IMG/VR virus record: IMGVR_UViG_3300048818_000143 | Location: 1 to 64,000 of that record | Length of the DNA stretch: 64,000 nt | From: a virus | Reading direction: 5' to 3' (one strand) | The notes under the pieces: generated by a model | Database searches by the model: none | What the model was told of the DNA's origin: nothing | Seen by the model: only the letters and a program-made list of their open reading frames with translations | Shown here: positions 1 through 64,000 of the stretch, in pieces | Position numbering within the stretch: the stretch's first letter is position 1 | Layout: the number at the start of each line of letters is the position of its first letter | Program-made: the position numbers and the translations under genes

Positions 1-36
1 GGGGGGGGTGTGATCCGCATCCCGCTCGTCGAGTCG

Positions 37-324
37 TTACGGACGGCCAGCGACAGCCGCCTGAGCAGCCGCGACAGTTGGAGTCGGAGTATTCGCCACC
101 ATCGCCGCGGTGACCGCCGCTGTGCGCGCCTGCATCTTGGTGCTGGTATCGGCGAAAATCGCTACCTGCGCGGGCGTGAGAGGCCCTGCCGCTGCGACTT
201 GCGCCTGCAACGCCGCGATGATCGCGGGCTGTGCGTTGATGAAAACCACGGCGCCGTCAATCACGGTGTCTTCGGCGTCTACGTCCTTTACTTGCTGTGC
301 GAGAAGATCGTCGATCTGAGCCAT
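37..324 (-). CDS. hypothetical small protein (95 aa)
   Basis: Last ORF of the long minus-strand operon. Ala/Val/Thr-rich with no recognisable motif. The competing + strand ORFs (10-354, 110-319) are Arg/Cys-rich antisense-type noise. Confidence 0.45.
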   Translation of the reverse strand: MAQIDDLLAQQVKDVDAEDTVIDGAVVFINAQPAIIAALQAQVAAAGPLTPAQVAIFADTSTKMQARTAAVTAAMVANTPTPTVAAAQAAVAGRP

Positions 325-341
325 TTCGTTTCTCCTAGGAT

Positions 342-566
342 TTACGAAAGTTGAGTGGCCGCTGGCGGCGTCTGCGCAGTATCCACCGCCGTTTTCAAAG
401 TCTCAATGAGTGCCTTGTGCTTGGCGTTCGCCTCGACAAACTTCGCGACTATTGCGGGATCGGCTGATTCGCCGAGCAGATCAATTTTGTGGTCGATGTG
501 AGCGAGCCAACTATCGATGCGGTCGAGACGCTTTTCGAGGCCGTCAATAGTTAGCTTGATTTCCAT
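342..566 (-). CDS. hypothetical coiled-coil-like small protein (74 aa)
   Basis: ORF in the same orientation and tightly spaced with its neighbours. The charged, heptad-like sequence (IDGLEKRLDRIDSWLAHIDHKIDLL) looks helical. Confidence 0.5.
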   Translation of the reverse strand: MEIKLTIDGLEKRLDRIDSWLAHIDHKIDLLGESADPAIVAKFVEANAKHKALIETLKTAVDTAQTPPAATQLS

Positions 567-616
567 GCGCCCATCCTACGCCCTCGCGCGCTGATTGGTA
601 AAGCGCGGCACCAAAT

Positions 617-1207
617 TTAATGTCCCCTGAGCAGCGTGAATACTGATACGAGCATACTGAGCAACGCTACCCCTACCGCGACAGACATTTGCGCCACCCA
701 GTTGCTTTGCATCTTGCCTGCCGATCGTGCCACTTCGGACCCGGAAGTCTCCGCGATCGCCGTATCTACTCGGTGCGTAAGCTCCGCGAATCGTTTTTCG
801 AGGCCGCTTGGCCCCTCGATTTTATCGATCACGCTCCCAAGTTGCTGACTAAGTTCCACGCGGGTAGCCATTAACTGGCCCTGCCTGCCCATCGCTTCCT
901 TGATTTCGTTGCCCGCCTCGAAGCGCTTGTCGGCCGCAGTCTCGGCTTTCACCACCGCACGATCAGCAGCAGCGAGCGCCGCCGCGACCGCCTTCTCAGC
1001 CGCGCTTAATGCAGTCTGCATAGCTGTCTGTTGAGCGAGAAAGGCAGCGTTTACCGCCTCCGTCTGAGCCTGAAAGCGTTGCTGGTAGCGCAGGTCGGCG
1101 TCGGTGAGCTTCTCGCGGATATGACGTTCCGATACATCAAGCATCTCGTCAAAATGCGCCTTGAGCATCGCGGGCGTCCAGCCCTTGTCGTACATCTCAT
1201 CCGCCAT
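617..1207 (-). CDS. tail-anchored coiled-coil membrane protein (196 aa)
   Basis: Long Ala/Gln/Glu-rich helical region followed by one C-terminal hydrophobic helix (WVAQMSVAVGVALLSMLVSVFTLL). Function unknown. Confidence 0.6.
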   Translation of the reverse strand: MADEMYDKGWTPAMLKAHFDEMLDVSERHIREKLTDADLRYQQRFQAQTEAVNAAFLAQQTAMQTALSAAEKAVAAALAAADRAVVKAETAADKRFEAGNEIKEAMGRQGQLMATRVELSQQLGSVIDKIEGPSGLEKRFAELTHRVDTAIAETSGSEVARSAGKMQSNWVAQMSVAVGVALLSMLVSVFTLLRGH

Positions 1208-1243
1208 ATCTAAATCCCTTGGCCGCTGTGAGGTGAACGTGGA

Positions 1244-1780
1244 TCATGGAAGGACGGTCGGCGTCTCCGTAACTGCTTGCAGCAGATTTCCCGAAACATC
1301 ATAAGCTGAGAAAACCATCGTATGCTGACCTACGGGGGCGAGCGTCCAGAAGAAATAGCCAGTGACAGGATTCACCAGCGGCAATCCGTTGCACATATAG
1401 ACGGCGGTTGGAGCGCCCGATGCGGGAACGCATGGACGGCCGAACCCAGACAGAGGGTTCGCGATAGGATTGCCATTGTCGGTTACTCTCACAGACGCTA
1501 CCAGGTCGAGCCGCAGTATCGTCCATTGGATATAGACCTCAGAGCCACCTGATACAAACTGCTGGTTGGGTATCCATATGTTGCCGAAGACGCTCATTCC
1601 TGACGGAGTAGACGTTGCGGTCGGGATAGCGGGTGTAGCCGTCGGGGCGACTATCGGTGTGCCCGTCGCGGTCGGGGTGGCTCCAGCGGGCTCGCACATG
1701 GCACTCTGCCCAGGTTGGAGCACGACCTGCGCGTGAGCCGTGCTCGCGAGAAGTAGAAATATTGCTATTAGCGTTTTCAT
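1244..1780 (-). CDS. secreted protein with Pro-Thr linker (178 aa)
   Basis: Start chosen at MKTLIAIFLLLASTAHA/QV (Sec-like signal with an AHA site), preceded by GAGG 6 nt upstream. A PT-rich stretch (ATPTATGTPIVAPTATPAIPTATSTP) precedes a Cys-containing beta-rich domain. Confidence 0.6.
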   Translation of the reverse strand: MKTLIAIFLLLASTAHAQVVLQPGQSAMCEPAGATPTATGTPIVAPTATPAIPTATSTPSGMSVFGNIWIPNQQFVSGGSEVYIQWTILRLDLVASVRVTDNGNPIANPLSGFGRPCVPASGAPTAVYMCNGLPLVNPVTGYFFWTLAPVGQHTMVFSAYDVSGNLLQAVTETPTVLP

Positions 1781-1788
1781 GTTAAACC

Positions 1789-3696
1789 TCATGGCCATGG
1801 CCAATGTGACAGGGGCGTTGGCGTGCTGGTCGGGGTCGGGACCACCGGCGTCGGAGTAGGAGTCGGCGTCGGTGTAATTGTTGGCGTTGGAATCGCTGAC
1901 GTAGAAGTTGGGGTTGCCGTCGGTGTTGGTGTCGATGTCGGAGTCGGAGTTGCGGTTGATGTCGGCGTAGGCGTCGCGGTCGGGGTCGGTGTTACGGATG
2001 GCGTCGAATCATTCAGCGGCGCTATTTCCCAAGGATTTATCACTTTCGCCGTGCCGCCTGTTACGGATTGAATCTGCGCCCCCGTGGCATCGTACACCCT
2101 CAATTCGCTGGCGGCCTGCATCGTTACGTAAATATGTCCCTGCCAATCTACCACCACGCCTTCGGGGTCGGTCGTGGATCCCGTATTGATGGTTAGGTCA
2201 GGCGCGACGTTGCAGGTCCCGTGGGTACAGTCGCCATTGTTATATTTCAACACTTTTTGGGTGTTACCGTTGGCGACGTAAATGTTGCCGCTATTGTCCA
2301 ATGCCACTTGAGTCGGTTGCGTAAGCACCGAACCGCCATCGTTGATAATCCAGTTGATGACGCCGGCCATCGTCATCGACAATATCTTCGGCACCGTATA
2401 TCCCGTGACATAAAGGACATTGTTTTTATCAACGGCGATTCCCCCGCATGTCATTCCAATGCTGAAACTGGCATTGGGCACGATATTACCGCCCGCTACT
2501 AGTTGAGCGGCGGTGAACTCCAAAACCTCTTTGCCTGTCGTCACGTCCTGATTGCACGCCCAGAGATTTCCCGCCTGATCAAACGTCAGCCCGATTACTA
2601 CCGAAAGCAGCGTGTTGCCACCTGCAATGGTTACGAGCGGCGATACCGAACCGGAAGCATTGGAGGCATACTTGTATATTGAATCGTTAAGGTACGAGCC
2701 AATCCAGATATTTCCTGATGCGTCGAGCGCGACGCCACCAGCATCGCCGTACGCGGTATCGACAAAACCTTGCGATGGAGCCACATTGCCGGTGGCAGAA
2801 TAAGGCCACATGGACGCCGTGTTGCTCGCTGTGCGATGAATGCCGACCCAGATATTAGTGGCGTTTCCGAACCCTGCGGTTGGCACTGAGAAGGGTGTTG
2901 CCGTTGGCGTCGGGGTTGCGGTCGCCGTAGCAGTAGGAGTTGGCGTGGGAGTAGGCGTTGCGGTTGGAGTGGGCGTTGGGAGCGGTGGTGCGATCGCGAC
3001 TTGCACGCTGGAATATTGAATCGCGCCGCCCGTGAACATAGTCTGACTGCCTGTCGCTGAGCCTGAACTCAGCAGGAAATCCGTAATTGTTCCCGACGAA
3101 TTAGTATTCGGTCCTTGCACAGCAATCGTGCCTTCTGAGGGTGTTGAGAACGTCGCCGACGCCTGATCTGCCACATATATCATTAACAGCATATCGGCTG
3201 CTGTCGTAGGCACGATGCTGTTGCTGGTCTGTGTACTCGAATTCCCTGTGTGCTGGGTACTGAACACGAGAGTCGGCGTCAGGTCTTCGTTCTTATAGGC
3301 GCTAGTCTGATAGGAACCTGTCGGAGACCCTGTCCCAAAAGTAAACGAATGCGAACCGGCACAGTCACTAGACGCACATACATGCCAGAAAACCTCATGC
3401 CGACGGGTCGCACCGGCATACGTTTGATTGAATCCGGCGGTCCATCCGCTCGGCGGCGTGATCGTTCCCGTATTCGAGATGTTCATGTTCACAAAGACGA
3501 TGTCATTGTCGGTGACGCCGCTTCCGAGAGTTACGCTCACTGAGGTAGCGCCACTAATCTCGGCACTGGACGTGCCATTCGTCTCACGGGCAACGGACGC
3601 CCACGCGGGCGAGGCCAGCAGGAACAGCGCGAAGCTAGAAAGGATTACAAGTTTCAAGCCGCCACACCGTTCCGTCGAGTTGGAAGTTAGCGTCAA
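1789..3696 (-). CDS. secreted NHL-repeat (beta-propeller) protein with two Pro-Thr linkers
   Basis: 635-aa ORF with a signal-like N-terminus ..LVILSSFALFLLASPAWA/SV. Repeated NHL/YWTD-type signatures: DASGNIWIG, DQAGNLWAC, DKNNVLYVTG, DNSGNIYVAN, DWQGHIYVT. PT linkers are encoded at nt 2893-2988 and 1792-2010. The N-domain is paralogous to that of 3635-8263. Start is uncertain (ATG 3696 or TTG 3657). Confidence 0.7.
   Translation of the reverse strand: MTLTSNSTERCGGLKLVILSSFALFLLASPAWASVARETNGTSSAEISGATSVSVTLGSGVTDNDIVFVNMNISNTGTITPPSGWTAGFNQTYAGATRRHEVFWHVCASSDCAGSHSFTFGTGSPTGSYQTSAYKNEDLTPTLVFSTQHTGNSSTQTSNSIVPTTAADMLLMIYVADQASATFSTPSEGTIAVQGPNTNSSGTITDFLLSSGSATGSQTMFTGGAIQYSSVQVAIAPPLPTPTPTATPTPTPTPTATATATPTPTATPFSVPTAGFGNATNIWVGIHRTASNTASMWPYSATGNVAPSQGFVDTAYGDAGGVALDASGNIWIGSYLNDSIYKYASNASGSVSPLVTIAGGNTLLSVVIGLTFDQAGNLWACNQDVTTGKEVLEFTAAQLVAGGNIVPNASFSIGMTCGGIAVDKNNVLYVTGYTVPKILSMTMAGVINWIINDGGSVLTQPTQVALDNSGNIYVANGNTQKVLKYNNGDCTHGTCNVAPDLTINTGSTTDPEGVVVDWQGHIYVTMQAASELRVYDATGAQIQSVTGGTAKVINPWEIAPLNDSTPSVTPTPTATPTPTSTATPTPTSTPTPTATPTSTSAIPTPTITPTPTPTPTPVVPTPTSTPTPLSHWPWP
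1792..2010 (-). repeat. coding low-complexity Pro-Thr repeat (C-terminal ~73 aa of the NHL protein)
   Basis: The translation is almost pure (P-T)n with S/A/I/V interruptions. Similar PT linkers are encoded at 2893-2988 and 7496-7579. Confidence 0.8.
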
Positions 3697-6600
3697 GATC
3701 CGATGGTGGACTCTGCGTTACCCCCAGCGTGCAGTTAGTTCCCACCCCAACCACTGTGCAGGAACCGTTCTGTGTCGAGAACGGCCCTATCGTACCTGAC
3801 GGCAGCGTGATCGTCCCGCCGCTCGAAGTCTGATGAATGTGCCACGTCATGATTTCGCCGCTTGCGCAGGCGCACGGCAGGGTCATCAGCGTCGGACTCG
3901 CGGTATTGGCGAAGGTCTGAACATCAACCCAAGGAGCGGTAGCCGAATTACAGACTCCGACCGGTGTAGTTCCCGTAAGCGCATGGGTCGCAGGCAAAGA
4001 AGTCCATGCCGCCACTGGCGGAGCGTTCGCGGTGCTGGTAGCGACTGGAACTTGCCCTATGACCGGCGCGACAGCCGGAGCAATAAATGCGTAGGCTCCG
4101 GTCTCAATCTGCAACGTGGTAGCCGCGAGGTTCCCGTTGTAATCGATGTTGAATTTCGTGTTGGTATGCGTGGAGTCCTGAAGCCTGATGAACTGGCCGG
4201 TCGGGGTCGCGAGGGCATACCCATCGAACATATCGATCCCCGCACCGCTCTGGGTGTTCGCCGAGCCGTTGAGCAGGTAGTTGCCAAGCGCGGTTGAACC
4301 TCCCTGTTCAACCCACACCGACCCATTGCAATAGATAGGACAATGCGTCGAGCCGCCGGTCGTACAGGTTGCGCCGTTCGCGCACGTTGCGTTGCAATCG
4401 GTAGCCACACCCTCCTGCGATTCATTCGTGGAGTTGCAGGCAGGGGCGCTGCCGATGACACCTTGGTAGAGAACCGCCATAGGCCCTGAAAAGGACGGAG
4501 GTCTGATGACGGTCGCACCCGCTATCGCCAGCGGCTCTATCCAAAAGGAGCCCGAGGTGACACCGTTGCCGAAAAAGCCTTTATTCGACGCCACACCGCC
4601 GTCGCAATCCACATTAAATGGTGTCGCAAACGAGGGGGTGTAGAGCCGCAGGAACGAGCCTGGGCTGCCGAGGCATTGCCCCGTAACCATCACGTTACCC
4701 GAGGCGAACTGCTCAAGGTCAAGATTCTCGCCATTCACGAACTGGCCCGGTTCGATACCCGCCGGTCCAATCGCAAGGGGAGTTATTTGAGAGCCGTTGT
4801 AAGTGATTTTATTCCCGTTTGTAACCGGCGCATTATTGAAGATGTTGCTTAGGTTGGTGGCGTCTATGTCGCTGTAGAAGATACCCGGCTCGATCACGGT
4901 GTTATTGTATGCCTGATCGTGATTGATCGTGATGCGAGCGCCGCCAAAGCCCGCCGACGCCAACCCACCGCCAATCAAGTGAAAATCGGTATGCGAGCCA
5001 TTGTTGAATAGTATCGAATCGTTATCGAGGTTCAGCCCTACGGTCGCATCGTAGTTGCGCACCACCACCGCATCACCGACAAAGGCGACCGGCGTTCCGT
5101 TACTCACGGCTTCCAAGTAGCTGTTATTTATCGACTCCGACTGCGCACCGCTTATCGCAACCATCATCGCGGTCGGGTCTGTGGCATTAACCATTTCAAC
5201 GTCTAGGCCCTTGATTTGGCCGTTGATCATGCCGTTGAATGCGTCCACACCGATATGTCCGACGCCCGCACAAGTCAGGGTGTCAAAAGTCAGATCGTTG
5301 TCGTACCCACCCGTCCCGTTAGTCGGAGCGTCGAAGTAGAAACAGGTGTGCGTACCCTGAATCGACATCTTACGATGTGTAGCGTTCTGCTCGAATACCG
5401 AGACACCGATGCCGCAGTTGCCCGCGCCTACGTGGTCAGTGTTGAGTCCCGATTGATAAGCCCACCCACCCGAAACACCAGGCGTCGAGTCACCGATCGC
5501 GAGGCATTCCGTAGTCGGCGTTATCGTTCCGCCAGTGCCGGTGCCCATGTCGGAGAACGGACCCATCGGGAAGGTCAGATGCGTCGAGTCAACAACCTTC
5601 GCGAGCACAGTGCGGTTGTAGTTGCCATCTTTGATGGTGCCGAAGCCCGAACCCGCTCCAAGGCCAGTGTTCTGACTGATCCATGTGATATGCGTTGAGT
5701 CCTCGGTGTTGACTATCCAGCCGTTGCCCGCAGGACTGTTGTAGCCACTAGGGGTATTGCCCGCCGAGATGATCTGGTCGCCAGCGAGCAGGCCGTGAGG
5801 AGCAGAGCAAGTTGCGGTGACGATATTGGGCTGCGTGACTGCCGCGGTGGCGAGCACCTGCCCTGTGCCGCCAGTGCATCCGGTGAAGCAGTTGCCCGAG
5901 CCCCCCGTGCAGGCCGCCCCGCTGGTGACGCCAGTGCAATAAATTGGATCGGTCCCGAACGACGCCAAGGTGGCGATGTAGATCGGCATGCTGCTACCGG
6001 TGAGAAAACCAGTCGTAGACGCCACGTTCACGATGGCGCTCGGGAGGCTGGTCGTGAGCGATAGCGTCGTGGATCCCGCCGATTCACTGAGCGCGGTCGG
6101 GGTGCAGGCGTTCGCACCCGCATTTCCATTCACCGTCGTACCGACACCGGCAATGACGATAGGGAGAGCGCCACTCGATACGGGCAGAGGGCTCGCTACC
6201 GTGGCCGTCGTGGTGCGGTCGCCTCCCGTAGAGGCTTGAATCAGCGAGGTGACGTTCACTGACGAGGCGTCGGTTCCGCTGCCGAGGAAGTAGCAGCCCT
6301 CTATGTCGCCGCCTTCCTGGCACGACCCCGGCGTAGCTCCATTCGGTGAGCACCCAAAGCGATTATTGATGCCGTAGGTATTGGTCGAGTAGATGACCGT
6401 CCCTTCGACATCAGATTGGAAGAGCGACGTATTCGCGGGAATGACTCCCGTCCCACCGTTGCAATTATTTAGCTGGCCCGCAGTAGGAGCACCGCCGCAA
6501 AAGATTTTCTGACCTGTACCCGCGAACACGATAGGGATACTCGCGTTGGCTTTGAATCCGGTGCTCAAGATCACCGTCACCGAAAAGTTGGTGCCGCCGA

Positions 6601-8263
6601 GAGTATTCGACCCCGTGGTGGTCGTAACCGCTGGCGCAAAGGGTGTCGTGGTCTCTCCGAAATGAGCGCCCCAATTAGGGCTGACCCAAGAGCCACACTG
6701 GAGTTTACCGTTAGTCGGCCAGTTGGTGTTGGGCACGACATAACAACCGCCCGGCGGTGTCGGAACATCCACCTCCTGTCCCGGAAGTCTCATCGCTGCC
6801 GCTAAATCGAAAGCAGGTTGATCGTTCGTAACGCAATCGCCCTTCGCGCCGAGAGTTACAACATTGATGGCGTTGTTCGAAGGAAGGGACGGCACCCACT
6901 GTGTTCCGTTGAATACCCATGTATCACCAGTGACCGGTGGCGTCGCCGATATCGGGGTTCCTTGAAATCCGACTACGGTACAAAGCCCGGGAACAGCAGT
7001 TGAGCACGAGATATCTCCCGTCAGCGTATAGAACGCGGGATCGAGCGGCCCTTGAATCAGGATCTGTCCCGTAGTTCCCGGATTCACGCCCGGTATCGCT
7101 GTGCCGTTGAAATTGATCGTACTGATGCCGATCCCGCCTAGCGGTGGATTTGTGATGGAGATGCCGCTTGATCCTGGACCTGTTGCCGCAACTCCCGTCA
7201 CCAGCGAGGCCGGCCCATTGTTTGCCGCCACGAGCTGCGAGAGATTCGCGCTAGTCGCATTCGGTATCTGGATGCGCACAGGTTGCCCGCTGCCCACCGT
7301 CAGGAAAACTACGAGTCCTTCCGGTACGTTTGTGGGGTTGGGCAGATTGCCGAAAGCGTCAGTGTTGACGGAGAACTTTCCCGCGGGAGTCAGCGAGCCG
7401 CCTTGATTCTGCAGCGAGTAAGTATCGAATACGACACGCTGGCTAATAGCCGGGCTGCCGTTTATTTTGAGCACGTTGCCGCCGACGTTGCAGACCGGAT
7501 TCGGGACTGGCGTCGGCGTTGCTGTCACCGTAGGAGTAGAGGTCGTTGTCGGGGTCGGAGTGACAGTCGGCGTCGGGCCGGTCGCCAAGAGCTCGATCTG
7601 CTCCGCGGCCCAATTCACGTTGCCCGAGGTGCCTGCATTGATATTGTTGGTATAAGTCCCCGAAAAGGGAATCGGCACGTATTCCTGCGCGACACCCGCA
7701 TTCGGCGTCGCCTGAGTATTCGTCACGTTGAACGCGGTCGTGAAAGTCATTGTGAGCGCCTGGTTGGTCCCCGCGCTCCATCCGAAATCCACCAGCAGCA
7801 TCGAGTTCGCGCCGGTTGTCGTGATTGGCGGCGCCGTCAAAGTATTACCCGCCGTTCCAAAATCGTTGGTCCCCGCGACTGCGCCCACTCCTACCGCGCC
7901 GGCGTATGTCGTGACGCCGCAAGCCTCGCCCGCATGACCTCCCGTAAAGGTGTAACTCGCAGGCTCGCTGCTCGCGACTCGATAGCAGAGTATCGATTGC
8001 ACGTTGGCGCTGGTTGATTGATCCTGGCGGACGAAGCTCCATCCCGTGGGACAATTCTGTGTCGGCGAACTGATGCTTTGGTCGACGTAGTGCCAGACCA
8101 TCAGGTTGCCGTTGGTGGTTCCAGTCGGCACGTTGCACGAGATCGGGGATGACGCCGCTGTGTTGTGCGCCGCGGCTACAAACGTGATCGCGGCATCGGC
8201 GCGCGCCGCGAAAAGTAGCAAGAGCGCGGCTATTAGGCTTGAGATTCTTCTTTTGTTTCGCAT
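3635..8263 (-). CDS. giant secreted beta-helix protein, tailspike/depolymerase-like (pectate-lyase superfamily motif)
   Basis: Uninterrupted 4.6-kb ORF; start taken at MRNKRRISSLIAALLLLFAARADA/AITF (Sec-like signal). PT linker at nt 7496-7579. The motif INVVTLGAKGDCVTNDQPAFDLA (nt ~6800-6868) matches the characteristic N-terminus of Pectate_lyase_3-type right-handed beta-helix domains of phage tailspikes. Gly/Thr/Asn-rich throughout. Confidence 0.75.
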   Translation of the reverse strand: MRNKRRISSLIAALLLLFAARADAAITFVAAAHNTAASSPISCNVPTGTTNGNLMVWHYVDQSISSPTQNCPTGWSFVRQDQSTSANVQSILCYRVASSEPASYTFTGGHAGEACGVTTYAGAVGVGAVAGTNDFGTAGNTLTAPPITTTGANSMLLVDFGWSAGTNQALTMTFTTAFNVTNTQATPNAGVAQEYVPIPFSGTYTNNINAGTSGNVNWAAEQIELLATGPTPTVTPTPTTTSTPTVTATPTPVPNPVCNVGGNVLKINGSPAISQRVVFDTYSLQNQGGSLTPAGKFSVNTDAFGNLPNPTNVPEGLVVFLTVGSGQPVRIQIPNATSANLSQLVAANNGPASLVTGVAATGPGSSGISITNPPLGGIGISTINFNGTAIPGVNPGTTGQILIQGPLDPAFYTLTGDISCSTAVPGLCTVVGFQGTPISATPPVTGDTWVFNGTQWVPSLPSNNAINVVTLGAKGDCVTNDQPAFDLAAAMRLPGQEVDVPTPPGGCYVVPNTNWPTNGKLQCGSWVSPNWGAHFGETTTPFAPAVTTTTGSNTLGGTNFSVTVILSTGFKANASIPIVFAGTGQKIFCGGAPTAGQLNNCNGGTGVIPANTSLFQSDVEGTVIYSTNTYGINNRFGCSPNGATPGSCQEGGDIEGCYFLGSGTDASSVNVTSLIQASTGGDRTTTATVASPLPVSSGALPIVIAGVGTTVNGNAGANACTPTALSESAGSTTLSLTTSLPSAIVNVASTTGFLTGSSMPIYIATLASFGTDPIYCTGVTSGAACTGGSGNCFTGCTGGTGQVLATAAVTQPNIVTATCSAPHGLLAGDQIISAGNTPSGYNSPAGNGWIVNTEDSTHITWISQNTGLGAGSGFGTIKDGNYNRTVLAKVVDSTHLTFPMGPFSDMGTGTGGTITPTTECLAIGDSTPGVSGGWAYQSGLNTDHVGAGNCGIGVSVFEQNATHRKMSIQGTHTCFYFDAPTNGTGGYDNDLTFDTLTCAGVGHIGVDAFNGMINGQIKGLDVEMVNATDPTAMMVAISGAQSESINNSYLEAVSNGTPVAFVGDAVVVRNYDATVGLNLDNDSILFNNGSHTDFHLIGGGLASAGFGGARITINHDQAYNNTVIEPGIFYSDIDATNLSNIFNNAPVTNGNKITYNGSQITPLAIGPAGIEPGQFVNGENLDLEQFASGNVMVTGQCLGSPGSFLRLYTPSFATPFNVDCDGGVASNKGFFGNGVTSGSFWIEPLAIAGATVIRPPSFSGPMAVLYQGVIGSAPACNSTNESQEGVATDCNATCANGATCTTGGSTHCPIYCNGSVWVEQGGSTALGNYLLNGSANTQSGAGIDMFDGYALATPTGQFIRLQDSTHTNTKFNIDYNGNLAATTLQIETGAYAFIAPAVAPVIGQVPVATSTANAPPVAAWTSLPATHALTGTTPVGVCNSATAPWVDVQTFANTASPTLMTLPCACASGEIMTWHIHQTSSGGTITLPSGTIGPFSTQNGSCTVVGVGTNCTLGVTQSPPSDLDANFQLDGTVWRLETCNPF

Positions 8264-8940
8264 GCCACCATCCGCCGCACATTCTCGCATAAGCCGTTTA
8301 TCAGCGCTAACTCGTCAGGAACATCGAATATCCGGTGGTCAACTACCAGGTGACTCTTCTTGGAGCCTATAGCCAGTGCCATCGGCGAATATCCTGCGCA
8401 CCCACCTAGACACATCTGCGGCCATTCCTTCAGGTGGGAGACGTTCGAAAGCAGTACTTGAGGCGGCGGCACGTCGGGGTTAATCGCCCGGGTCAGAAGT
8501 CCGTACGCGATCTCCGGAGGCAGCTTGAGAATCTGGCGCATCGTCGCGAAGCGTCCCATGAGTCTCAGTGTCGATTCTCCATAGTCGAGGGTAGCTATCA
8601 GCGTCTGCGCGTCGTCTTTGTCCCGGGCGGTAACGGCGATCGTCGTGCCTATCGATTCGGTGAGGACTCCGTGAATTAAGCAGCGATGGAGTTGTGGATT
8701 TTCATGGATCGTTTCGAGCAGCGCTTTTGCGTAGAGCGCTGTCATCTTGAAAGTATGTAACGGACTGAGGTGCCATCCCGGCTCGAAATAACCAGCGGGC
8801 GTGTCGAAGTAAGTTCCAATCGCCAGCGGCTGCGGGTTCTGCTCGATGAAAAGCCGCCGCATAGGATCCGGCTCCATCGCCGTCCAGCCCTCAGAAACGC
8901 AGGCCGGGATATGAATGGCAATCTCAGATTTGGACGGCAT
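8233..8940 (-). CDS. CAT / 2-oxoacid-dehydrogenase-E2-like acyltransferase (putative, 235 aa)
   Basis: Start at MPSKSEIAIHIPAC. Its size, and the near-C-terminal motif LVVDHRIFDVPDE followed by a helix (LALINGLCENV), resemble the DHRxxDG / HHxxxDG catalytic region of the CoA-dependent acyltransferase fold. Upstream elements (TALYAKALLETIHENPQL, VLLSNVSHL) line up with the E2 pattern. Confidence 0.45.
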   Translation of the reverse strand: MPSKSEIAIHIPACVSEGWTAMEPDPMRRLFIEQNPQPLAIGTYFDTPAGYFEPGWHLSPLHTFKMTALYAKALLETIHENPQLHRCLIHGVLTESIGTTIAVTARDKDDAQTLIATLDYGESTLRLMGRFATMRQILKLPPEIAYGLLTRAINPDVPPPQVLLSNVSHLKEWPQMCLGGCAGYSPMALAIGSKKSHLVVDHRIFDVPDELALINGLCENVRRMVACETKEESQA

Positions 8941-9574
8941 TTTTCGCCAGCTTTTCCACATAGCGATTCTGGGCGGCACTTAGGCACGTTCGACAGGTCT
9001 CAAAGGGCTTCCGCCATTTCTGCTTCATCAATTTGATATTATCTGGCGTCCGCGCATGCCCGCACCGAAAGGTTATACCATCTCGTCTTCGGCACGGTCT
9101 GCCCAACCGGGCCGTCATGCACGGCTTGCATCGTCGAACAAACGCCTCGGGATTTTTCCTACCTTTCCGGAATACTTTGTACGTAATCGTATTTTCGGCG
9201 GTCATTAGGTGCCCTCGCTTACACCGAACGCGATTCGCCCCGAGTAACTGGGTGCGCTGCTTCCAAATAGTTAGCCCCTTTCGAATTTGAGCTTTGCGCC
9301 TCAAACTCATCAAAACGTATGCGGTCATCATTACTCCAGCCGCTCGATGTCCCGATACGGTCCAACAGAATTGGTCTTGGTGCCGTGGATTCCTAGAACG
9401 CTTAAATCCTATAGATCCGCCAAACAATCGTTGAAGCCTTTCTAGAGGTTCGCGCTGGACTTGAACCGCACTGCAACGCAGATTCTTGGCCCAGTCCCCA
9501 AAGGTTCCTTCACCTTCAAGAAATCCTGCCGCCCAAAACAATTCCTTCAGGTCAAAGGCGCAGGCCGGGATATG
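8914..9574 (-). mobile_element. putative homing-endonuclease gene insertion bounded by a 16-nt direct repeat
   Basis: The identical 16-mer cgcaggccgggatatg occurs at 8898-8913 and 9559-9574 (+ strand). Both copies encode HIPAC at codons 9-13 of the two consecutive genes. The interval carries only the LAGLIDADG ORF. Confidence 0.4.
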
Positions 9575-9598
9575 TAGCTTTATTTCATTTGCTGGCAT
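8924..9598 (-). CDS. LAGLIDADG-type homing endonuclease with C-terminal Cys-rich Zn-finger repeats
   Basis: Start at MPANEIKLHIPAC. It contains the LAGLIDADG-like motif WAAGFLEGEGTF and downstream LERLQRLFGGSI. The C-terminal half has repeated CKRGH...N...C..C / CGHARTPDN...CRTC elements typical of phage homing-endonuclease DNA-binding modules. Visibly lower GC than flanking genes. Confidence 0.6.
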   Translation of the reverse strand: MPANEIKLHIPACAFDLKELFWAAGFLEGEGTFGDWAKNLRCSAVQVQREPLERLQRLFGGSIGFKRSRNPRHQDQFCWTVSGHRAAGVMMTAYVLMSLRRKAQIRKGLTIWKQRTQLLGANRVRCKRGHLMTAENTITYKVFRKGRKNPEAFVRRCKPCMTARLGRPCRRRDGITFRCGHARTPDNIKLMKQKWRKPFETCRTCLSAAQNRYVEKLAKNAVQI

Positions 9599-9843
9599 AC
9601 GAACTCCGCAATGCTCCGCGGCGTCGGACTGTTCCCGTAGATCGAATTGAACAGAAGCCTTCCCCAAATCTCCTCTTCGGCCGGCACACCGTACTTTTCT
9701 TCGATCGCTATGATGATCCCCGCGAAGTCCACCGAGTCCATCATCAGGTCTTCGAAGACCTTGGCGTCTACTCCCGCTTTGCGGCCCGCGACCTCCGTGA
9801 TGAGGCCGGCCATCGCTTCTGGTGTCGGTTTATTCAAAGGCAT
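9580..9843 (-). CDS. acyl/peptidyl carrier protein-like (ACP / DltC-like, 87 aa)
   Basis: Start at MPLNKPT. The core FEDLMMDSVDFAGIIIAIEEKYGVPAEEE aligns with the ACP helix II region (E. coli AcpP: [30 protein letters not shown]), including the Ser that carries phosphopantetheine. The tail (..W....TP.SIAEFV) is reminiscent of DltC. Confidence 0.6.
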   Translation of the reverse strand: MPLNKPTPEAMAGLITEVAGRKAGVDAKVFEDLMMDSVDFAGIIIAIEEKYGVPAEEEIWGRLLFNSIYGNSPTPRSIAEFVCQQMK

Positions 9844-10168
9844 CTTTGATCGCTTTAGTGAGAAGCCCTGGGTACTTTTCAAGTAAGAAGCGTTCGAACT
9901 TGGCTTGCGCGTCGATCACTTCCTGCATCTTCTCAATCAGTTTCTTGGTCTGGTCCGTCGCTACGATCACCCTGCCTGTGTTCGCGAGAATCGCCTGCTT
10001 TCCGTCCTTGAGCGCATCAACCAAAGAGGGCATTGCCGCCACAAGGGCGCTCGCTGAGCGACGTTCTTCCTCCGGGTTGAGTCCTAAGCAGTTCTGACCC
10101 GGCGGGAGCCCTACGGGCTCGTGCTGCTCGGAGATGTCAACTGCTCCGTTTCCTGTGTGCGTAACCAA
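9830..10168 (-). CDS. hypothetical protein (112 aa)
   Basis: ORF in the operon with normal amino-acid composition and a helical C-terminal half. No motif recognised. Confidence 0.5.
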   Translation of the reverse strand: MVTHTGNGAVDISEQHEPVGLPPGQNCLGLNPEEERRSASALVAAMPSLVDALKDGKQAILANTGRVIVATDQTKKLIEKMQEVIDAQAKFERFLLEKYPGLLTKAIKDAFE

Positions 10169-10611
10169 AGGGCCTCCGAATAATACTTGGGGTCGTCTAC
10201 TTCGATGCGGTAGAAAATCCCCGGGTGCTTACTGAATACTTGGAGCGAGTTGTTAAATCGCCCCTTGAGTCTCCCGTTGCAAAACATCTGAATCGGATCG
10301 GGCGCGTTCCACGTCACAGTCGCCACATCCGCACCGTCGGGCTTGATAGTCGCCTTGTCGAGCGTGAGTTTGAGCGCCGTCTTCGCTTTGATGCGCTTTC
10401 CATCTTCGACGTAGTGCTGATGGCCGGCCTGGCGTTCGATCTTCGCGTATAGCTGTTCGTCCGGGATAGATTCGTTCTGCGGTCCTTTGCGCATCAGGAA
10501 AAGCCGCGCGTCTCCCGCCTTCTCGGGATGCGTGTCCAGCACGGAGTCATCCATCGCGTTGACGGTTCGGATCCGCCCCTCTTTGTCATAGGAGACCCAA
10601 TAGCGTTTCAT
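10111..10611 (-). CDS. hypothetical protein (166 aa)
   Basis: Start at MKRYWVSYDKEG, immediately after the stop of the upstream fibre-like gene (10608-10610). No motif recognised. Confidence 0.55.
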   Translation of the reverse strand: MKRYWVSYDKEGRIRTVNAMDDSVLDTHPEKAGDARLFLMRKGPQNESIPDEQLYAKIERQAGHQHYVEDGKRIKAKTALKLTLDKATIKPDGADVATVTWNAPDPIQMFCNGRLKGRFNNSLQVFSKHPGIFYRIEVDDPKYYSEALWLRTQETEQLTSPSSTSP

Positions 10612-11900
10612 CTTAAGAACTCCGACACCCATAGTTTGATGGTATTTATCGTCACCGCAAAAGTTCCGTTGGACGATCCGTTGTGGACCTTGATCTGCAA
10701 ACTAAACGTGTTCACCCCCGCCGCTCCAGGCGTAAAAACCGACCCGATGTAAAGGCCACCAAATGCGAACCCCGAAACCGTCGCGATTTGATTGATATTT
10801 GGATTCGGCCCCACCAAGATATTCGCGCTCTGATCTACTATCTGAAAATCGAACTCATCCAGTTGAGCCATCTTCGCGACGACACCGTTTAGCGTGGAAA
10901 ATATCTGGCAAAGATCGGCGGGATTTACGACCGTCAGACTTACCGACAGAATCGTTACCCAGGTGTCGTAACTGCTAGAGCCTCCCGCCCCTATAGTGAC
11001 GGGAACCCCCAGCGACGCCTTGGCCCAATTCGTGATCGCGTTCGCAGCGATCATCGCCGTCGTAATGGAGCCGTTGGGAATTTCCAACTCGAAGACCGTC
11101 TGCAGGTCAAAGCTCGTACCGTCGTAGAGAAAGACCCCGATCGCGCCCGCGGGAATCGTCGCTGGCGTAGCCGGCGGCCCCACCACCGCTCCCGCAGTAG
11201 GAGTCAGCACACCGCCCAACCAGAACTCGACCGGGACCGCGCCTATCCCATTGAGATTGATGGTGTCGCCGCCCTGGCTCGCCTGTGTCCATAGGAAGGC
11301 GTAGAGCTTGCCCTTGACGTAAGCCGTGATCGCCGGCGTCAGCGCTCCGGTGAAAGCCGTTCCGGCACCGCCGTTCGTGATCGTGGTGAAGGTCGGAGCG
11401 TTGCTCTGCGTCTCGACGTTGCCCGGGAGCGCTGCCGCTAGAATTCCGAATTGGACTTCCGATAGACCCGCATCGAGCGCGCCAACATCCATCAAGCAAA
11501 CCACTAGCGTATCGGCGCCGGCGAAAGTCGCGCTCGTGATCGTTCCGTAAACCGTCCCCGCAGTGACCGTCGCCTTGATGCGTCGACCGACTACCGCGAT
11601 CGCGGGATAGTTCGCGCCCGGGTCTACCCAATCGCCGGTGAGAGTGAAGCTGTTCGGGCTCGCATAGACTGGCGGCGCGGGATTCGGCGACTGAGGAGTG
11701 TTGAGATTTAGCCAGCGCTCCCATCCCTTGTTAACGCCCTCTTCCCTGAAAGTCGCGCGCCACACTCTTTGATTCGCCGCGAGGTCCTCCGGCGAACCCT
11801 GATTCATGTAGTCGGTTCCGGTTATGGGGCGATTGCTGTCCGCTCCGAACAGATCGTTCTGCCATTCTGTGATAATCGGATCAGCTACAGGATTCGGCAT
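10608..11900 (-). CDS. tail fibre-like structural protein (430 aa)
   Basis: Start at MPNPVADPIITEWQNDLF, directly after the stop of the 1512-aa gene. Gly/Thr/Ala-rich beta-type sequence in a position typical of fibres. Call rests on context only. Confidence 0.5.
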   Translation of the reverse strand: MPNPVADPIITEWQNDLFGADSNRPITGTDYMNQGSPEDLAANQRVWRATFREEGVNKGWERWLNLNTPQSPNPAPPVYASPNSFTLTGDWVDPGANYPAIAVVGRRIKATVTAGTVYGTITSATFAGADTLVVCLMDVGALDAGLSEVQFGILAAALPGNVETQSNAPTFTTITNGGAGTAFTGALTPAITAYVKGKLYAFLWTQASQGGDTINLNGIGAVPVEFWLGGVLTPTAGAVVGPPATPATIPAGAIGVFLYDGTSFDLQTVFELEIPNGSITTAMIAANAITNWAKASLGVPVTIGAGGSSSYDTWVTILSVSLTVVNPADLCQIFSTLNGVVAKMAQLDEFDFQIVDQSANILVGPNPNINQIATVSGFAFGGLYIGSVFTPGAAGVNTFSLQIKVHNGSSNGTFAVTINTIKLWVSEFLR

Positions 11901-11901
11901 C

Positions 11902-14900
11902 TTAGGTCGCTCCCGCCGCTTCGCGCTCTTCTTTCTTCTTGCCGAGCAAAATATCACGCAGCATCGGCCCTAATGTCAGTTTGTCCTCGGGACGCATATT
12001 GGGCCAAGGGGAAGGACCATCCTTGGGATTTAAGCGCTCCAATAAAACTTTGCGCGCGGTTTTCATGTCGCCTTCGTCTTCATGTGACTCAGCCATCTTA
12101 TACGCCTTGGCTACTTCTACCAAAGGAATCCGGTGAAGCGCCGCTTCGAGCGGTGGCAATTTGGACTGCTTCCACTCATTCGCTATGTCGTTAGGTGTCA
12201 GACCTTTGGCGAGCGCGGCCTTCATATCGGGCATCGCCTTGCTCTGACCACTGCGCACTTGGCGCATCTGCTGCCGGATCTGCATCATCGTTTGCTGGCG
12301 CTGTAGCGCTTGGGGACTTTGCGGCTGAGTTCGGATTTGCTGGTCCTCAAGCTGGTCTACGTAATTCTGCATCGGCGTCTGTCTAAGAGTCCTCGGTGCC
12401 GGCGTCAGCCCCATGACACCCACGGCCGTCTGTTTCAGCGCGCCACCGATTCCGCCTGAGCCTCCAGCTTGTTGCTGCTGCTCTTGGATATTCTTGATGG
12501 CGAACGGCACGCCGCCCACATCGGCTAGGTGCTTCAGTATCTTCGTGGCCTGAGTCGCTTTCGTATCCGCGTGCTGAAAATAGATCGGCTTGCCGAAGTA
12601 ATCGGCGTTGCGCAAAATCTCGTAACCCGCTACCAGCGGCCAATTAAGTTTAGAGGCCGCCACTTCCATCAGCGCGCGCCCCGGTCCTAGCACGTCATTG
12701 GGATCCTGCTTGCGTTCTTTGCCTACGAACGAAAGAATATCGCGCGCCAGATATTCCGGGGGACTGACCCTGATGTAATTGCCCTTCGAATCTTTCTGGC
12801 CTGTCGGCCACGTATAAATCTCGGGAATGCTCTTGGGCCATTCTCCTGTGACTAACTTGTTGATAATTGCGCCCTGAAGTCCCGCGCGCAGAATCTTTCC
12901 GCTCGCGTACTGAAGTGCCAATCTCGATTGCATGTCAAGCGCTTGGCCGGTCGCGAGTTGATAGCCACCTCGCCCTATGCCCCCGAACAATCGCAACGTC
13001 CCGATGTTCCAGCCCGGATAAGCGATGATATTTCCGAGAATGTCCTTGAATTTATTCGTGGTGTGCAGGTTGTCGCGCGCGATCTGGCCCATGACGTTAT
13101 CGAGATGCTTGCGCGCCGCTTGCGCCACTCCCCTGCGTTGAACGTAGGTCAGTTCCTCGCCGCCATTCTTCTCTATCGCGGCGCCGAGCTCCCGATTGTA
13201 GACTCGTTCGAACGCGCCAAGCTTCATGGGAGTAACGATCTTTCGCATCGTCGCTCCGAGCACGTTCTTCATGATCTTACCCGGGAGCCCCATCTTCTCG
13301 CCGAATGCGTCAGTGAGGCTCTGGGTCAAGATCGAATCGCCGAAGTCGAACGACCCTCCACCCATGATGGCGTCTTTGACTACGGGGTCGCCGAACAATC
13401 CCTTTTGTCCCGCCTGCTCGATCTCTCTGCCGCGATTCCAGATTTTGTAACCTTCGGGAACCGTCAGCCAGGTCCTGGGCAATCGACTGAGCGCGCCGGC
13501 CGCGCCCTTGATATCTCCCTCCGCAAGTCGACCGAGACCTTCAGCCATCGCGCCGCCGCCTTCGATATCGGCCAGCGAGTTCGCTTCGAGCATGATGTGG
13601 AAAGTCGAAAGCTCCTGCCGCAGCGCATTGCCCATGGCTCCGATGCTTCGAAAGAGTCCCTGCTTGAATCCCGGTGCCGTGTAATTGTTGATGATGCGCG
13701 ACGCTTCTTCCGGCGCCACATACGCACCTCGGGGAATATGGCCCTTGTACTCGGGCGCGTACTGTCGGACCTGCGCGATTCGATCGTCGATCGGCGCGTA
13801 GCCTTTGGGCATCTGCTCGCCTTCTTTCAGAAACCGCGTCAGCCCAGCCTCCTGCAGGCCCCGGAAAATCTTCTGGCCCGTCACGTAACGCCACTGGTTC
13901 TGCAGACCAGCAAGTATCATGTCGGCCGGGTTGTCGTACCGCGGCGTCAATCCTTTCCCGATCGCATCCGAGATCGAAGAGTAATAGCGCTGCTTCGTGA
14001 AGCCCGTCGATCCTTGGAGCGATTTGCCGGTCGCCTGCTGCATCTCGCTGAATACTTTCTGGACTTTCTCCGGGTCGTCGGCGTAGAGATGCGGCAGGTA
14101 ATTCTCGATGTAGCCTTGCTCGCCGTTTCGAAGCTTGGCGATCTCTTCCCAGCTTTTCTCCAGTCCGTCGCGCGCAGCTTGGAGCGCCGGCCGAATCTCG
14201 GGCGGCAGCACGTCGTAATTTCCTTGCTCGAGCTGCGAATAGATATTCCAGCGCTGCGAGGGTTCGACGCCTTTCATGTAATCTTTAAAGGGTTCGAGCG
14301 CGAGGCGTGCGGATCCTACGCGCGCGCGCAACTCTGCCGCCTGCTCTTCCTGGATTGCACTCGCTCGTTCGGCGAACGGTCCCATCGTCTCGGGCGCGAA
14401 TACCTGCTTGAGCCAAGTCACCGGCCTCGACGCTTCGAGTTTGGTCGATACCGCGCGCGCCAGCGATTGGGCTTTCTGCGCCGCTTGGAGCGGCACGATA
14501 CCTCCCGACAGCGTAGTGCCCGGCTCTCCTCCGAAAAGGCCGCCTTGAGGCGTTTCCGGCTCAGCCTGCCCTATCTCTATGCCTGCCCGCGCCGCGTCGG
14601 TCTTAACCGCTTCAGGAAGTTTCGCCCGCGCCGTTTCATAAATCGAATTCTTTTCGTTGGGCTTTTCCGCGAGGTCGTACGCGAGCTGCTTCAAGACGTT
14701 ATTCGTCTCGGACCCGCTCTGATATACGAACCGCGGCATCAGATCGGCGAGCTGGCGCGCTTCCGTCGCTCGCTTCTGCATCTCGGGCGCGTCGATCTTC
14801 GTCTCGCCCGCGCTCTCCAACATCCCCTTGCCTTTGGCTGCCCGGCTCATTCCCCTCGCCGTATCGGTGAGCGTGTCGCGCACCTCGCCCAGAATCTTCA

Positions 14901-16440
14901 CCTGTTGCGGCAGCGTGGTCTTTTTTATCTCGAAGCCCTTGCCCCCGAACGATCCTTGACCCTCACCGCCGCTCACCACGTCCGAGCCGCGCTGCAGTCG
15001 AATCGTGTCCGCGAGTCCCTGCGCGCTGAGTTTCTTTTCTTGCCCGGCGAGTTGTTTGTAAACTTCGTCCTGGCCCGCTGGATCATCAGCCATCTCGCGG
15101 CCGAGAGTTACCCCCCACGATTCAGGCATCTGTCCGGTGTTGACCTGCTTCCAGAGAAACGGCGATAGCTGCGACATTCCAGCAGCGTCGGAAGTCTTTG
15201 CCTCACTCATCGAGATCCCGAGTCCTTCCATGTCGGAGCCCGACATGCCGGTATCGCGGATCAACTTCGCCATGTCGAGCGCGGTCCCGTGCTGGTCTTT
15301 CATGTTGACCAGTCCGGCGTAGGTGCGCGCCTCGGTCGCCGTTACGTTCGTCTGTCGCTTCTCGCCCGTAAGCGGATCTTCAAATTCAAGCGCGCCTGGA
15401 ATTTCTTCATTCGTCCCGTTGAGCACCTGAAAGCGCAGCGTTTCATTATCGGGAGCCAGTCGCTTGAAGGCTTCGAGCCTGTGATGCCCTTCTGCCACGA
15501 AATCGCCCTCGGGTGTGCTGTGCACAGTCACAACGCCGCGCGCGCCCGGATCCCATTTCTTGATTTTTTCGAGTTGCTTCGTCACGCCCTTGGCGTTGAC
15601 GTTCTGCTTGAACTGGTAGGTTTCGGGATCGACTTTGAGCAGGTCGGGATTTTCGCGAAGGTCTTTGGCTTTTAGATAGAAGACTTGCCCGTTGGGGTTC
15701 TCTGCTTGGGCGTTCAGTACGTCGCCCGTCGCCTTATCGATCTTGGGCGGCGGCGCTTCGGGAGGCTTGCTTTCAGGTGCGGGTTCGGTAGGCTTGGTTT
15801 CAGCCGTTCCTTCGTCCACTGGTCCGGATGGCGCGGCGGCTACGGGCTCCTCTTCAGCCGGTATGCCTGCTTCATCTTTTGCTGCCGCCGTCGCCTCCGG
15901 ACCAATCGCAGGTTCCGCACCCTCCGCACGATTGAAACCTTCCATCGCATAGGCGCGTTCGAGCCCGTGCGATGCTATTAGCGGAATCCCTATCCCTGCT
16001 GCAAACCGAAGTAGCGGATTTTCGGTGTAGCGCGATGCCATGTCGGCCGCGCCCTGACCGAGCATTCCATACCCGACGCGCGCCGCAGTCCCGAGGCCGG
16101 GGACGGGAAATGCCGCACCGCCGACCGCAGCGCCGGCCAATCTTGCGGGCTCTTCTCCGATCTTGGGCGTCAGTGCCGCGGTCGTCTTTTGCTGGAGATA
16201 CTCTGACGGCATCGACAAAACATTCTTGTCTGCCGTTTCTTTCTGGAATTGTTCTTCACCCGAACCGTACCGACGACCGGACGGGTCCATAAAGCCCGGC
16301 GTGAATTCCTGTGACGGCCCCGGCTTGGCGAGAATGTCCTGAAGCTTGTTGTCCCCGATCGGTTTGAGCGTATCCGGCGACAATTGCTGCAATCGCGTAA
16401 TAGGCGCGAGAGTGCTAGGGTCGAGCTGCTCAAGAGGCAT
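11902..16440 (-). CDS. large polyvalent (probably virion-packaged/ejected) protein with ParB-like nuclease domain
   Basis: 1512-aa uninterrupted ORF. The ParB/Srx-type motif VVTVHSTPEGDFVAEGHHRLEAFKRL lies at aa ~300-330 (nt ~15435-15680). It follows three low-complexity internal-protein-like genes. The antisense 746-aa ORF is Arg-rich noise. Confidence 0.7.
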   Translation of the reverse strand: MPLEQLDPSTLAPITRLQQLSPDTLKPIGDNKLQDILAKPGPSQEFTPGFMDPSGRRYGSGEEQFQKETADKNVLSMPSEYLQQKTTAALTPKIGEEPARLAGAAVGGAAFPVPGLGTAARVGYGMLGQGAADMASRYTENPLLRFAAGIGIPLIASHGLERAYAMEGFNRAEGAEPAIGPEATAAAKDEAGIPAEEEPVAAAPSGPVDEGTAETKPTEPAPESKPPEAPPPKIDKATGDVLNAQAENPNGQVFYLKAKDLRENPDLLKVDPETYQFKQNVNAKGVTKQLEKIKKWDPGARGVVTVHSTPEGDFVAEGHHRLEAFKRLAPDNETLRFQVLNGTNEEIPGALEFEDPLTGEKRQTNVTATEARTYAGLVNMKDQHGTALDMAKLIRDTGMSGSDMEGLGISMSEAKTSDAAGMSQLSPFLWKQVNTGQMPESWGVTLGREMADDPAGQDEVYKQLAGQEKKLSAQGLADTIRLQRGSDVVSGGEGQGSFGGKGFEIKKTTLPQQVKILGEVRDTLTDTARGMSRAAKGKGMLESAGETKIDAPEMQKRATEARQLADLMPRFVYQSGSETNNVLKQLAYDLAEKPNEKNSIYETARAKLPEAVKTDAARAGIEIGQAEPETPQGGLFGGEPGTTLSGGIVPLQAAQKAQSLARAVSTKLEASRPVTWLKQVFAPETMGPFAERASAIQEEQAAELRARVGSARLALEPFKDYMKGVEPSQRWNIYSQLEQGNYDVLPPEIRPALQAARDGLEKSWEEIAKLRNGEQGYIENYLPHLYADDPEKVQKVFSEMQQATGKSLQGSTGFTKQRYYSSISDAIGKGLTPRYDNPADMILAGLQNQWRYVTGQKIFRGLQEAGLTRFLKEGEQMPKGYAPIDDRIAQVRQYAPEYKGHIPRGAYVAPEEASRIINNYTAPGFKQGLFRSIGAMGNALRQELSTFHIMLEANSLADIEGGGAMAEGLGRLAEGDIKGAAGALSRLPRTWLTVPEGYKIWNRGREIEQAGQKGLFGDPVVKDAIMGGGSFDFGDSILTQSLTDAFGEKMGLPGKIMKNVLGATMRKIVTPMKLGAFERVYNRELGAAIEKNGGEELTYVQRRGVAQAARKHLDNVMGQIARDNLHTTNKFKDILGNIIAYPGWNIGTLRLFGGIGRGGYQLATGQALDMQSRLALQYASGKILRAGLQGAIINKLVTGEWPKSIPEIYTWPTGQKDSKGNYIRVSPPEYLARDILSFVGKERKQDPNDVLGPGRALMEVAASKLNWPLVAGYEILRNADYFGKPIYFQHADTKATQATKILKHLADVGGVPFAIKNIQEQQQQAGGSGGIGGALKQTAVGVMGLTPAPRTLRQTPMQNYVDQLEDQQIRTQPQSPQALQRQQTMMQIRQQMRQVRSGQSKAMPDMKAALAKGLTPNDIANEWKQSKLPPLEAALHRIPLVEVAKAYKMAESHEDEGDMKTARKVLLERLNPKDGPSPWPNMRPEDKLTLGPMLRDILLGKKKEEREAAGAT

Positions 16441-16487
16441 TTAGATGAACCCCTTAATAGCCGCGCTCTTGCTCTCCAGCACGCTCA

Positions 16488-17627
16488 TCATCCCCACACA
16501 GTTCCATCAGGCGCAACGTAAATCGCCTTACCCGCCTTCTTGGATTTCGATTCGTCGAATTTCGCCAGACCGTGGGGAGTGCTCTCTTCCTTCGGGGGAG
16601 TCTTTCCCTTGCTATCGCTTGGACCCGGTGACGCTGCAGCCGGTTTATCGGCAGGCTTCGGAGCCGCAGGTGCCGGAGTAGCGTCGAGTTCTTTGTATCC
16701 CGCGTTCTTGAGCGCATCCTGTCCGGGTTCACCCTTCGACCATTCCTCAAAAGATGGTGGCCCCTTCCACGCGGCAGGCTCATCGGGGTGCATCATCTTG
16801 ATCAGTGGGAGATTCTTCGCCCAACTCTCATTGACTTCTTTGAAATTGGCCTCATAGGTCTTGCGCGCGCTGTCCATCGCTTTGTCGTTGACCGCCGCCT
16901 GACCGCCCGCCGGAGGCGCTGGTGCCGGTGCCGTCGCCTTCGTCGCGCGCGCTTCTGCGCCTCGCGCTTCCGTCACAGCGATCTGTGGCGCTGCTTTCAA
17001 ATCCATCGCCGCCTGCTTTCCAGCCGCGACCCTCGACATTCCCGCGCCTACGTAAGCATCAACCTGCTTTTGAAAGTCCGTCTCTTTTCCCGCCGCATGA
17101 GCTTCGGCAGCTTTAGCCGCAATATCGTGCAGCATCGCGGGATCGGACTTGGCGATTTCTTTGAACGCCCCCATGTCGCTCTCTTGTACGCCCGTATATC
17201 TGAGCGCCGCCAGCGATGCGGGAACGGCCTTAACCGCCAGATCGCGTTCGAGATACGATTTCGGATCGGCGAAGTAGCGAGCCTGGTCGGTCGGGTCTTT
17301 GATATTCAGTCCGTAAGCGCGTTTCGCCTCTTCGTTCGATAAAACGATGCCGTTCATTTTCTGCTGCTGCTGAAGTCCCTGAACCTGCGCGCTGAGCTCG
17401 TCCATCTTGAGCGGTTGCTGCTGCTGCTCCATGTTGAGCCGCTGCTGCTGCTGCGCGGTCTGCATACCGCCCGCCAAGCCCTCTCCCGCGCCCATGAGGC
17501 CACGTCCGACCGCACCCCGACTCCCTGCCAGCTTCGGACTCGACAAGGCCGCCCCTGCCCCCCCTAACAGCGCGGGCAGCAATGCCTCAACAGCCGGGCT
17601 ATTCAGGATGTCCATTAGGCCGGGCAT
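16488..17627 (-). CDS. low-complexity Ala/Gly/Gln/Pro-rich protein, internal virion protein-like (379 aa)
   Basis: ORF adjacent to two other low-complexity ORFs and upstream of the polyvalent protein. Contains QQQQ tracts and an AP-rich C-terminus. Confidence 0.55.
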   Translation of the reverse strand: MPGLMDILNSPAVEALLPALLGGAGAALSSPKLAGSRGAVGRGLMGAGEGLAGGMQTAQQQQRLNMEQQQQPLKMDELSAQVQGLQQQQKMNGIVLSNEEAKRAYGLNIKDPTDQARYFADPKSYLERDLAVKAVPASLAALRYTGVQESDMGAFKEIAKSDPAMLHDIAAKAAEAHAAGKETDFQKQVDAYVGAGMSRVAAGKQAAMDLKAAPQIAVTEARGAEARATKATAPAPAPPAGGQAAVNDKAMDSARKTYEANFKEVNESWAKNLPLIKMMHPDEPAAWKGPPSFEEWSKGEPGQDALKNAGYKELDATPAPAAPKPADKPAAASPGPSDSKGKTPPKEESTPHGLAKFDESKSKKAGKAIYVAPDGTVWG

Positions 17628-17628
17628 A

Positions 17629-18300
17629 TCACGCCGCCATCTTCAGATTTCGAATCATGCTCGCGTAACTCGCCAAGGTCGCAGCCGGATTAGCTTCCGC
17701 TCCCGCCTTCGGTCCTACTGGCTGCACCGGAACTATCGTCGGTGCTCTTTGTCCCGCCTGTGCCGGCGGCGCGGCCCCCGGCTTATTCATTGCCGAATTT
17801 GCAAAGCCTCCAGCCTGATTCAAGAGCGTATTTCCTAGCGGCGAGTTCATCATGCTCATGATGCCACTGCCGCCACTCGAAGCCGTGCCCGCCGCCGGCG
17901 AGGCCATTCCTATACTGCTTGCGTCAGTCGCAGCGGGAAGGGCAGCCGTGCCGGAACCCACCGCGCCCGTGTCGCCGGCCATAAAACCGCTACCACCCAA
18001 GGTGCTACCGCCCGCGAAGATGCCGCCGATAGCATTCATGATGCTGCCGATCTTATTTGCCGAACTCGGATTTATTCCCGCGGCTCCTTCGGGATTTATT
18101 CCCAAAGATCCTGTCGTTCCCAATGATTGCCCCGGGAACAATCCGCCGCCGCTACCACCCGGATCCATGAACGCACCCGGTCCGGTATTGTTCCCGAACG
18201 CCCCCGAGATATTCGCGGGATCGAATAAAGCGCCGCCGATTCCCTTTCCAACATTGCCGCCAGGAATCAACGAGCCTATCGTTTGTCCGATGCCACCCAC
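17629..18300 (-). CDS. Gly/Ser/Ala-rich low-complexity protein, internal virion protein-like (223 aa)
   Basis: ORF 1 nt downstream of... actually abutting the neighbouring gene (its stop at 17629 follows the start of the next gene at 17627). Extremely Gly-rich. The + strand alternative (17852-18322) is Pro-rich antisense. Confidence 0.5.
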   Translation of the reverse strand: MGGIGQTIGSLIPGGNVGKGIGGALFDPANISGAFGNNTGPGAFMDPGGSGGGLFPGQSLGTTGSLGINPEGAAGINPSSANKIGSIMNAIGGIFAGGSTLGGSGFMAGDTGAVGSGTAALPAATDASSIGMASPAAGTASSGGSGIMSMMNSPLGNTLLNQAGGFANSAMNKPGAAPPAQAGQRAPTIVPVQPVGPKAGAEANPAATLASYASMIRNLKMAA

Positions 18301-18348
18301 TATCCCATCTCCACGAGATTGAGCATTTCGGCTATGTGTATCATAATC

Positions 18349-19113
18349 CTACTTTGTGGCTGAGGGATTCGTGGCCGAACCTATACTAAACCCACCAGTC
18401 AAAGAACTGAACAAATTGCCGAACTGCTGCAATTGAGACCAAGGATATTGGTTTTGCTGCGCCGCGTTCTGTTGATTGGCATTCAAAACATTCTGCTGCT
18501 GCGTCTGCTGCGTCGTGCCGGCCGCCAGCAACTGATTCGCTCCCGTATAGAGATTCGAGGTCGTTTGCGGCAGTAACCCCAATTCCGATACCTGATTCGC
18601 GCGCTCATTCGTGTAGTTGGTTCCGTAGATGCTCGCTTCGGTGTTTCCGATATTCTGCCCGAGGCCATACTGATTCGCCGCTTGCTGCTGCAGAAAGCCC
18701 GAATTGCCCCCCAGCGATCCTGGACCTCCACCGCTCGCTCCGATTCCTTCCGCCATCAAGCCCGGCGCCGTCGCCGTGTTGTACTGATTTACCAGCCCCT
18801 GAGTCGCCGCTTGCGCCGTCTGTGCGAGCCATGGATTCGAGTTCGGGCTGAGATACTGCCCCGAGAGTGTCTGCCCAATCTGCCCGGCTCCCATGTTCGC
18901 GATACCGTTCGCCCCGCCCGTCTGCCCTTCAATCTGGCTTAGCGCCGATTGCTGGTCGGGCGTGAGGCCCGCGACCTGGTAATTCATTCCCGATGGATAA
19001 GCCGACTGGTTGTTCGCGAGGTTGGCGCCTTGCCCTAAAAAGTCTTTGGCATAAGACGCCGCCCAGGGAGGCAGGCCCTGCGTTTGATTTATGGTGCTCG
19101 GCCCGCCACTCAT
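18349..19113 (-). CDS. Gln/Asn/Gly-rich low-complexity protein, internal virion protein-like (254 aa)
   Basis: The ORF start overlaps the upstream gene stop (19110-19113). Q/N-rich composition as seen in podovirus internal proteins. Confidence 0.55.
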   Translation of the reverse strand: MSGGPSTINQTQGLPPWAASYAKDFLGQGANLANNQSAYPSGMNYQVAGLTPDQQSALSQIEGQTGGANGIANMGAGQIGQTLSGQYLSPNSNPWLAQTAQAATQGLVNQYNTATAPGLMAEGIGASGGGPGSLGGNSGFLQQQAANQYGLGQNIGNTEASIYGTNYTNERANQVSELGLLPQTTSNLYTGANQLLAAGTTQQTQQQNVLNANQQNAAQQNQYPWSQLQQFGNLFSSLTGGFSIGSATNPSATK

Positions 19114-19640
19114 AGGAGTTCCTTCCTATAATGAAGCTGGCTCAGTTTCCAGCCGCCGCGATCCAGCCCGAGATTTCTTTGACGCCTTATCCAGCCCATG
19201 CGCCCTGAGATATGTTCGATTTGAATGCACCCGCGGTCGAGCGCCAGCCCGTCAATAAGCGGCTCGACGCGCTCGAGCAGCCCCGCTTTTTCGCTGTAGC
19301 CGACCCAGATAAAGAACGTCAGCGGCGCTTGCAGAAACTCGTCGAAGGGATAGGAACTCAGCACGAACCCATCGATCGCGCCGTCCTCATCCATCACCCA
19401 ATGGAGCTCGACCGTGTTCTGGCTCGCGAGGCCCTTGATGATCGCCATCCGTATTTGTTCCGGTATCCAGGTTGCATAGGAGCGAGTCAGGCCGTTGCGC
19501 TTCTGAGCTACCAGCGCTTTCTTCTTGACGATCTCGAGCTTCGATCGCAGCCACGGCCAATGCGCGCGCAAGCCCTCGCCGTCACAACGCTTGAGAATCG
19601 GCAGCTTGACTTCTTGCGTCTGTGTATGACCGTTCTGCAT
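19110..19640 (-). CDS. hypothetical protein (176 aa), possibly acyltransferase-like
   Basis: Start at MQNGHT forms an ATGA overlap with the stop of the upstream membrane-protein gene. Soluble. No firm motif, and a GNAT-like impression only. Confidence 0.5.
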   Translation of the reverse strand: MQNGHTQTQEVKLPILKRCDGEGLRAHWPWLRSKLEIVKKKALVAQKRNGLTRSYATWIPEQIRMAIIKGLASQNTVELHWVMDEDGAIDGFVLSSYPFDEFLQAPLTFFIWVGYSEKAGLLERVEPLIDGLALDRGCIQIEHISGRMGWIRRQRNLGLDRGGWKLSQLHYRKELL

Positions 19641-20863
19641 CACGCCCATCCTAACCCTCGAATCTCCATCGTGAAAGCGACGACTAGGAAAATCGACGCG
19701 ACTATCAGTACTTTGGCAAACTGATCGATAGGTGTCTTAGCGATGAGAGCTACGAAAAACGGGAAGCTCTGAATCCAGTAGCGCGCGCCGAATTGCTCGA
19801 CTCCATTGCTCCAGACCAGCATGCACGCGCCCATCCCGAGGACGATCGCTGACCAAAGTAGGACCATCTCCACGTTCCAGAATTTTGCGCGCAGGGCCAA
19901 AAGCAGCGCTGGACTGGTAGTGAGCAGCGATTGCCCGATCGCCTGCGGCCGGATGAAGGGAACCTGCCAAGTGTAGGCTGGCCCCAGAAAGAGCGCCGTG
20001 TAGATGTTGAGCGGTAGGTAGTGAAGGCTAAAAGGCCCCCACGGGAATCTCTTGCCACCCGCTATATCTTGTGCGTACCAGATCCACATCGTCGGGTCGG
20101 TGAGACCCCCGAACCGCGCCTCGTTGAGAATCGCGTAGATTACCACCCCTAGCGCTACCACCAAAAGATAGTCGACCAAACCTCGATGCTTCCATAGGAG
20201 CCACGCCGCATAGACCGGAAGCACCAGCACGAGGTCGTTGCGCGCGAAGCAAGCGACAACCGCCCAGAGCCCGACATTCAGAGGTCGCGCCTTCCCATAA
20301 AGCTCACTGAGCACCAGGAACGTCGGAATCGTTGAGATTACCGAGCACATCCCCCACGAGGCTCCGTACGTGGCTTCGTAGAAGACTACTGTTCCGAACC
20401 CGAAAAAGAGTGTAAGCCATAGCGCATGGTGATTTTCTTTTGGGTCAGTCTTGCCGTTTGGGCGATTTTCTTCCTCGCCTTCCTGAAGCGAGTTCTCAAC
20501 TGGATGGTCGATACGCTGGCTCATTCGCCAACAAGCCGTCATTGCGAGCGCGCCATAAAAGACCGAAATTAGCGTCTGGTTGTAAAACTTCAGCGCTACG
20601 AAAGGCAGACATAAAAGCGCCGCTAGCGGCGGATGCACCGTGTAAATGAAGCCGCCGATCGTAACGTGCTCCCACGGCTGAAAAGGATTGACGCTCAGAT
20701 GCCCATGGAGCATCGAGTAGGCCAGAACGATATGCTCGTTGTGCTGGCTCGGCGGCCCCATGCAGAGCCAATAGGCGAGTAGCGCCAGCATGAAAATGGC
20801 AGCGGTTTTCAATTTCAGCACGTCCCGCCGGTTAAAAGGCCCGCAGTGAAAATCTCGGTACAC
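19640..20863 (-). CDS. polytopic membrane protein, GT-C-type glycosyltransferase-like (alternatively Wzy/ligase-like)
   Basis: About 400 aa with roughly 9-11 hydrophobic helices. It has an HPPL element after the first loop and a C-terminal GVEQFGARYW element, as in ArnT/PMT-like enzymes. Embedded in the fibre gene block. Alternative GTG start at 20821 (GTGCTGA overlap with the upstream stop). Confidence 0.5.
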   Translation of the reverse strand: MYRDFHCGPFNRRDVLKLKTAAIFMLALLAYWLCMGPPSQHNEHIVLAYSMLHGHLSVNPFQPWEHVTIGGFIYTVHPPLAALLCLPFVALKFYNQTLISVFYGALAMTACWRMSQRIDHPVENSLQEGEEENRPNGKTDPKENHHALWLTLFFGFGTVVFYEATYGASWGMCSVISTIPTFLVLSELYGKARPLNVGLWAVVACFARNDLVLVLPVYAAWLLWKHRGLVDYLLVVALGVVIYAILNEARFGGLTDPTMWIWYAQDIAGGKRFPWGPFSLHYLPLNIYTALFLGPAYTWQVPFIRPQAIGQSLLTTSPALLLALRAKFWNVEMVLLWSAIVLGMGACMLVWSNGVEQFGARYWIQSFPFFVALIAKTPIDQFAKVLIVASIFLVVAFTMEIRGLGWA

Positions 20864-21615
20864 CAGCCGTGCGTGCCATAAACCGTCTTCGTGACCGACG
20901 CCCCGACACTCGATCCGCTCTTAAAACTCGCAGCCTTGACCGACGCCGAGGTGCAGAAGTCGCCCGTAGGTTTGAGTGTTGCCTTTCCGTGCAGGTCAAT
21001 AACATTCTCGTTGTTAGATGCAAACCAAGATGGATCGGTATAGAGGCCCGTGTGCAACATCCCCGCGTTACCGCCGAGTTGCAGCCCTACAGTGATAGGG
21101 CGCCCCCACCCGTTGATTAACAAACCGTAGGTCGTGTTCCACATTCCGTTCAAAGGCTGATCGACGCCGCTGTAATCTTCTACGTCGATTTCGTGCCCGA
21201 CCAGCAACGAAGGTTGCGTCGCGTAGGCATCTGAGATGAGCGCCCAGCAAAGCGCACCGTGCGCGTAACACGCAGACTGAATGAAAGCTCCGAGCGCCGC
21301 TCTTTCGATACCTGGAAAGACTGAAGAGTCGAAGGTTGCCGTCGATACAAATAGGCCGCCTTTCTCATAGCCTGTCGGTGAGTTTGTCGAGTTGATCAGA
21401 TTCTGAATCTCGAATCCCCACTCGTTCCCTAGTCCATTCATCTCAATGAAGAAGCGATTGTGCGCGGAATCCCATGCGGGCGGGTTGAACGGTGCTGCGT
21501 TAGTATCGTTTACCTCTATCCCTGCGGCAGAACCGCTTTGAAGCAGGAACGGTGCGGCCCATCCTATCGAAGGCACCAAGAGCAGCGCGAGGCAGGATAT
21601 GGCGGCGCTTTTCAT
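20815..21615 (-). CDS. secreted Cys-containing protein (266 aa)
   Basis: Start at MKSAAISCLALLLVPSIGWA/AP (Sec-like), 1 nt after the upstream stop. Six cysteines, including a C-terminal ..WCTEIFTAGLLTGGTC. Confidence 0.6.
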   Translation of the reverse strand: MKSAAISCLALLLVPSIGWAAPFLLQSGSAAGIEVNDTNAAPFNPPAWDSAHNRFFIEMNGLGNEWGFEIQNLINSTNSPTGYEKGGLFVSTATFDSSVFPGIERAALGAFIQSACYAHGALCWALISDAYATQPSLLVGHEIDVEDYSGVDQPLNGMWNTTYGLLINGWGRPITVGLQLGGNAGMLHTGLYTDPSWFASNNENVIDLHGKATLKPTGDFCTSASVKAASFKSGSSVGASVTKTVYGTHGWCTEIFTAGLLTGGTC

Positions 21616-21616
21616 C

Positions 21617-22387
21617 TTACATGCATACCCAATTGAATTTATCATTAGCCGCGCTGACGAAATCAATGACACAGGTTGAGGTTCCGCACGCGCCAACACT
21701 CACAGTCTTTGGAGCAATGTTAGCCCCAGCGTCATCGAATACACAAAATGGCGATTGCCCCCAGACGCCAGCCGCCGACCAAGTGATCGTACAGGTCGTA
21801 GCGAGCGCGGTCTGGGTAGTAAGTTGGCCACGATTATTAGTGCTACCTGTTGTGACCGATGAGCCAGCACCGTTGCAACCGGCCGACAGGGTCGGGGCGG
21901 CGCCGCCAGTAGACGAAAAGGTGTTGCCATTGCCGAGCGTCACGTCACCCGCGGCGCTGATGAGTATGCGCTGCGTGTTGTTGGTATCGAAAGTCATCGT
22001 GGCGCTGGCTACTTCATCGAACGCCATGCCACCAGTGGCGTTGGACCCGAAGAAGATATTATCCCCGACTCCGGTACTGTTCAGTTGCATCAGGAAATAG
22101 TGGTTAGCGTCGTTCAGGAACTCGAAGCCAGTCTGCGCTGCGTTTCCGTTGCTGAGATTTTGCGCAAGCAGAAAGGTCACGGAGGAATTGACGTTAGCGG
22201 ACTGTTGTATCGAGCCCGACTGCGCAGGCGCCGCTATCCCAACCCCGATCGAATTACAATTCGGTGTAACGCCGCCCGGACAATTCGCGCTGTTGGTTGC
22301 GATGGCCGCGTCTCCAGCGTGAACTACCTGCCACGCGGAGGCCCCGATCAGCAGACCGGCCATGAGCGCCGCTATAATCCGATTCAT
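21617..22387 (-). CDS. secreted fibre-like protein (256 aa)
   Basis: Signal-like MNRIIAALMAGLLIGASAWQVVHA/GD. Gly/Asn/Thr-rich fibre-like middle (SIGVGIAAPAQSGSI...) and a Cys-rich C-terminal domain. Confidence 0.6.
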   Translation of the reverse strand: MNRIIAALMAGLLIGASAWQVVHAGDAAIATNSANCPGGVTPNCNSIGVGIAAPAQSGSIQQSANVNSSVTFLLAQNLSNGNAAQTGFEFLNDANHYFLMQLNSTGVGDNIFFGSNATGGMAFDEVASATMTFDTNNTQRILISAAGDVTLGNGNTFSSTGGAAPTLSAGCNGAGSSVTTGSTNNRGQLTTQTALATTCTITWSAAGVWGQSPFCVFDDAGANIAPKTVSVGACGTSTCVIDFVSAANDKFNWVCM

Positions 22388-24012
22388 TTGAAACTACTCT
22401 CGAACCAACAATTCGCGCTCGCCGTCCACGACCCACACGAGGTCGAAGAACAAAGCCACACTATCCCATTTGAGAAATTCATGGGCGGATCGATGCCCTC
22501 TATCACACTCTGCTTGGACCCTATCGTAAAGCAGTGCTCTGGGGCGACCGCGGTCGCCGTCGCTCCCGGCGTTCCCGCCGTGTTCATCGCCATCGCCCAA
22601 AGCTGAGTCGTGCCCTCATTCGTAACCGTATAGTGATAGAGATTGCCCGCGCTGGTTTTCGCTACCCAGCTATTCACGTTGTCTGCGCTGGTCGTCGGGA
22701 GCACCGCTACCGGTGCCGTTCCTGTCGGATTCGGAATCATCGCCACGGGCGTAATCAGCAAGACTGCTGGCGTATTGTTGATAGATACCGAACCTTGAAT
22801 CGCCGGCGTGTTATTTATCGAGACGCTGCCTTGAATCGCAGGGGTATTGTTAATCGAAACCGACCCCTGGATTGCAGGAGTATTCTGAATCCATGCCGCC
22901 GCGTTGATCGTCGAGGTCGCCACAAAGACCGTGTGCGCCCCGACCTGCACCGTTCCTTGGACCCAAGTCGTAGGAACCGTCACGAACACCGTGCCCGGCT
23001 GCACTCCTATCGTGGGCAGCGAAACGGGGATGGTCGCACCTGGGTAAGTCAGCGCACTGATCGTGCCCTGTACCCACGTTGTAGGAACAGTAACCACTAC
23101 CGTGCCCGGCTGTACCCCAATGGTCGGGACAGAAACAGCGATGGTAGAAAGCGCCTGCACGTTCACCGTGGCCTGCGAAGCGTTCACATTCATGAACATA
23201 TTGGCCGATCCCGTGGCTATGGGGATTGGTGACTGACTCGGATTGTTGACGAAAACGGTGCCCCCGCCTCCGCTTCCCGCCGGAACGCCCGTCACGTAAA
23301 CGGTATTCTGCACCCAAGCTGCCACATTCAAAGTCGAAGTCGCCACTTGGACGGTATTTTGGACCGCTACACCCGGCGTGTTCTTCACGTTCACGTCGTA
23401 ACTTTGAGTCGGAATGGCGATGATGCCAGCGGTATTTATGGCGACACCTATCGTTGGCACCGACACTGGAATCGTCGCACCGGCCTGCACGTTCACGAAA
23501 AAGTTTGCTGAGCCCGTCGCTATAGGAATCGGCGACTGGTTGGGGTTGTTTACAAAGACGGTTCCCCCGCTCACTGCACCAGCGACGATATTGACGTTCA
23601 CGGTCCCTGTCACGATCATCGAGGGCATCGAAACTACCGCGACACCCGCCGTATTACTGATAAAAACCGTTCCACCACCACCGCCGCCTGCTGGAACTCC
23701 TGTCACATAGACTGTGTTCTGTACGAGCACGCCTGGAGTGTTCTGAATTCCTACGCTGAAAGTCCCTGAAGTCGGATAGACTCCCTGCCCTCCGGTCGCA
23801 GGAATGTAGCCTTGCGCTAAGACTTCAGCTTCGTGATGATCGAACAGTTCTTTGAACGCAGACCACCAACTCCGATCGTGCGCGAGCATGGATACCGAGC
23901 TTGGCCCTCGTCCGCCTCCTTCCATTGGATCTGGCGCGTTCGACATCGAAAGCACCAAGAAGACCAGCAGCAGCGTTAAGGTCGGTATGAGATATTTCGC
24001 GTGCGACTTCAT
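22384..24012 (-). CDS. repeat-rich fibre-like protein with N-terminal signal-anchor (542 aa)
   Basis: Start [23 protein letters not shown] forms an ATGA overlap with the upstream stop. Internal duplicated modules are present (QNTVYVTGVPAG.GGGGTVF, SPIPIATGSAN.F.NV, PTIGVQPGTV.VTVPTTWVQGT). There are three perfect TPAIQGSVSINN repeats and a Cys-rich C-terminus. Confidence 0.65.
   Translation of the reverse strand: MKSHAKYLIPTLTLLLVFLVLSMSNAPDPMEGGGRGPSSVSMLAHDRSWWSAFKELFDHHEAEVLAQGYIPATGGQGVYPTSGTFSVGIQNTPGVLVQNTVYVTGVPAGGGGGGTVFISNTAGVAVVSMPSMIVTGTVNVNIVAGAVSGGTVFVNNPNQSPIPIATGSANFFVNVQAGATIPVSVPTIGVAINTAGIIAIPTQSYDVNVKNTPGVAVQNTVQVATSTLNVAAWVQNTVYVTGVPAGSGGGGTVFVNNPSQSPIPIATGSANMFMNVNASQATVNVQALSTIAVSVPTIGVQPGTVVVTVPTTWVQGTISALTYPGATIPVSLPTIGVQPGTVFVTVPTTWVQGTVQVGAHTVFVATSTINAAAWIQNTPAIQGSVSINNTPAIQGSVSINNTPAIQGSVSINNTPAVLLITPVAMIPNPTGTAPVAVLPTTSADNVNSWVAKTSAGNLYHYTVTNEGTTQLWAMAMNTAGTPGATATAVAPEHCFTIGSKQSVIEGIDPPMNFSNGIVWLCSSTSCGSWTASANCWFESSFK
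22774..22881 (-). repeat. 3 x 36-nt tandem coding repeat (TPAIQGSVSINN x3), identical in protein but diverged at synonymous sites
   Basis: Units are at 22774-22809, 22810-22845 and 22846-22881. All three translate to the same 12 aa, while every one of the 12 codon positions uses at least two different synonymous codons across the units. Confidence 0.9.
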
Positions 24013-24872
24013 CAAATATCCCACGCCCCGGCTGCGCCATCCAAGAAGTCGAGCTCCATATACCCGCGCGTCATAATAGCCGCGCTATTCGCGCCATCGA
24101 TCGTGTCGGTTCCATTGGGCGTCGCTTGAACAAAGTGCGCGCCGTTATCGATGCGCTTGATAGACACCTTAAAACCGCTCCCGATTGCGGCAGGGAAGTT
24201 CACTATGAAGTCCGCGCCCGCGGGCGTCGGGACTCGAAGCCAGAGGTCTGCTGTTAATGGAGCGACTGTGTAGGGCGTCTGCCCGGTCGTAAGAGTAATA
24301 ACCGTCCGGCCTGTGCCCGACGATCCCGCTGGTCCCTGCGGCCCTATTGCACCTTGCGGACCTGCTGGCCCTTGCGCGCCATCTTTGCCGGCCGCCCCGG
24401 CTGGTCCCGCTGGTCCGACAGGCCCGGGCGTTCCTTGGCCCGTTTCGGGAAACCATTTCTCCTCGATCTGATCGTAGGTCAGGGTTATTAGCTGCCCCGG
24501 CGTAAATGGCCCGGCGGCGAGCCCTATGTTTCCGCCCGTCCCCAAACTGAAAGCGCCGTCTGCTACGAGAAAAACTGGTCCTGAAAACTGGCTCGGCGGC
24601 AGAATCTCCGTCACCGTCCCCGTGCCCGTTACGTGGTGGTTCGGGTTCGTGAGCATCAGTGTGCCCGATCTCGAATCCAGCGCATCGCCGAAGGTCTGGA
24701 CCTGTGAATTTATTTGGTCCTGGATATTCCCGAAGATCGTATTTAGGCTGTTCGTCAGGTCGCGCGCCCAAGTGAAAAGCACGCGCACGGCCTCTCGTAG
24801 CCCCGCGTACTTCGAAGTCTCGCCCGAAGTCGGCGGATTGGGAATCGAGATGTTTGCGAGCGGCTGATTCAT
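24012..24872 (-). CDS. collagen-like tail fibre protein (286 aa)
   Basis: About 14 uninterrupted G-X-Y triplets ([42 protein letters not shown]) encoded at nt ~24309-24440, flanked by globular domains. The overlapping 235-aa ORF in another frame is Arg-rich noise. Confidence 0.7.
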
Positions 24873-24879
24873 TCATAGG

Positions 24880-25368
24880 TCACTGTTGGACGTAGGTCAG
24901 GACTCCCTGCACATTCGCCGAGCCACCCGTGATCGTCAGGCATAGCGCCTGCGGCAGTGAATGCGTCGCCACCGAGAGCGGCACCGCTATTCCAGGCTGA
25001 TTGATTTCCAGAAACGGCGCGTTCATCGCTCCGGTCAAGGCGGTCGGGGTGCTACACGTATCTCCCGCATAGCCAAGTTGAATCCCCGGCGTCGATCCCG
25101 TTTCCGTCACGAAAAGCCCGCACACGTAAATCTTCTGCTGTGGCACGATGCCCGTATTCGGATTCGGCGAAGGCGTCGCCACCGCCAACAGCACCGTTGC
25201 CGAAGTGACTGATATCGGCGTCGAGTTCTTGTAGACCTGCGGATTGAGGCAGGGTTCCTGCGACGGGTTGAATTGCCCGGCGCCGAGCCCCACAAGGAAG
25301 ATCGCGACTAAGCCGAAAAGCGCCGCTATTCTAAGTTCAATTTTCTCCACTGAAAGAAACCTCCGCAT
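24880..25368 (-). CDS. small membrane-anchored/secreted Cys-containing protein, paralog family member (162 aa)
   Basis: Hydrophobic N-terminus (IAALFGLVAIFLVGLGAG). Shares the pattern PC...K...SAT...[KQ][KQ]IY[VI]C...TP..L.Y....C.T...C....TYV with 27931-28440. Confidence 0.55.
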   Translation of the reverse strand: MRRFLSVEKIELRIAALFGLVAIFLVGLGAGQFNPSQEPCLNPQVYKNSTPISVTSATVLLAVATPSPNPNTGIVPQQKIYVCGLFVTETGSTPGIQLGYAGDTCSTPTALTGAMNAPFLEINQPGIAVPLSVATHSLPQALCLTITGGSANVQGVLTYVQQ

Positions 25369-26896
25369 CTATGTCGGCCAACTCCCCGTCTGCCAGCCAC
25401 ATCATTTTGAGCCGCTGCAATCGATCTGTGCTCACGAAATCGAAGTATCCCGAATCGCTGATATCGACGTTTCCCTGCTTCGCGATCGGCGTCTGTCCTG
25501 CCACGTAGGTACTGAGAACCGTCAGCTTGGCTGGCGAGGCCAGCGGCTGCCCCTGCGGGTACTGATTAAATCCTGGGCGCGCGCGCGACAGCGAATAGAG
25601 ACTCACCTTGTCGCCGATATCGCCCGTAATTATGAACGCTGGAATGTTCGAGATATCGGCGCCATTGAGCGCCTGCAGAACGTGGCTCGTGTCGACGTAG
25701 CCCGAAAGCCCAATCGAACTCCCCCCAAAGAACGGCGCTCCGTAAACTCCCCTCGGATCCGGGGAGCCTGGAATGTTCACATACTTGACCCAATAATTCT
25801 CGAATTCCGCCCAAGTGTAGGCCCACGATTTGGGAATCTGCCCGACCAGCGGCGTGTCGATGGTATTGCGCCCATGCAGCCATTTTCCGGTCGCCAGCGA
25901 GAGCGACAAATACGAATCTAAAGTTCCCGCCGGGTTCGCATTCACCGATGGATACCAGAAGATCACCTGGTTCCTCGGCAAGTCCCATTGCAGGAAGATG
26001 CTCGACGAATAATTCTGGTCGAGATCCCCGTTGCCCTGGTAGCTCCCGAAAAACCAGCGCGAGAGATTATTCGGAATCGTGCTGAGGCTGTAGCCGTCGA
26101 ACGTGTAGAAGTCGCTAGGACCGACGAATATCTGGATAGGCCCGCCACCGAAAATTGTCGGTCCGATCACGCTGATAACGGAATTCGGCCCCGGCGTCCC
26201 TATCTTGTCCGAAACCTTGCCGAAATTCCAAAAGAACGGTGGACTCCCCGACCACTGGCCCGAGTAAAGCGCATTCGCCTTGTAGAGAGTGATGCCAGAG
26301 CGCAGCGCCTTCGCTGCCGTAATTATGCCAGGCGTCGAGGTCAGCGCTCCAGTTACCGTGATGGTCGCCAACGAGGGCGTCCAAATCGTATCGTTGAAGG
26401 TGTAAACGAACTCGTTCGAGTCGGCGAGGATCGCGAACAGCGTGAAGTCCGTCGCTTCCACGATCGAAGATACCGGCGGCATCCCCGGCAGCGCTTCGAA
26501 GTTGTTCCCGCTGCTCGATACTTGAATCGGGTCAACGCCATTGGTCGCCAGTAGGTCATTCCCGTAGACCGTGAAGTACCACGTGTTTGTAAGATTGCGC
26601 AGCGTGAGATTCTGATTTACGAGATTGCCGCCTGGCGTCTGGTAGAGCTGATTCGCCGTCGCCAGCACAAGCACAAACTCGCCGCCCAATGGCGTCGCAA
26701 ACGCGCCCGTAACTTTGAAGGGCAACGCGGTCATCACCGGCAATGGTGACGGCATGTTCCTAAAACCGCCGCGAGTCGAGTAACACCATTGCGAATCAGT
26801 CAAAATCGCTTGGACTGCGGGCGGAATCCGCTCACCTAAAAGCCCTGCTATTACGGGATCTAGATCGGGTGCGAAATCTCCGAGCACCAAGCGCAT
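25337..26896 (-). CDS. tail structural protein (nozzle / tail-tubular-B-like by position, 519 aa)
   Basis: Start at MRLVLGDFAPDLDP just after the upstream stop. A large soluble beta-rich protein following an adaptor-like gene. No specific motif. Confidence 0.5.
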   Translation of the reverse strand: MRLVLGDFAPDLDPVIAGLLGERIPPAVQAILTDSQWCYSTRGGFRNMPSPLPVMTALPFKVTGAFATPLGGEFVLVLATANQLYQTPGGNLVNQNLTLRNLTNTWYFTVYGNDLLATNGVDPIQVSSSGNNFEALPGMPPVSSIVEATDFTLFAILADSNEFVYTFNDTIWTPSLATITVTGALTSTPGIITAAKALRSGITLYKANALYSGQWSGSPPFFWNFGKVSDKIGTPGPNSVISVIGPTIFGGGPIQIFVGPSDFYTFDGYSLSTIPNNLSRWFFGSYQGNGDLDQNYSSSIFLQWDLPRNQVIFWYPSVNANPAGTLDSYLSLSLATGKWLHGRNTIDTPLVGQIPKSWAYTWAEFENYWVKYVNIPGSPDPRGVYGAPFFGGSSIGLSGYVDTSHVLQALNGADISNIPAFIITGDIGDKVSLYSLSRARPGFNQYPQGQPLASPAKLTVLSTYVAGQTPIAKQGNVDISDSGYFDFVSTDRLQRLKMMWLADGELADIDAEVSFSGEN

Positions 26897-26897
26897 T

Positions 26898-27728
26898 TTA
26901 CAAATATCCTCGGAGAACAAGCGGCTTATCGAGGTCCAGTGTGGCCTTCATCAGACGGTATTTTTCCCTGTCTACTATCCCTCGAAATGGCGTTTTCTTT
27001 GGTTCCGGCCAATTGATGTACGTGTCGGCGAGCTCCAGTACCGTCGCCGCGATGATCAACTTGCTCGCGTCTTCCGTCCAGAAATTATCGTCTGCGTCAA
27101 TCAAGGGCGCGGCCGGCGCCGCGTTGCCGGTTATCTCCAAGGGGTACGCCTGGTCCGGAGTCAGGTAGAGCCGCAGCCGCGTTCCGAACTGCGCATATGC
27201 GTATGGCGGCCCTGCGTTCGGTGGGCTTAGCGGATCCGCCAAAAGCACGTCGTTGTAGTTGGCCTTATCAAGATCGAGCCAGACACCGCCTCCATATGTG
27301 ATTGTAGTGCCCGATGGGACCAGATCGATGCCGCCCGTGCATCCAGTCAGGTTGAGGCCCGAAATGCCCGTATAGCTCACCGGGAAGCCCAGAATGAGTA
27401 CTGTCCCCTTGAGAGGGAAGTTCGTTACAGATGAAAGCGGAATCGTCGCGGCTGGCAGAGTAACCGATGCCGTCGTCTGCGCCTGAAGTCCGTTGAGGCC
27501 ACCCAACAGAAACCGCACCATCTTGACGTTGCGAATTCCATTGGGGAGGTCGAGCCACGCCGTTCCGGGCGTGCAAACTAGCGATGTGTCGGTTACGTCA
27601 GAGCTGTACCAGAAGAAGTTCTGGAAGAACTGGATTCGGTCCTGAGACTCATCGTAGATGATCTGGGAGAGGTCGGTTCGGTTCCCGCATCGCTGAGCGA
27701 CTCGCGCTTGAAGGGTCGCGTAATCCAT
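26898..27728 (-). CDS. head-tail adaptor / tail-tubular-A-like protein (276 aa)
   Basis: The N-terminal MDYATLQARVAQRCGNRTDL and the later YLTPDQAYPLEITG pattern resemble phage adaptor/neck families. Position is downstream of the capsid block. Confidence 0.45.
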   Translation of the reverse strand: MDYATLQARVAQRCGNRTDLSQIIYDESQDRIQFFQNFFWYSSDVTDTSLVCTPGTAWLDLPNGIRNVKMVRFLLGGLNGLQAQTTASVTLPAATIPLSSVTNFPLKGTVLILGFPVSYTGISGLNLTGCTGGIDLVPSGTTITYGGGVWLDLDKANYNDVLLADPLSPPNAGPPYAYAQFGTRLRLYLTPDQAYPLEITGNAAPAAPLIDADDNFWTEDASKLIIAATVLELADTYINWPEPKKTPFRGIVDREKYRLMKATLDLDKPLVLRGYL

Positions 27729-27745
27729 TAACCGGCCTCATGGCG

Positions 27746-27919
27746 TCAGCCCACAAACTTCATCGTATCCGGCTGAGCCTTCTTCTTCGGATTCCAGTGC
27801 TGGCTCCCGCCTAGATACTTCGGAGTCTCCCCAAGCAGGGGAAACTCCTTGCCAAGCTCCTCGTGCATCTCGCCGTCGCTCATCTTCTGAGCCGGCGCTT
27901 CTAGGACTTTTTCAGCCAT
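27746..27919 (-). CDS. small hypothetical protein (57 aa)
   Basis: Internal ATG of the 27746-28144 ORF (MAEKVLEAPAQK...). It has GAGGTG 5 nt upstream and begins 9 nt after the stop of the upstream gene. The longer 132-aa version is Arg-rich and overlaps that gene. Confidence 0.45.
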   Translation of the reverse strand: MAEKVLEAPAQKMSDGEMHEELGKEFPLLGETPKYLGGSQHWNPKKKAQPDTMKFVG

Positions 27920-27930
27920 TACGGCACCTC

Positions 27931-28440
27931 TTACGGGACGATGACGTAGGTGATCGTGGCGCCAAGCACGTTGTAGCCCTGATAGCAGACATCGATACCC
28001 GGGCTCGCCGCCGCCGCTGGAACCGGTCCATCGACCATCGTGTTGCCCGGTCCGTACATCGCGCCACCGTTGGCTCCGTAAATGCCAAGCTGCGCCTGTC
28101 CGAGCGCCGGTACGACCGACCCGTAGGGGCTGCTCGTCGCACATGGAGTGCCCGCGACCTGCACGCCATAGGAAAGCGTGAGCGCCGGCGTCGCGCCGTT
28201 GCTGTTGAAAGGCTGCGCCACTTCGACGCTACAGATGTAAATCTGCTTGCCTAGCACACCCGGTATCGCGGTGAACGTCGCGCTTGCTCCAGGGGCCGCG
28301 AGGAATTTGCTTCGCTTCGGGTAGATGGCGCATGGGTCCATCGCCGTCTGCGCAAACACAAAACCGGCGAAGCCGAGCATGCACGCGACTACCAGAAGCC
28401 TCGCCAGATTCGCCCGGATCGATCCTTTTTCTGCTTTCAT
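27931..28440 (-). CDS. small secreted Cys-containing protein, paralog family member (169 aa)
   Basis: Start at MKAEKGSIRANLARLLVVACMLGFAGFVFA/QT with a GAAGGA RBS. Paralogous pattern shared with 24880-25368. Confidence 0.6.
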   Translation of the reverse strand: MKAEKGSIRANLARLLVVACMLGFAGFVFAQTAMDPCAIYPKRSKFLAAPGASATFTAIPGVLGKQIYICSVEVAQPFNSNGATPALTLSYGVQVAGTPCATSSPYGSVVPALGQAQLGIYGANGGAMYGPGNTMVDGPVPAAAASPGIDVCYQGYNVLGATITYVIVP

Positions 28441-28457
28441 TTTTCCTTCACCCGCCC

Positions 28458-28835
28458 CTAGAAACTGCACACTGAGACGCTCTGGCTAGAGCAACCCATG
28501 TCGACCGGCACGATGCAGTAGACCGCGCCCGAGGGAACAATCGGATTGGTCTTCGCCGCATGCTCAGTTGGCAAAATCGGCACAGTCGCCGCAGTCGGCA
28601 CCAGCGTTCCTGAATAAATGGTCGCCGCGGTCACGTCTATGTCGCAATAGGCCGGACACGAAGTCCCGCCGACGAAATAGAATAGCGGTCCACGGCCCGT
28701 CCCACCTGCGGCAAAATTGGCCGCCACAAGCTGAGTCGAAGAAGTCGTAATAGTCGCGGTCGAACAGATGGCATGCGCCAGATTCGGCACGGCCAGCATT
28801 ACCGCGAATAGCGCTGCTACTAGGTATTTTCTCAT
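28458..28835 (-). CDS. small secreted Cys-rich protein (125 aa)
   Basis: Signal MRKYLVAALFAVMLAVPNLAHA/IC, with a GGAGG RBS 7 nt upstream. Seven Cys in the mature part. Loosely resembles the two paralogs above. Confidence 0.6.
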   Translation of the reverse strand: MRKYLVAALFAVMLAVPNLAHAICSTATITTSSTQLVAANFAAGGTGRGPLFYFVGGTSCPAYCDIDVTAATIYSGTLVPTAATVPILPTEHAAKTNPIVPSGAVYCIVPVDMGCSSQSVSVCSF

Positions 28836-28903
28836 CTCGATTCCTCCGCGACTCGAACCCTACTTTTTGTCTTTTTTCTTGTCGTCTTTCTTTGACTTTT
28901 TCA

Positions 28904-29155
28904 CTACGGCCTCCCTTTGCTGACGGTGTCTCTTTCCCACGTGATCTTCGTGCGCGACTCGCCCATCGCGTCGGCATCATACGGAGATCCGACCTGCGGT
29001 CCAGCGTTCTGCCCGAGGTCCAGTTGCATGCCTTTAGTCAGCATCTGAACCGGCACTTCCCACGAAAACGCATCGGCGTGCCGCTGCGCGTCGTTATCGC
29101 CCGGCAGGATCTTATAGTCGCTGTCGAAAACTTTCGCCTTGCTCTTAACAGGCAT
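28904..29155 (-). CDS. hypothetical small structural-module protein (83 aa)
   Basis: ORF with ordinary composition (MPVKSKAKVFDSDYKILPGDND...), placed between capsid-proximal genes. Confidence 0.5.
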   Translation of the reverse strand: MPVKSKAKVFDSDYKILPGDNDAQRHADAFSWEVPVQMLTKGMQLDLGQNAGPQVGSPYDADAMGESRTKITWERDTVSKGRP

Positions 29156-29164
29156 GACTGCCTC

Positions 29165-29416
29165 CTACTTCTTTCCGTATTTGCTAGCGTACAATCCCGT
29201 ACCGCCGAGCCTTGTTTTCTCGGTTACTTCGAATTCCATGCGCTCACGATGGCGCAGGTCGCGTTCGGTCGGAACATGCGAAGCCATCTCAAGCGGGCTG
29301 TCGTCGAGAATGAGATCGTCAATTCTCGATCGCGCGCCGCCGTCGCCGCTACCTACGCACGCCTGGCCGTTCGGATAACCGAGGTAGCCCAAGGACATGA
29401 AGATTCCGTTAGCCAT
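29165..29416 (-). CDS. hypothetical small protein (83 aa)
   Basis: Internal ATG (MANGIFMSLGYLGYPNGQ...) lies 2 nt after the stop of 29419-30219. The longer 302-aa reading is Arg-rich and overlaps that gene. Confidence 0.45.
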   Translation of the reverse strand: MANGIFMSLGYLGYPNGQACVGSGDGGARSRIDDLILDDSPLEMASHVPTERDLRHRERMEFEVTEKTRLGGTGLYASKYGKK

Positions 29417-29418
29417 GG

Positions 29419-30219
29419 CTAATTGCCGTAGTAACCTCGCATCGTGTAATTGATGCGCCCGGTGATCGGCGTGGTCGCCGCGTTGTAAGTGGTCGGTGAT
29501 GCGTGAATCTTCAGCGTCAACCACTGCTGCCCGATGATTGCCGGCACCACGGGGTTTGGCGTTCCCGGTGGCGGTGTCGTGTTGAATGGCGAAGAATAGC
29601 CCGCTGGTATCGCGCTCGGCACCGCGGTCGCGGTTGCCACGGTCGTCGAGCTCACGCTGCCCCATGACAGGAGTACGATGCCCGATCCGGCTTGGACTGC
29701 CGCGATCGCCTGATACGCCGCCGTATTTCCGGCCTGCTGAATCAACGAACCCTTCGGAATGACGACTCCAGCGACGCTCGAGTAGCAGGTTACGAAAGTG
29801 CTGCCCGAGAGTGAGGCGTATCCGATCAGGATGCCGTTCACCATCAAAAGGCCGTTGGTCGCGGTGAAACTCGCGGTCGAAGCCGCTGCCGTCAACGTGA
29901 AGCTGGTCCCGAGCGCCGGCGTAGTGAACGCGGTCCCTACGGTGCCGCTGGTTGCCGCGGCGAGAATCTGGTTGTCGCCCAAGTCGAACGTCACGGCGCT
30001 GCCGGTGTCCAGCTCGGGGATGTTCACTTCGTAATCCTGAAGCGTGCAGCCGCCAGGAATCGGCGCGAGGCAAATGACGTCACCAATCAGGAAGCCCGCG
30101 GCGCCAGTCTGCAACAGCATAGTCGCAAGCGTGGCGATGAACGAGTCCTCCATCGCCGCTGCATTCGGTTGGGATTTCGACGGCAATACCGCCGTATCGG
30201 CGAAATAAATCTGTCCCAT
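29419..30219 (-). CDS. capsid-associated structural protein (decoration-like, 266 aa)
   Basis: Ala/Thr/Gly-rich beta-type protein, two genes downstream of the major capsid gene. Call is contextual. Confidence 0.5.
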   Translation of the reverse strand: MGQIYFADTAVLPSKSQPNAAAMEDSFIATLATMLLQTGAAGFLIGDVICLAPIPGGCTLQDYEVNIPELDTGSAVTFDLGDNQILAAATSGTVGTAFTTPALGTSFTLTAAASTASFTATNGLLMVNGILIGYASLSGSTFVTCYSSVAGVVIPKGSLIQQAGNTAAYQAIAAVQAGSGIVLLSWGSVSSTTVATATAVPSAIPAGYSSPFNTTPPPGTPNPVVPAIIGQQWLTLKIHASPTTYNAATTPITGRINYTMRGYYGN

Positions 30220-30220
30220 G

Positions 30221-30715
30221 TTAGAATCCCACCTCCACCGGTTTCCGGGGGTCTACTTCCGGCTCTTCTTCTTCAACGGGCTTGGGCGGCGGCTGGTTGT
30301 ACACGTTCACCTTGCCCGCATCCGCCTGCGCCTGTTTCGCGTGCGCAAGTTCCCGCTCCGCGCGTTCGCGCTCTTTCAGCGCCGCGTCTGCCGCGATCTT
30401 CGCGTCTACGGCGGCCTTTTTGTCCGCTGCCGCTTTCATCACCAGCGCGCGCCGAGGAGTACAAACCGGGCAATCGTCGCGATGAGAGTCGAGCATCTTG
30501 GTATGCGGAGACTCGACCTTGCCGTGGTCCTTGTCCCACTGGATCCGCCTCTTTTCCAAGTCGGCGGCTTGCGCCGGTGTGTACCGCGCACGCTCTTCGG
30601 AGCTCAACAGGTCGCCTTCGAACGCTGGCTCTGGCATGTCGTGAGTAACGAGATGCTCCAAGGAGTCGGCAATTCGGCTCGCAAAATTGATCATCTGATT
30701 TGCATTCGCGTCCAT
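30221..30715 (-). CDS. hypothetical charged coiled-coil protein (164 aa)
   Basis: ORF directly downstream of the capsid gene, with a Lys/Ala/Glu-rich helical segment. The competing + strand ORFs are Arg/Pro-rich. Confidence 0.55.
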   Translation of the reverse strand: MDANANQMINFASRIADSLEHLVTHDMPEPAFEGDLLSSEERARYTPAQAADLEKRRIQWDKDHGKVESPHTKMLDSHRDDCPVCTPRRALVMKAAADKKAAVDAKIAADAALKERERAERELAHAKQAQADAGKVNVYNQPPPKPVEEEEPEVDPRKPVEVGF

Positions 30716-30765
30716 CTAGCCCTCTAAAATAGAACCTGTTATTATGGCGCTATAGCTCTTTTTAC

Positions 30766-31986
30766 TTAGGTTACGGAAACAAACGTACTCCCTGTAATCA
30801 CGCCGTAGTCGCTGCCGCCGAACTGCGTCTTGCACAGCCCGAAAATCATTCCATTGATGATTCGAAGCTGGTTGTTACCGTCCAGAGGCTCTTCTACCCA
30901 CTTCACTCGCAGCGGATTGTCGGGGGTTCCATCGGCCATTCCGACCGCCAGCGCGATTCCCTGAGCGCCCAGAAACACGAAGCGCCCGATGTTCGCGGTC
31001 GCGTACGAGTAGCTATAGAGACTGTTTGGCGCCGGCACGAGCTGCTTGGTCTGCGGATTCTTGACTTGGTTCGTGGTCGAGGTCAGCCCGTCTCCCCAAG
31101 GGAGGTAGGTGTCCTGATGCAGCACCACGTTGTCGAAAATTCCGAGCGCGCCGGTGAAAAGCGGGTTGCCTTGAATCTGGCCGCCCTGTAGCGCGGCTCG
31201 CATCAAGTCTCCCCACTCCCCCTGCGAGAAATTCTTTTTGAGGTCTTTGACTTGCAGATGATCCAGGAACGCCACACCCGCGATTTCCAGACCATTGATG
31301 ACGACCGGCTTGATAGGAACCGCGAGGTTGCCCTGCGCCATCGCCACCATGTCCGGAATCATGTCCAGATTGAACGCATACTTAGGGTCGGTGCCTACGG
31401 TCGATTCCGTAGTCGCGCCGCCCGGAAATATGACGTGATCGCTCGAAGGCTCGATCGGCGACTGCATTCCGGTGTAGTTGTACGCACCCGCATCGCCCGG
31501 GTTCTGCGCGTTGATCGCGTTATTCAGATACGGAAGCTTGGTCGCTCCGGTATTGCCCGCCGCCTGATTCATCAGCGAGTAGTCGATCATGGTCCGGAAC
31601 CAGTTCGCGAGGCCGTTGCGCGCCTTATCCCTTAGGGAGAAAGGCACCCGCTGCTGCGACATCATGCCCTTGAGGAGCATGGCTTGTCGCAACTGATTGA
31701 TGACCAGCGCTGCCTGATCGTAGGTCAGAGGCACTTCGTTGCCGGCGATAACCGAATCGCCCGCGATGCCAGGGCCGAACGGATTGTAAATCAAGTCGTA
31801 CTTGATCGTGTCTCCGTTCTTCTCCGAGGTCTCCTCGAAGTACTGGACGAAATTGCTCGGGTCGTCTTTCGATAGCCCGACCGCCATCAACTTCGAGGCA
31901 GTCGTGTATCGGATGGCCTGAGCGTAGGTGAGTTCCGAATAAAGGGTGACGGCTGCGGGGTCGCCGGCAACTATGACTGTTTCCAT
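30766..31986 (-). CDS. major capsid protein, N4-gp56-like family (HK97 fold)
   Basis: 406 aa. The N-terminal region (KNGDTIKYDLIYNPFGPGIAGDSVIAGNEVPLTYDQAALVINQLRQA) matches the remembered signature of the N4-gp56 capsid family (GDTI.F.L...L.G.G..GD..L.GNEE.L......V.ID.LR.A). Lies downstream of portal and scaffold. Confidence 0.75.
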   Translation of the reverse strand: METVIVAGDPAAVTLYSELTYAQAIRYTTASKLMAVGLSKDDPSNFVQYFEETSEKNGDTIKYDLIYNPFGPGIAGDSVIAGNEVPLTYDQAALVINQLRQAMLLKGMMSQQRVPFSLRDKARNGLANWFRTMIDYSLMNQAAGNTGATKLPYLNNAINAQNPGDAGAYNYTGMQSPIEPSSDHVIFPGGATTESTVGTDPKYAFNLDMIPDMVAMAQGNLAVPIKPVVINGLEIAGVAFLDHLQVKDLKKNFSQGEWGDLMRAALQGGQIQGNPLFTGALGIFDNVVLHQDTYLPWGDGLTSTTNQVKNPQTKQLVPAPNSLYSYSYATANIGRFVFLGAQGIALAVGMADGTPDNPLRVKWVEEPLDGNNQLRIINGMIFGLCKTQFGGSDYGVITGSTFVSVT

Positions 31987-32175
31987 CTCAGCACTGCCTC
32001 CACGTCAACGCTACGAATCGGTCAGCGCGGGAGGCCATCGTGAGATGGTCGCTTCGTTTCTTTTGTCTCGACCGGAAGGACGGTCGGCTGCTTTTTAATT
32101 ACGCTGTTAGCGTCAGCACTTCCGCTAAGCACACGATTACGCGCATGCAACATTCTTGTCAAGTGTCGATTCTGT

Positions 32176-32204
32176 TTGACCCCCGCCCTATTTTCCGTTA
32201 TGAA
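32176..32204 (+). promoter_or_regulatory. putative promoter of the plus-strand glycosylation island
   Basis: TTGACC (32176-32181), 17-nt spacer, then TATGAAAAT (from 32199), followed by AAGGAG and the ATG at 32234. The same architecture occurs at 48448-48479. Confidence 0.4.
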
Positions 32205-32233
32205 AATAGACATCTCGCAAAGGAGCGTCTGAT

Positions 32234-32638
32234 ATGGATCAACCGTGGATAGGGGCAGGAACAGAATTTATTATCATTTTGGTGGTCATGGGCGTGATCG
32301 TCTGGGCGGTCTATGGATATCCCATGTGGCGCGTATGGGCGCAGGAGCGAGCAGGTGCTGCCGATCTCGCGCAGGCTCATATGGAGCAGCAGGTTCAGGT
32401 AGCGCGGGCTAAAGGTCGCCTCGATGCGGCGCAACTCAATAAGCAGGCCGCCATCGTAGAGGCCGAAGCTGTCTCGGAGCAGATCAAGCGCATCGGTGAA
32501 CAACTGACTTCGCACGACCTTTATCTCAAATGGCAGTGGATCAAAATGATGGAAGAGACCGACAACAACGATGTCATCTACGTTCCAACGGAAGCTAATA
32601 TACCGATCCTCGAAGCCACGCGACTGAAGGACCGGTAG
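32234..32638 (+). CDS. membrane-anchored protein with SPFH/band-7-like C-terminal coiled coil (134 aa)
   Basis: N-terminal TM (FIIILVVMGVIVWAVYGYPMW). The following AQAHMEQQVQVARAKG...AAIVEAEAVSEQIKRIGEQL...YLKWQWIKMM...VIYVPTE resembles the C-terminal part of stomatin/HflC-type proteins. The core SPFH domain seems absent. Confidence 0.5.
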   Translation: MDQPWIGAGTEFIIILVVMGVIVWAVYGYPMWRVWAQERAGAADLAQAHMEQQVQVARAKGRLDAAQLNKQAAIVEAEAVSEQIKRIGEQLTSHDLYLKWQWIKMMEETDNNDVIYVPTEANIPILEATRLKDR

Positions 32639-33996
32639 GTGAAACGGATTCTTTTCTGGGCGCTTCTGGCGCATAGCGCCGCTATTTTAGCTATGCGCTG
32701 GAATCAGCCCCTGGTAGGTGAACATGGATTCCGACAAACTCAAACCGCCCTCAGTGTTTTCTGGCTCCTGCGGGGAGGCCCATGGCTGGCTTACTGGACT
32801 CCTGTGCTCGGCCCTCCATGGTCGATCCCGTTTGAATTCCCCCTCTTCCAATGGATCGTTGCCCTGCTCGCACGAATGGGCGTTGGACTCGATCCGGCCG
32901 GACGTTGCGTCGCTTGGGCTTTTGGCGTTCTGGCATTGTTCCCGCTGCGACGAATCGCGACGCACCTCGACATTGATCCGTGGATCGTTGGGTGCCTCTA
33001 CCTTGCCAGTCCTCTCTATCTCTACTGGTCGACAGCGTTCTTAATCGATACGTGCGCGCTGTTTTTGTGCACTGAATTTCTCGCTCTGATGATGGAGGAT
33101 AAGTGGATACTCGGCATGTTCGTTGGCATCTTAGCTGCGCTGGTAAAATTGCCGTCCTTCGTAATTTTTGCTGCTGTGTCGTTGCTGTTGCCGCTGGCAT
33201 CGCATGGACGAACTATACTGATGCCGTTAAGGCCCAAAGTCCTCTAGGGGCACTTCTGACCACCTCGCAGCCGGCGCAGCGCAAGCATAATTTCGGGACG
33301 CTGGAGCAGCGCTTTTCGCCCGCGCTTTGGGATACGATCAAGGAACGGATTCAGGAGATTCTATGATCGCGCTGGTTTGCTTCGGAGCCTTCCTGCTGCC
33401 CTTCTTTCTGTTCCCTACGCTCTATGAAGTACACGCCTACTACTCGGTGGCCTGCGGAGTTTTTCTTATCCTGGCTATCGCTAAAATGTTGACGGAGGAA
33501 TTGTGAAGACTATCGGATTATCCATGGCCGGGTTCATTCTCATCCTTGGCCTTGGACTCGGCGAATGGTGTCTGCTCGCAAGGATGAACTGCGGTTCTTA
33601 TTGGCCTCCGTGTTGCAATTGCCGTGACCCTCTTTTCGAGCATTGGTGGTCTGACAAGATCAAGGATACTCCATGAAGTCCCTGCTTTTCTATCTCCTGA
33701 TCGCCTCGCAGTTGCTGTACTTCTATGCACACTACGACCTGCGCCCGAGCGATGGCGGGATCGTCGCCTTCGCGCGTGATATCCGCGACCACACGAAGCC
33801 GGACGATGTTATTCTGATCTACGGACTCGAATGGAATCCCGAGCTCCCCTACTATGCGGAACGCAAGGCTGTGATGTTTCCGGCCTCGTTGATGACGCCC
33901 GAGCAGATCGCGCGCGCGTCAAAGTGGGCAAATTCTCTCAACGTAGGCGCCGTGGTTCGATGCGCCGACAAAGGCTGTGAGGTCGAATATCGATGA
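32639..33996 (+). pseudogene. GT-C (ArnT/PMT-like) membrane glycosyltransferase split into five consecutive ORFs (decayed or genuinely split gene)
   Basis: The ORFs are 32639-33247 (frame 2; multi-TM, ArnT-like N-terminus), 33103-33366 (frame 1; AWTNYTDAVKAQSPLG loop), 33363-33506 (47 aa, TM), 33503-33676 (57 aa, TM + Cys-rich) and 33673-33996 (TM + DDVILIYGLEWNPELPYYAERK periplasmic tail). The last three junctions are ATGA/GTGA overlaps. The first needs a -1 shift near the T5 run at 33165-33169. Confidence 0.5.
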
Positions 33997-35081
33997 GCAA
34001 CGTCATTATCGTTACGGGGAGTGCGGGACTGATTGGCTCTGCTGCGGTTCGCTTTTTCGCCGAAAAAGGCTTCGATATTGTGGGCGTCGATAACGACATG
34101 CGCGCGCAGTTTTTCGGCGCGGCCGCCAGTACGAGGCCCAACTTGCGACAACTGGCAAGCGAGGTCAAACACTACTTCCACTACAACATCGATATCCGCG
34201 ACCAGCTCGGCGTCGAGGCGCTATTTAGGCGGGGCGACAAAAACATCCATGCGATCGTCCACTGCGCCTCTCAGCCTTCGCACGATTGGGCGGCCTCCGA
34301 CCCGCATACCGACTTCGGGGTGAACGCGGTAGGGACGCTCAATCTGCTGGAAGCGACGCGCCGCTATTGCCCGGAAGCGCCGTTCGTCTTCATGTCGAGC
34401 TCGAAGGTGTACGGGGATACGCCCAACAAAATCATGCTGGAAGAACTAGACACCCGCTTCGACATTCCCCGAGGCGAGACCCAAATTAGCGAAATCGGAC
34501 TTTGGTATTCCGGCGACGGCATCAACGAGCGCATGTCCATCGACCAATCGCTTCATTCCCTCTTCGGAGTTTCGAAACTCAGTGCCGATCTGCTCGTACA
34601 GGAATACGGCCGTTACTTCGGAATGAAAACCGTCTGCTTCCGGCCCGGCTGTCTCACCGGCCCCAACCACGCAGGAGTTGAACAACATGGGTTCCTTTCG
34701 CACTTGGTTAAGTGCGCTGTTTCGGGCGCGCCGTACCGAATCATTGGTTACGGGGGAAAGCAGGTCCGAGATAACATTCACTCTCAAGATGTCGTGTCCG
34801 CGATGTGGGAGTTTATTAGAGCGCCCCGTTCTGGTGTCGTCTACAACCTTGGTGGAGGTCGGCACTCCAACTGTTCAATCCTTGAAGCCATCGCGGACTG
34901 TGAAAGGCTGACCGGCAAGAAGATGGAAACTTCCTACGTCGATACTCCGCGTAAGGGCGATCACAAATTCTGGATTGGCGACCCACGCAAATGGCAAAGT
35001 CATTACCCGAACTGGACCTGGACCTATGATCACGAGCGGTTGATAACTGAGATGGTCGAAGCCGAGCAGGCCGCGAAGTGA
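33993..35081 (+). CDS. NAD-dependent sugar epimerase/dehydratase (extended SDR, CDP-paratose-2-epimerase-like)
   Basis: Rossmann motif VTGSAGLIGS, then MSSSKVYG and the GVSKLSADLLVQEYGRYFGMKTVCFRPGCLTGP block. The expected catalytic Tyr of YxxxK is Phe (F191, nt 34563-34565). ATGA overlap with the upstream ORF. Confidence 0.75.
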   Translation: MSNVIIVTGSAGLIGSAAVRFFAEKGFDIVGVDNDMRAQFFGAAASTRPNLRQLASEVKHYFHYNIDIRDQLGVEALFRRGDKNIHAIVHCASQPSHDWAASDPHTDFGVNAVGTLNLLEATRRYCPEAPFVFMSSSKVYGDTPNKIMLEELDTRFDIPRGETQISEIGLWYSGDGINERMSIDQSLHSLFGVSKLSADLLVQEYGRYFGMKTVCFRPGCLTGPNHAGVEQHGFLSHLVKCAVSGAPYRIIGYGGKQVRDNIHSQDVVSAMWEFIRAPRSGVVYNLGGGRHSNCSILEAIADCERLTGKKMETSYVDTPRKGDHKFWIGDPRKWQSHYPNWTWTYDHERLITEMVEAEQAAK

Positions 35082-35725
35082 AGCTGTCTGTCGTCATACC
35101 CGCGCGGGAAGAAGGAGTAAACGCCGTCATTACGCACGGCAAAATAAAGTCGCTCCTTCTGCGGCGAGATATCGAAAGTGAAATCATAATCTCCCCCGAC
35201 GATGGCGAACCTCACGGCTATGGGCTGGCTGTGCGACGCGGCCTCACACGCTGCACGGGAGACGTAATTGCGATCATGATGGCGGATGGTTCCGACGATC
35301 CCGCCGATCTAGTTCGTTGCTTTCATCGTATCGAAGTCGAAGGTTACGACTGTTGCTTCGGCTCGCGGTGGGACTGGAGCGGTTCTCTTTTATTTAGAGT
35401 AGAGGACTATCCGTGGCCCAAGCTCATCCTGAATCGCCTCGCCAACAAAGCCATCCAGTGGCTCTTCTGGATCGACTACAACGACGTGACCAACGCCTTC
35501 AAGCTCTACCGGCGCGAGGTCATAGAAGCCATCCAGCCGCTCGAAAGCGAGCAATTCGACCTGACTGTCGAGATGCCGCTGAAAGCGATTACTATGGGCT
35601 TCAAGTACGCAGTGATCCCCATCTCATGGACGAATCGAAAGGTAGGAAAAAGTAAATGGCGAATCAGCGAACTTGGAAGCAAATACGTCCGGCGAGTCCT
35701 GCAACTGTGGTGGCGCTCGCTTTAA
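35078..35725 (+). CDS. GT2 polyprenyl-phosphate glycosyltransferase (Dpm1/Ppm1/GtrB/ArnC-like, 215 aa)
   Basis: GTG start in a GTGA overlap. KLSVVIPAREE..., IAIMMADGSDDPADL (DxD-type) and GSRW...NDVTNAFKLYRREV...EMPLKA...IPISWTNRKVGKSKW fit the Dpm1-like GT2 pattern. Confidence 0.7.
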   Translation: MKLSVVIPAREEGVNAVITHGKIKSLLLRRDIESEIIISPDDGEPHGYGLAVRRGLTRCTGDVIAIMMADGSDDPADLVRCFHRIEVEGYDCCFGSRWDWSGSLLFRVEDYPWPKLILNRLANKAIQWLFWIDYNDVTNAFKLYRREVIEAIQPLESEQFDLTVEMPLKAITMGFKYAVIPISWTNRKVGKSKWRISELGSKYVRRVLQLWWRSL

Positions 35726-36000
35726 TAGCGATGCTCGCGATCAGTTGTAAGGCGTCTATTTTCGCCAACCACAACCTCGGCTTCAAAACCTGCATCAAGC
35801 CTACCTCGGAGCCTCTTAAAGAGCCGCGCATCTCTACGCGCGATATGGATCCCGACGATACGGATGCCTGTCTGATTACGGTCGACGTGCCCAAAGATTG
35901 GCACTGCTGGACCGACGAGGCCCACGTTCTCGACGTGAAGGATGCTTACAAGTCTCACATCGGCTGGGTGCATCAGCCGCTCTGCCATCACGGAAAGTAG
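35656..36000 (+). CDS. putative lipoprotein/secreted small protein (114 aa)
   Basis: N-terminus ..ATVVALALIAMLAISC/KAS is lipobox-like, and four further Cys follow. It overlaps the GT2 3' end by 70 nt, so the start is uncertain. Confidence 0.4.
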   Translation: MANQRTWKQIRPASPATVVALALIAMLAISCKASIFANHNLGFKTCIKPTSEPLKEPRISTRDMDPDDTDACLITVDVPKDWHCWTDEAHVLDVKDAYKSHIGWVHQPLCHHGK

Positions 36001-36008
36001 AAAGAGTT

Positions 36009-36044
36009 GCGCCCTGCCGAAAGGGGGGACAAACGGCAGGGCGC
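36009..36044. terminator. strong hairpin between convergent units (11-bp perfect stem)
   Basis: GCGCCCTGCCG (36009-36019), 14-nt loop, then CGGCAGGGCGC (36034-36044), located between the island stop (36000) and the scaffold-like gene stop (36102). There is a T-rich run only on the minus-strand side (AACTCTTTCT). Confidence 0.5.
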
Positions 36045-36101
36045 TGGGGGACAGAATACGTAAGCAATGCTATTTAAGCATATCGAGAATTACCCCGCAA
36101 C

Positions 36102-37370
36102 CTACCCAGCGAGAAGTTTCGTATGCCATCGTGGATCGGCTGCACTAGCCGCCGCCATGTAGTCCCGCGCTCCCTGTGGATCGCGGTTTCGTAACGCCAC
36201 CCATTCCGAGAGTTTCGTAATCTGCGGCATGTCGGGCTCGGTCGCAGCGGCGCTCGCCGCGTTCGAGATGCTCTTGCCGGCCGCGCTCGCGCGCGCCTCG
36301 CGCCTAATCTTTTCCGCTACGGTAGTCGTCGGCGCTGGGGCGGGCCCTGGTGCGGGGGTAGGTGATGCGCCTAGTGCGGGGGTGCGCGCTTTAGGCTGAT
36401 AGCCCATGAACTCCGTCGCCGTTTCCCAAACCTTTTGAGGGACTGGTACATGCTCTGCCAGCGCGCCCTGGACGATGAGATTACGCTGACGGCCGATATA
36501 CAAGTCCGTCGCCACCTTCATCGCTGCAGTCGTGTCATCAACATTACGGGCGTCGCCCTCGGTGTCGATCGCCGTGCGCAGCCTGGCCGCGTCCGGATGA
36601 CGCTGATTTTCGGGGAGCGCTTCCTGTGTGGAGAGCCATTTGATCATTTCGCCGGCTTCATATCGAGCGCCACCGCTGCGCTGATAGCGTCCAGTCTCGA
36701 CTGTGATTAGGTGCTTGATAGCATCATCGTAATCCGGATGCTCCGCGCGAAATGCCGCTTCCTGGGTATTTATGGTGGCGACTAGATTGGTTTCGTTATT
36801 CTGGTTTCCCAGCCGCGCTTCCATGTCGGCGATGCGACGATCGGACTCTTCGCGGACTTTGCGGATTTCTGCTTTGTATCCGAATGGATCGTCGGCGTCG
36901 GTTTCGGGTGTTGCGGCTGCTGGTGCCGGCGCTGGGGCGCCAGGCTCCGGAGCCCGCCCCGTTTTCTTCATTTCTTTCTGGACGCGCCGGAACTCCCGCC
37001 AGTCAATTCCGGTAGGAGGCTTCGGTGCTTCGGGTGCGGCTGGCGTCTCGGGGGCCGCCGCCACTGGGGCAGGAGCGGGCGCTGGTGCCGCGGGCGCTGG
37101 AGCAGGCTCAGGAGCGGGGGCTGCCGGTTCCGGCGCCGCTGCGGGCGTCTCCGTCTCAACCAATTCGGTTGTCGCCAGGATTGGCACTTCCACTGGAGGC
37201 GCATCGGGCGCGGGTGCCGCCCCGGGCACCGCGACCGGAAACATATCGCTATGCGAGGTCTCCAGATTCTTGCGCGCGTTGGCTACTCGATCGTCGAGAT
37301 CCGAGAATGGGTCTTTGCGCTCGCCGACTGGAGTCGGTCCTACTTTTACGGGGGTCTTCTTCGCTGCCAT
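36102..37370 (-). CDS. scaffolding-like protein (422 aa, Ala/Pro/Glu-rich)
   Basis: Located between the portal/ATP-grasp genes and the capsid gene. Long AP-rich low-complexity tracts plus helical charged regions. Call is contextual. Confidence 0.5.
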   Translation of the reverse strand: MAAKKTPVKVGPTPVGERKDPFSDLDDRVANARKNLETSHSDMFPVAVPGAAPAPDAPPVEVPILATTELVETETPAAAPEPAAPAPEPAPAPAAPAPAPAPVAAAPETPAAPEAPKPPTGIDWREFRRVQKEMKKTGRAPEPGAPAPAPAAATPETDADDPFGYKAEIRKVREESDRRIADMEARLGNQNNETNLVATINTQEAAFRAEHPDYDDAIKHLITVETGRYQRSGGARYEAGEMIKWLSTQEALPENQRHPDAARLRTAIDTEGDARNVDDTTAAMKVATDLYIGRQRNLIVQGALAEHVPVPQKVWETATEFMGYQPKARTPALGASPTPAPGPAPAPTTTVAEKIRREARASAAGKSISNAASAAATEPDMPQITKLSEWVALRNRDPQGARDYMAAASAADPRWHTKLLAG

Positions 37371-37374
37371 GCTT

Positions 37375-37668
37375 TTACTCTCCGCTTATATTTACGACGC
37401 CCGGTTTGAGGTTCGTCGCTGGTGCCGCGATTGTGAGCGGCTGCGCGTAGTCCGGTAAATAGACTCGAAACGCCGCATACCCCTTTCCGTCCACGCGGAC
37501 CCAAGTTCGCAGGTCGGCGCTTACGCGCTCAGCCAGCCAGTCCCACGATACGCGATCTATTATGACCGTCTCTTTGAGCTGGTCAATTTCTGCCAACGCG
37601 GCAATTAAATCATCGATAGACCGATAGAGCGGCTGCTTTTCGACTTCTTTTTCCGCTACCGCGCTCAT
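37375..37668 (-). CDS. hypothetical protein (97 aa)
   Basis: ORF overlapping the ATP-grasp gene stop by 4 nt. Ordinary composition. Confidence 0.55.
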   Translation of the reverse strand: MSAVAEKEVEKQPLYRSIDDLIAALAEIDQLKETVIIDRVSWDWLAERVSADLRTWVRVDGKGYAAFRVYLPDYAQPLTIAAPATNLKPGVVNISGE

Positions 37669-38990
37669 AGCGAATCTCCCATCTCGGTCACGATGTCCTC
37701 GGGCTCGGGAATTCTACCGCCGAACGCAATGCCGTGTTTGGCGGCTTCTTTCACCGATTCGAGCAGGCTCGCGAACCCCGCCACGTTCGCATGGACGGGC
37801 AGGTCTTTGAGCGCGCCCAGATTCTTTTTCAGATGCGCAATCGCCGCTTCGACCGTGTTTCCGGCGCCGATTACCACGCCAGGCTCGCCGCTCTTGTCCG
37901 GCGCGAATTTATACACCCCGTCGACTTTGCCATAGCGATAGAGTTTCACCCAGCGCTCGACATTCTTCGGAATTCGCAGCGTGCGCCATTCTTTTACGAT
38001 CGAATCATGCTTCGCGCCGCCGTCAAAATGCAGCGTCGCTTCGACCGCAAACCGCCACCTAAACTCGGGCGGTATCACGATCCCGTTCGCGCCGTACCAG
38101 ATCACCTCCGCGAAGTTCGTGCAAGTCTCAAGCTGATGCTCTCCGGTCTGTCCGGGCATCCGCGGCGTCGGGTCGATGAAATAGGGCACGCCGTCTTTGA
38201 TACGAATCTCAGTCGCCCACCAGCCCCGATAACCAAAACTCTTGAGCACCGGAGCCATCTTCTCGTTGACGATCTTGATTTCGTCGGGTAGGTCATCTGC
38301 GCTGAGTTCGGATCCTAAGTAGAGCTCGTTCTTTTTCTCGTAGCCCTGAAACGACGACGGTGGGTATTGCCCATCGATGCACCAGCCATCGTAACCGATT
38401 TCCAAGTCGGACTTGAGGTTGTCCTGCACGACGAAAATAACGATTTCCTTGGCGCCGCCGAAAATGACGGCGAGGTCGTCCAGGTAGTCTTCGCTGTGCT
38501 CGTAGTCGAGATGGTGCCAGGTCTCCATGTTCGCGCGGAACGCGTTAATTTTGATCCACTTGTTCTCGACTTTCTTGAGATGCGCGCGCAGCGCCGTGAG
38601 CCCCAGAATCGTTTCCGAGTGGACCGTCTCCAGCCCCACGCTTTCGAGCACTTCTAAAAATTGGTCCCGATAGAGCTCGAGGCTGGTCGCGCCCATGTGC
38701 CCCCACACGGCTTTCCCGATCCTGCGCAAATGCCGCTGCATGTCGCCGTAGCCGATGTCGGGAAACACAAAGAGGTCGACGTTATCGAGGACTTTGGGGT
38801 TCAGGAATTCGTCGATCTTCTCAACGTTGTCGAGGCCGTAGCCGCGCATGAAGTCCGAGATGTCACGGTATTCAGCCTCGCACGGCGAGTAGTAGTAGAC
38901 CTTCTTACACGTCTCCGCGAGCTTTTCAGCGACGCTTATAAACGTGCCGTAGTCGACCACGCAGGCCGTCACTTCTTCGACCGACTTCAT
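37665..38990 (-). CDS. ATP-grasp fold enzyme (441 aa)
   Basis: The C-terminal half (FGYRGWWATEIRIKDGVPYFIDPTPRMPGQTGEH) matches the ATP-grasp pattern G..G....E.....G.PY.IE...R.GG. The preceding KWIKINAFRANMETWH... fits the central domain. It overlaps the portal stop by 4 nt. Confidence 0.6.
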   Translation of the reverse strand: MKSVEEVTACVVDYGTFISVAEKLAETCKKVYYYSPCEAEYRDISDFMRGYGLDNVEKIDEFLNPKVLDNVDLFVFPDIGYGDMQRHLRRIGKAVWGHMGATSLELYRDQFLEVLESVGLETVHSETILGLTALRAHLKKVENKWIKINAFRANMETWHHLDYEHSEDYLDDLAVIFGGAKEIVIFVVQDNLKSDLEIGYDGWCIDGQYPPSSFQGYEKKNELYLGSELSADDLPDEIKIVNEKMAPVLKSFGYRGWWATEIRIKDGVPYFIDPTPRMPGQTGEHQLETCTNFAEVIWYGANGIVIPPEFRWRFAVEATLHFDGGAKHDSIVKEWRTLRIPKNVERWVKLYRYGKVDGVYKFAPDKSGEPGVVIGAGNTVEAAIAHLKKNLGALKDLPVHANVAGFASLLESVKEAAKHGIAFGGRIPEPEDIVTEMGDSL

Positions 38991-41176
38991 TGATCCTTGC
39001 CACCGCCGCCTTTATCGACTGGTTGCCGCATCGTGTCCCAGATATCGGTCGCTTGCGTAGCCATGTCCATCGCGTGTTGGCCTTGATCCATCCCGTGCTG
39101 GCCTTGCGCGCGCTTTTCCTCGCGCGACTTCGTAAGCCCGTCCATGATGAGCTTGAGCATGTCGGTGCCGCTCTGACCGGACAGTCGCTTCGCCTTCGCC
39201 ATTTCGAGCTCGGCGCGAGCGTTCTTTTCTGCGACTTCCGCCTGAATCTGGATCGGCCCCTTCTGCTGGCCCCGACCGCCCGGCACCGGCAACCCAGCCT
39301 CGCGCAGTTTCGCCATCTGCTGCGCTTCGTCGGTCATGGCTTTTTCGATCGCCATCGCCCAGGTCCGCGGTATCGGCAGCGCGCGCACGAACATTGGCAG
39401 GAACTTGTTCATCCGGAGTAGCGTCTGTCCGAACGGTCCGAGCAGGAGATCCGCTAGGTACTGCTTCATGTTCGGATCGCGCTCGGCTTCATCGAGCGAA
39501 ATTTCATACTCCAGCGAGAAAGGCGCGTCCTCGAGTTTGATCACCTCGCCTTCCTGTGAAGCCGGGCCACCCACCCGAATCAGCCGCGAGTCGGAAATGA
39601 GCTGAAGGTGATCGTAAACGATCATCCCCTCTTCCTGGCGCCAGTCCTCTTCGGCGTCGAACTCGGCCGCGAGCAGGACCATCCCCGCGCGCTGCTTGCG
39701 CTTGAGAGTCACGCCGGATGTGCCGCTCCCGCCTAGCCCGAGCGTCTCCGCGTTGATGCCTGTGATAGTATCGCCCATCGCCGAGATGACGAACTGCATG
39801 ATCGCCATCGCAGCGGCGGGCACTTCCGGCTGCTGCTTGGGAATAATTTTCTTGTTCTGAATCGCGCCGTCGCCAACGACGTTGATAGAGCCTGTCATCG
39901 AAGCGGTATCGATAAAGTCCTGGAGCTGCGCCTTATCGTCGAATGCTGTTACTTCTGCGAGGTAGCCGCCCTTGGCCTGCTTCGCGAAACTCTCCAGCAT
40001 CTGGTTGAAAAACTTGTTGATGTAGCGGTTCGGGTCGAGCATCACCTTCGCGAATCCGTAAGCCAGCTTCGATTCCTCGTCGAAGTGACAGCAAACCGGA
40101 TTGAAGGTGAAGCGCGAGCCAGGCAGATGCTCCGGCGCTTCCATCAAAAAGCGCCGATTCAGTACGAACGCATGCTTGTAGTGCCTGCCTATCTGTCTAT
40201 CGAAGTGCTCGATTTCGAGGTCGAATAAGTTTTGGAGGCGGGTTTCGTACTCGCGAAACTCCCCTTCATCCATGAATTGCTCGGTATTATCCAGCGGATC
40301 TTCGAAGACGTAGCCCGCCTGGTTGTCCCACCATTCGAACTCGAGCAGCCGCGACTGGTCTTTCTTCCCAACGCTATTGGCCTTGAGTTTGTCCAGCGGG
40401 TAACTCTGCACGTAGGGGATTTTGTACGGGACGCGATCGACTGACGGCCAGCTCAGCGCCTTGCCCTCGGCGCTCGCATAGTCGATCAGAAAATGCGCGT
40501 CTTTCGAAGGGAACAGCGCCTTGATTTCCTCGTTCTCAATCCACGCCTCTCGCGCGCGCCACCGGCAATGCTCGGCGTCCAAGTTAATTTCCGCGCACCC
40601 GTCCGGCCACAACATCTCCATCGGATCGATGCGGTCGTAACCCACGAGGCCGCGAGGGTCTTTCGCCCGGGAGATGAAGCACTTCGTCCACCCCATTCCC
40701 GTGATCAGAAAGTCGTTAAAAGCGCGGCTTCGCTTATTGTTCGCGTGGGACATTTTCGTGGCCCACTCGAAGTATTTCTGGACGCGATCGCCGAAAAGCT
40801 GCGCCTGGTCGTTATCCATGCTCACGGCGTTGAACAGGAGCGCCAAATACGAATCGCGTTGCACGCCCGAGATGTAACGAATGAATTTCTGAGTCGTGTT
40901 GAATGCGTTGTGCGGGCGTCGCTGCTCTTTCAGCACCCGCTCGTCTTCATCTGAGAGCTGGCGTCCCGCGATGAAGCGCTGGCACTCGCGTCCGTCCGTG
41001 CGCCATTTGTTGCACTTGGGCTCGGCTTTCTGGACTTGGCGCAGTATCCACGGCAGCTTCGGATGCCCCATGAGACCGACCGCACCCGCTGGCTCCGAGC
41101 CCGTATCGGTGAAGCGCGGGACCGGGATGGTCGCGATGTCTCGGGTACTTTCGTTGAAAAGATTTTCTACCGCCAC
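38987..41176 (-). CDS. portal protein (729 aa)
   Basis: Size, position immediately downstream of the large terminase, and an acidic/helical C-terminus. Consistent with N4-like portals by length. Confidence 0.75.
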   Translation of the reverse strand: MAVENLFNESTRDIATIPVPRFTDTGSEPAGAVGLMGHPKLPWILRQVQKAEPKCNKWRTDGRECQRFIAGRQLSDEDERVLKEQRRPHNAFNTTQKFIRYISGVQRDSYLALLFNAVSMDNDQAQLFGDRVQKYFEWATKMSHANNKRSRAFNDFLITGMGWTKCFISRAKDPRGLVGYDRIDPMEMLWPDGCAEINLDAEHCRWRAREAWIENEEIKALFPSKDAHFLIDYASAEGKALSWPSVDRVPYKIPYVQSYPLDKLKANSVGKKDQSRLLEFEWWDNQAGYVFEDPLDNTEQFMDEGEFREYETRLQNLFDLEIEHFDRQIGRHYKHAFVLNRRFLMEAPEHLPGSRFTFNPVCCHFDEESKLAYGFAKVMLDPNRYINKFFNQMLESFAKQAKGGYLAEVTAFDDKAQLQDFIDTASMTGSINVVGDGAIQNKKIIPKQQPEVPAAAMAIMQFVISAMGDTITGINAETLGLGGSGTSGVTLKRKQRAGMVLLAAEFDAEEDWRQEEGMIVYDHLQLISDSRLIRVGGPASQEGEVIKLEDAPFSLEYEISLDEAERDPNMKQYLADLLLGPFGQTLLRMNKFLPMFVRALPIPRTWAMAIEKAMTDEAQQMAKLREAGLPVPGGRGQQKGPIQIQAEVAEKNARAELEMAKAKRLSGQSGTDMLKLIMDGLTKSREEKRAQGQHGMDQGQHAMDMATQATDIWDTMRQPVDKGGGGKDQ

Positions 41177-41188
41177 AGCCGCACCCCA

Positions 41189-42697
41189 CTACAACGCTGA
41201 TTCCCAAGTTCCAATTTGCGGACGCTTGCGATCTAGCATACGCGCTTCCAATTCCGCTGGCGCGGTCGGGTATCGAATGCCCAGTTCGGGTTCTTGCAGC
41301 CTGGTCATCATGTCCAGGAAGTCGTCGTGATCGATCGAGTTGTCGCCGGCGTACTCCAGATATTCCCGATTTACGAAGTAATCAACGATGTTCTGCGGCT
41401 CGTCCTCGCCCAAGTCGATCATCGGCATCTGGATCATGTCGGTGTCGGGGATGCAGATTATTCCCTCGCGGAACATCGGAATCAGGCCCTCGATGCGGGT
41501 TTCTTTCGAAAGCATGTGGCGTGGCCCGCGGCGCCCGACCGGAATCGGTTTGAGGTTCACGCCCGCCTTTTTTAGCTCGCGCTCCAAAAACCACGCATCC
41601 CGGACCATCCCGTACTCTTCATAGAGCCACCGCACCGGCCGCCACTTTCGTATCAACCGGATGTGCTCGCGCGCGTTGTCGTCGAGGTCCAGGCGTCCCA
41701 CCACGCCATCGACCAGCAGCAGCCGCTTTTCCGGCGTCGCTACGAAAACTCCTATGACCGTAGGATCGGATTTCGGATCCTCGCCTTTCGAAGGGTCGGT
41801 GAGCATGTAGGCCGGGAATTTCAGCGGCATGACGCGCTTTTTGTAAAAAGTCAGCCATTCGAACTTGAAGCGGCGCCCCTGATTCGCGTCGGGGTTTTGC
41901 TGATAAAGCGCGTTCCAGGTCCGCAAGTCTTTCTTGTTCGCGCGATACCACGGCTCTCCGAAGCGCTCGGGCCAGAGGAACTCGCCAGGCTGTCTATCCA
42001 GCGGATCGTCGGCCTCTGCCTCGGCAGGTACCCTGAGCACATGCCAGAGACCACCGTTCTCGGCCGTACCCTCTTCCTCGATCACGCGATCGAAAAAGTC
42101 ACCGCGGCACCAGCGCGTGAGGCACATCAGCCGCGAGCCGCCCTCGAGCCGGGTTCTCACCGTCGAGCGATAATCCTCGAAGCGCGAAAGCATCGTCGCC
42201 TCGGATTTCGCCTCGTTCATGTTTTTGATTGGGTCGTCGATGTCCAGCACGCCGTCGACGCCGGCGCCGGTGATGGTCCCGTTGAAGCCGGCAGAGAAAA
42301 ATTCGCCGCCCTTAGTGGTCTGGAAGTAGCTGCCACTGCGCGCGAACTGCGAAAGCTTGCACTCGGGGAAAGCTTCCTTGTGAACGTCGCCGGTTATGAG
42401 CGTCAGAATTTTGCGGCCGAATCTTTTGGCGAAGCGATCGGAGTAGCTGATCAGCATGTTCTTGCGCTCGGGAAAGCGCCCGAAACACCATGCCGTGAAA
42501 TTGATGCTCGCAACCTCGCTCTTCGCGTGCCGCGGCGGCATCAGGATCGCCAGCGCCTTGATTTCGTGGGTAGCTACTCGATGGAGCGCCGGTACAACGA
42601 AGTCCTGGTGAAAGCTCACCCATCCGTAGCTGGGGTTGGCCTTGAGCAAAAAGGCTCCCATGTTATTCCGCACAAGGTTGATGGTCTTGGCGTCCAT
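41189..42697 (-). CDS. terL: terminase large subunit
   Basis: 502 aa. Walker A-like ILMPPRHAKSE, Walker B-like GVLDIDDP, and a C-terminal nuclease-like region (LTDPSKGEDPKSDPTVIGVF). The antisense 362-aa ORF is Arg-rich. Confidence 0.85.
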   Translation of the reverse strand: MDAKTINLVRNNMGAFLLKANPSYGWVSFHQDFVVPALHRVATHEIKALAILMPPRHAKSEVASINFTAWCFGRFPERKNMLISYSDRFAKRFGRKILTLITGDVHKEAFPECKLSQFARSGSYFQTTKGGEFFSAGFNGTITGAGVDGVLDIDDPIKNMNEAKSEATMLSRFEDYRSTVRTRLEGGSRLMCLTRWCRGDFFDRVIEEEGTAENGGLWHVLRVPAEAEADDPLDRQPGEFLWPERFGEPWYRANKKDLRTWNALYQQNPDANQGRRFKFEWLTFYKKRVMPLKFPAYMLTDPSKGEDPKSDPTVIGVFVATPEKRLLLVDGVVGRLDLDDNAREHIRLIRKWRPVRWLYEEYGMVRDAWFLERELKKAGVNLKPIPVGRRGPRHMLSKETRIEGLIPMFREGIICIPDTDMIQMPMIDLGEDEPQNIVDYFVNREYLEYAGDNSIDHDDFLDMMTRLQEPELGIRYPTAPAELEARMLDRKRPQIGTWESAL

Positions 42698-42698
42698 C

Positions 42699-42980
42699 TC
42701 AATGCAGGAGCCGCGCTATATTGCCAAACTCTGGCCGGTCGGGTGTTATGACCTTTCGATTGTTCGCGATCTCTTCTTTCATCAATTCGAGCAGCGCCTT
42801 CGAAAGCGGCTCAAGCGCCCTGATATCGCTGGCTTGAATCTGTGCGCGCAGAATGTGCTTGGCTCCCATGTGCAGGTCGATCAGGCAGACCGGTTGCCCC
42901 GCCGAGTCTTTCTTGGTTTTCCATCGCGCGCGGATGGGCTCCACGTTGGGAGAACCGTCTTTGGTGAATTCGATGCTCAT
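42699..42980 (-). CDS. hypothetical protein (93 aa)
   Basis: Directly upstream of terL, with an ATGA overlap to the preceding ORF. Could be part of a small terminase, but no motif supports this. Confidence 0.5.
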   Translation of the reverse strand: MSIEFTKDGSPNVEPIRARWKTKKDSAGQPVCLIDLHMGAKHILRAQIQASDIRALEPLSKALLELMKEEIANNRKVITPDRPEFGNIARLLH

Positions 42981-43165
42981 CCCAGTTTGGCTATGCCTTC
43001 AATGCGGCGCAACTTATTTTCGGCCTGTTCGGCGCGATCCAGAAGCTGTGGCGTCCAACCTGCAAGGGAGAGGGCTTCTGCGAAAGTGAGCTTTCCACCC
43101 AAGCGTAATTGTTGAATTAGGCCCACGTACAATTCCTCAGCCGTTTGCTGCTCTTCCTGACTCAT
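42977..43165 (-). CDS. hypothetical small protein (62 aa)
   Basis: ATGA overlaps at both ends. Helical, acidic. Confidence 0.45.
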   Translation of the reverse strand: MSQEEQQTAEELYVGLIQQLRLGGKLTFAEALSLAGWTPQLLDRAEQAENKLRRIEGIAKLG

Positions 43166-43419
43166 ATGTCAACCTTGATTCCGCGCGCTTCGAGGTAGGT
43201 TTTTGCTTCGTGACAAACACAGTTTCGGCGGCAAACGCCCAGAATGTGGGGGTAATTGCACGACATACAACAGCCGTGCTTGTGCGAAAGGATAGTTTTG
43301 ACCCGCATTCCCTCCAACATGCGCTTGAGCAAGTCGAGGTCTTGCGGGGTCGGATCGGCGACAGTCGCCGGCTCAGGCGTTTTCTGTATCGCCAGATTGT
43401 GCTTGCGCTTCGCCGCCAT
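43162..43419 (-). CDS. small Cys-rich protein (85 aa)
   Basis: Seven Cys/His in HKHGCCMSCNYPHILGVCRRNCVCHE, probably metal-binding. Confidence 0.5.
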   Translation of the reverse strand: MAAKRKHNLAIQKTPEPATVADPTPQDLDLLKRMLEGMRVKTILSHKHGCCMSCNYPHILGVCRRNCVCHEAKTYLEARGIKVDI

Positions 43420-44047
43420 TTACCTCTTCTCGCTTAGCGCTGCTGCGCCTGAATGCTTCGTTGAGTTTCTCGTCGCGCCCTGAAAAATCCGCCAGCACGT
43501 CCGGTATCGGAGTCTCCCCCGGCAGCGCTACTCTCTCGATCTTCTTACCCAGATATTCCTTGTCGACTACCCGCATCTCTTTCAAGATCGAATTCGCCGC
43601 CAAAAACTGGCCCGCGTCGAGCGCCTGATAGTACAGCCCCATGTGCTGGTAGAGATAGTAAAGCCCCTTTTGCTCTGAATTGCCATCCACCGGGAACGGC
43701 ATCATCTTCAAGGCATCCGAATTCGGGATCAAATAGTCGTTGATTACTCGTACCAGATGCTGGTCCCGATGCTCCTCGAGGCGCTTTACCTGGTAGTAAT
43801 TGCGGTGGGAATTTATAAGGCGCCGGAGCTTGCGCGCGGTTGCGCCGGCCAGAAGCAAGAACGCTATCTCTTCAAACTTCGCGTGGGTACAAAGCGAACA
43901 GGGAGTTCCGGACTTATTGAGCTTGTCGGCTACGAGCTCCGGATTGGATTGAAAGAGCAAATAGGCTTGGTGCGCCATGGCGCGCGCGATCATTGGGGGC
44001 CATGGTTTGAAGGGCTTGGCGGCTTTTCCGTTTTGGGAGTCGGGCAC
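43373..44047 (-). CDS. hypothetical protein (224 aa), small-terminase candidate by position only
   Basis: First sizeable ORF downstream of the tRNAs in the packaging block. Helical. No motif recognised. Confidence 0.55.
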   Translation of the reverse strand: MPDSQNGKAAKPFKPWPPMIARAMAHQAYLLFQSNPELVADKLNKSGTPCSLCTHAKFEEIAFLLLAGATARKLRRLINSHRNYYQVKRLEEHRDQHLVRVINDYLIPNSDALKMMPFPVDGNSEQKGLYYLYQHMGLYYQALDAGQFLAANSILKEMRVVDKEYLGKKIERVALPGETPIPDVLADFSGRDEKLNEAFRRSSAKREEVNGGEAQAQSGDTENA

Positions 44048-44121
44048 TCATGCACTCCGTTTCGATATATAGGCCCCTTGCAGATTTTACAGGGGATGCT
44101 TTTGGTTCCTGCGTCCATTTT

Positions 44122-44194
44122 AGCTGGCGGCGGGAATCGAACTCGCGACCTCTGGTTTACGAAACCAATGCTCTACCGTCTGAGCTACACCAGC
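44122..44194 (-). tRNA. tRNA-Thr (anticodon CGT)
   Basis: The reverse complement GCTGGTGTAGCTCAGACGGTAGAGCATTGGTTTCGTAAACCAGAGGTCGCGAGTTCGATTCCCGCCGCCAGCT folds by hand into a cloverleaf. It has a 7-bp acceptor stem, GCTC/GAGC D-stem, anticodon loop TTCGTAA, and a TTCGATT T-loop with one mismatch in the T-stem. Confidence 0.85.
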
Positions 44195-44203
44195 ATAAGT
44201 TAG

Positions 44204-44275
44204 ATGCGCCGGTGGGATTTGAACCCACGATCTTCTGGTTATGAGCCAAATGAGATGCCACTTCTCCACGGCGCG
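44204..44275 (-). tRNA. tRNA-Met (anticodon CAT) with bacterial initiator (fMet) hallmarks
   Basis: The reverse complement is CGCGCCGTGGAGAAGTGGCATCTCATTTGGCTCATAACCAGAAGATCGTGGGTTCAAATCCCACCGGCGCAT. It shows a C1xA72 mismatch, an A11:U24 pair, a CUCAUAA loop and a GGTTCAAATCC T-arm, closely echoing E. coli tRNA-fMet. Only two of the three G:C pairs at the bottom of the anticodon stem are present. No encoded CCA. Confidence 0.8.
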
Positions 44276-44536
44276 TCAGTTTCCAATCGGGCGGGTGCTC
44301 CAGCGAATCACCGCCGCCATGGGATACTTGTACACTGCTCCGGCGTTGTCGGTCAAAACCAACGCTACGAAATTCTGCCCTGGCTGATTCGGGACGGGAT
44401 AAAAAATAAACGTATCCTCTATGCAGCCTTCGATTGTATCGATGCGGCCGTTGATCAACTCGACGCTCGCGGTCCTGAGTTCTTCCATGGGCCTCCGGGT
44501 GTGGTTGACGACGCACTGCAAAATGTTATCGCTCAC
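44276..44536 (-). CDS. hypothetical protein (86 aa)
   Basis: ORF ending immediately before the tRNA 5' end. Ordinary composition. Confidence 0.45.
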   Translation of the reverse strand: MSDNILQCVVNHTRRPMEELRTASVELINGRIDTIEGCIEDTFIFYPVPNQPGQNFVALVLTDNAGAVYKYPMAAVIRWSTRPIGN

Positions 44537-44741
44537 GGGGGATCCTCTTTTTCTCAGCGAATGCGAACGTCTCTTTCAGCATCGATCTGGCGGCAGCTTT
44601 CCATGGAATCACTACCCCGCGCGGCACATCGGCAGCCTCGTAACCCTCGGAGCACGGCTCCAGCCAGCCCTTGCCGGTCATATATATGCGCCGGCGTCCG
44701 TCGTGCTCGTGTGGCCCGAGCCCGCAATGTCTACAACTCAT
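44526..44741 (-). CDS. small Cys/His-containing protein (71 aa)
   Basis: MSCRHCGLGPHEHD...EPCSEGY is Zn-ribbon-like. 4-nt overlap with the upstream gene. Confidence 0.45.
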   Translation of the reverse strand: MSCRHCGLGPHEHDGRRRIYMTGKGWLEPCSEGYEAADVPRGVVIPWKAAARSMLKETFAFAEKKRIPRER

Positions 44742-45115
44742 CCGCGCCGCTCGTATTTACCGCGCAGCCGCACGGTTGGAGCGCTCACCGAGCGCCCGCG
44801 GCTGACCTTTGGAAATTGCCCCGCTTCCCTGAAACGCAATAGCTGCGCGCGTAGAGTCTCCGGGTTTATTTCCAGCCCTTCGCATACGAAATTGAAGCTA
44901 CACGGATGGTGCGCCGTGTTTTCGATCCAGTCCCACGCCTGCTGAATTATTACTTTGTGATTGAGGTTCCCTGAAAAACGCCCCGAAACCACTCGCACCG
45001 CATCTTCTAATAGAGCCAGCCATAGGCGAGAGTATCCGTCGCGTCCGCGGGATTTGCGCAGGTCCGCGAACTGCTCCGGCAGCATCGTGTCGGGCGTCAG
45101 ATTCTCGAGGTCCAT
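44738..45115 (-). CDS. hypothetical protein (125 aa), paralog of 59128-59496
   Basis: Shares L.LA.LE.A.R....A..WI......F..VCEGL.I......LL with the plus-strand gene at 59128. Confidence 0.6.
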   Translation of the reverse strand: MDLENLTPDTMLPEQFADLRKSRGRDGYSRLWLALLEDAVRVVSGRFSGNLNHKVIIQQAWDWIENTAHHPCSFNFVCEGLEINPETLRAQLLRFREAGQFPKVSRGRSVSAPTVRLRGKYERRG

Positions 45116-45116
45116 C

Positions 45117-45293
45117 TTACTTGCTCGTCATCTTACTCAAATCGATTCGGGGGTGCATCGCGCTGTAGTGCTCGACCTGGCACTCCGGCTTGCAATACTT
45201 CTTCTTTCGGCCGCGCTGCCCTTTGGGAGTCTCAGCTAAGACCGTCTCGCAGCCCGGCCGCGCGCACACCCTACTCTGCGGCTGGTTGCTCAT
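45117..45293 (-). CDS. small Zn-ribbon protein (58 aa, below the ORF-track cutoff)
   Basis: Hand translation: MSNQPQSRVCARPGCETVLAETPKGQRGRKKKYCKPECQVEHYSAMHPRIDLSKMTSK. It has a CxxxC...CxxxC pattern, and its stop lies 1 nt before the next start. Confidence 0.4.
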   Translation of the reverse strand: MSNQPQSRVCARPGCETVLAETPKGQRGRKKKYCKPECQVEHYSAMHPRIDLSKMTSK

Positions 45294-46158
45294 CTTGAGC
45301 CTCCGCCTTCTTTTTCGACTTCACACCCTTGGGACGGCCCGCCTTCTTTTTGGGCTTGGGTTCCGGCTCGGGCTCGTAATCCGCGATCGCCTGCACCATG
45401 TCGCGCGTCGCGACCAGCGTATGCCCCAGCGGCCCTAAATCCTCTCCAAAGCCCGTCAGAGCCTTTGCGATGTCCTCGAACCGCGACTGGTCCGTCTTGC
45501 CCTTGTCGAGGTCGGCCATGAGCTTCTCTGCGCTCTTGACGAACTGCTCGCAATGCTTGATGCCCTTCTTCAGCGCCGGCTCGAGCTCTTTGTTCACGAG
45601 CTTGGTAAAATCCTGCGCGCTCAAGCGCTGCTTGCGAACTTTTCCCTTCTTGGTCTGGACCGTACCCTTGGGCTTGCCCCGCTTTTTCTCCCGGCCCTGC
45701 GTCTCGCGGATATTGGTCCGGAGCTCTTCCCGCGTCCATTTATTATCGGCCGCCAGCCCGAGCCACGCTTTTCGCTGCTCTGGGTCTTTGATACCGGCCA
45801 CTACCTGATGGCAGCTCCAAGACAGTTCCGGGCGCCGCTCTTCGAATCGAATCGTCCGCGCCACGTACATCGCCGCCGTCAGCGTTCCAGGGTCGTATCC
45901 CATCACGTCGACGAACTGCGAGTACGCCTCGCCATAATGCGCTTCGCCGAAATTCGCCAGGTCGCCCGCAATCCAATATTGCGCATCGGCGTAATTTTTC
46001 GCCGCCGCCAAAAGATCTGCCCAACGCTCCTGCTCGAGGTCGTCCGGCAAACCTTCCAGCCCTACCGGCGTCACATAGCGAGCAATCGCGATCTGGCGAT
46101 CTTCCCGGACCGCTAGTTCCTGAGTTTGAGTTTCCTGAATTCCGTTTTCTTCACTCAT
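45271..46158 (-). CDS. putative DNA-binding protein (295 aa) with Lys-rich C-terminus
   Basis: The YWIAGDLANFGEAHYGEAYSQF...LSWSCHQVVAGI...WLGLAADNKWTREELR pattern resembles plasmid/phage ParB-associated or DUF3102-type proteins (from memory). Basic KKRGKPKG tracts. Confidence 0.6.
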   Translation of the reverse strand: MSEENGIQETQTQELAVREDRQIAIARYVTPVGLEGLPDDLEQERWADLLAAAKNYADAQYWIAGDLANFGEAHYGEAYSQFVDVMGYDPGTLTAAMYVARTIRFEERRPELSWSCHQVVAGIKDPEQRKAWLGLAADNKWTREELRTNIRETQGREKKRGKPKGTVQTKKGKVRKQRLSAQDFTKLVNKELEPALKKGIKHCEQFVKSAEKLMADLDKGKTDQSRFEDIAKALTGFGEDLGPLGHTLVATRDMVQAIADYEPEPEPKPKKKAGRPKGVKSKKKAEAQDEQPAAE

Positions 46159-46208
46159 AATTCCCTTAACCTAATTTCTTGGGCGAGTAATTGCAAGAGG
46201 TCGACCGC

Positions 46209-46868
46209 TCATGTTTCCCTCGCTTCAACCGCGCGGCAGATGGCCTCGCCGATCTCGTAGGGTATCTTGGCGCGTTCCGCAGCTCTGTCCTCGGTCGGCC
46301 ATAGACTTTCTTTCGGTATGCGCTTTACTTGGGGCAGCAGTGTCGGAATGCGCCCCCAGAAATAATGACCCGCGATATTAGACAGAACTGGACCTAAGAC
46401 CGGAGTCAGCCATTTGCGGGAATGAATGGTGTTCTCGATTATCCATGCGCCAGGCTTCAGGTAATCCACCCAAGCCCGACAAGCCCGAGCTATTTCGATA
46501 CCCTCATCCGGTGGCCCGATCGGATCGTAGGGGGAAACTGGTATCCAGTCGTCTATCGGAGGGCATTTACAATCATAGGCGTGCTTTCGATGAATGTTGC
46601 ACCAGAAATCATCGCAGCACTCGCATCGAGTCCAAGGCGCCTTTGCTTTCCACGGAAGCGCATTGCGTGCGAACTCCTGGCATGGCGGGCTCGCCCACAG
46701 CACATCGACATGAAACGGCTTCAGCGGCAGTGCGCGAACGTCGGCCACGATGCTTGGGGAAAACCTTGCGTCAATATCGACGGTGATAACTTTCCATCCT
46801 CTGTCGAGCGCCGGCTGACTGGCGCCGCCAAGTCCGGAACAAAGGTCGAGCCATACGAGTTTCCTCAC
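46209..46868 (-). CDS. DNA (cytosine-5) methyltransferase, compact (219 aa)
   Basis: GTG start (GAAGGA RBS, GTGA overlap with the upstream stop). Motif I WLDLCSGLGG, motif IV SPPCQEF, motif VI IIENT. A Cys-rich insert CECCDDFWCNIHRKHAYDCKCPP. The C-terminal AKIPYEIGEAI is motif-X-like. Confidence 0.75.
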   Translation of the reverse strand: MRKLVWLDLCSGLGGASQPALDRGWKVITVDIDARFSPSIVADVRALPLKPFHVDVLWASPPCQEFARNALPWKAKAPWTRCECCDDFWCNIHRKHAYDCKCPPIDDWIPVSPYDPIGPPDEGIEIARACRAWVDYLKPGAWIIENTIHSRKWLTPVLGPVLSNIAGHYFWGRIPTLLPQVKRIPKESLWPTEDRAAERAKIPYEIGEAICRAVEARET

Positions 46869-47272
46869 GCCAATTCCTTCGCCAACTGGCAATACTCGCA
46901 ACTCGGCTCAAATTTCCGGTGCGTTGAACACTGATACTTTTCTGCCGATGCGACTGGCCGCGCACCGGATTTTTCGGAGCGCCGCTCTTTCACAACCTCT
47001 ACCGGAATTTCCGGCCGCCCTACACCAGACTTGCCAGGATCGCCGCGTGCAACTCTGTGTACGTCGCTACCGTCTCCACCCTCCCCGCCGGCTCCATGTG
47101 CAACATCAGATCGCGCGCTATTTCCGCCGCCTGCTCTTTCCTCGACCCGATCCTCCCCTCCTCCCGCCGCTCGCGCCGCTCTCTTTTCCAATCCTCGCTT
47201 CCCACATTCCTTCGGGTCGAGTCTCCAACATTCGTGCTCGTCTCCACATCCACACCTCCTTGTAGGGTACAT
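46865..47272 (-). CDS. hypothetical Cys-containing protein (about 135 aa; start uncertain)
   Basis: Supported mainly by the GTGA coupling to the methyltransferase start and by Cys clusters (RRCGCGDEHECW, YQCSTHRKFEPSCEYC). The middle is Gly/Arg/Glu-rich and weak. An ATG at 47350 is also possible. Confidence 0.35.
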   Translation of the reverse strand: MYPTRRCGCGDEHECWRLDPKECGKRGLEKRAARAAGGGEDRVEERAGGGNSARSDVAHGAGGEGGDGSDVHRVARGDPGKSGVGRPEIPVEVVKERRSEKSGARPVASAEKYQCSTHRKFEPSCEYCQLAKELA

Positions 47273-47380
47273 ACCCCCTTTATACCCTATACCCCCTAGG
47301 GAGTCTACCCCCAAGGATCCCAGACCTATGAAAATACTAAGCGTGTTCAACTACCCTACGACTGAGGAGGGGTACCCCGG
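47268..47380 (+). repeat. cluster of TACCC(CC) direct repeats
   Basis: The sequence reads GGGTACATACCCCCTTTATACCCTATACCCCCTAGGGAGTCTACCCCCAAGG ... CTACCCTACG ... GGGTACCCCGG. There are six or more copies in about 110 nt, at the 5' boundary of the leftward operon. Confidence 0.6.
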
Positions 47381-47529
47381 AAGGGATGCCGCCTAGGGAA
47401 CCCCGGACCTCGGACTCCCGAGGCTGACCGATGCTGCGTTGCTCTCTCTCCTACCACAGGTAGTAGGTGATTATGCTGACCGCTGCCTCTAGCTCTGTAG
47501 TGCTTCTCTGCGTAGGAGTAGAGCAGTCG

Positions 47530-47900
47530 CCTAAGTACTATTATGTCAACTAGGTTAGCTGCTCTCGGTCAGGCCAGTGCGTGGCGCTTGGGAGAGTGGT
47601 TAAACTCGAGGCGAGGCTAGGCGAGTGCGTTGCCATAGCTTGGCTCGGTAGGCGTGGAAGTGGAGAGGACAGAGAGGAGTAGCGTTGTAGTTGTGCGTGG
47701 CTAGGTTAGAGCATGATGAGTCTTTCCATAGGCAGGGTTGATTAGAAGGGTTGTTCGCTCTGTTGTTGGGTTTGTGGTGCGCTTGGGGGTTTGCGGGGCT
47801 TGGTGAGGCGCTGCGGGCTGATTGGCGCATGTTTCTATCGTCCTATATGCGAGGCTTTGAGGTGCGCTGCTTGATTAGGTGTTTGAGCGGCGCTCGAGCG
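47530..47900. other. non-coding, strongly G/T-skewed region with iterated GTGCG motifs and G-tracts (candidate origin or regulatory hub)
   Basis: No credible ORF, and the + strand is visibly poor in C. GTGCG occurs at 47577, 47625, 47693, 47777 and 47862 in the same orientation. GCGCTTGGG occurs twice, and CTAGGTTAG twice (47550, 47701). Seven GGG+ tracts lie between 47730 and 47820. It sits between divergent gene blocks. Confidence 0.5.
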
Positions 47901-47927
47901 CTTGATCCGCGATAACCGTTGCGCGCG

Positions 47928-48383
47928 CTATCTCCCCATTATGTGGTTGCACTGTTCGCGGTAGTTGCTCGGGATTGAGTGAAGCTTGCCGTCATTCTCT
48001 GGCGCTCCGCAAGCCTCGCACGCGAGCACCGGCGGCCGGCGCATCTGGTAGCTGTGTACGCTGCACGCCCTGAATCCGAAACCGTGATACCAGTGCATCA
48101 GCTTGGCGCGCGTAATTATCGGGCGGCCGCTGTCTGATTTAAACGGATCCGCAATCAGCGTTAGCTCTACCTGGTGCTGGTCGGCGAGCTCGCAGAGCTT
48201 GCGCATCGCGCGAGTGCCGGCGCCGCGGCCGGGCTCGAGCGCTTCGATGCTCGCGATCTGAATTGCTCCGTCATCGATGGCGAGCGTCACCGCGCAGCCC
48301 TCGAGCTCGCGCGCCCATTCTCGCGTGCTCTCCGGTAATTGCCCAAACTCTCCTATTAAAGCAGCGCTATTTGCGATTTTCAT
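47928..48383 (-). CDS. GNAT-family N-acetyltransferase (151 aa)
   Basis: IASIEALEPGRGAGTRAMRKLCELAD matches the acetyl-CoA-binding motif A (R/Q-x-x-G-x-G/A). A short Cys-containing C-terminal extension follows. Confidence 0.65.
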   Translation of the reverse strand: MKIANSAALIGEFGQLPESTREWARELEGCAVTLAIDDGAIQIASIEALEPGRGAGTRAMRKLCELADQHQVELTLIADPFKSDSGRPIITRAKLMHWYHGFGFRACSVHSYQMRRPPVLACEACGAPENDGKLHSIPSNYREQCNHIMGR

Positions 48384-48447
48384 CTAATCCAGCGTAGCGC
48401 TTTTCACCTACTCCCGCAAGGGCTTTAGATTTATTTCTCTTACCCTC

Positions 48448-48479
48448 TTGACAGACTTTGTATTATTCGATATGGAAAT
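48448..48479 (+). promoter_or_regulatory. putative early rightward promoter
   Basis: TTGACA (48448-48453), 17-nt spacer, then TATGGAAAT (from 48471). GGGAGG lies 9 nt before the ATG at 48521. Same architecture as 32176-32207. Confidence 0.4.
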
Positions 48480-48520
48480 AGGCGCAACGTAATTAACTCA
48501 GCTTTGGGAGGCTGACTATC

Positions 48521-48739
48521 ATGGAAACTAACGAGAGACTCGACCACGCGATTGCGGATCTTGGGCGTCGCGCTGGCGGCCCAGCGTCGGAGGAAGAAAT
48601 AGGTGCGTTGCGCGATATCCTGCATGTCGAGGGGTTTGGTGGACGTGAAGACAGCGCAACGACGATGCGAGCCGCGCGGAAGATTGCCAAAGAACGTATG
48701 ACCTGGCTGCGCAATCAGCGGGCCGAGGGGATGCGATGA
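48521..48739 (+). CDS. hypothetical early protein (72 aa)
   Basis: Strong RBS (GGGAGG). 4-nt overlap with the next ORF. Confidence 0.55.
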   Translation: METNERLDHAIADLGRRAGGPASEEEIGALRDILHVEGFGGREDSATTMRAARKIAKERMTWLRNQRAEGMR

Positions 48740-48936
48740 CCTCGCACAAATTCGAAGCCTGCAGGCGCAAGCGTTGCGCTGAATGCCCCGGCGCTTATTT
48801 TGATGATGCCGGCGAGCCGGTCAAGTGCTCATGCCCGCATCATGTTCAAGCCGCGCTATTCGGCGCCGTTCAATCTGTTCAACGCGATATGTTCGCCGAG
48901 GTGTCCAATGTCTCAAATAATTCGCGCGCATCCTGA
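48736..48936 (+). CDS. small Cys-rich protein (66 aa)
   Basis: ACRRKRCAECPG...KCSCPHH is Zn-binding-like. Translationally coupled to its neighbours. Confidence 0.5.
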   Translation: MTSHKFEACRRKRCAECPGAYFDDAGEPVKCSCPHHVQAALFGAVQSVQRDMFAEVSNVSNNSRAS

Positions 48937-49144
48937 CGACCCATCGTGCAACTGTGACGGTTGCGCGGTCGGCTACAAGATCAATCGTCAACGCGAGCAT
49001 GTTCACACGTGCTTGAACTGTAACAACGTGGTCGGCATCGGCGGTGCCGACTGTGAATCTAACCGCGATCATGATTTTGCGCTCTGCTACGATTGCTCAA
49101 ACCAGACGATGGAAGACGCCAGCCCATCTGAGAAACTGTCTTAA
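48908..49144 (+). CDS. small Cys-rich protein (78 aa)
   Basis: Internal ATG of the 48800-49144 ORF (MSQIIRAHPDDPSCNCDGCAVGY...CLNCNN...CYDC), with four CxxC-like pairs. Confidence 0.45.
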   Translation: MSQIIRAHPDDPSCNCDGCAVGYKINRQREHVHTCLNCNNVVGIGGADCESNRDHDFALCYDCSNQTMEDASPSEKLS

Positions 49145-49171
49145 ATCGGCTCTGTGCGCGAAGGATACATC

Positions 49172-49306
49172 ATGAAACCACGTCCAGTAGTATGCTGTTT
49201 TGCTTGTGGGCGCCGTTTTTTCTCCAAACGCTACAAACACGCCGCGCGCGATGTCGAGACCGTGCGGCGCATGTACTTGCACGTCTCACGTAAACACCGA
49301 AAGTAA
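49172..49306 (+). CDS. small basic Cys-containing peptide (44 aa, below the ORF-track cutoff)
   Basis: Hand translation: MKPRPVVCCFACGRRFFSKRYKHAARDVETVRRMYLHVSRKHRK. AAGGA RBS, followed by a terminator-like hairpin. Confidence 0.35.
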   Translation: MKPRPVVCCFACGRRFFSKRYKHAARDVETVRRMYLHVSRKHRK

Positions 49307-49320
49307 TAAGAATCTGCGCG

Positions 49321-49358
49321 AGCCCGGCCGCGTTTTCAAATAGCCGGGCTTTTGCTTT
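49321..49358 (+). terminator. rho-independent-type terminator
   Basis: AGCCCGGC (49321-49328) pairs with GCCGGGCT (49343-49350) around a 14-nt loop, followed by TTTGCTTT. Confidence 0.5.
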
Positions 49359-49611
49359 GGGAGGCAAAATATGAATCAGTTTCTGACCCTCGTTACTCTG
49401 ACCGCCGTCTATTTATCGTGGCGCGCGCAAACACCATTCAGGAGCATGACTCGCCGTGCCTTCCTCGTGATGAATGGGTGGACGGTGAAGCCATGAACCA
49501 GGCCGACGAATTTTTCGCTCGACGGCGCGCACGCATCAAATGGATCTGCTTTTGGTGCGTGGGCGCTTATGCGCTATTCCTCGTAGCTGCTCTGGTGGAG
49601 GGCTTCATTCG

Positions 49612-49911
49612 ATGACAACTCTAAAAGCACAGCTATTCTCTAAAGAGCAGATCACGGAATGGCTTTCGGCCGTCGACCCTGCCGTTCTTCAAGCGTCCCT
49701 CTCTGACGCCTCCGCACGAGCTAGCCAGCGTGTCGACTGGCTGAATGCGAACAATGGACCGGCAACGATCGAATGGCTGCGCTACGTGCTCAAAAAAGAG
49801 GGCGGAATAGAAACTCCCCCTATTACTATCGACCACGTCCAGCTCATTCTTATCATGGAGTATTTTTTAGAAAACAACTTCGACAAGATGATCGAGGATT
49901 TAAGCAAGTGA
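49612..49911 (+). CDS. hypothetical protein (99 aa)
   Basis: Internal ATG (MTTLKAQLFSKEQITEW...), immediately upstream of the AAA+ gene. Confidence 0.5.
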   Translation: MTTLKAQLFSKEQITEWLSAVDPAVLQASLSDASARASQRVDWLNANNGPATIEWLRYVLKKEGGIETPPITIDHVQLILIMEYFLENNFDKMIEDLSK

Positions 49912-49913
49912 AG

Positions 49914-51416
49914 ATGACAGATTCTCTCAAACGCGCGCGCGCGGTAGGCGTGCCGATCGTTGCGATTACTACGCAAGATCAGCCGAACACCGTGGCGCAA
50001 ATTGCCGGCGCTCTTAACGGCTCGATGCCTCTTCTATGCTGGGATGTGGTCCGCGGCTATTCGCCGCTGAATGAGCCCGGAATCGACGCCAAGGCGAAGA
50101 TTCTCGAAAAGCACGATGAGATGGGGCTAACCAATTTCGCCGAGGCGCTTATAGCGGCGCTCGAATTGCCCGAACGGTCGATACTGATTTGTTTCAACGC
50201 GCATCGATTCTTAGATGACCCGGCGCCGTGCCAAGCTTTGATGAACCTGCGCAATCTCTTCAAGAATTCGCAACGCACAATCGTTCTCCTGGCGCCAGGC
50301 TTTTCGCTGCCGGCCGAGCTCGCCCAGGATGTGCTTTTGCTCGATGAACCGCTCCCATCTGAGGATGAGATCCGCGTCTCATTTGGGAAGCTGGCGACTG
50401 AGAACGAGCTAGCGATGGAAGATGACACGCTCGAGCGCGCGACTGATGCGTTGCGAGGGCTGGCCGCGTTTGCCGGCGAGCAAGCGAGTGCGCTTTCTAT
50501 CCAGGCTGACCGTAGCGTTTCACTTCCTGAATTGTGGGCGCGCAAAAAAGCGATGCTTCCGAAGGGCCTCGAGCTCGAATATCCGTCTCAAACTTTCGAT
50601 GACATCGGCGGCGCCGTGGCCGTGAAAGCGTTCTTCAATCAGCTAGGCGCCGGGCCTCGCAAGTTTCGTGTCGTGATTATCATAGACGAAATCGAGAAGC
50701 TGGTGGCCGGCGCTGGTGGCGACTCTGGTCTAGGCGACAGCTCCGGCACGTCTCAAGATGCAATGGCCGTGCTTCTAACTGAGCTCGAAGACCGCGACTA
50801 TTTCGGGATCACTCACTTCGGACCTCCGGGAACCGGGAAGACTTACACCGCGCGCGCGATCGCTGCGACGTTCGGGCTTCCGTGCGTCAGGATGGATACG
50901 GGCGCGATGAAAGGGCGGTATGTTGGTGACAGCGAAGGCGCAATCAGAGCGGCGCTTAAAGCGATTTATGCGCTGGCCGGCGATGGCGGCGCTTTGATCG
51001 TCGCGACTACTAACCAGTTTGGATCGTTGCCGACTGCGTTACGCGATCGACTCGCCAAGCTGGGGGTTTGGTTCTATGACCTGCCAACAGCGGCCGAGCG
51101 TAGCGCGATCGCGAAACTCCAGGCCAAGCATTATGGACTGAAGGCGAAAGACGCCGCGGCATTCTTCGAGCCGCTCGAGGGCTGGTCTGGGCGCAACATC
51201 CGCAATTGTTGCGAGCTGGCCCAGGCGCTGGCGTGCGACTTCGCCGAGGCGTCAAAATACGTTATCCCGCAGGCGCAACAAGAGCCCGCGGGCCTCGAGC
51301 GCTTGCGCAAGATGGCGGAGGGTCGGTTTCTATCGGCTAGCACGCCAGGCGTCTACAAGGCCGCGCGCGTTAAAGAGTCTCTAACTCCAGAATCAGGAAG
51401 GAAGGTAAATCTATGA
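49914..51416 (+). CDS. AAA+ ATPase, Ycf46-like N-terminal domain, with Walker B block preceding Walker A block
   Basis: 500 aa from MTDSLKRARAVGVPIVAITT. The N-domain pattern (..PLLCWDVVRGY....ILICFNAHRFLDDP...LRNLFKNSQRTIVLL.P....P.EL...VLLLDEPLP) resembles cyanobacterial/plastid Ycf46. VVIIIDEIEK + GDSSGTSQDAMAVLLTELE lies at nt 50670-50780. GPPGTGKT is at nt 50820-50843. Sensor-1-like LIVATTN is at nt 50994-51014. Confidence 0.8.
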   Translation: MTDSLKRARAVGVPIVAITTQDQPNTVAQIAGALNGSMPLLCWDVVRGYSPLNEPGIDAKAKILEKHDEMGLTNFAEALIAALELPERSILICFNAHRFLDDPAPCQALMNLRNLFKNSQRTIVLLAPGFSLPAELAQDVLLLDEPLPSEDEIRVSFGKLATENELAMEDDTLERATDALRGLAAFAGEQASALSIQADRSVSLPELWARKKAMLPKGLELEYPSQTFDDIGGAVAVKAFFNQLGAGPRKFRVVIIIDEIEKLVAGAGGDSGLGDSSGTSQDAMAVLLTELEDRDYFGITHFGPPGTGKTYTARAIAATFGLPCVRMDTGAMKGRYVGDSEGAIRAALKAIYALAGDGGALIVATTNQFGSLPTALRDRLAKLGVWFYDLPTAAERSAIAKLQAKHYGLKAKDAAAFFEPLEGWSGRNIRNCCELAQALACDFAEASKYVIPQAQQEPAGLERLRKMAEGRFLSASTPGVYKAARVKESLTPESGRKVNL

Positions 51417-51853
51417 GTCACATCGTTAAGATCGCGATCGAAGTTAAAGACCTCGACGCATTGGCGGCCGCGGCGCGCGCGTTGGGCCTCGAGCTGATGC
51501 GCGGACAGCGCACTTACAGGCATTACGGCGCGCACGAGGCGCAGACCGGGCTTCCCGAGGGCTTCACGATGAAAGACTTGGGACAGTGCGAGCACGCGCT
51601 GCGCATCGTCGGTGCCGACAAGGAGGCTTGCGAGATTGGCATCGCGCGCCGGCGCGACGGTCGACCGGGCTATGTCCTGCTGGCCGACATGTTTAGTTAT
51701 GGGCAGCTGCCCGAACACGTGGGCGCGAACTGCGAAAAGCTCAAGCAGAACTACTCAAGCGAAGTTGCGCGCCGCACGCTCCAAAAGCAGGGCTATCGAG
51801 TCACTTCCGCAACTAAGGCCGATGGTCGCATCGTCCTGCAGGCGACACGATGA
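51413..51853 (+). CDS. DUF1257 (Ycf35-like) family protein (146 aa)
   Basis: MSHIVKIAIEVKDLDALAAAARALGLEL ... EIGIARRRDGRPGYVLLADMF ... LKQNYSSEVARRTLQKQGYRV....DGRIVL fits the remembered DUF1257 consensus. 4-nt overlap with the AAA+ gene. Confidence 0.6.
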   Translation: MSHIVKIAIEVKDLDALAAAARALGLELMRGQRTYRHYGAHEAQTGLPEGFTMKDLGQCEHALRIVGADKEACEIGIARRRDGRPGYVLLADMFSYGQLPEHVGANCEKLKQNYSSEVARRTLQKQGYRVTSATKADGRIVLQATR

Positions 51854-52032
51854 GCGAAACAATCACAGTGGAAATCGAGCTCGATGGTTCCTCGACGGTC
51901 TCCGTCGCAGGCGTCAAAGGGAAACGTTGTAAAGACATCACGCGCCAGGTTGAGGCGGCGCTTGGTAAAGTCACGGCCGACACGCCGACAGGGGAGATGG
52001 CACAACGTGAAACCGTTAAAGCTGCTAATTGA
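51850..52032 (+). CDS. DUF2997-like small protein (60 aa)
   Basis: ITVEIELDGSSTVSVAGVKGKRCKDITRQVEAALGKV fits the remembered DUF2997 pattern (I.I..DG.V...V.G..G..C...T..lE..LG.V). 4-nt overlap with the upstream gene. Confidence 0.55.
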   Translation: MSETITVEIELDGSSTVSVAGVKGKRCKDITRQVEAALGKVTADTPTGEMAQRETVKAAN

Positions 52033-52276
52033 AACGACTGGCGAAGTCACCGCGATTTATAGCGATGCTCTCGCCGACCTATGCGACGAGGGCGCCGCGA
52101 CTATCACGCGCGCGTCTCATGTCGAGCCCGTTGTGCTCGAAAATCCGGCCGGCGAGGTGGAAAGCGGATGGGCTGCGACTATGAACAACGGGATCATGAT
52201 CGGACCTTTTCGGCTGCGCCAAACGGCGCTTGACGCCGAGGTTGATTATCTCGAAAGGATACTACTAGGTCTCTAA
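52007..52276 (+). CDS. hypothetical conserved phage protein (89 aa)
   Basis: GTG start inside the end of the previous gene. The motif ITRASHVEP...W.A.M..G...GPFRLRQTALDAEVDYLE is reminiscent of a recurrent small phage family. Confidence 0.45.
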   Translation: MKPLKLLIETTGEVTAIYSDALADLCDEGAATITRASHVEPVVLENPAGEVESGWAATMNNGIMIGPFRLRQTALDAEVDYLERILLGL

Positions 52277-52307
52277 ACCCCTTAACTGTTTTTGGGAGAA
52301 CAGGAAA

Positions 52308-53219
52308 ATGGCTGAGTCAAATATCATGGATCGCTGCGTTCTGCTCCAGGTCTCCGTTTCAAGCTTTGGAGTCAAGCGCAAGCTGCCGACCTCGAAGATA
52401 GACGCCGGCGACGCCAATAAAACCTTTCTGCACGTATCGAAGGACTTGATCAAGTCCGAGCGCTACACCGCGATCAGGAAGGCTGACGGGGATTTCCGCA
52501 CGTGGCTGACCTCGCGCTGTCTACCGTCGCTGTTCAAAGAGGGTATTTACTTACTGCCGATCGACTTGATCGAAGAGGTGGACGCCGAGATCCAAAAGTA
52601 CACCGCTGCGCGCCAGGAGCGGATTGATCGGTTTCTCGAGGAATACCCGGACAAGCGCGACGAGGCGGAAACCGAGCTGGGTTCATGCTTCGATGCTTCG
52701 CAGTATCCCGAGCCGATGGCCGTGCGCGCGACGTTCGGAGTAGTCACCCGGTATCTGTCATTCTCGACGCCAGGCAACTTACGGGGAATCAATAAAGACA
52801 TTTTCGATCGCGAGACTCAGAAACTCAAAGAGACGATCGCGAGCGCTCAGGAGGAGATTCAAACCGTGCTCCGCGCCGGGTTTTCGGAGCTCGTTACCCA
52901 TCTGATCGACAGGCTCTCACCGGATGCCACAGGTAAGCAGAAGGTGTTTCGCGACTCGTTGATCGGGAACGTCCGCGACTTCATGGCTAACTTTGCGGCG
53001 CGCAACATTACCGATGACGCAGAGCTAGCGGCGCTGGTCGATCAGGCGCGCGAGATTATCGAAGGCGTCGACCCTCAGACGCTGCGCGACCATAGGGGCG
53101 TTAGAAACACCGTGCGCGAAGCGCTGGCCGACGTGAAATCAACCCTCGATGAAATGCTGGTAGACAAGCCAGGCCGCAAGATCGCTTTCGAAGACATGCA
53201 GGGAGAGGCTACCGCATAG
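52308..53219 (+). CDS. DUF3150-like protein (303 aa)
   Basis: The N-terminal VLLQVSVSSFGVKRKL....ID and the later LLPIDLIEEVDAEIQKYTAARQERIDRFLEEYP resemble the DUF3150 pattern (from memory). GGAGAA RBS. Confidence 0.55.
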   Translation: MAESNIMDRCVLLQVSVSSFGVKRKLPTSKIDAGDANKTFLHVSKDLIKSERYTAIRKADGDFRTWLTSRCLPSLFKEGIYLLPIDLIEEVDAEIQKYTAARQERIDRFLEEYPDKRDEAETELGSCFDASQYPEPMAVRATFGVVTRYLSFSTPGNLRGINKDIFDRETQKLKETIASAQEEIQTVLRAGFSELVTHLIDRLSPDATGKQKVFRDSLIGNVRDFMANFAARNITDDAELAALVDQAREIIEGVDPQTLRDHRGVRNTVREALADVKSTLDEMLVDKPGRKIAFEDMQGEATA

Positions 53220-53255
53220 CGACATTCCCAGGCGCGGCCGGCCGTCGCTGATGCC

Positions 53256-53471
53256 TCAACCCTCGAGCACGCCGCTGCTCGGGGGTTTTTCTTTGACCTT
53301 CAGACAAACAGCAATCGGATAACCTTGCACCCACCGCGCCAGACCTCGCGGCTTATCTTCAAGTTGCTTCGGAATTGAATTTGCTTCGGCTCGCGCCTTA
53401 CGACTGGAAGCCCGCAGCATCTCGCGGATACGTTCGCCGTGTCGTGCAGCCTCATCGACTTTGAATTTCAT
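53256..53471 (-). CDS. hypothetical small basic protein (71 aa)
   Basis: Start at MKFKVDEAARHGER, with GAGG 5 nt upstream. Last gene of the minus-strand recombination block. Confidence 0.45.
   Translation of the reverse strand: MKFKVDEAARHGERIREMLRASSRKARAEANSIPKQLEDKPRGLARWVQGYPIAVCLKVKEKPPSSGVLEG
53260..53294 (+). terminator. rho-independent terminator at a convergent junction
   Basis: CCCTCGAGCA (53260-53269), loop CGCCGC, TGCTCGGGGG (53276-53285; one G.U pair), then TTTTTCTTT. It overlaps the 3' end of the convergent minus-strand ORF. Confidence 0.6.
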
Positions 53472-53478
53472 TTGAACC

Positions 53479-54129
53479 TCACTTCTCGAAGATGATCTTG
53501 CGCGGCGCATCGGTTACGACAAGCGAGGCTTTTCGCTCGCGCGCGATGCGCTGCTCTTCCAGAATTAGCCGCTTCTGCGTGCGCTTGGTTTTCTTCGCTA
53601 GCTGAGTCTCGAGCGCCTCGAGCTCGCGCCTGCGCTGCTCCACCCGGTCGTAAACGCTGCCCATCTGCTCCGCAACTAGCTGCTCTGTCCTGTCAGCTTT
53701 GGGCTCGAAGCGCGCCGGGTTTGCCATCTCATAGGCCAACTTGCAGCCGAGGAACTCAATCAACATCCCCTCATCGATCGCGTCGAGCTGCGCGTGGGTG
53801 CCAGACGCGAAGTGCAGAACGTAATAGCCGCGGCTGGCGTCCTGAATCTCGAGCAGCGCCGGCCTCTGTGTGGGTGCCAGACGTAGCCTTACCCGATAAG
53901 TCGCGTTGTAACTTAGCGGCACCTCGTTGCCTGAAAGTATGTCATCTCCGCTCACGCCCACGCCGAAGGGGTTGTAACTACCTTCGCGGACGATATTTTC
54001 CCGCACGCCGAAGAACTTTCGCGCATAGCGATACTTCCCGTCGAAATTCGTGATCTCCGCGATCCAGGGCTTTAGGCCGCCAGACGCGATCACGTCCCAC
54101 TGTGCGCCAGCTTTGATTAGTTCAGGCAT
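53479..54129 (-). CDS. hypothetical protein (216 aa) with C-terminal coiled coil
   Basis: Start taken at MPELIKAGAQWD, because the 45 upstream codons are Arg-rich. Contains two copies of the 13-mer repeat (53795, 53871). Confidence 0.55.
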   Translation of the reverse strand: MPELIKAGAQWDVIASGGLKPWIAEITNFDGKYRYARKFFGVRENIVREGSYNPFGVGVSGDDILSGNEVPLSYNATYRVRLRLAPTQRPALLEIQDASRGYYVLHFASGTHAQLDAIDEGMLIEFLGCKLAYEMANPARFEPKADRTEQLVAEQMGSVYDRVEQRRRELEALETQLAKKTKRTQKRLILEEQRIARERKASLVVTDAPRKIIFEK

Positions 54130-54297
54130 CAGCCGTGCTCGCCGATTATTCCGAATTTGCCTTCCGGTCGCCCGACCTCGTAGCAACAGATGATCCCGAA
54201 GAACTGCGTGCGCGTAACTCCAAGCCGATCCTCGCATTGGCAGGACTGATACATATCTTCCCACTTCGCCGCGACGCCGAGTTGAGTGAAATCTAGT

Positions 54298-54660
54298 TCA
54301 GGCATGGGTGCCAGACGCGAGCGCTTTGCGGATCGTATCCATCGCGCGCCCGTCCTTTATCATCGCTTTAGTGAAGCGCAGCACCCGCCATCCTGCAAGC
54401 ACCGCCGCATTATATTTGTCGCAGTCGCTTTCGAAGTGCGCTCCCCTGCCGTGGGCGCCAGACACCCAGCTCCCGCCCTCGCATTCAATGGCGATTAGAT
54501 GCCAGGGATCCGCGAAATCGAATCTCCAGCGCCGCGCAGAGTAGAATTTATATTCCCGCTCAAATAGCTCCGCTCGACCCGCCAATTTAAGATGGAATAG
54601 CATCAGGTCTTCGAGCGAAGAGTTGCGCGCCTTGAGCTGGGCTTTCTGTAGCACGTTCAT
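54298..54660 (-). CDS. PD-(D/E)XK nuclease, Vsr/DUF559-like (120 aa)
   Basis: Start MNVLQKAQ forms an ATGA overlap with the upstream stop. EREYKFYSARRWRFDFADPWHLIAIECEGGSWVSGAHGRGAHFESDCDKYNAAVLAGWRVLRFT fits the restriction-endonuclease-like fold family commonly found in phages. Confidence 0.6.
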   Translation of the reverse strand: MNVLQKAQLKARNSSLEDLMLFHLKLAGRAELFEREYKFYSARRWRFDFADPWHLIAIECEGGSWVSGAHGRGAHFESDCDKYNAAVLAGWRVLRFTKAMIKDGRAMDTIRKALASGTHA

Positions 54661-54854
54661 GCTGTTTTCCGCACCAGATGAATCGTCGGCGGTTGAATCC
54701 TCTGGACGTATTCGAAACAGTCCAAACAAATTCGCGTCGCCGTCGCTAATTTTGTAGGTATTGACCACGCTGGATCAACCTCCAGCATCTCATCGATATG
54801 CCTCGACCGCCTGCATAGTCTGCACAGTCTGCGCATGTTCGTGAACTCTGCCAT
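54657..54854 (-). CDS. small Zn-ribbon protein (65 aa)
   Basis: MAEFTNMRRLCRLCRR...ICLDCFEY carries two CxxC pairs. Coupled to the nuclease gene. Confidence 0.45.
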   Translation of the reverse strand: MAEFTNMRRLCRLCRRSRHIDEMLEVDPAWSIPTKLATATRICLDCFEYVQRIQPPTIHLVRKTA

Positions 54855-55210
54855 TCTGGTCCCTCCAGCGGTTGCACCACGCGTGAAGACTTCCATGCGG
54901 CACTAGCAACCTGTGTGCCAGCATGGCTTCCATAGCTGCGAAGTTCACACGAGCCAAAGTACGCCGATGCCACGTAAAGACGTGGACTTACAACGGGCTT
55001 TTAGTCAGAGAACTGCGCCACGCCGAAGGGCTATTAGACCAGCAAGTATGGATGGCGACTCTGTTGCTCATGAGCGGAAGACAGCTAACGGCTATGTTAC
55101 GCCTCTTGTTTCCGTCGGACAAGATGGTACATAATTAAACCATCCCCCAGGATGGCGAGAAGACAGCACTTGCCGAAAGCGCCGATACATCTCCCCGATG
55201 GTCGGCGTTT

Positions 55211-55468
55211 TCAATTTCTGGCGTACTCGATGGCGCTTTCCCGAGAATTGAAACCATCTGCGATACGTTTGCCGTTTTCAAAGACTGCCCATTCGGTAAA
55301 TTCCAAGCGCAGGCCGTACTTTCGAACGTCCAGCACTGAGCGCGTTTGCGTGATCATGTTCTTTCGGTGCTTTTGCTCGTGTTTGACATCGCCCCATTCG
55401 TCGGGCGTGCGCGTCACTTTCCAGTCGGGGCCAGATTCCGGACGTTCCCATATTTCACGCTGGTTCAT
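55211..55468 (-). CDS. hypothetical protein (85 aa)
   Basis: ORF with ordinary composition. 4-nt overlap with the upstream gene. Confidence 0.5.
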   Translation of the reverse strand: MNQREIWERPESGPDWKVTRTPDEWGDVKHEQKHRKNMITQTRSVLDVRKYGLRLEFTEWAVFENGKRIADGFNSRESAIEYARN

Positions 55469-55863
55469 TTCTGGATTCCCTTCTCGCCTACGATCGCGAT
55501 TGCCTTTCGGAGCACCGCTAGATTCGCGCGCCTCTGGTCGCCAGACGCCGCTAGCGCTTCCCGATGCGCGTTCTTCAGGTCGGCAAGCGCGTGCGTTTCC
55601 TTCCGCCGCGGCGCCATATCGACTACACGACTGGACTTTTCATCCAACCAACGGCGTTTGTTAAGGTACGTTGCCGGGTTTGGAATGTAATCTCGATTCT
55701 CCGGCCATACGCGCGTCTCGACGTCTTCCATGATTGTCGCGAGCAGCATCGCGTTGGGCTCTAATTTGCGCCAGGCCGCCCATGCTTCGTCGCGATGGGT
55801 CTTTCTGGGATAACGGTTATAGAAGATTTGAAATTCAGCACTCTCGAATAGATGCGTCTTCAT
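55465..55863 (-). CDS. conserved phage protein (132 aa), F..FY..YPRK motif family
   Basis: Start at MKTHLFESAEF (GGGGAG upstream). FQIFYNRYPRKTHRDEAWAAWRKL...YIPNPATYLNKRRWLDE is a recurrent motif in phage replication-module proteins (from memory). Confidence 0.55.
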   Translation of the reverse strand: MKTHLFESAEFQIFYNRYPRKTHRDEAWAAWRKLEPNAMLLATIMEDVETRVWPENRDYIPNPATYLNKRRWLDEKSSRVVDMAPRRKETHALADLKNAHREALAASGDQRRANLAVLRKAIAIVGEKGIQK

Positions 55864-56146
55864 AACTCCCCGCGTTGTCGATCGCAACTTGTAGCGCGAC
55901 TATTCCGTCTGCGTATTCTCCATCCCAAGTCATCAGCCAGCACGTAGCCAGCGCGTCTTCGATCAATTCCGTGGCCCGGCCGAATAGTTCCGGATCGTTG
56001 TCGTCGTCGGCGCGCAGCAAACAGAGCCACAGCCAATCGGGATACTCCAAGTATAGCTCTCGCGTTTTCTCAATGAGCTCGAGTACCGTGCCAACCGGTT
56101 TCACCTCGGCCGCCGAATCTGACGAATGAGTCTTCTTTTTCGCCAA
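55835..56146 (-). CDS. hypothetical acidic protein (103 aa)
   Basis: ORF with ordinary composition in the minus-strand block. Confidence 0.5.
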   Translation of the reverse strand: MAKKKTHSSDSAAEVKPVGTVLELIEKTRELYLEYPDWLWLCLLRADDDNDPELFGRATELIEDALATCWLMTWDGEYADGIVALQVAIDNAGSYEDASIREC

Positions 56147-56244
56147 AGCCTAAATCCTTCCCGTCAAGCAGGAGCCTTCCAAGCTCCGGAGACCATGTTA
56201 CCCTCGACTTCGAGCTCTCGGGTGCCACAGCGGGCGGCTCCTGC

Positions 56245-56661
56245 TTAAGCCGGGGCCTTCTCTTCTTCTTCCCCCATTCCATTCAACGTCTCCACTACGC
56301 GCAACTGAAATAGTTGCGGCTGCTTTAACACGAAACTGTTGGGAAAGCGAAGCGTCGCTATTCCGATCGCTCGAAGTGCCCGATCGCGCCGGCCGTCCCT
56401 GCCCTTGGTGCGCGCGTGAACACCGCCATCAAGTTCTACGCACAACTTCTTTTTACGATGGAACAGATCGAGAATCCAACCGTTCGTCGCGCCGGCGCTC
56501 CGGTGCCGCGGTGTCGTGATCGAGACTTGCCGCTCGAACCCGAGCCGCTGCAGCACTTCCCAGGCTTTCGCTTCCGCCGGCGTGGGTGCCAGACGCATGC
56601 GTGCGGCTTGATGGATTCTGAAAAGTCGCCTCTGTTCCTCTGTGTGGAATCTATTGTTCAT
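56245..56661 (-). CDS. DUF559 endonuclease-domain protein (Vsr-like fold, 138 aa)
   Basis: PTPAEAKAWEVLQRLGFERQ...WILDLFHRKKKLCVELDGGVHA....DGRRDRALRAIGIATLRFPNSFVL matches the DUF559 pattern (T.aE..LW..LR...F.RQ....y..DF.....klviElDG..H......D..R...L...G...lRf.n..v). Carries one 13-mer copy near its 5' end. Confidence 0.7.
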   Translation of the reverse strand: MNNRFHTEEQRRLFRIHQAARMRLAPTPAEAKAWEVLQRLGFERQVSITTPRHRSAGATNGWILDLFHRKKKLCVELDGGVHARTKGRDGRRDRALRAIGIATLRFPNSFVLKQPQLFQLRVVETLNGMGEEEEKAPA

Positions 56662-56836
56662 GGCTCATATGTGGCGCGGTTTCGGCGAGCCAGCAATCTG
56701 CGCACAGCGGCTCATCGTTGATACCTAGCAGCGCTTCTTGGATCGGGCGCCGGCAGCGCGCGCAGGCATCTTCCACGGAATTCCGAACATCAGGAGGAAC
56801 TGCGCCAGCGCTTTTTCTTTTTGTTGTGTGTTCCAT
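56651..56836 (-). CDS. small Zn-ribbon protein (61 aa)
   Basis: ACARCRRP...LCADCW carries two CxxC pairs. It competes with ORF 56725-56928 in another frame, so the boundaries are uncertain. Confidence 0.4.
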   Translation of the reverse strand: MEHTTKRKSAGAVPPDVRNSVEDACARCRRPIQEALLGINDEPLCADCWLAETAPHMSHEQ

Positions 56837-56914
56837 GCGATGTCACCGTAAATGCGTTCTTCGCGCGGTTCGCGTTGAATCCAATCGTCCAGCGATGCGT
56901 AAGGAAAATCGCCT

Positions 56915-57787
56915 TCAAAAGATTTCACGGTCAGCAGCGAGCCTCCGGACTGTCGTTGAGATAGATGCCGCTACTGAGCGTGGCTTTTTCTCATCGTATC
57001 CCGCCTTGTACGCGCGGCTAATCTCTATCCCGCAGCCCGAGACTTTCGCGTAGTTTTTACAAAATCCGCGCAAGCCAGCGACGATGTGCTTTTGCTTCGA
57101 CTCTGAGATGGCCCGTTCAGCGTACAAGATATCCGCCATCTCGAACGCCCAGGACTCGAATTCCTCGCCGTCGAGCTCGATCGCGCCTTCGGGTTTCGGC
57201 CAATCTTTCGTCTGGACGCGATTCCAGAACTCGAGGATCTCGGGAGCAATGCTTTTCTCCCACCATTCGATATCGAATCGGACGGGGATTATCACGAGCT
57301 CGCCGCGGAAGTAGCAGCCATAATCCGCCTCTTCCGTCTCCGTGATGAAAAGCTGCGTCATGATTTGAGCCATGTAGTGCTCGGGGATATGCCCCTCTTT
57401 CGCCTGGCGGAAGGTTCCAGCCTCGATCGGGCATTTCAACTCGACGGGCCGGTTGATTTCGTGGCGCCAGCCGTCGAGCGAGCACATGAGGAACTCCCAG
57501 CCCGGCCGCGTGCATTCGACTACCAGAGGATTTACCGCGTCTCCGACTTCGATCGCGTAGGCGATCCGCGCTTCGTCTTCGGTGTCGTGGCCGTGCTTGG
57601 TGGCTTCGTGGGTGCCGGACTTCGAATTCTTCTGGCCGGACTTCTCGAGGAACAATCCAAAAGGGCCGCTGACGCCTTTGAATGGGTCCGTCATGAGAAT
57701 TACCGGCACGTCTGAGGCTCCGATGTGATCGGCGCGGATTTTATGCCAAGCCTCGCTATTCTGCTCTACGTCGATAATCTTCGGCAT
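56915..57787 (-). CDS. YqaJ-type (lambda-Exo-like) recombination exonuclease (290 aa)
   Basis: Start MPKIIDVEQNSEAWHKIRADHIGASDVPVIL is the YqaJ N-terminal signature, and forms an ATGA overlap with the annealing-protein gene stop. Confidence 0.75.
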   Translation of the reverse strand: MPKIIDVEQNSEAWHKIRADHIGASDVPVILMTDPFKGVSGPFGLFLEKSGQKNSKSGTHEATKHGHDTEDEARIAYAIEVGDAVNPLVVECTRPGWEFLMCSLDGWRHEINRPVELKCPIEAGTFRQAKEGHIPEHYMAQIMTQLFITETEEADYGCYFRGELVIIPVRFDIEWWEKSIAPEILEFWNRVQTKDWPKPEGAIELDGEEFESWAFEMADILYAERAISESKQKHIVAGLRGFCKNYAKVSGCGIEISRAYKAGYDEKKPRSVAASISTTVRRLAADREIF

Positions 57788-58947
57788 CAGCCCTGAGCCT
57801 CTTTCGCCTTTTTCTGCGATTCCGCTTTGCCGCTCATAATCTTGATCAGCGCGTCGGCCTGCTTCGCCGCGATGTCGGCTTTGCGCGTCTTCCACAGATC
57901 CGCGAACGATCCTTCAGCCGGCAGCGAGAACATCTTGAGGAACATAGCCTTGCCTTCGGCGCGCTTCGCATCGTCCGGATATTCGACCGAGGCGAACGTC
58001 TTATCGATCTGCTCCAAAAGCGTACCGTCTGCCTGGCTCGAATCTGCCGTTGCTTGCGCTGCGCCGCCCGTAGCGCCCGTTTCGGCCTGCTTCGGGGGTC
58101 TTCCCTTGCGTTTGGCCGGCTCGCCGCCTCCTGAGCCTTCTTCTTTCTTGTCGTCGGAACCGTGAAACGTGTCGGCAGGATCGTCACGCTTGCCCTCGAC
58201 TTCGGGAGATTCTTCGTCGAAGATCGCCGACGCGCCGGTTACGAGCCGCACCGCTGCGACTAGACAACGCTTCTCGGCGATTCGAATGACCGTGTTGAAC
58301 TGATCTGGCACGTCGAGATTCGGCACCCGTCCGACTTCTTGACCTTCGATTTCCTTTGCACCATCGGACCACTTGTGACCGCAGCCGCCCTTTTTGGCGA
58401 AACACAGCCAGCCGCCACCGTATTCAGCCTTGCCCTTGATAATCGCGTCCTTTCCGCATTCCGGACATTTCCGGCCGGCTTGACGCCACTGGTACTTGCT
58501 TTCGAACGTCGAACAGATCGCCGATGCTCCACCGAGTCGCCCGCCGCTGACCTGCGAATAAAGCGTGCAGTAGCGCTTGACCAGAAGGTGGCGCATTTTC
58601 TCGCCCTTGTCCGTGGTCTCGGTGATGAATTGCTCGGAATTGCCATCGCCTGAGAACTGCGCGTCGAGATTGAACAGCACGCAGAGCTTCTCCGCGCCCG
58701 GCTTCAAAAGCGTCGGCTTCGAAATATCCTTGCCGTCTTTGTCCTTGCGCTCAGTGCCGGGGATCACGCCGTAGTCGATATTCGGCTTCATCGCGTCGCG
58801 CTGAACTTCGATGATCTTGTCGAGCCGCGCTTTTATTTCTTCCGCGGTACGCTCCTCCGCGCGCACAATCTGTCCCGTCTCGCGTAGCGCTACTTCGCGG
58901 GAATTGTTATGAGGTTCATCCGTAACAATTTCGACTTCTTTCGACAT
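57787..58947 (-). CDS. putative single-strand annealing protein (RecT/Redbeta-like) with inserted Zn-ribbon (386 aa)
   Basis: Immediately upstream of, and coupled to, the YqaJ exonuclease. NIDYGVIPGT....KPTLLKPGAEKLCVLFNL resembles SSAP cores. An inserted CPECGK...CFAKKGGCGHKW is present, and the C-terminus is acidic/Gly-rich. AAGGAG RBS. Confidence 0.55.
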   Translation of the reverse strand: MSKEVEIVTDEPHNNSREVALRETGQIVRAEERTAEEIKARLDKIIEVQRDAMKPNIDYGVIPGTERKDKDGKDISKPTLLKPGAEKLCVLFNLDAQFSGDGNSEQFITETTDKGEKMRHLLVKRYCTLYSQVSGGRLGGASAICSTFESKYQWRQAGRKCPECGKDAIIKGKAEYGGGWLCFAKKGGCGHKWSDGAKEIEGQEVGRVPNLDVPDQFNTVIRIAEKRCLVAAVRLVTGASAIFDEESPEVEGKRDDPADTFHGSDDKKEEGSGGGEPAKRKGRPPKQAETGATGGAAQATADSSQADGTLLEQIDKTFASVEYPDDAKRAEGKAMFLKMFSLPAEGSFADLWKTRKADIAAKQADALIKIMSGKAESQKKAKEAQG

Positions 58948-58970
58948 CGATAATTCTCCTTTGTCGCCGC

Positions 58971-59000
58971 ACTATATAATTTCCATGCACACTATTGCAA
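58971..59000 (-). promoter_or_regulatory. putative sigma70-type promoter of the recombination operon
   Basis: On the minus strand: TTGCAA (58995-59000), 18-nt spacer, TATAGT (58971-58976), then AAGGAG and the ATG at 58947. The palindromic TTGCAA could also serve a plus-strand promoter (TTGCAA-17-TAGTAA, 58995-59023). Confidence 0.45.
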
Positions 59001-59127
59001 TACGTCCGCGACTTTGGTAGTAAGCATGGCGTCTAGCGTTGTTGGGCCGCAACCGATCATTGCGAACAAGCCCCTCATCGGGCGGTACGTAAAGCCGCTC
59101 GGCCTTTCTCAAGGGAGGCGGTGCGGG

Positions 59128-59496
59128 ATGAAACACGAAGAGGATGTGTTGGACATGCTGCTAGGCTCGCAAGAACTCACTCCAAGCCAGTTCCACGACC
59201 GCGCGCGCAAAAGCCAGCTCGAGCCCGAGCAGCGCCTATTGCTGGCTATTCTCGAAAGTGCGATTCGCGAATCCAAATTACAGAGCAACGGCATCGACCA
59301 TCGAGCGTCCGTGATGAAATGGATCGCCGGCGCCGACTGCGACGTACCATTCCAGCTTTGTTGCGAGGGGCTCGGTATCGAACTGGACTACGCGCGTCCT
59401 CGGCTTCTGCGAGAAATCAATAAAAGCAGCGCTAAAAATTGGTCGGCAGCAATCCGCTTGCGTTCGGACTATCTGCCGAAGGAGCCGACCAAATGA
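59128..59496 (+). CDS. hypothetical protein (122 aa), paralog of 44738-45115
   Basis: ATG with GGGAGG upstream. Shares the LLLAILESAIRE...WIAG...PFQLCCEGLGIELDYARPRLL pattern with the minus-strand paralog. Confidence 0.6.
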   Translation: MKHEEDVLDMLLGSQELTPSQFHDRARKSQLEPEQRLLLAILESAIRESKLQSNGIDHRASVMKWIAGADCDVPFQLCCEGLGIELDYARPRLLREINKSSAKNWSAAIRLRSDYLPKEPTK

Positions 59497-59690
59497 GCAT
59501 CATCGAAGCCATCAAGCGCGGTGAGGCGTGCGAGATATGCGGTAATCCTTTTGAACGGGGCGAACCCTATTCGATAAAATATCGCTTCGGCATCGGCCTC
59601 TACTGTTACCAATGCTACGGCGATGCTCAAGAAGTGAAGCGTAACGACCAATACTGTTTTAAGCCCAAGGAGCACCCCGATGCCAAATGA
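59493..59690 (+). CDS. small Zn-ribbon protein (65 aa)
   Basis: ATGA overlap with the upstream stop. ACEICGNPF...LYCYQCYGD. Confidence 0.5.
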   Translation: MSIIEAIKRGEACEICGNPFERGEPYSIKYRFGIGLYCYQCYGDAQEVKRNDQYCFKPKEHPDAK

Positions 59691-59723
59691 CGAGCAACAG
59701 CGCGAGGTGGCGGAGAGAGAAGG

Positions 59724-60221
59724 ATGATTCCGACAGTAGGCGTGCTTGATGAGTTCTTCTGGAGCCGGGTCGACGAGAACGGACCTTTACCCGCATATCG
59801 ACCGGAGTTAGGTCCGTGTTGGATTTGGACAGGCGCGACAACTAATGGATACGGGCATTATCGCAATCGTCGATGCCATCGCCTGATCTATGAATTAGTT
59901 AATGGTCCGGTGCCCCCGTCCTTGACACTAGATCACCTTTGTCGAGTCCGTCGCTGCGTAAGACCCGATCATGTCGAGCCAACAACCAATAAAGAAAACA
60001 TCCTTCGGGGCGAGGGCTTCAGTGCTATCAACGCGCGAAAAACGCACTGTCCTCAAGGTCATCCCTATTCTCGTGAGAACACGGCCCGCATTTCAACTAA
60101 CAACGACCGTAGATGTCGCATTTGTAAAGCAGAGAATTTCAAGAAGTGGTGGCAATTACATGGCGAAGAACAACGTGAGTTACGACGTACTCGAAAGCGT
60201 CAATCGCTACTACAATCTTAA
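59724..60221 (+). CDS. HNH homing endonuclease (165 aa)
   Basis: CWIWTGATTNGYGHYRNRRCHRLIYELVNGPVP.SLTLDHLCRVRRCVRPDHVEPTTNKEN is the classic phage HNH_3-type signature. A C-terminal HCPQGHPY...RRCRIC follows. Lower GC than its surroundings. Confidence 0.8.
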   Translation: MIPTVGVLDEFFWSRVDENGPLPAYRPELGPCWIWTGATTNGYGHYRNRRCHRLIYELVNGPVPPSLTLDHLCRVRRCVRPDHVEPTTNKENILRGEGFSAINARKTHCPQGHPYSRENTARISTNNDRRCRICKAENFKKWWQLHGEEQRELRRTRKRQSLLQS

Positions 60222-60420
60222 CCTTAGTCCGCCCGACCTGACCCTTCCGCAGCACGCCTGGGCGCTACTAGTGGCGATGCAGAAGCAGGATCTGCTTTCT
60301 GTGGATGACGCGATGGCGCAATGGTTCATAGCCTTTCAGTTATTCAAGCCCGTGGGCTACGATCCCATCGCGGAGTTGATCCAGTACGCCTACGAAGCGA
60401 TACCGAAGGAGAAGAAATGA
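60160..60420 (+). CDS. hypothetical protein (86 aa)
   Basis: Internal ATG of the 59971-60420 ORF (MAKNNVSYDVLESV...). Overlaps the HNH 3' end by 62 nt. Confidence 0.4.
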   Translation: MAKNNVSYDVLESVNRYYNLNLSPPDLTLPQHAWALLVAMQKQDLLSVDDAMAQWFIAFQLFKPVGYDPIAELIQYAYEAIPKEKK

Positions 60421-60635
60421 ACCGCTTATTTCGCTGGTTTCGGAAAACGAAGCCTTTATTGCCGCCAACGTGTGCAGGATGCAAACGGACCTTTAATGGT
60501 GGTGACTTAGTAGACTTGTGCCACAGTCCATATCTCGCGTTTTGCCACAATCGTGGCTTATGCTCGACGAAGTACATGTTCGCTGAAAATGTCAAAGACA
60601 TGATGGTTATGAATACGAGAACCTACCCACGATGA
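60417..60635 (+). CDS. small Cys-containing protein (72 aa)
   Basis: ATGA overlap with the upstream stop. TCAGCKRTF...LCHSPYLAFCHNRGLC. Confidence 0.45.
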   Translation: MNRLFRWFRKTKPLLPPTCAGCKRTFNGGDLVDLCHSPYLAFCHNRGLCSTKYMFAENVKDMMVMNTRTYPR

Positions 60636-61072
60636 CTAACCCCACCCCCGAAGAGCTTTCACAGTGGCTAGCGGACCTAGCCAAGGATGAGCCTGATGTG
60701 GCCGAGATGATGAGTCACGGTGGACGAACGGCCTTTCTCGAAGGCGGATGGTATTCAGAATCTGACGTAGATGTCCTTCTGACTCTCGCCGCCACCGAGC
60801 ATCACAAGGTCACGGAGCAGAGTGAGGGGATGGCGCGGCTGCAAGAGAACAAAGATCAACTATTACAGGCACTAGCCGCCTACGAAGAGCAGGTCACGGA
60901 GCAGGCGAAGCTGCTGGAGGAGGCGCGCGAGGTGATTCAGCGCCTGGATTCTCGTGTATGGCTAGACCACGACTTCGGTCGCGAGGGTCCGTGCCCCATT
61001 GTCGAATGCGAAACTTGCGAGGAACGCCGACACGCCCAATCCATGCTCGCGAAGCTGGAGACACCACGATGA
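60632..61072 (+). CDS. acidic coiled-coil protein (146 aa)
   Basis: ATGA overlap with the upstream stop. Glu/Leu/Gln-rich heptads and a C-terminal CPIVECETCEE. Confidence 0.55.
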   Translation: MTNPTPEELSQWLADLAKDEPDVAEMMSHGGRTAFLEGGWYSESDVDVLLTLAATEHHKVTEQSEGMARLQENKDQLLQALAAYEEQVTEQAKLLEEAREVIQRLDSRVWLDHDFGREGPCPIVECETCEERRHAQSMLAKLETPR

Positions 61073-61263
61073 CCCCTTTGGCTGAGATGCTTTATGCGCG
61101 CCGCGTTATGTCCCGCCTGACCATGCGAGAAGCGGCTAGAGAGATGGGCACCTCATCTGCAACGTATTGTCGTATCGAACAAGGTCATATCTGCGATGCG
61201 GAAACACTGATCAAGATAATCAGTTGGATGATGAAGGAGTTCCATGCCAAACCAACCCGATAG
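61069..61263 (+). CDS. XRE/Cro-type helix-turn-helix protein (64 aa)
   Basis: ATGA overlap with the upstream stop. RLTMREAAREMGTSSATYCRIEQG is a typical HTH_3 core. Confidence 0.6.
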   Translation: MTPLAEMLYARRVMSRLTMREAAREMGTSSATYCRIEQGHICDAETLIKIISWMMKEFHAKPTR

Positions 61264-61771
61264 CATCGAGACGCTGATTGAGAAAGCGCGACGCGCATTA
61301 CATCTTGGTCCTAATGACGTGGAGGTGAGGGTACTTCCCGCCTTAGACGCCCTCGCCCGCAGCCACGCGATTGTGCAGGGGGTGACTGCCACGGCAGATC
61401 GTCTTAATTCCGCAACTCATCCCTTGAGTCTCGCGATAGCTGGTGAATTGCTTGGCATCTTGAACGGATGGATCCCGCCCGCGGCCCCAACCGGCGAACC
61501 CACAGCATCAGCCATTGCGCATCCAGAAGAGCGACACGGATGGCGGGTGCTAGCGAAGTGTGACTGTTCATCTTGGCTAGCGGACGGTCATCACGAATCT
61601 GGATGCCCCAACGAGCCACCCACCGAAGCTCGCGGGGACGAGGCGCGGGAACGGGCTATTCAATTGCTTACGATACTGACTTCGGGCGTTAGCAACCCCC
61701 ATCAGCGGGAGCGGGCCGAACAAACCATAGACGCCATCCTCGGAGCAATAAATGAACACCGTGCCAAGTAG
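61244..61771 (+). CDS. hypothetical protein (175 aa)
   Basis: ORF with ordinary composition. The antisense 186-aa ORF is Ser/Arg-rich. Confidence 0.55.
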   Translation: MPNQPDSIETLIEKARRALHLGPNDVEVRVLPALDALARSHAIVQGVTATADRLNSATHPLSLAIAGELLGILNGWIPPAAPTGEPTASAIAHPEERHGWRVLAKCDCSSWLADGHHESGCPNEPPTEARGDEARERAIQLLTILTSGVSNPHQRERAEQTIDAILGAINEHRAK

Positions 61772-61796
61772 ATTGCGGACGCGAGAGAGTAGCCTC

Positions 61797-62129
61797 ATGA
61801 CCACGAACCAACTGCGCGCGAAACTGGCCGAGAAGCTGGAGGGTCGCGAGAATGAACAATGGATAGTTCTCGGCGATGGCGTCCATGTCGTGCGCGACAA
61901 TGAGACTTTCACCACAGTAGCCTCGTGTAACGAGGACGCCGAGATCATCGCCCTCGCTAACCCCACCAACCTGCGCCGCATCCTCACGGCGATGGAGGGG
62001 ATGGAGCAGGCGCTTTGGATGATCAAGCGTATGTCGGATGTGGATAACGGGAACGGCTTTAATCGAGTAGCCCGCGAAGCCCTCGCCGCGCTGGACCTCG
62101 ACGATGACGCAAAGGAGCCCGCGAAGTGA
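61797..62129 (+). CDS. hypothetical protein (110 aa)
   Basis: Start at MTTNQLRAKLAEKLEG (alternative ATG at 61752). Acidic. Confidence 0.5.
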   Translation: MTTNQLRAKLAEKLEGRENEQWIVLGDGVHVVRDNETFTTVASCNEDAEIIALANPTNLRRILTAMEGMEQALWMIKRMSDVDNGNGFNRVAREALAALDLDDDAKEPAK

Positions 62130-62278
62130 AACGGCACCCCTATGCGAGGCCTACCTTAAGGGACCGCCTTATTACAGGTGGATTCATGTCGCGTTTGACA
62201 CCAAAGCAGATCGCTCGCCTGCTCAAGTTGTCACAGGCCGAAGTTGAGGACGCTATTCGACGTGGTTTACGGGGATAA
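62126..62278 (+). CDS. small HTH-like protein (50 aa, below the ORF-track cutoff)
   Basis: GTG start in a GTGA overlap. Hand translation: VKRHPYARPTLRDRLITGGFMSRLTPKQIARLLKLSQAEVEDAIRRGLRG. LTPKQIARLLKLSQAEVEDAIRRG looks like an excisionase- or sigma-region-4-type HTH. Confidence 0.4.
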   Translation: MKRHPYARPTLRDRLITGGFMSRLTPKQIARLLKLSQAEVEDAIRRGLRG

Positions 62279-62322
62279 TGAGTTGACGCGCCTTGATCTG
62301 GACGCGACGGGGTTATTGTAGC

Positions 62323-62616
62323 ATGAAGATAGAGCGTTATTATGTGCCGAGTGATATGCGCGATGAATCTCGCAGCGAACTTTGTACCAGTCAGCATCCG
62401 AATCACAAAGTCCTCGGTCAAGTCCATGGCTTGCCCTTGTTTTGGCAGGCGTGGTGCTCCATTTGCGCCCTGAGTTCCGCGAAGCCTAATCCCTATATGA
62501 AGTCGGATTATTTCGAGGCAGCGATGCGATGGGCCAAGGCCGAATACGCTGAAAAGGCCCAGCGGTGGGCTAACCGTGGCAAGAAGAAAATAAAGCCGCT
62601 GGACGCGACGGGTTGA
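62323..62616 (+). CDS. hypothetical protein (97 aa)
   Basis: ATG at MKIERYYVPSD (the ORF-track start at 62293 is a TTG). Last plus-strand gene before the convergent junction. Confidence 0.45.
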   Translation: MKIERYYVPSDMRDESRSELCTSQHPNHKVLGQVHGLPLFWQAWCSICALSSAKPNPYMKSDYFEAAMRWAKAEYAEKAQRWANRGKKKIKPLDATG

Positions 62617-62752
62617 GTCTAGCAGGGATCCAGCGAAGGGCGACCTGGAAATGTGAAAAGCCAAGCGCAATGTCCAAGGCTCTTCGATCGCCCCTCGCCG
62701 AGAGGGGGTTACTGCATATCACTGAGGCTCTGCCGCTCCAGCGGCGTCAGGT

Positions 62753-63142
62753 TTACGAAGTCTTTGCGGCTGGAGCTGGCGTAGGGCAGCTCGTCACCAC
62801 CTGCACCGTTGCCGGCATCGCGGTCGTGAAACCATCTGAATTGCACTGGAACTGAATCGCCTGCGCTTCTTGAGCCGGCGAGATGGTCGAAAGCGGAATC
62901 GGCGGCAACGCGCTCACGAAGGCTTGCGGATTGCTGCAAATCTCCATCGCGCGCCGATACTGAGAGGCCGCCAAAGCATTGCCCGTGGTCTGTCCCGGCG
63001 CGCAGGTCGTCGCCGCGGCAAGAAGTATGCTGGCGTCGTTGGCGAGCACGCCGGGAATGATGCCTGCGGAGCCGCCGCCTACTTGGGCACAGGCCGACAG
63101 CCCGAGGGCCAAGGCCGCGATCGCGAGAGTTGTTAGTTTCAT
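62753..63142 (-). CDS. lipoprotein (129 aa)
   Basis: MKLTTLAIAALALGLSAC/AQ has a canonical lipobox (LSAC). Five further Cys follow. Confidence 0.65.
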   Translation of the reverse strand: MKLTTLAIAALALGLSACAQVGGGSAGIIPGVLANDASILLAAATTCAPGQTTGNALAASQYRRAMEICSNPQAFVSALPPIPLSTISPAQEAQAIQFQCNSDGFTTAMPATVQVVTSCPTPAPAAKTS

Positions 63143-63152
63143 GAGAGTCTCC

Positions 63153-63353
63153 TTAGTCAAGGTCATATTCAGCTTCGTTCAACGCTATCATAATCTCGCG
63201 CCACTGGTCGCTTTCGATGCAAGCCTCCAGTGCCTCGATACCGTCGTCTACCGTGGTGCCCTCGATGCGAGTCGCCCCGAACTTCGTCAGGATGGCCTCG
63301 GCGGCCGTGAAGTCTTGGTTTCGACCGAGCAGGACGGTGATTACCCGAGTCAT
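63153..63353 (-). CDS. hypothetical small acidic protein (66 aa)
   Basis: Start at MTRVITVLLGRNQ forms an ATGA overlap with the preceding mini-ORF. Confidence 0.45.
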   Translation of the reverse strand: MTRVITVLLGRNQDFTAAEAILTKFGATRIEGTTVDDGIEALEACIESDQWREIMIALNEAEYDLD

Positions 63354-63478
63354 CGAACCACTCCTAAACATCGAAATCCTTGTTGATTATGCGAGAGGTC
63401 GGGATGGACGATCTGCGCGTGGGCGGCGCTCGCGAGTAGCAGGAGGACGACAATTAGGGTGCGGAATCGCTCACTCAT
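63350..63478 (-). CDS. mini-ORF encoding a signal-peptide-bearing peptide (42 aa, below the ORF-track cutoff)
   Basis: Hand translation: MSERFRTLIVVLLLLASAAHA/QIVHPDLSHNQQGFRCLGVVR. Coupled to the downstream ORF. Confidence 0.35.
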   Translation of the reverse strand: MSERFRTLIVVLLLLASAAHAQIVHPDLSHNQQGFRCLGVVR

Positions 63479-63490
63479 GGCCACATTTAC

Positions 63491-63745
63491 TCATCGCTTC
63501 TTCCTCGACGCTGGGCGCTTCTTGGCTTTCGGCTTCGCGAGGACGGCGTGCAGCTTCGCGAGTTTTACGGGGTGGACCTCGGCGAGCGGTACAACGACCT
63601 CGCTTTCCTCACTGTCTTTTATGGCAAGTTTGATTGGCGGGATGAATCTGTCGTCTTGACAGTCCTTCGGCAATGGTTCATCGGGGTTGTCGCCTGTGAG
63701 AAAGTCCAGAATTTTGGCGACGATGGTTCGTTTGTCACTCATCAT
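63491..63745 (-). CDS. hypothetical protein with basic C-terminal tail (84 aa)
   Basis: 4-nt overlap with the upstream ORF. The C-terminus is AKPKAKKRPASRKKR. Confidence 0.5.
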   Translation of the reverse strand: MMSDKRTIVAKILDFLTGDNPDEPLPKDCQDDRFIPPIKLAIKDSEESEVVVPLAEVHPVKLAKLHAVLAKPKAKKRPASRKKR

Positions 63746-63996
63746 GGTCTATCCTTTGGCGGTTCGACTGGTGCCGCTGCTGCGGGCGGTTCAACCACAG
63801 GGCCCACGGTGGTTGTGGTGGTCGGAGTGGCAGCATCGGGCGTCGGCGCGGTCGTCGTGGTGACGGTCGGGGCCTTGCTCCTGAGCGCCGCTGCCGATGC
63901 GCCCATCGACGTCGTGAAATAGTACCCGATGACGATCGAGGCGTTGCTGATGAGGCCGCCGATGATGATGCCCATCGGCCCGTCTTTGAGTTGCAC
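63742..63996 (-). CDS. small single-pass membrane protein with Thr/Pro-rich tail (84 aa), holin-like by topology only
   Basis: GIIIGGLISNASIVIGYYF is a TM helix, followed by TTTAPTPDAATPTTTTT. The start lies 4 nt from the window end, so upstream context is missing. Confidence 0.45.
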   Translation of the reverse strand: MQLKDGPMGIIIGGLISNASIVIGYYFTTSMGASAAALRSKAPTVTTTTAPTPDAATPTTTTTVGPVVEPPAAAAPVEPPKDRP

Positions 63997-64000
63997 CGGG

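Follow-up and report, generated by a model that had tools for sequence, protein, structure and literature searches.

To our knowledge, the proteins that phages are known to hand to the Sec pathway, namely Lom, Bor, Cor, Llp, spanins and secreted or SAR endolysins, are all non-virion proteins, and we know of no tailed-phage virion that takes up periplasmic proteins. Sec-type export signals inside a tailed-phage structural operon are unexpected, as a preliminary description of this DNA rightly remarked. They are found in the first 64,000 nucleotides of the virus record IMGVR_UViG_3300048818_000143 (the window), which belongs to a ~65-kb podovirus-like phage. Comparison with related sequences indicates that fibre-like late proteins with such signals are a trait that this phage shares with a whole set of uncultured relatives from soil.

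Nine ORFs, here A to I, had been placed on the minus strand of the late operon, and their coordinates and translations hold except for the start of B, previously put at 3696: the most likely start is TTG 3657, from which the protein reads M-KLVILSSFALFLLASPAWA/SV. A (3635..8263, 1542 aa) has the signal peptide MRNKRRISSLIAALLLLFAARADA/AI, recognised from translation, heuristic score and composition, followed by a ~200-aa N-domain and a Pro/Thr-rich (PT) linker near residues 231-255; the region after it, of ~1290 aa, is Cys-rich, with 39 Cys. It has no match in Pfam, PHROG, NCBIfam, PDB or INPHARED, and the beta-helix depolymerase motif once attributed to it finds no backing in the first four of these. 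B (1789..3657, 622 aa, signal peptide MKLVILSSFALFLLASPAWA/SV) has an N-domain found again in the related contigs L078 and L010; a PT linker leads from it to an NHL beta-propeller, and the protein closes with a PT tail at its C-terminus. TRF picks up its PT repeats, and the propeller, already named in the preliminary description, is recognised by Pfam (PF01436, 1.9e-11). In C (1244..1780, 178 aa) the signal peptide MKTLIAIFLLLASTAHA/QV precedes a PT-rich stretch. D (20815..21615, 266 aa, MKSAAISCLALLLVPSIGWA/AP) has 5 Cys in its mature part and lies directly upstream of a glycosyltransferase gene described below. E (21617..22387, 256 aa, MNRIIAALMAGLLIGASAWQVVHA/GD) joins a variable N-part to a conserved ~100-aa Cys-containing C-terminal beta-domain, that of the E family. 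The small proteins F (27931..28440, 169 aa, MKAEKGSIRANLARLLVVACMLGFAGFVFA/QT) and G (28458..28835, 125 aa, MRKYLVAALFAVMLAVPNLAHA/IC) are core partners: the mature domain of F runs from a DPC motif to a terminal ...TYVIVP and contains 4 invariant Cys, and the mature part of G has 6 Cys per 103 residues.

The two remaining proteins had been called signal-anchor-like, a description that fits H better than I. H (22384..24012, 542 aa) has an N-terminal signal-anchor/signal-peptide segment that is anchor-like with a weak cleavage site, a repetitive, beta-rich shaft (NTPAIQGSVSI three times, and others) and a Cys-containing C-terminus. I (24880..25368, 162 aa, 4 Cys, C-terminal end LTYVQQ) shares the domain of F (the F/I family); L079 encodes a close homologue of I in which the n-region is classical (MQVKTRIAALFGL...GLGA/GQ; signal peptide MQVKTRIAALFGLAAIFLVGLGA/GQ), so that I looks to have a cleavable signal peptide rather than a signal anchor alone.

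Signal peptides were called with a home-made n-h-c/AxA heuristic, which is positive for 9/28 late-operon genes versus 1/35 genes elsewhere in the window and 6/127 in two control podophages (Fisher p = 1.4e-4), so the layout first noticed on these N-termini is borne out. The control positives are small proteins of lysis or moron type, PagP among them, and neither control phage has anything comparable to the set in the window; occasional false positives, such as a BcepIL02 tail fibre, do occur. The sole signal-peptide-like N-terminus outside the late operon belongs to a minus-strand lipobox protein (62753..63166, MTLTKETLMKLTTLAIAALALGLSAC...). It matches no family and is possibly an o-spanin, an identity that would point to a diderm host. 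Mature parts of the nine proteins contain 2.16% Cys versus 0.65% in other late proteins (3.3x; p = 6e-12) and four times fewer charged residues (5.8% versus 24.5%), in keeping with the extracytoplasmic look ascribed to them. The Cys clustering reported earlier thus stands; the PT linkers reported with it are present in A, B and C (16-17 P/T per 20-aa window), and the composition check finds no clear ones in D, E, F, G, H or I.

The comparison with related phages that had been proposed shows the signal peptide kept in nearly all E and F/I homologues as their sequences diverge. The E family has 16 homologues and no match in 185,579 reference genomes; every full-length member begins with a divergent signal peptide of its own, in most cases with the ending AxA/Q. 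C199, C215 and C255 are invariant; 4 sequences have lost C234/C239 as a pair. L002, L003 and L005 carry E homologues within their structural modules, and some members carry collagen-like repeats. Foldseek, suggested for the mature domains, was run for E; the structure model is poor and its fibre/lectin-like matches are not significant. The F/I family (126 cluster representatives, four Cys invariant) has a signal peptide in 12/12 close members and 72/73 stand-alone representatives. Long members, many of which match both F and I, have one in 43/53 cases, with the domain at the extreme C-terminus; some of the ~10 without a signal peptide resemble truncated gene calls. Family identity is 35% in the signal peptide versus 59% in the mature part, with hydrophobicity and the -3/-1 residues retained.

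Could the hydrophobic N-termini be something other than export signals, such as uncleaved cytoplasmic-face tethers, assembly or propeptide segments, or start-codon artefacts? H, and I in the window, have long hydrophobic regions and weak cleavage sites, one gene caller began E at an internal Met (P0001), and the heuristic has its false positives. However, the starts that include the signal peptide are those with translation signals: strong Shine-Dalgarno sequences precede C (GAGG), F (GAAGGA) and G (GGAGGA), and the ATG of E overlaps the stop of H (ATGA). The true starts of these four are supported upstream of the hydrophobic segments, and not downstream as had been allowed for; the F/I alignment has no conserved internal start codon past the signal peptide. 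The n-h-c layout with small -3/-1 residues persists in about 90 divergent homologues despite sequence drift, and Cys enrichment with co-loss of a Cys pair points to an oxidising compartment. We regard this reading as very unlikely. Real export is favoured because the signal-peptide feature is kept while sequence diverges, because paired cysteines are lost together, because composition differs sharply from that of other late proteins, and because a predicted periplasmic-face glycosyltransferase co-occurs with these genes. Of the two alternatives originally offered for these N-termini, export thus gains and a new structural role loses.

The genes for these proteins are embedded in the late operon. 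From G through the ejection genes, junctions measure -32 to +17 nt, ATGA coupling is present, and promoters and terminators are not in excess. Two minus-strand virion genes, for a nozzle-like protein (25337-26920, phrog_3287) and an SU10-type adaptor (26898-27728), lie among the signal-peptide genes (at 25337..27728), F being immediately upstream of the adaptor. The G-F-adaptor-nozzle synteny is kept in 8 contigs; that of F is conserved in L078-L083 and L010, and G homologues with signal peptides hold the same position in L078, L080, L081, L082 and L010. Between the window and L010, F is 41% identical, compared with 28% for the capsid, 26% for the portal and 23% for the adaptor. Distal fibre-slot genes are exchanged between near-identical strains. 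In L079, whose adaptor is 99.6% identical, the N-terminal 242 aa of H are 89% identical and an I-like domain takes the place of the C-terminal part, while E and D are replaced by another, unrelated signal-peptide protein; the H homologue of L007 is an H+I fusion. In L003, whose capsid is of another family, the structural module likewise encodes no fewer than 5 Cys-rich proteins with signal peptides. Next to H lies a collagen-like tail-fibre protein (24012..24872, minus strand; PHROG tail-fibre families, Pfam Collagen), here 'fib', with no signal peptide and zero Cys. The first 146 aa are conserved at 91% in L079. In L010 all 6/6 large genes after the nozzle have signal peptides, and the sole fibre homologue that lacks one measures 138 aa, a stub homologous to the N-part of 'fib' alone. 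The 24012..24872 protein is a candidate for a virion-attached stub that is made in the cytoplasm.

Host-derived cargo (morons) recently acquired by one phage, with no role in phage biology, would be one source of such genes. Cellular homologues of the glycosyltransferase occur in Binatota and Eremiobacterota MAGs, and most members of the large F/I family are of unknown origin. Against this, the signal-peptide genes have the GC content of the remaining phage, are tightly coupled in the operon and are conserved across many phage lineages; the E family is unmatched in the reference genomes, and across 66 cellular loci of the glycosyltransferase no other window protein is matched except for one GT2 and one NHL match. 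We consider recent acquisition the most improbable of the readings. The host is likely a soil diderm and tentatively one of the Binatota.

The glycosyltransferase is a GT-C-fold integral-membrane protein (19640..20812, minus strand, about 390 aa), with a likely TTG start at 20812, 2 nt past the stop of D; the ORF is open to 20863 (407 aa). Its AF2 model (pLDDT 90.3, pTM 0.90) finds ArnT as best Foldseek match in the PDB (E 8e-4, TMq 0.51), with PglB, PIG-U, PimE, ALG3, AglB, AftA, Pmt4 and EmbC among the other top matches. It has 68 homologues, without a Pfam domain, and is found in the window, L078, L079, L007, L010, L081 and L082; it is present in 6/6 F-carrying contigs with enough sequence to judge. 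On the plus strand lie an NAD-dependent nucleotide-sugar epimerase/dehydratase (33993..35081; Pfam Epimerase 4e-40, PHROG 540 1.5e-38) and a GtrB-like GT2, a putative polyprenol-phosphate sugar synthase (35078..35725; Pfam Glycos_transf_2 2e-8), whose best NCBIfam matches, Dol-P hexose transferase, AglJ, PgfS and ArnC, are all under cutoffs. Three preceding plus-strand ORFs in different frames (32639-33247, 33327-33506 and 33673-33996, within 32639..33996) resemble fragments of a second GT-C-like protein; they give a weak PIG-U match, read as membrane proteins in transmembrane analysis, and have homologous split ORFs in L007. Neither the glycosylation genes nor the lineage-wide nature of the trait figured in the preliminary description.

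These enzymes might instead carry out ordinary Gtr-type conversion of host LPS or EPS, with the exported proteins not their target and the proximity a coincidence. The GT2 matches PHROG 841 'GtrB-like O-antigen conversion' (1.8e-16) and lies with the epimerase on the opposite strand, as in a moron cassette; GtrC-type enzymes are GT-C-like; and the GT-C gene varies in position, being on the opposite strand in L010 and upstream of the capsid gene in L081 and L082. On the other hand, its presence in every related phage that can be judged makes it core-like rather than accessory, and the gene immediately before it in the window, L079 and L007 is each time a signal-peptide gene, the three being mutually non-homologous. 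In cellular genomes the homologues are coupled with a lipoprotein or signal-peptide protein and adjoin a TMEM260_N gene, of a family that we take to be protein O-mannosyltransferases. No GtrA, integrase or repressor was found, and the GT-C protein bears no likeness to characterised phage GtrC in INPHARED or BFVD. Surface conversion is a possibility of some weight, if the lesser one. If the proteins are exported, they could also be non-virion proteins whose place of action is the periplasm, the cell surface or the lysate: in superinfection exclusion, receptor masking or stopping progeny loss on cell debris, as soluble, disulfide/glycan-stabilised 'public-good' enzymes that degrade or bind EPS or capsule, or as lysis accessories including a secreted endolysin. 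This reading draws on the well-supported export signals and on the precedent of the Sec substrates named at the outset. The architecture of A and B, in which a PT linker joins an N-domain to a large domain (an NHL propeller, for example), is that of secreted carbohydrate-active enzymes, the window has no recognisable cytoplasmic endolysin, so that one signal-peptide protein could be the lysin, F is conserved above capsid level, as would fit binding of a conserved host molecule, and the nine proteins show no likeness to known virion proteins. Yet ~3,650 mature residues in nine proteins, roughly 1/5 of the genome, far exceed the needs of exclusion or lysis; F and G are fixed between head and adaptor genes in very divergent phages; and the fibre-type proximal/distal mosaicism, the repetitive shaft of H, the collagen-like repeats of E-family members and the stub left to L010 as its sole plausible receptor-binding protein in the sequenced fibre slot all sit badly with it. 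Non-virion roles of these kinds seem to us rather doubtful. The preliminary label 'secreted, non-virion' therefore survives in its first half; its second half is not established, and virion association is arguably favoured because of gene position, fibre-like modularity, collagen-like repeats in homologues and the all-signal-peptide fibre slot of a related phage.

The explanation that we prefer is one of Sec export, disulfides, probable glycosylation and release of fibre, adhesin or enzyme modules at lysis. The signal peptides would be genuine Sec-type ones, mostly SPase-I-cleavable, and the phage and its relatives would use them to pass a set of late proteins through the inner membrane, there to fold oxidatively in the periplasm and form disulfides. 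The Pro/Thr-rich linkers would probably be glycosylated by a phage-encoded lipid-carrier pathway: the epimerase and the GtrB-like GT2 would place a sugar on polyprenol phosphate, and the GT-C enzyme would transfer it on the periplasmic face. The modules would comprise the H shaft with the I tip, E, D, A and B, the last two sharing a plan of N-domain, PT linker and large C-domain, with the small core proteins F and G. Lysis would make them extracellular. We infer that at least some are host-recognition or decoration modules. Capsid, portal, adaptor, nozzle and 'fib' stub would be put together in the cytoplasm, and the modules would dock onto these particles either once holin lesions open the cytoplasm to the periplasm or else in the lysate. 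As a whole, this explanation, with its reading of the signal peptides and of the lipid-carrier pathway, seems to us evenly balanced between right and wrong; the docking step ranges from tentative to equally balanced. Against the whole count the lack of any match of the nine proteins to a known tail-fibre, tailspike or decoration family, the poor E model, the lack of clear PT linkers in D to I, the ~10 long F-domain proteins that have no signal peptide, and the variable GT-C placement with a GtrB-like GT2, so that the glycosylation genes may amount to no more than a surface-conversion cassette unrelated to the exported proteins. Against docking count the missing precedent for uptake of periplasmic proteins, the lack of an identifiable virion-attachment domain in the nine proteins, and the short time around lysis to which it would be confined. 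We found no earlier description of such exported fibre-like proteins in tailed phages. If the explanation is true, part of the host-recognition equipment of these phages would mature outside the cytoplasm, which would set them apart from the tailed phages described so far.

Nine proteins encoded on the minus strand of the late operon begin with what look like export signals: A (3635-8263), B (1789-3657), C (1244-1780), D (20815-21615), E (21617-22387), H (22384-24012), I (24880-25368), F (27931-28440) and G (28458-28835). Translations of all nine reproduce the N-termini quoted in the preliminary description, and each combines a positive n-region, an h-region of 7-15 residues and a polar c-region within its first ~35 residues. 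The predicted cleavage sites of A to G are, in order, ADA/A, AWA/S, AHA/Q, GWA/A, VHA/G, VFA/Q and AHA/I, with small residues at -3/-1 and no proline at +1; the site is weak in H and reads GLGA/G in I. The start codons that include these segments look real in their sequence context: strong Shine-Dalgarno motifs lie ahead of those of C, F and G, and E starts at an ATG that overlaps the stop codon of H. B does have the signal peptide claimed for it, but not from its annotated start, TTG 3696, which is placed inside the end of A; the in-frame TTG at 3657 yields a textbook signal peptide, M-KLVILSSFALFLLASPAWA/SV.

A home-made n-h-c/AxA heuristic, for which two podophages whose capsids are related served as calibration controls, flagged 9/28 in the late operon, 1/35 in the rest of the window and 6/127 in the controls (Fisher p = 1.4e-4). 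The control flags are small lysis-region or moron proteins, among them BcepIL02 PagP, which does reside in the outer membrane, and a tail fibre that is a weak false positive. The sole flagged gene outside the late operon within the window encodes a lipobox protein (62753-63166), which may be an o-spanin; the SPase II lipobox [LVI][ASTVI][GAS]C is present only there (LGLSAC) and in none of the nine. Tat export of the nine was considered and rejected, as only A has an RR pair (NKRRISSL), without the S/T-R-R-x-F-L-K consensus and with a strongly hydrophobic h-region.

The mature parts of the nine are also distinctive. Cysteine makes up 2.16% of their residues against 0.65% in other late proteins (p = 6e-12), and the median K+R+D+E content is 5.8% against 24.5%, a composition that fits folding in an oxidising, extracytoplasmic compartment. 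Of the motifs previously read in them, the NHL repeats of B hold up and PT linkers do occur in A, B and C, while the "beta-helix depolymerase motif" of A finds no support in Pfam, PHROG, NCBIfam or PDB. NHL in B is the sole match of the nine to Pfam, PHROG or NCBIfam, and PDB sequence and profile searches with A, D and a membrane glycosyltransferase of the GT-C class (19640-20812, minus strand), and with family alignments of E, F and GT-C, returned nothing meaningful. Paralogy among the nine at the BLAST level is limited to a weak similarity between F and I; a search for a common N-domain across A, B and others connected just B, to the related contigs L078 and L010; and TRF detected no repeats at the DNA level corresponding to the peptide repeats of H. 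From these features we infer export, cleavage and disulfides: the nine are in all probability genuine Sec substrates, and disulfides formed in the periplasm are very likely.

The strongest evidence that these would be real signal peptides is their evolutionary pattern. When N-termini were compared in relatives, as the preliminary description had proposed, the signal-peptide feature proved to be kept while its sequence diverges in the E and F/I families. The 16 homologues of E share only a ~100-aa C-terminal domain, and every full-length one has its own, quite different N-terminal signal peptide, mostly AxA then Q; an IMG/VR relative also bears one. The domain has three invariant cysteines, and the C234/C239 pair is lost together in 4 sequences, as expected of a disulfide. 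The AF2 model of E is poor (pLDDT 56) and its Foldseek matches are not significant. Close members of F have a signal peptide and four invariant cysteines in 12/12 cases, and their mean identity is 35% in the signal-peptide region against 59% in the mature domain, with hydrophobicity and the -3/-1 residues retained (maximum 10-residue hydropathy 2.6-3.1 in 12 homologues; V/A/T at -3 and A at -1 in 10/12).

I and F belong to one family, for which an exhaustive profile search gave 126 cluster representatives. A signal-peptide-like or hydrophobic N-terminus is present in 72 of the 73 stand-alone members and in 43 of the 53 longer proteins (up to 2092 aa), which carry the domain at their extreme C-terminus; the N-parts of long F-domain proteins resemble signal-peptide-bearing relatives, so some of the cases lacking a signal peptide are probably truncated gene calls. 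Ten long F-domain proteins matched no canonical tail-fibre N-domain in PHROG or Pfam. Five members (P0107, P0110, P0115, P0117 and P0120) have two or three tandem F/I domains behind one signal peptide. A role as a T9SS-type or other C-terminal sorting domain was rejected, since most members are stand-alone and none matched Por_Secre_tail. IMG/VR scans with the nozzle protein and the F family gave no match and the E-family scan a single locus, and an E-family scan of GTDB genomes found none.

These genes sit in a window that covers nearly all of a 65,121-bp contig (Logan SRR35912848_10005), ~1.1 kb of which falls outside it, and that, judged by gene content, encodes a podovirus-type phage: a terminase (PHROG 38 match), a P22-like portal (38987-41176; Pfam 1.3e-56), a major head protein (30766-31986; PHROG 334), an SU10-type adaptor (26898-27728), a nozzle-like protein (25337-26920), a collagen-like tail fibre (24012-24872), a DNA-ejection protein and a giant 1512-aa internal-type protein. 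The closest isolated-phage capsid is 36% identical. There is no nucleotide match to any isolated phage, and megablast and tblastn searches of 50,697 isolated phages with a 22-kb region, A, H and GT-C as queries found no match. Across the scanned ORFs, which cover the small ones only in part, Pfam gave no match to an endolysin or a holin, nor to an integrase or a repressor. Adjacent tRNA-Thr(CGT) and tRNA-Met(CAT) genes lie at 44122-44275 on the minus strand. Probable mobile endonucleases occur at 8924-9667 (minus), 59724-60221 (plus) and 56245-56661 (minus); the one at 8924-9667, within the late operon, has a LAGLIDADG-like motif by eye (WAAGFLEGEGTF) and no Pfam match, the others are an HNH_3 protein and a DUF559 protein, and the structural modules of related contigs L081 and L083 are also interrupted by HNH-like ORFs.

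The genes for the exported proteins are embedded in the structural operon. Gene junctions from G through the ejection genes range from -32 to +17 nt, promoter- and terminator-like sites are no commoner than in shuffled sequence, and GC content is uniform. The marks of Lom/Bor-type morons, namely an own promoter and terminator, atypical composition and sporadic distribution, were thus not seen, although E and D do turn over between strains. The order G-F-adaptor-nozzle is kept in L078, L079/L080, L081, L082, L083 and L010, and identity to L010 is higher for F (41%) than for the capsid (28%), portal (26%), adaptor (23%) or nozzle (27%), which argues that F and G are core genes. A 57-aa ORF between F and the adaptor (27746-27919, minus) is kept in L078 and L079, and its L081 counterpart, of 116 aa, has an N-terminal transmembrane segment.

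The fibre slot of the operon, between nozzle and ejection genes, contains I, H, E and D. A conserved proximal and an exchangeable distal end are the hallmark of receptor-binding fibres. In L079, nearly the same phage (adaptor 99.6% identical, F 100%), the signal-anchor and first 242 residues of H are kept (89% identical) and the C-terminal part is swapped, ending in an I-like domain, and an unrelated 262-aa protein, again with a signal peptide, stands in for E and D. L007, another relative, has a single fused H-I protein. All six large genes after the nozzle begin with signal peptides in L010, whose sole fibre homologue without one is a 138-aa stub, and at least 5 Cys-rich signal-peptide proteins lie in the structural module of L003, a contig with a different capsid family. 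The relatives are all metagenomic contigs, some of them frameshifted (L078). Only the collagen-like fibre protein, which has no signal peptide, matches fibre families; for the nine, Pfam, PHROG, NCBIfam, PDB and INPHARED offered no known fibre, spike or decoration family or virion-attachment domain, and 10 long F-domain relatives likewise matched no known fibre, spike or decoration family. In the neighbouring block 11902-19113 (minus), the giant 1512-aa protein and the next three (16488-19113, ejection-like, Gly/Gln-rich) have zero cysteine, in sharp contrast with the exported proteins.

Directly after D comes the 407-aa GT-C ORF, whose likely start, TTG 20812, is 2 nt past the D stop. No sequence family was found for it in Pfam, NCBIfam, PHROG or PDB, where PMT, ArnT/GT83, GT39 and GtrC were not reached, and none of 68 homologues has a Pfam domain (0/68). 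Its AF2 model is confident (pLDDT 90.3), and its best 11 PDB matches in Foldseek are all GT-C glycosyltransferases, with ArnT at E 8e-4 and TMq 0.51 and others including PglB, PIG-U, PimE, ALG3, AglB, AftA, Pmt4 and EmbC. The model shows the architecture of the GT-C fold, in which a module of several membrane spans has a long first loop outside the cytoplasm. As possible counterparts of the acidic catalytic residue expected in that loop, E43 (in NEH) and E65 are invariant in the 10 closest members and not listed as invariant across 40. GT-C-fold enzymes use lipid-phosphate-linked sugar donors and act on the extracytoplasmic membrane face. The closest BFVD models are uncharacterised Nitrosopumilus spindle-shaped virus proteins (E 7e-4, TMq 0.53) and one from an uncultured siphovirus, with no characterised GtrC among the matches.

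A plus-strand cassette at 32.2-35.7 kb could supply such an enzyme's pathway. It holds a nucleotide-sugar epimerase (33993-35081), a GT2 (35078-35725) that is GtrB-like (PHROG 841, 1.8e-16) and also matches Pfam GT2, and membrane ORFs in three frames (32639-33247, 33327-33506 and 33673-33996) that resemble pieces of a second GT-C-like protein. The nearest NCBIfam models of the GT2 are polyprenol-phosphate hexose transferases, including PgfS, all below cutoffs. The second GT-C-like protein is split in the same way in L007 (12013-13123), and is thus a gene conserved in split form or else a pseudogene common to the two. Just upstream of A, an ACP-like protein (9580-9882, minus; Pfam PP-binding, 1e-4) is followed by a 248-aa protein (8233-8979, minus); the same pair, an ACP-like ORF with a 35%-identical homologue of the 248-aa protein, lies ahead of signal-peptide genes in L083 (5248-6222), and it may represent a further modification function.

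All 6 F-carrying contigs with enough sequence (the window, L078, L079, L010, L081 and L082) have GT-C, as do L007 and a phage whose connector is T7-like. The window, L079 and L007 place it straight after a signal-peptide gene, and the three signal-peptide genes concerned are mutually non-homologous. In L078 (9555-10714) it is split into ORFs of 154 and 237 aa, in a fibre region with few intact ORFs; these splits are probably indel errors of assembly rather than biology.

A genome scan using an alignment of the closer sequences gave cellular homologues of up to 45% identity, mostly from Candidatus Binataceae/Binatus and related soil MAGs. In 8 Binatota MAGs (L031, L034, L037, L045, L048, L051, L055 and L058), GT-C is translationally coupled to a conserved lipoprotein gene (~237 aa, MIKRALMGAAAVFIVAC/NSGP). 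In Eremiobacterota-type genomes (L006, L011) it follows a 230-aa signal-peptide protein with a Pro/Thr-rich tail, with a TMEM260_N neighbour in one, and the neighbours of cellular copies are often further membrane proteins, of 7-13 transmembrane segments. This neighbourhood may represent a bacterial locus for envelope glycosylation that is still uncharacterised. The signal peptides are of Gram-negative type, and GT-C similarity, a single gene, tentatively suggests a host among Binatota and, more distantly, Eremiobacterota. Eremiobacterota were dropped as the best lead, the Binatota homologues being closer; their sole cultured species has a typical envelope of inner membrane, peptidoglycan and outer membrane (PMC9758169). 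A literature search for Binatota phages found nothing.

Could proteins exported in this way still end up on the virion? Textbook tailed-phage morphogenesis is wholly cytoplasmic, and the only phage Sec users known to us are a few small lysis, exclusion and moron proteins and filamentous-phage coat proteins. In a two-compartment assembly, the DNA-filled particle would be built in the cytoplasm, while recognition and decoration modules would be Sec-exported, disulfide-bonded and O-glycosylated in the periplasm by the GtrB-like/GT-C pathway, docking only at lysis. The nine would mature in the periplasm and be released by lysis as stable extracellular fibre, adhesin or enzyme modules; docking could use the fibre stub that lacks a signal peptide or the capsid surface, either as soon as holin lesions have joined cytoplasm and periplasm or afterwards, in the lysate. 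Fibres and decoration proteins of T4 and phage L are well known to be added in vitro to finished particles. Virion association, like glycosylation, is something we infer: given export, the chances that at least some of the nine dock onto the cytoplasm-built particle are roughly balanced, and the full two-compartment scheme, for a clade of uncultured soil podophages with a host possibly in Binatota, seems rather unlikely to us. The main rival holds that the nine are non-virion periplasmic or secreted effectors for exclusion, receptor masking, EPS degradation or lysis. The lack of a recognisable endolysin among the scanned ORFs leaves room for one of the nine as a secreted lysin; the fibre-slot position, the exchangeable distal parts and the core status of F and G speak for structural modules.

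The sugar pathway also has two readings. The repeated placement of GT-C after unrelated signal-peptide genes makes its link to the exported proteins suggestive, not proven, and it is plausible, though less likely than not, that the phage pathway glycosylates the PT-linker proteins. Ordinary modification of the host surface polysaccharide by GT-C, GT2 and epimerase stays a serious alternative, given that the GT2 is GtrB-like and the position of GT-C varies: L010 carries it on the other strand, and in L081/L082 it precedes the capsid gene. GtrA, integrase and repressor genes were absent among the scanned ORFs of the window, with ~1.1 kb of the contig lying beyond it.

On these predictions, about one fifth of the genome of a whole lineage is given over to late proteins that are exported, rich in Cys and fibre-like, and these come with a periplasmic-face glycosyltransferase. 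Should they be on virions, this would be a new assembly route, with oxidative folding and glycosylation of receptor-binding modules before docking, and would account for how soil phages might come by adhesins that are very stable and resist proteases. Two-compartment assembly, if true, would be categorically new, being the first case in which structural proteins of a tailed phage mature along a periplasmic pathway and the first in which glycosylation of a phage virion depends on a GT-C enzyme. Should the nine stay off the virion, they would still form an unusually large arsenal of secreted late-gene products. Three new protein families come out of the analysis, the E C-terminal domain, the F/I "DPC...TYVQQ" domain and the GT-C family without a Pfam model, along with an initial view of the phages of soil phyla about which little is known. 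Annotation pipelines should allow for signal peptides on the products of fibre-slot genes.

Several known systems share parts of this picture. Virion proteins pIII and pVIII of the Ff phages carry cleavable Sec-type signal peptides, and the adhesin pIII consists of disulfide-bonded domains joined by low-complexity linkers. The nine resemble them in their predicted signal peptides and, as regards pIII, in likely disulfides and in linkers, but Ff virions are assembled at the membrane and extruded through it, whereas the capsid, portal, adaptor and nozzle in the window are those of a DNA-packaging tailed phage with cytoplasmic assembly; no sequence or fold relationship of the nine to Ff coat proteins was found. 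Modular fibres and multi-tailspike systems (T4 gp37/gp38, K1-5, CBA120) likewise keep proximal parts and exchange distal ones; further parallels are the F/I tip domain, which occurs alone or at the C-terminus of H-like proteins, and collagen-like repeats in homologues. To our knowledge, known fibres and spikes have no signal peptides and are assembled in the cytoplasm; unlike them, the nine have signal peptides and no homology to known fibre families. Tail development of the Acidianus two-tailed virus is extracellular and mycobacteriophages have glycosylated virions, precedents for maturation outside the cytoplasm and for glycosylated phage virions; the former is an archaeal virus of unrelated morphogenesis, and the latter use cytoplasmic glycosyltransferases, not a periplasmic GT-C pathway.

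GtrABC seroconversion in P22 and Shigella phages also pairs a GtrB-like GT2 with a polytopic periplasmic-face transferase. Here, unlike there, no GtrA or integrase was found, and GT-C is a core gene of the group that adjoins exported-protein genes, without a Pfam domain or sequence similarity to any INPHARED phage. GT-C protein O-glycosylation (PMT/TMEM260, actinobacterial Pmt, Streptococcus mutans Pgf) offers the combination of GT2 donor synthesis, epimerase, GT-C and Thr/Pro-rich Sec-exported proteins, and the likeness extends to PgfS near the GT2, Pmt4 in the Foldseek list and TMEM260_N beside one cellular homologue; these matches are fold-level or below family cutoffs, and clear PT linkers occur only in A, B and C.

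A literature search turned up no account of fibre-slot proteins with Sec signals in tailed phages, and none of these nearest analogues brings together the structural operon of a tailed phage, a large and conserved set of exported proteins resembling fibres, and GT-C as a core gene. Sec-exported accessories of tailed phages are familiar (lambda Lom/Bor, Cor, T5 Llp, spanins, secreted and SAR endolysins), some in or next to tail operons, and share phage-encoded signal peptides, lipoboxes and signal anchors; the control phages show exactly that class. A genome has 1-3 such accessories, small proteins that are often expressed from separate promoters and are neither fibre-like nor part of the virion; the nine here reach 1542 aa, are operon-coupled and include the core F and G as well as mosaic fibre-like genes. 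The demonstrated part of this system nevertheless belongs with the Sec-exported phage proteins.

Follow-up and report, generated by a model that had tools for sequence, protein, structure and literature searches.

We analysed a window of 64,000 nucleotides from an uncultivated soil phage, which is podovirus-like. On its minus strand lie the genes for a putative acyl carrier protein (ACP), an endonuclease, a predicted acyltransferase and a 1542-aa protein. Re-reading of the open reading frames (ORFs) placed all four at the coordinates given in an earlier note on this DNA and confirmed its observation of a two-gene pair. The genes belong to a chain of overlapping ORFs that runs from a 112-aa gene (9830..10168, minus strand) through the ACP, the interposed endonuclease and the acyltransferase to the 1542-aa gene (3635..8263, minus strand). 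The 112-aa gene and the ACP gene share 14 nt, at the stop of the former and the start of the latter, and the 1542-aa ORF starts (8263) within the 3' end of the acyltransferase gene, a translational overlap. Terminator-like sites were predicted no more often than in shuffled sequence, and the ACP-acyltransferase pair contained none.

The pair is part of the late operon, with fibre-like proteins on one side and large secreted-type proteins on the other, and is not found with metabolic genes. It is preceded by a conserved block in which a 449-aa fibre-like protein is followed by a 173-aa protein (10111..10632, minus strand; 166 aa if read from MKRYW) and then by the 112-aa protein, which is conserved in relatives. 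Neither of these two small proteins had a family match in Pfam, PHROGs or NCBIfam. Elsewhere the window also holds a sugar-modifying island with an epimerase and a GT2.

The 87-aa carrier protein

The ACP ORF (9580..9843, minus strand; 87 aa, or 77 aa from an alternative start at 9813) includes FEDLMMDSVDFAGIIIAIEEKYGVPAEEE. It scored 22.9 bits against the Pfam PP-binding model, above the gathering score of 20.8, and matched PHROG 5934 ‘acyl carrier protein’. When the single protein was searched against PDB sequences, the best 60 matches were all ACPs. A profile of the seven-member ACP family gave 134 PDB matches at E ≤ 1 (best E 1.8e-9); all 60 of the 60 listed were ACPs or ACP subunits within larger complexes, and the best were type II FAS ACPs. 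All seven aligned sequences have D36, S37 and D39, and Ser37 (codon 9733..9735, minus strand) aligns on the DSL serine of solved ACPs, making this DSxD serine the predicted phosphopantetheine attachment site. The carrier-protein core and the pantetheinylated serine that had been read from the sequence were thus borne out, the serine as a predicted site. Judged by its sequence, the 87-aa protein is a type II FAS-like ACP, and it is under purifying selection (dN/dS = 0.11 in comparison with locus L004).

Compared with AcpP (TIGR00517, PF00550), the phage protein has the same DSxD serine motif, a similar length and a full-length colinear alignment with solved ACPs. It differs in that the linker leading to the last helix is longer, and in its genomic position beside a CAT-fold enzyme rather than fab genes. 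Its best NCBIfam matches were all ‘acyl carrier protein’ models, at ~25 bits compared with equivalog cut-offs of ~70.

The 235-aa acyltransferase

The neighbouring 235-aa ORF (8233..8940, minus strand), which includes LVVDHRIFDVPDE, had no match in Pfam, PHROG, NCBIfam or PADLOC. Three of the 29 members of its family touch Pfam 2-oxoacid_dh, whereas the window member falls below every Pfam threshold. We modelled the protein with AlphaFold2 from a 34-sequence alignment (pLDDT 92.1, pTM 0.89) and compared the model with the PDB using Foldseek. This gave 135 matches at E ≤ 1e-3 (best 1.3e-9), and nearly all of the top 50 were E2 catalytic domains and chloramphenicol acetyltransferases (CATs); the exceptions were a Bacteroides O-acetyltransferase and one generically described entry. 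TM-scores to E2 and CAT were only 0.46–0.60. In a comparison of the family profile with PDB sequences, the best seven matches were E2 cores, aligned colinearly with the DHR motif over DHRxxDG. The model and the profile matches support the earlier assignment as a CAT/E2-type acyltransferase, and the protein is predicted to adopt the CoA-dependent acyltransferase fold.

The DHR..D motif near the C-terminus, also recognized from the sequence alone, proved near-invariant in the 34 family sequences. D201 and R203 are present in 34/34 and H202, the predicted catalytic His, in 33/34 (codons 8332..8340, minus strand); position 206, at His+4, is D in 22 sequences, including the window member, and N in 10. 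For the equivalent of the CAT/E2 transition-state Ser/Thr, two alignment registers conflict. The gene is under purifying selection (dN/dS = 0.16–0.26).

E2 cores (Pfam PF00198) provided both the best sequence-profile matches and the best Foldseek matches (3mae, 4n72 and 1eaa, E 1e-9 to 1e-8), and share with the phage enzyme a domain of ~230 aa and a DHRxxD/N motif with the His and D/N at +4. Unlike E2, the phage enzyme has no lipoyl or peripheral-subunit-binding domains, is accompanied by no E1 or E3 genes, is encoded in a phage late operon and reaches a TM-score of only ~0.5–0.6. Type A CATs (CAT I and CAT III) are likewise single-domain proteins, of 213–219 aa, with the same fold (1cla, 3cla and 3u9f at E ~1e-8, TM 0.51–0.59), a His general base and an acidic residue at +4. 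However, there is no detectable sequence similarity to CAT, which has HHAVCDG in place of DHR..D; the phage enzymes have an ACP or SDR partner and give no sign of an antibiotic substrate. The 235-aa protein belongs to an unclassified, phage-associated family that forms a divergent branch of the CAT/E2 superfamily, so far seen only in phages.

An endonuclease insertion in the acyltransferase gene

The ORF between the two genes (8924..9598, minus strand; 224 aa from the ATG at 9598) is a homing-endonuclease ORF that matches PHROG 5046 ‘HNH endonuclease’ (E 8.8e-13). It had been described as an inserted gene separating the pair. The insertion is real, but it does not simply lie between the genes: the endonuclease is carried by a 661-nt insert that interrupts the acyltransferase gene within its first 14 codons. 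The endonuclease ORF itself opens with 14 codons (MPANEIKLHIPACA) that are the native acyltransferase start in the related locus L001. The insert is bounded by a 16-nt direct repeat, CATATCCCGGCCTGCG, with the left copy at 9559..9574 and the right copy at 8898..8913 (both minus strand), the latter in the re-created 5' end of the acyltransferase. Alignment of the window with L001 and L004 breaks off straight after the left copy. The window and L001 are 100% identical on the left side of the insert, with an ACP dS of 0; on the right side, dS for the acyltransferase gene is 0.37. Loci L001–L009 have no endonuclease, and there the ACP gene overlaps or adjoins the acyltransferase gene, with the ACP stop overlapping the acyltransferase start. 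The endonuclease is no part of the native pair.

Conservation of the gene pair

The enzyme family comprises ~29 sequence clusters, all metagenomic; searches of GenBank phages, plasmids, IMG/VR and GTDB genomes found no member. In each of the 16 subfamily-A loci recovered, the ACP gene adjoins the acyltransferase gene and overlaps it or nearly does, which answers whether the two genes co-occur in related genomes. These loci carry seven distinct ACP sequences, the distant ones with 21–33% identity to the window ACP. Gene order is conserved in L001–L005 (fibre-like protein, ~170 aa, ~112 aa, ACP, acyltransferase), and the 112-aa gene also precedes the ACP throughout L001–L009. The order is similar in L010, L013 and L018, where coiled-coil-like proteins of 90–140 aa occupy the position of the 112-aa gene. 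The module is always located among tail-fibre-type genes.

In the sister subfamily B, the enzyme has a FabG-like SDR as its partner, with an intact glycine motif and YxxxK, and there is no phage ACP. FabG-like SDRs canonically work on ACP- or CoA-bound 3-oxoacyl groups. The subfamily-B pairing therefore fits acyl-thioester chemistry across the whole enzyme family, and it also indicates that members of the family can do without a phage ACP.

Proposed function and alternatives

The reading that we favour, with a confidence slightly above even, is a two-gene module in which a dedicated ACP and a natively overlapping CAT/E2 enzyme pass an acyl group via the ACP pantetheine thiol. The most likely function would be His-catalysed acyl transfer to or from this thiol; we infer, from gene coupling and adjacency only, that the enzyme acts directly on the ACP. 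We assume that a host phosphopantetheinyl transferase would modify Ser37 and so give the holo-ACP. The enzyme, probably a trimer like CAT and E2 cores, would use His202 of the DHR motif as general base to pass the acyl group between the ACP pantetheine thiol and a second substrate. In one direction the enzyme would load the ACP from acyl-CoA; in the other, acyl-ACP would be discharged onto a hydroxyl or amine acceptor. E2 enzymes move acyl groups between a protein-tethered lipoyl thiol and CoA, and the proposed transfer would be the same chemistry: in concept, each enzyme has as its natural partner a thiol arm tethered to a protein, which here would be that of a phosphopantetheinyl ACP and not of a lipoyl domain.

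The earlier note had seen no loading enzyme adjacent to the pair, and this holds for the whole window: neither a loading enzyme nor a phosphopantetheinyl transferase was found among the ~57 ORFs scanned or by motif search. Searches of Pfam, PHROGs and PDB sequences lent no support to the candidate ‘ATP-grasp’ ligase that it had named at 37665–38990. This leaves E2-type thiol-to-thiol transfer or host enzymes to load the ACP.

Alternatively, the 235-aa enzyme could be an O- or N-acyltransferase that depends on acyl-CoA (probably acetyl-CoA) and modifies a small molecule or a glycan precursor, with the ACP serving another step or partner and the subfamily-B SDR supplying or processing the acceptor. 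The closest structures (E2 cores, CAT and the Bacteroides O-acetyltransferase) use CoA, subfamily B is without a phage ACP, and the epimerase-GT2 island would be in keeping with such a substrate. The pairing itself also has a non-phage precedent, the one analogous gene pair known: in actinomycete tetronate clusters (AbyA3/AbyA4, ChlD2/ChlD3), a 78-aa ACP is followed by a 251-aa 2-oxoacid-dehydrogenase-catalytic-domain protein (PMC3625739). There, Agg4 is a proven acyltransferase (PMC4979870); it acetylates a free tetronate hydroxyl, and the E2-like enzyme does not act on the ACP (PMC3625739, PMC4979870), whose load is a glyceryl unit. The likeness to the phage pair is one of gene order and near-equal sizes, an ACP adjoining a stand-alone E2-like acyltransferase; the tetronate genes belong to secondary metabolism and always occur with FkbH-like, FabH-like and hydrolase genes, which were not found near the phage pair using Pfam, PHROGs and NCBIfam. 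The strict translational coupling of ACP and enzyme over seven divergent ACP lineages further argues against a CoA-only enzyme, as does the orphan ACP, which would have no evident role lacking any other phage partner. We consider this alternative rather unlikely.

Phage ACPs have been interpreted as fatty-acid auxiliary metabolic genes (PMC11705849, PMC8224337). On such a reading, the ACP could boost or redirect host fatty-acid or lipid synthesis in infected cells, with the CAT/E2-like protein as an acyl-CoA:ACP transacylase whose product the host consumes. The similarity of the ACP family profile to type II FAS ACPs and the FAS-type partner in subfamily B are consistent with this role. However, the low NCBIfam scores and the 21–33% identity among lineages set the phage ACP far from host-type AcpP, making its acceptance by host FAS enzymes uncertain, and the pair's neighbours are fibre-like and secreted-type genes, not metabolic ones; we regard the proposal as distinctly improbable. 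Least probable of all, and very unlikely, is a non-catalytic co-option of one or both proteins, for example with the CAT-fold protein as a trimeric scaffold or adaptor that helps to build the tail or fibres and the ACP as a small subunit of the structure: although the module keeps to tail-fibre-type genes, CAT and E2 cores are obligate trimers, as fibres are, and many of the ACP matches in the PDB are structural subunits of respiratory complex I and mitoribosomes, the invariant or nearly invariant His motif and ACP serine are hard to explain without chemistry, and the subfamily-B partner is an enzyme with intact SDR motifs.

Candidate acceptors

The gene pair suggests phage-run acyl-transfer chemistry beside host-recognition genes. 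In our favoured reading, the acceptor may be one of the signal-peptide-bearing proteins whose genes follow the pair directly; an envelope glycan or lipid precursor is another candidate. In HlyC/HlyA toxin activation, a large secreted protein is acylated in an acyl-ACP-dependent manner, HlyC using the host ACP. The phage pair offers a functional analogy only: an acyltransferase gene that lies immediately 5' of, and is co-transcribed with, the gene for a very large protein with an export signal, and an acyl donor that would be ACP-bound in both. The fold of HlyC is that of another family, and the phage downstream protein is only a candidate for acylation.

The 1542-aa protein may be such an acceptor or simply an operon neighbour. 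No homologues were found in Pfam, PHROGs, PDB sequences or GenBank phages, and a beta-helix or tailspike identity had no support there. Its N-terminus is hydrophobic and signal-peptide-like (MRNKRRISSLIAALLLLFAARADAA), and its N-terminal domain is kept directly 3' of the pair in L001–L006.

A divergent acyl carrier protein in a podovirus-like genome

The window is a podovirus-like phage genome with a P22-like portal (38987-41176), a large terminase (41189-42697), a major capsid protein (30766-31986) and an SU10-type adaptor (26898-27728). Its relation to isolated phages is distant: among GenBank phages, portal identity does not exceed 29%, and blastn of the region 8000-12000 returned no match.

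The 87-aa ORF at 9580-9843 (minus strand) encodes an acyl carrier protein (ACP). Its score against the Pfam PP-binding model (PF00550) is 22.9 bits (E 1e-4), above the gathering threshold of 20.8, and its PHROG match is one annotated acyl carrier protein. We obtained the equivalent small ORFs from related contigs and aligned seven divergent members of the family. PP-binding was the top Pfam match for all five of the distant small ORFs tested: two scored 28.4 and 24.7 bits (contigs L016 and L018, respectively), and the other three scored 15.7–19.2 bits, under the threshold yet still with PP-binding as the top match. D36, S37 and D39 are invariant in all seven members and match the D-S-(L/I/V)-D motif that opens helix II of carrier proteins, which makes Ser37 the predicted site of phosphopantetheine attachment; the C-terminal “TP..IA” helix is also retained across the alignment.

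Searching the PDB sequences with the single 87-aa protein placed Ser37 on the DSL serine, and the best 60 matches listed were all ACPs. The seven-member profile retrieved type II fatty-acid-synthase ACPs (E 1.8e-9). Of the 134 PDB matches of this profile at E ≤ 1, each of the best 60 listed is either an ACP or the ACP subunit of a larger complex, and profile positions 1-69 are colinear in the sequence alignment with residues 1-71 of a 78-aa ACP. The best NCBIfam models are all named acyl carrier protein, at ~25 bits versus cut-offs of ~70; the score against TIGR00517, the equivalog model of housekeeping AcpP, is 24.7 bits and thus below its cut-off of 70.45. Judged by sequence, the protein is a divergent member of the ACP superfamily that is nearest to the ACPs of fatty acid synthases, and it is neither an AcpP equivalog nor a copy of a host AcpP. 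The earlier note had described this ORF as ACP/DltC-like. The ACP assignment stands; ACPs of the fatty-acid-synthase type are nearer than DltC or peptidyl carriers. The peptide motifs quoted in that note are both present, one in this ORF and one in the acyltransferase ORF.

A family of acyltransferases related in fold to E2 and CAT

The 235-aa protein encoded at 8233-8940 (minus strand) had no match on its own in Pfam (E ≤ 1), PHROGs, NCBIfam or the PADLOC defence models. A HMMER scan of 1.84 billion representative proteins recovered only 29 relatives at E ≤ 1e-3, nearly all of them 180–290 aa long. The family alignment contains the motifs GTTI.VTG, ATWDYGE and LPPPQ..SNV, together with an invariant DHR. 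An AlphaFold2 model built with four close sequences had a pLDDT of 39.7 and was discarded; the model built from 34 sequences reached a pLDDT of 92.1 and a pTM of 0.89. Foldseek comparison of the latter with the PDB gave 135 matches at E ≤ 1e-3. The best 50 (E 1.3e-9 to 1e-7, probability 1.00, TM 0.46–0.60) comprise E2 catalytic cores of 2-oxoacid dehydrogenase complexes, chloramphenicol acetyltransferases (CAT), a Bacteroides O-acetyltransferase and one entry described only generically. There was no match at E ≤ 1e-3 in the BFVD viral structure library.

The sequence profile of the family agrees independently with the structure-based fold, in that its best seven PDB sequence matches are all E2 cores, aligned colinearly and with the DHR placed on the DHRxxDG of E2. 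The proposal that this ORF is a CAT/E2-type acyltransferase is thus borne out by the predicted fold and the conserved DHR. Three of the 29 relatives weakly touch the Pfam E2 model (PF00198, 2-oxoacid_dh; best E 0.0026). Since the 235-aa protein falls under the Pfam E2 threshold and is without lipoyl domains, we assign it to a new family that is neither E2 nor CAT. The 235-aa protein is related in fold to E2 and is not a bona fide E2, having no extra (lipoyl or subunit-binding) domains. The analysis gives a name and a fold to ~29 orphan protein clusters that are unrecognised by the standard libraries (Pfam, PHROGs, NCBIfam and BFVD).

The catalytic motif is conserved. His202 is a histidine in 33 of the 34 family sequences, D201 and R203 are each present in 34/34, and the position four residues after the histidine (206) is D or N in 32. 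This pattern corresponds to the HxxxD/N found in the active sites of CAT and E2 enzymes, with His202 as the predicted catalytic histidine. The superfamily also uses a Ser or Thr to stabilise the tetrahedral intermediate (Ser148 in CAT, Ser558 in E2p). S165 is conserved in 32/34 family sequences. In the register of the alignment to 6zzn, the “PPPQ..LSNV” segment falls on the E2 Ser strand, whereas the alignment to 9y6t and the hhalign register place it on the following “PPQ..ILG” strand. With hhalign against a two-sequence E2 template, only the DHR region was confidently aligned and the global alignment was unreliable. Because the HMMER registers conflict and the hhalign result is weak, there are two candidate placements of the catalytic Ser equivalent. 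Enzymes with CAT and E2 catalytic domains are trimers with active sites at the subunit interfaces, and the phage enzyme would probably be trimeric as well.

The two genes are adjacent in all 16 recovered loci that encode the ACP

A chain of overlapping minus-strand ORFs runs from a 112-aa ORF (9830-10168) through the ACP, an endonuclease and the acyltransferase to a 1542-aa ORF. A promoter and terminator scan of 3000-12500 found terminator-like sites to be no more frequent than in shuffled sequence and none within the pair, so the genes of the chain look co-transcribed. We searched all fetched loci with local HMMs and found the ACP in 16 of them. The acyltransferase gene follows directly in 16/16, overlapping or abutting the ACP gene in most. 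The 16 loci contain seven different ACP sequences: one in the window, L001 and L002; one in L003-L009; one in L016 and L017; and one each in L013, L014, L015 and L018. The distant ACPs are only 21–33% identical to the window ACP, and the enzymes of the same loci are 35–40% identical to the window acyltransferase. Purifying selection acts on both genes, with a dN/dS of 0.11 in the ACP and 0.16–0.26 in the acyltransferase. In the conserved block, the ACP and enzyme genes are preceded by genes for a fibre-like protein, one of ~170 aa and a coiled-coil-like one of ~110 aa, in that order; the genes outside the block vary. That the two genes form a pair, as had been proposed, is therefore a conserved property of these loci, in which the pair sits in the host-recognition part of the late operon.

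No tblastn match was found among GenBank phages for the acyltransferase, a member of its sister subfamily, a family ACP or the 1542-aa protein. Plasmids yielded no homologue, and IMG/VR viral contigs had no match with either subfamily alignment. GTDB genomes contain no detected homologue, and consequently they provide no prophage or host assignment. A literature search found no description of a phage-encoded ACP paired with a CAT-fold enzyme. We conclude that the enzyme represents a new branch of a known superfamily, one that is confined to phages and coupled to a carrier protein of its own.

An endonuclease gene has been inserted into the start of the acyltransferase gene

The endonuclease ORF occupies 8924-9598 (minus strand), counted from its ATG. 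The earlier note had read it as an inserted gene, and comparison with close relatives confirms this: the endonuclease is absent from L001 and L002, where the ACP gene runs directly into the gene of a 231-aa acyltransferase homologue beginning MPANEIKLHIPACV, the stop of the one overlapping the start of the other. In the window these 14 codons now open the endonuclease ORF, which has captured the native start codon of the acyltransferase gene; the latter begins with another copy of the 14 codons that has diverged from the first (MPSKSEIAIHIPACV). Within the region 8898-9598 (minus strand), the insert measures 661 nt and is bounded by a 16-nt direct repeat, CATATCCCGGCCTGCG. To its left, the window is 100% identical in nucleotide sequence to L001 (ACP dS = 0); to its right, the acyltransferase gene has a dS of 0.37. 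Identity on the left and divergence on the right look like the outcome of endonuclease homing in which a single flank was co-converted. An intein or intron was rejected, as the endonuclease is a separate ORF in another frame with its own stop, and the gene start is duplicated at the bounds of the insert.

The N-terminus of the endonuclease contains a LAGLIDADG-like motif (AAGFLEGEGTF), despite the PHROG name HNH. Homing-type endonucleases also occur near the module in relatives: a GIY-YIG-like ORF just downstream (L013:2793-3041), an HNH ORF upstream (L015:784-1347) and a nearby LAGLIDADG-like ORF (L012:1018-1470). Elsewhere in the window there are two more endonuclease-type ORFs, 59724-60221 and 56245-56661 (HNH_3 and DUF559).

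A sister subfamily is coupled to a FabG-like reductase

Clustering of the acyltransferase family gave groups of 21 and 12 members and one outlier, with all ACP-linked members in the group of 21. Four members of the group of 12 could be placed on contigs, and in 4/4 the enzyme is translationally coupled to a classical short-chain dehydrogenase/reductase (SDR) of 216–227 aa; the coupled genes lie at L010:5339-6669, L011:5360-6663, L012:2767-4112 and L023:83-1206. Both the glycine motif and YxxxK are intact in the SDRs, which resemble FabG-type 3-oxoacyl reductases but score far under any NCBIfam equivalog cut-off. These loci are phage-derived (tail proteins, GH108 endolysin, RecT/YqaJ), and the SDR and enzyme genes close the tail-fibre block, beside the lysis genes. 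No ACP is encoded anywhere in the four fetched loci, so members of the family can do without one from the phage. An ACP and a FabG-like reductase both take part in acyl-thioester chemistry, and this lends weak support to an acyl-transfer role of the shared enzyme.

Priming and loading of the carrier protein

Annotation of ~57 window ORFs with Pfam, and of others with PHROGs, identified no phosphopantetheinyl transferase (PPTase), adenylating ligase, FabD-like transacylase or ketosynthase. The six-frame translation is also devoid of PPTase, adenylation, FabD and ketosynthase signature motifs, and we discarded the idea of an ACP loader encoded in the window. The only ligase suggested previously, an ATP-grasp protein at 37665-38990, had to be dropped: this ORF, which lies between the portal gene and the ORF at 36102-37370, has no match in Pfam, PHROGs or PDB sequences. 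As neither a PPTase nor a loader was found in the window, the ACP would be primed by a host PPTase, and it would be loaded either by host enzymes or by the acyltransferase itself.

Proposed chemistry and alternative explanations

E2 enzymes exchange acyl groups between CoA and the thiol of a swinging arm that is tethered to a protein; with the same histidine, CAT transfers an acyl group from acyl-CoA to a hydroxyl. As the phage enzyme is coupled at the gene level to a protein with a pantetheine arm, the simplest reading of this chemistry is that His202 would catalyse the transfer of an acyl group onto the thiol of the ACP or off it. We rate such transfer, in either direction, at slightly better than even. 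The ACP could be loaded from acyl-CoA, or an acyl-ACP could be discharged onto an O or N nucleophile of an acceptor, and in both cases the two proteins presumably interact directly. If the proposed chemistry holds, the pair would amount, in some phages, to a minimal and self-contained unit for acyl transfer, and would offer a compact system of two proteins in which to study how a single-lobe CAT fold recognises a carrier protein. The product of the unit could then be a virion or exported protein bearing an acyl group, or an altered component of the envelope; each would bring a new kind of chemistry to the interface of phage and host.

Alternatively, the enzyme may use acyl-CoA only, with the neighbouring ACP serving another step, as in the tetronate clusters (AbyA1-A5/Agg). 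These are the nearest known gene arrangement to the phage pair, as compared by arrangement and description: a discrete 78-aa ACP is followed by a stand-alone 251-aa E2-like protein (PMC3625739), and the Agg4 homologue acetylates a free tetronate hydroxyl (PMC4979870). However, the tetronate cassette includes an FkbH-like glyceryl-ACP synthase, a FabH-like ketosynthase and an alpha/beta-hydrolase. No FkbH-like, FabH-like or hydrolase match was found for the window neighbours (112, 173, 449 and 1542 aa) in Pfam, PHROG or NCBIfam, nor among ~57 window ORFs scanned. We consider a strictly acyl-CoA-dependent enzyme unlikely.

An auxiliary metabolic role of the pair, feeding host lipid synthesis, is quite unlikely. 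Earlier reports (PMC11705849, PMC8224337) describe phage ACPs only as putative auxiliary metabolic genes that stand alone; unlike these stray ACPs, the ACP here is hard-wired to its own acyltransferase. The least probable of these alternatives is a non-catalytic, structural co-option of the two proteins.

Returning to His202-catalysed transfer, the pair might be a protein-lipidation system in which the ACP delivers a fatty acyl chain and the enzyme attaches it to the receptor-binding or secreted proteins with signal peptides that are encoded just downstream, by the logic of HlyC/HlyA but with another fold. If so, proteins on the phage surface or exported from the cell would be acylated and would act on the host envelope. 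We regard this specific version, drawn by analogy, as very unlikely. The 1542-aa ORF (3635-8263, minus strand) starts at 8263, inside the end of the acyltransferase gene, and has a signal-peptide-like N-terminus. Close relatives retain its N-terminal domain (~230 residues) immediately after the pair, and signal-peptide-like proteins follow the enzyme gene in L014, L016/L017 and L022. Signal-peptide- or transmembrane-like N-termini are present in 10 of 30 proteins (29 from the late region plus the lipoprotein at 62753-63166), including all three downstream of the enzyme gene. With this frequency among the proteins examined, the downstream proteins are suggestive as candidate acyl acceptors, not specific.

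Additional features of the late region and related loci

Signal- or transmembrane-like N-termini occur among the ORFs 1244-1804, 1789-3696, 3635-8263, 19640-24024, 24880-25368 and 27931-28470, which is unusual for a phage structural module. The 1542-aa protein, described in the earlier note as a beta-helix spike, is only a putative one, as searches of Pfam, PHROGs, PDB sequences and GenBank phages detected no homologue; its N-terminal domain and the C-terminal part of a 1056-aa tail protein of L010 have an “EPASYT(F/W)T” motif in common. The product of the gene directly after it (1789-3696) is 635 aa long, begins with a signal-peptide-like sequence and contains NHL/beta-propeller repeats (Pfam NHL, E 1.9e-11). 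A 286-aa late protein (24012-24872) contains a collagen-like repeat.

Between the capsid region and the ORF at 36102-37370 lies an opposite-strand island (32639-36000, plus strand) that looks like a glycan-modification moron. It has genes for small membrane proteins, for an NAD-dependent epimerase/dehydratase (33993-35081) and for a family-2 glycosyltransferase (35078-35725). Near the right end, the small ORF at 62753-63166 has a lipoprotein-type signal sequence (lipobox LSAC) and could be a spanin or a superinfection-exclusion lipoprotein. In two close relatives, a gene for an Acb2/Tad1-hairpin protein (an anti-CBASS/Thoeris sponge) is located a few kb downstream of the module (L001:18532-18744 and L002:17045-17356).
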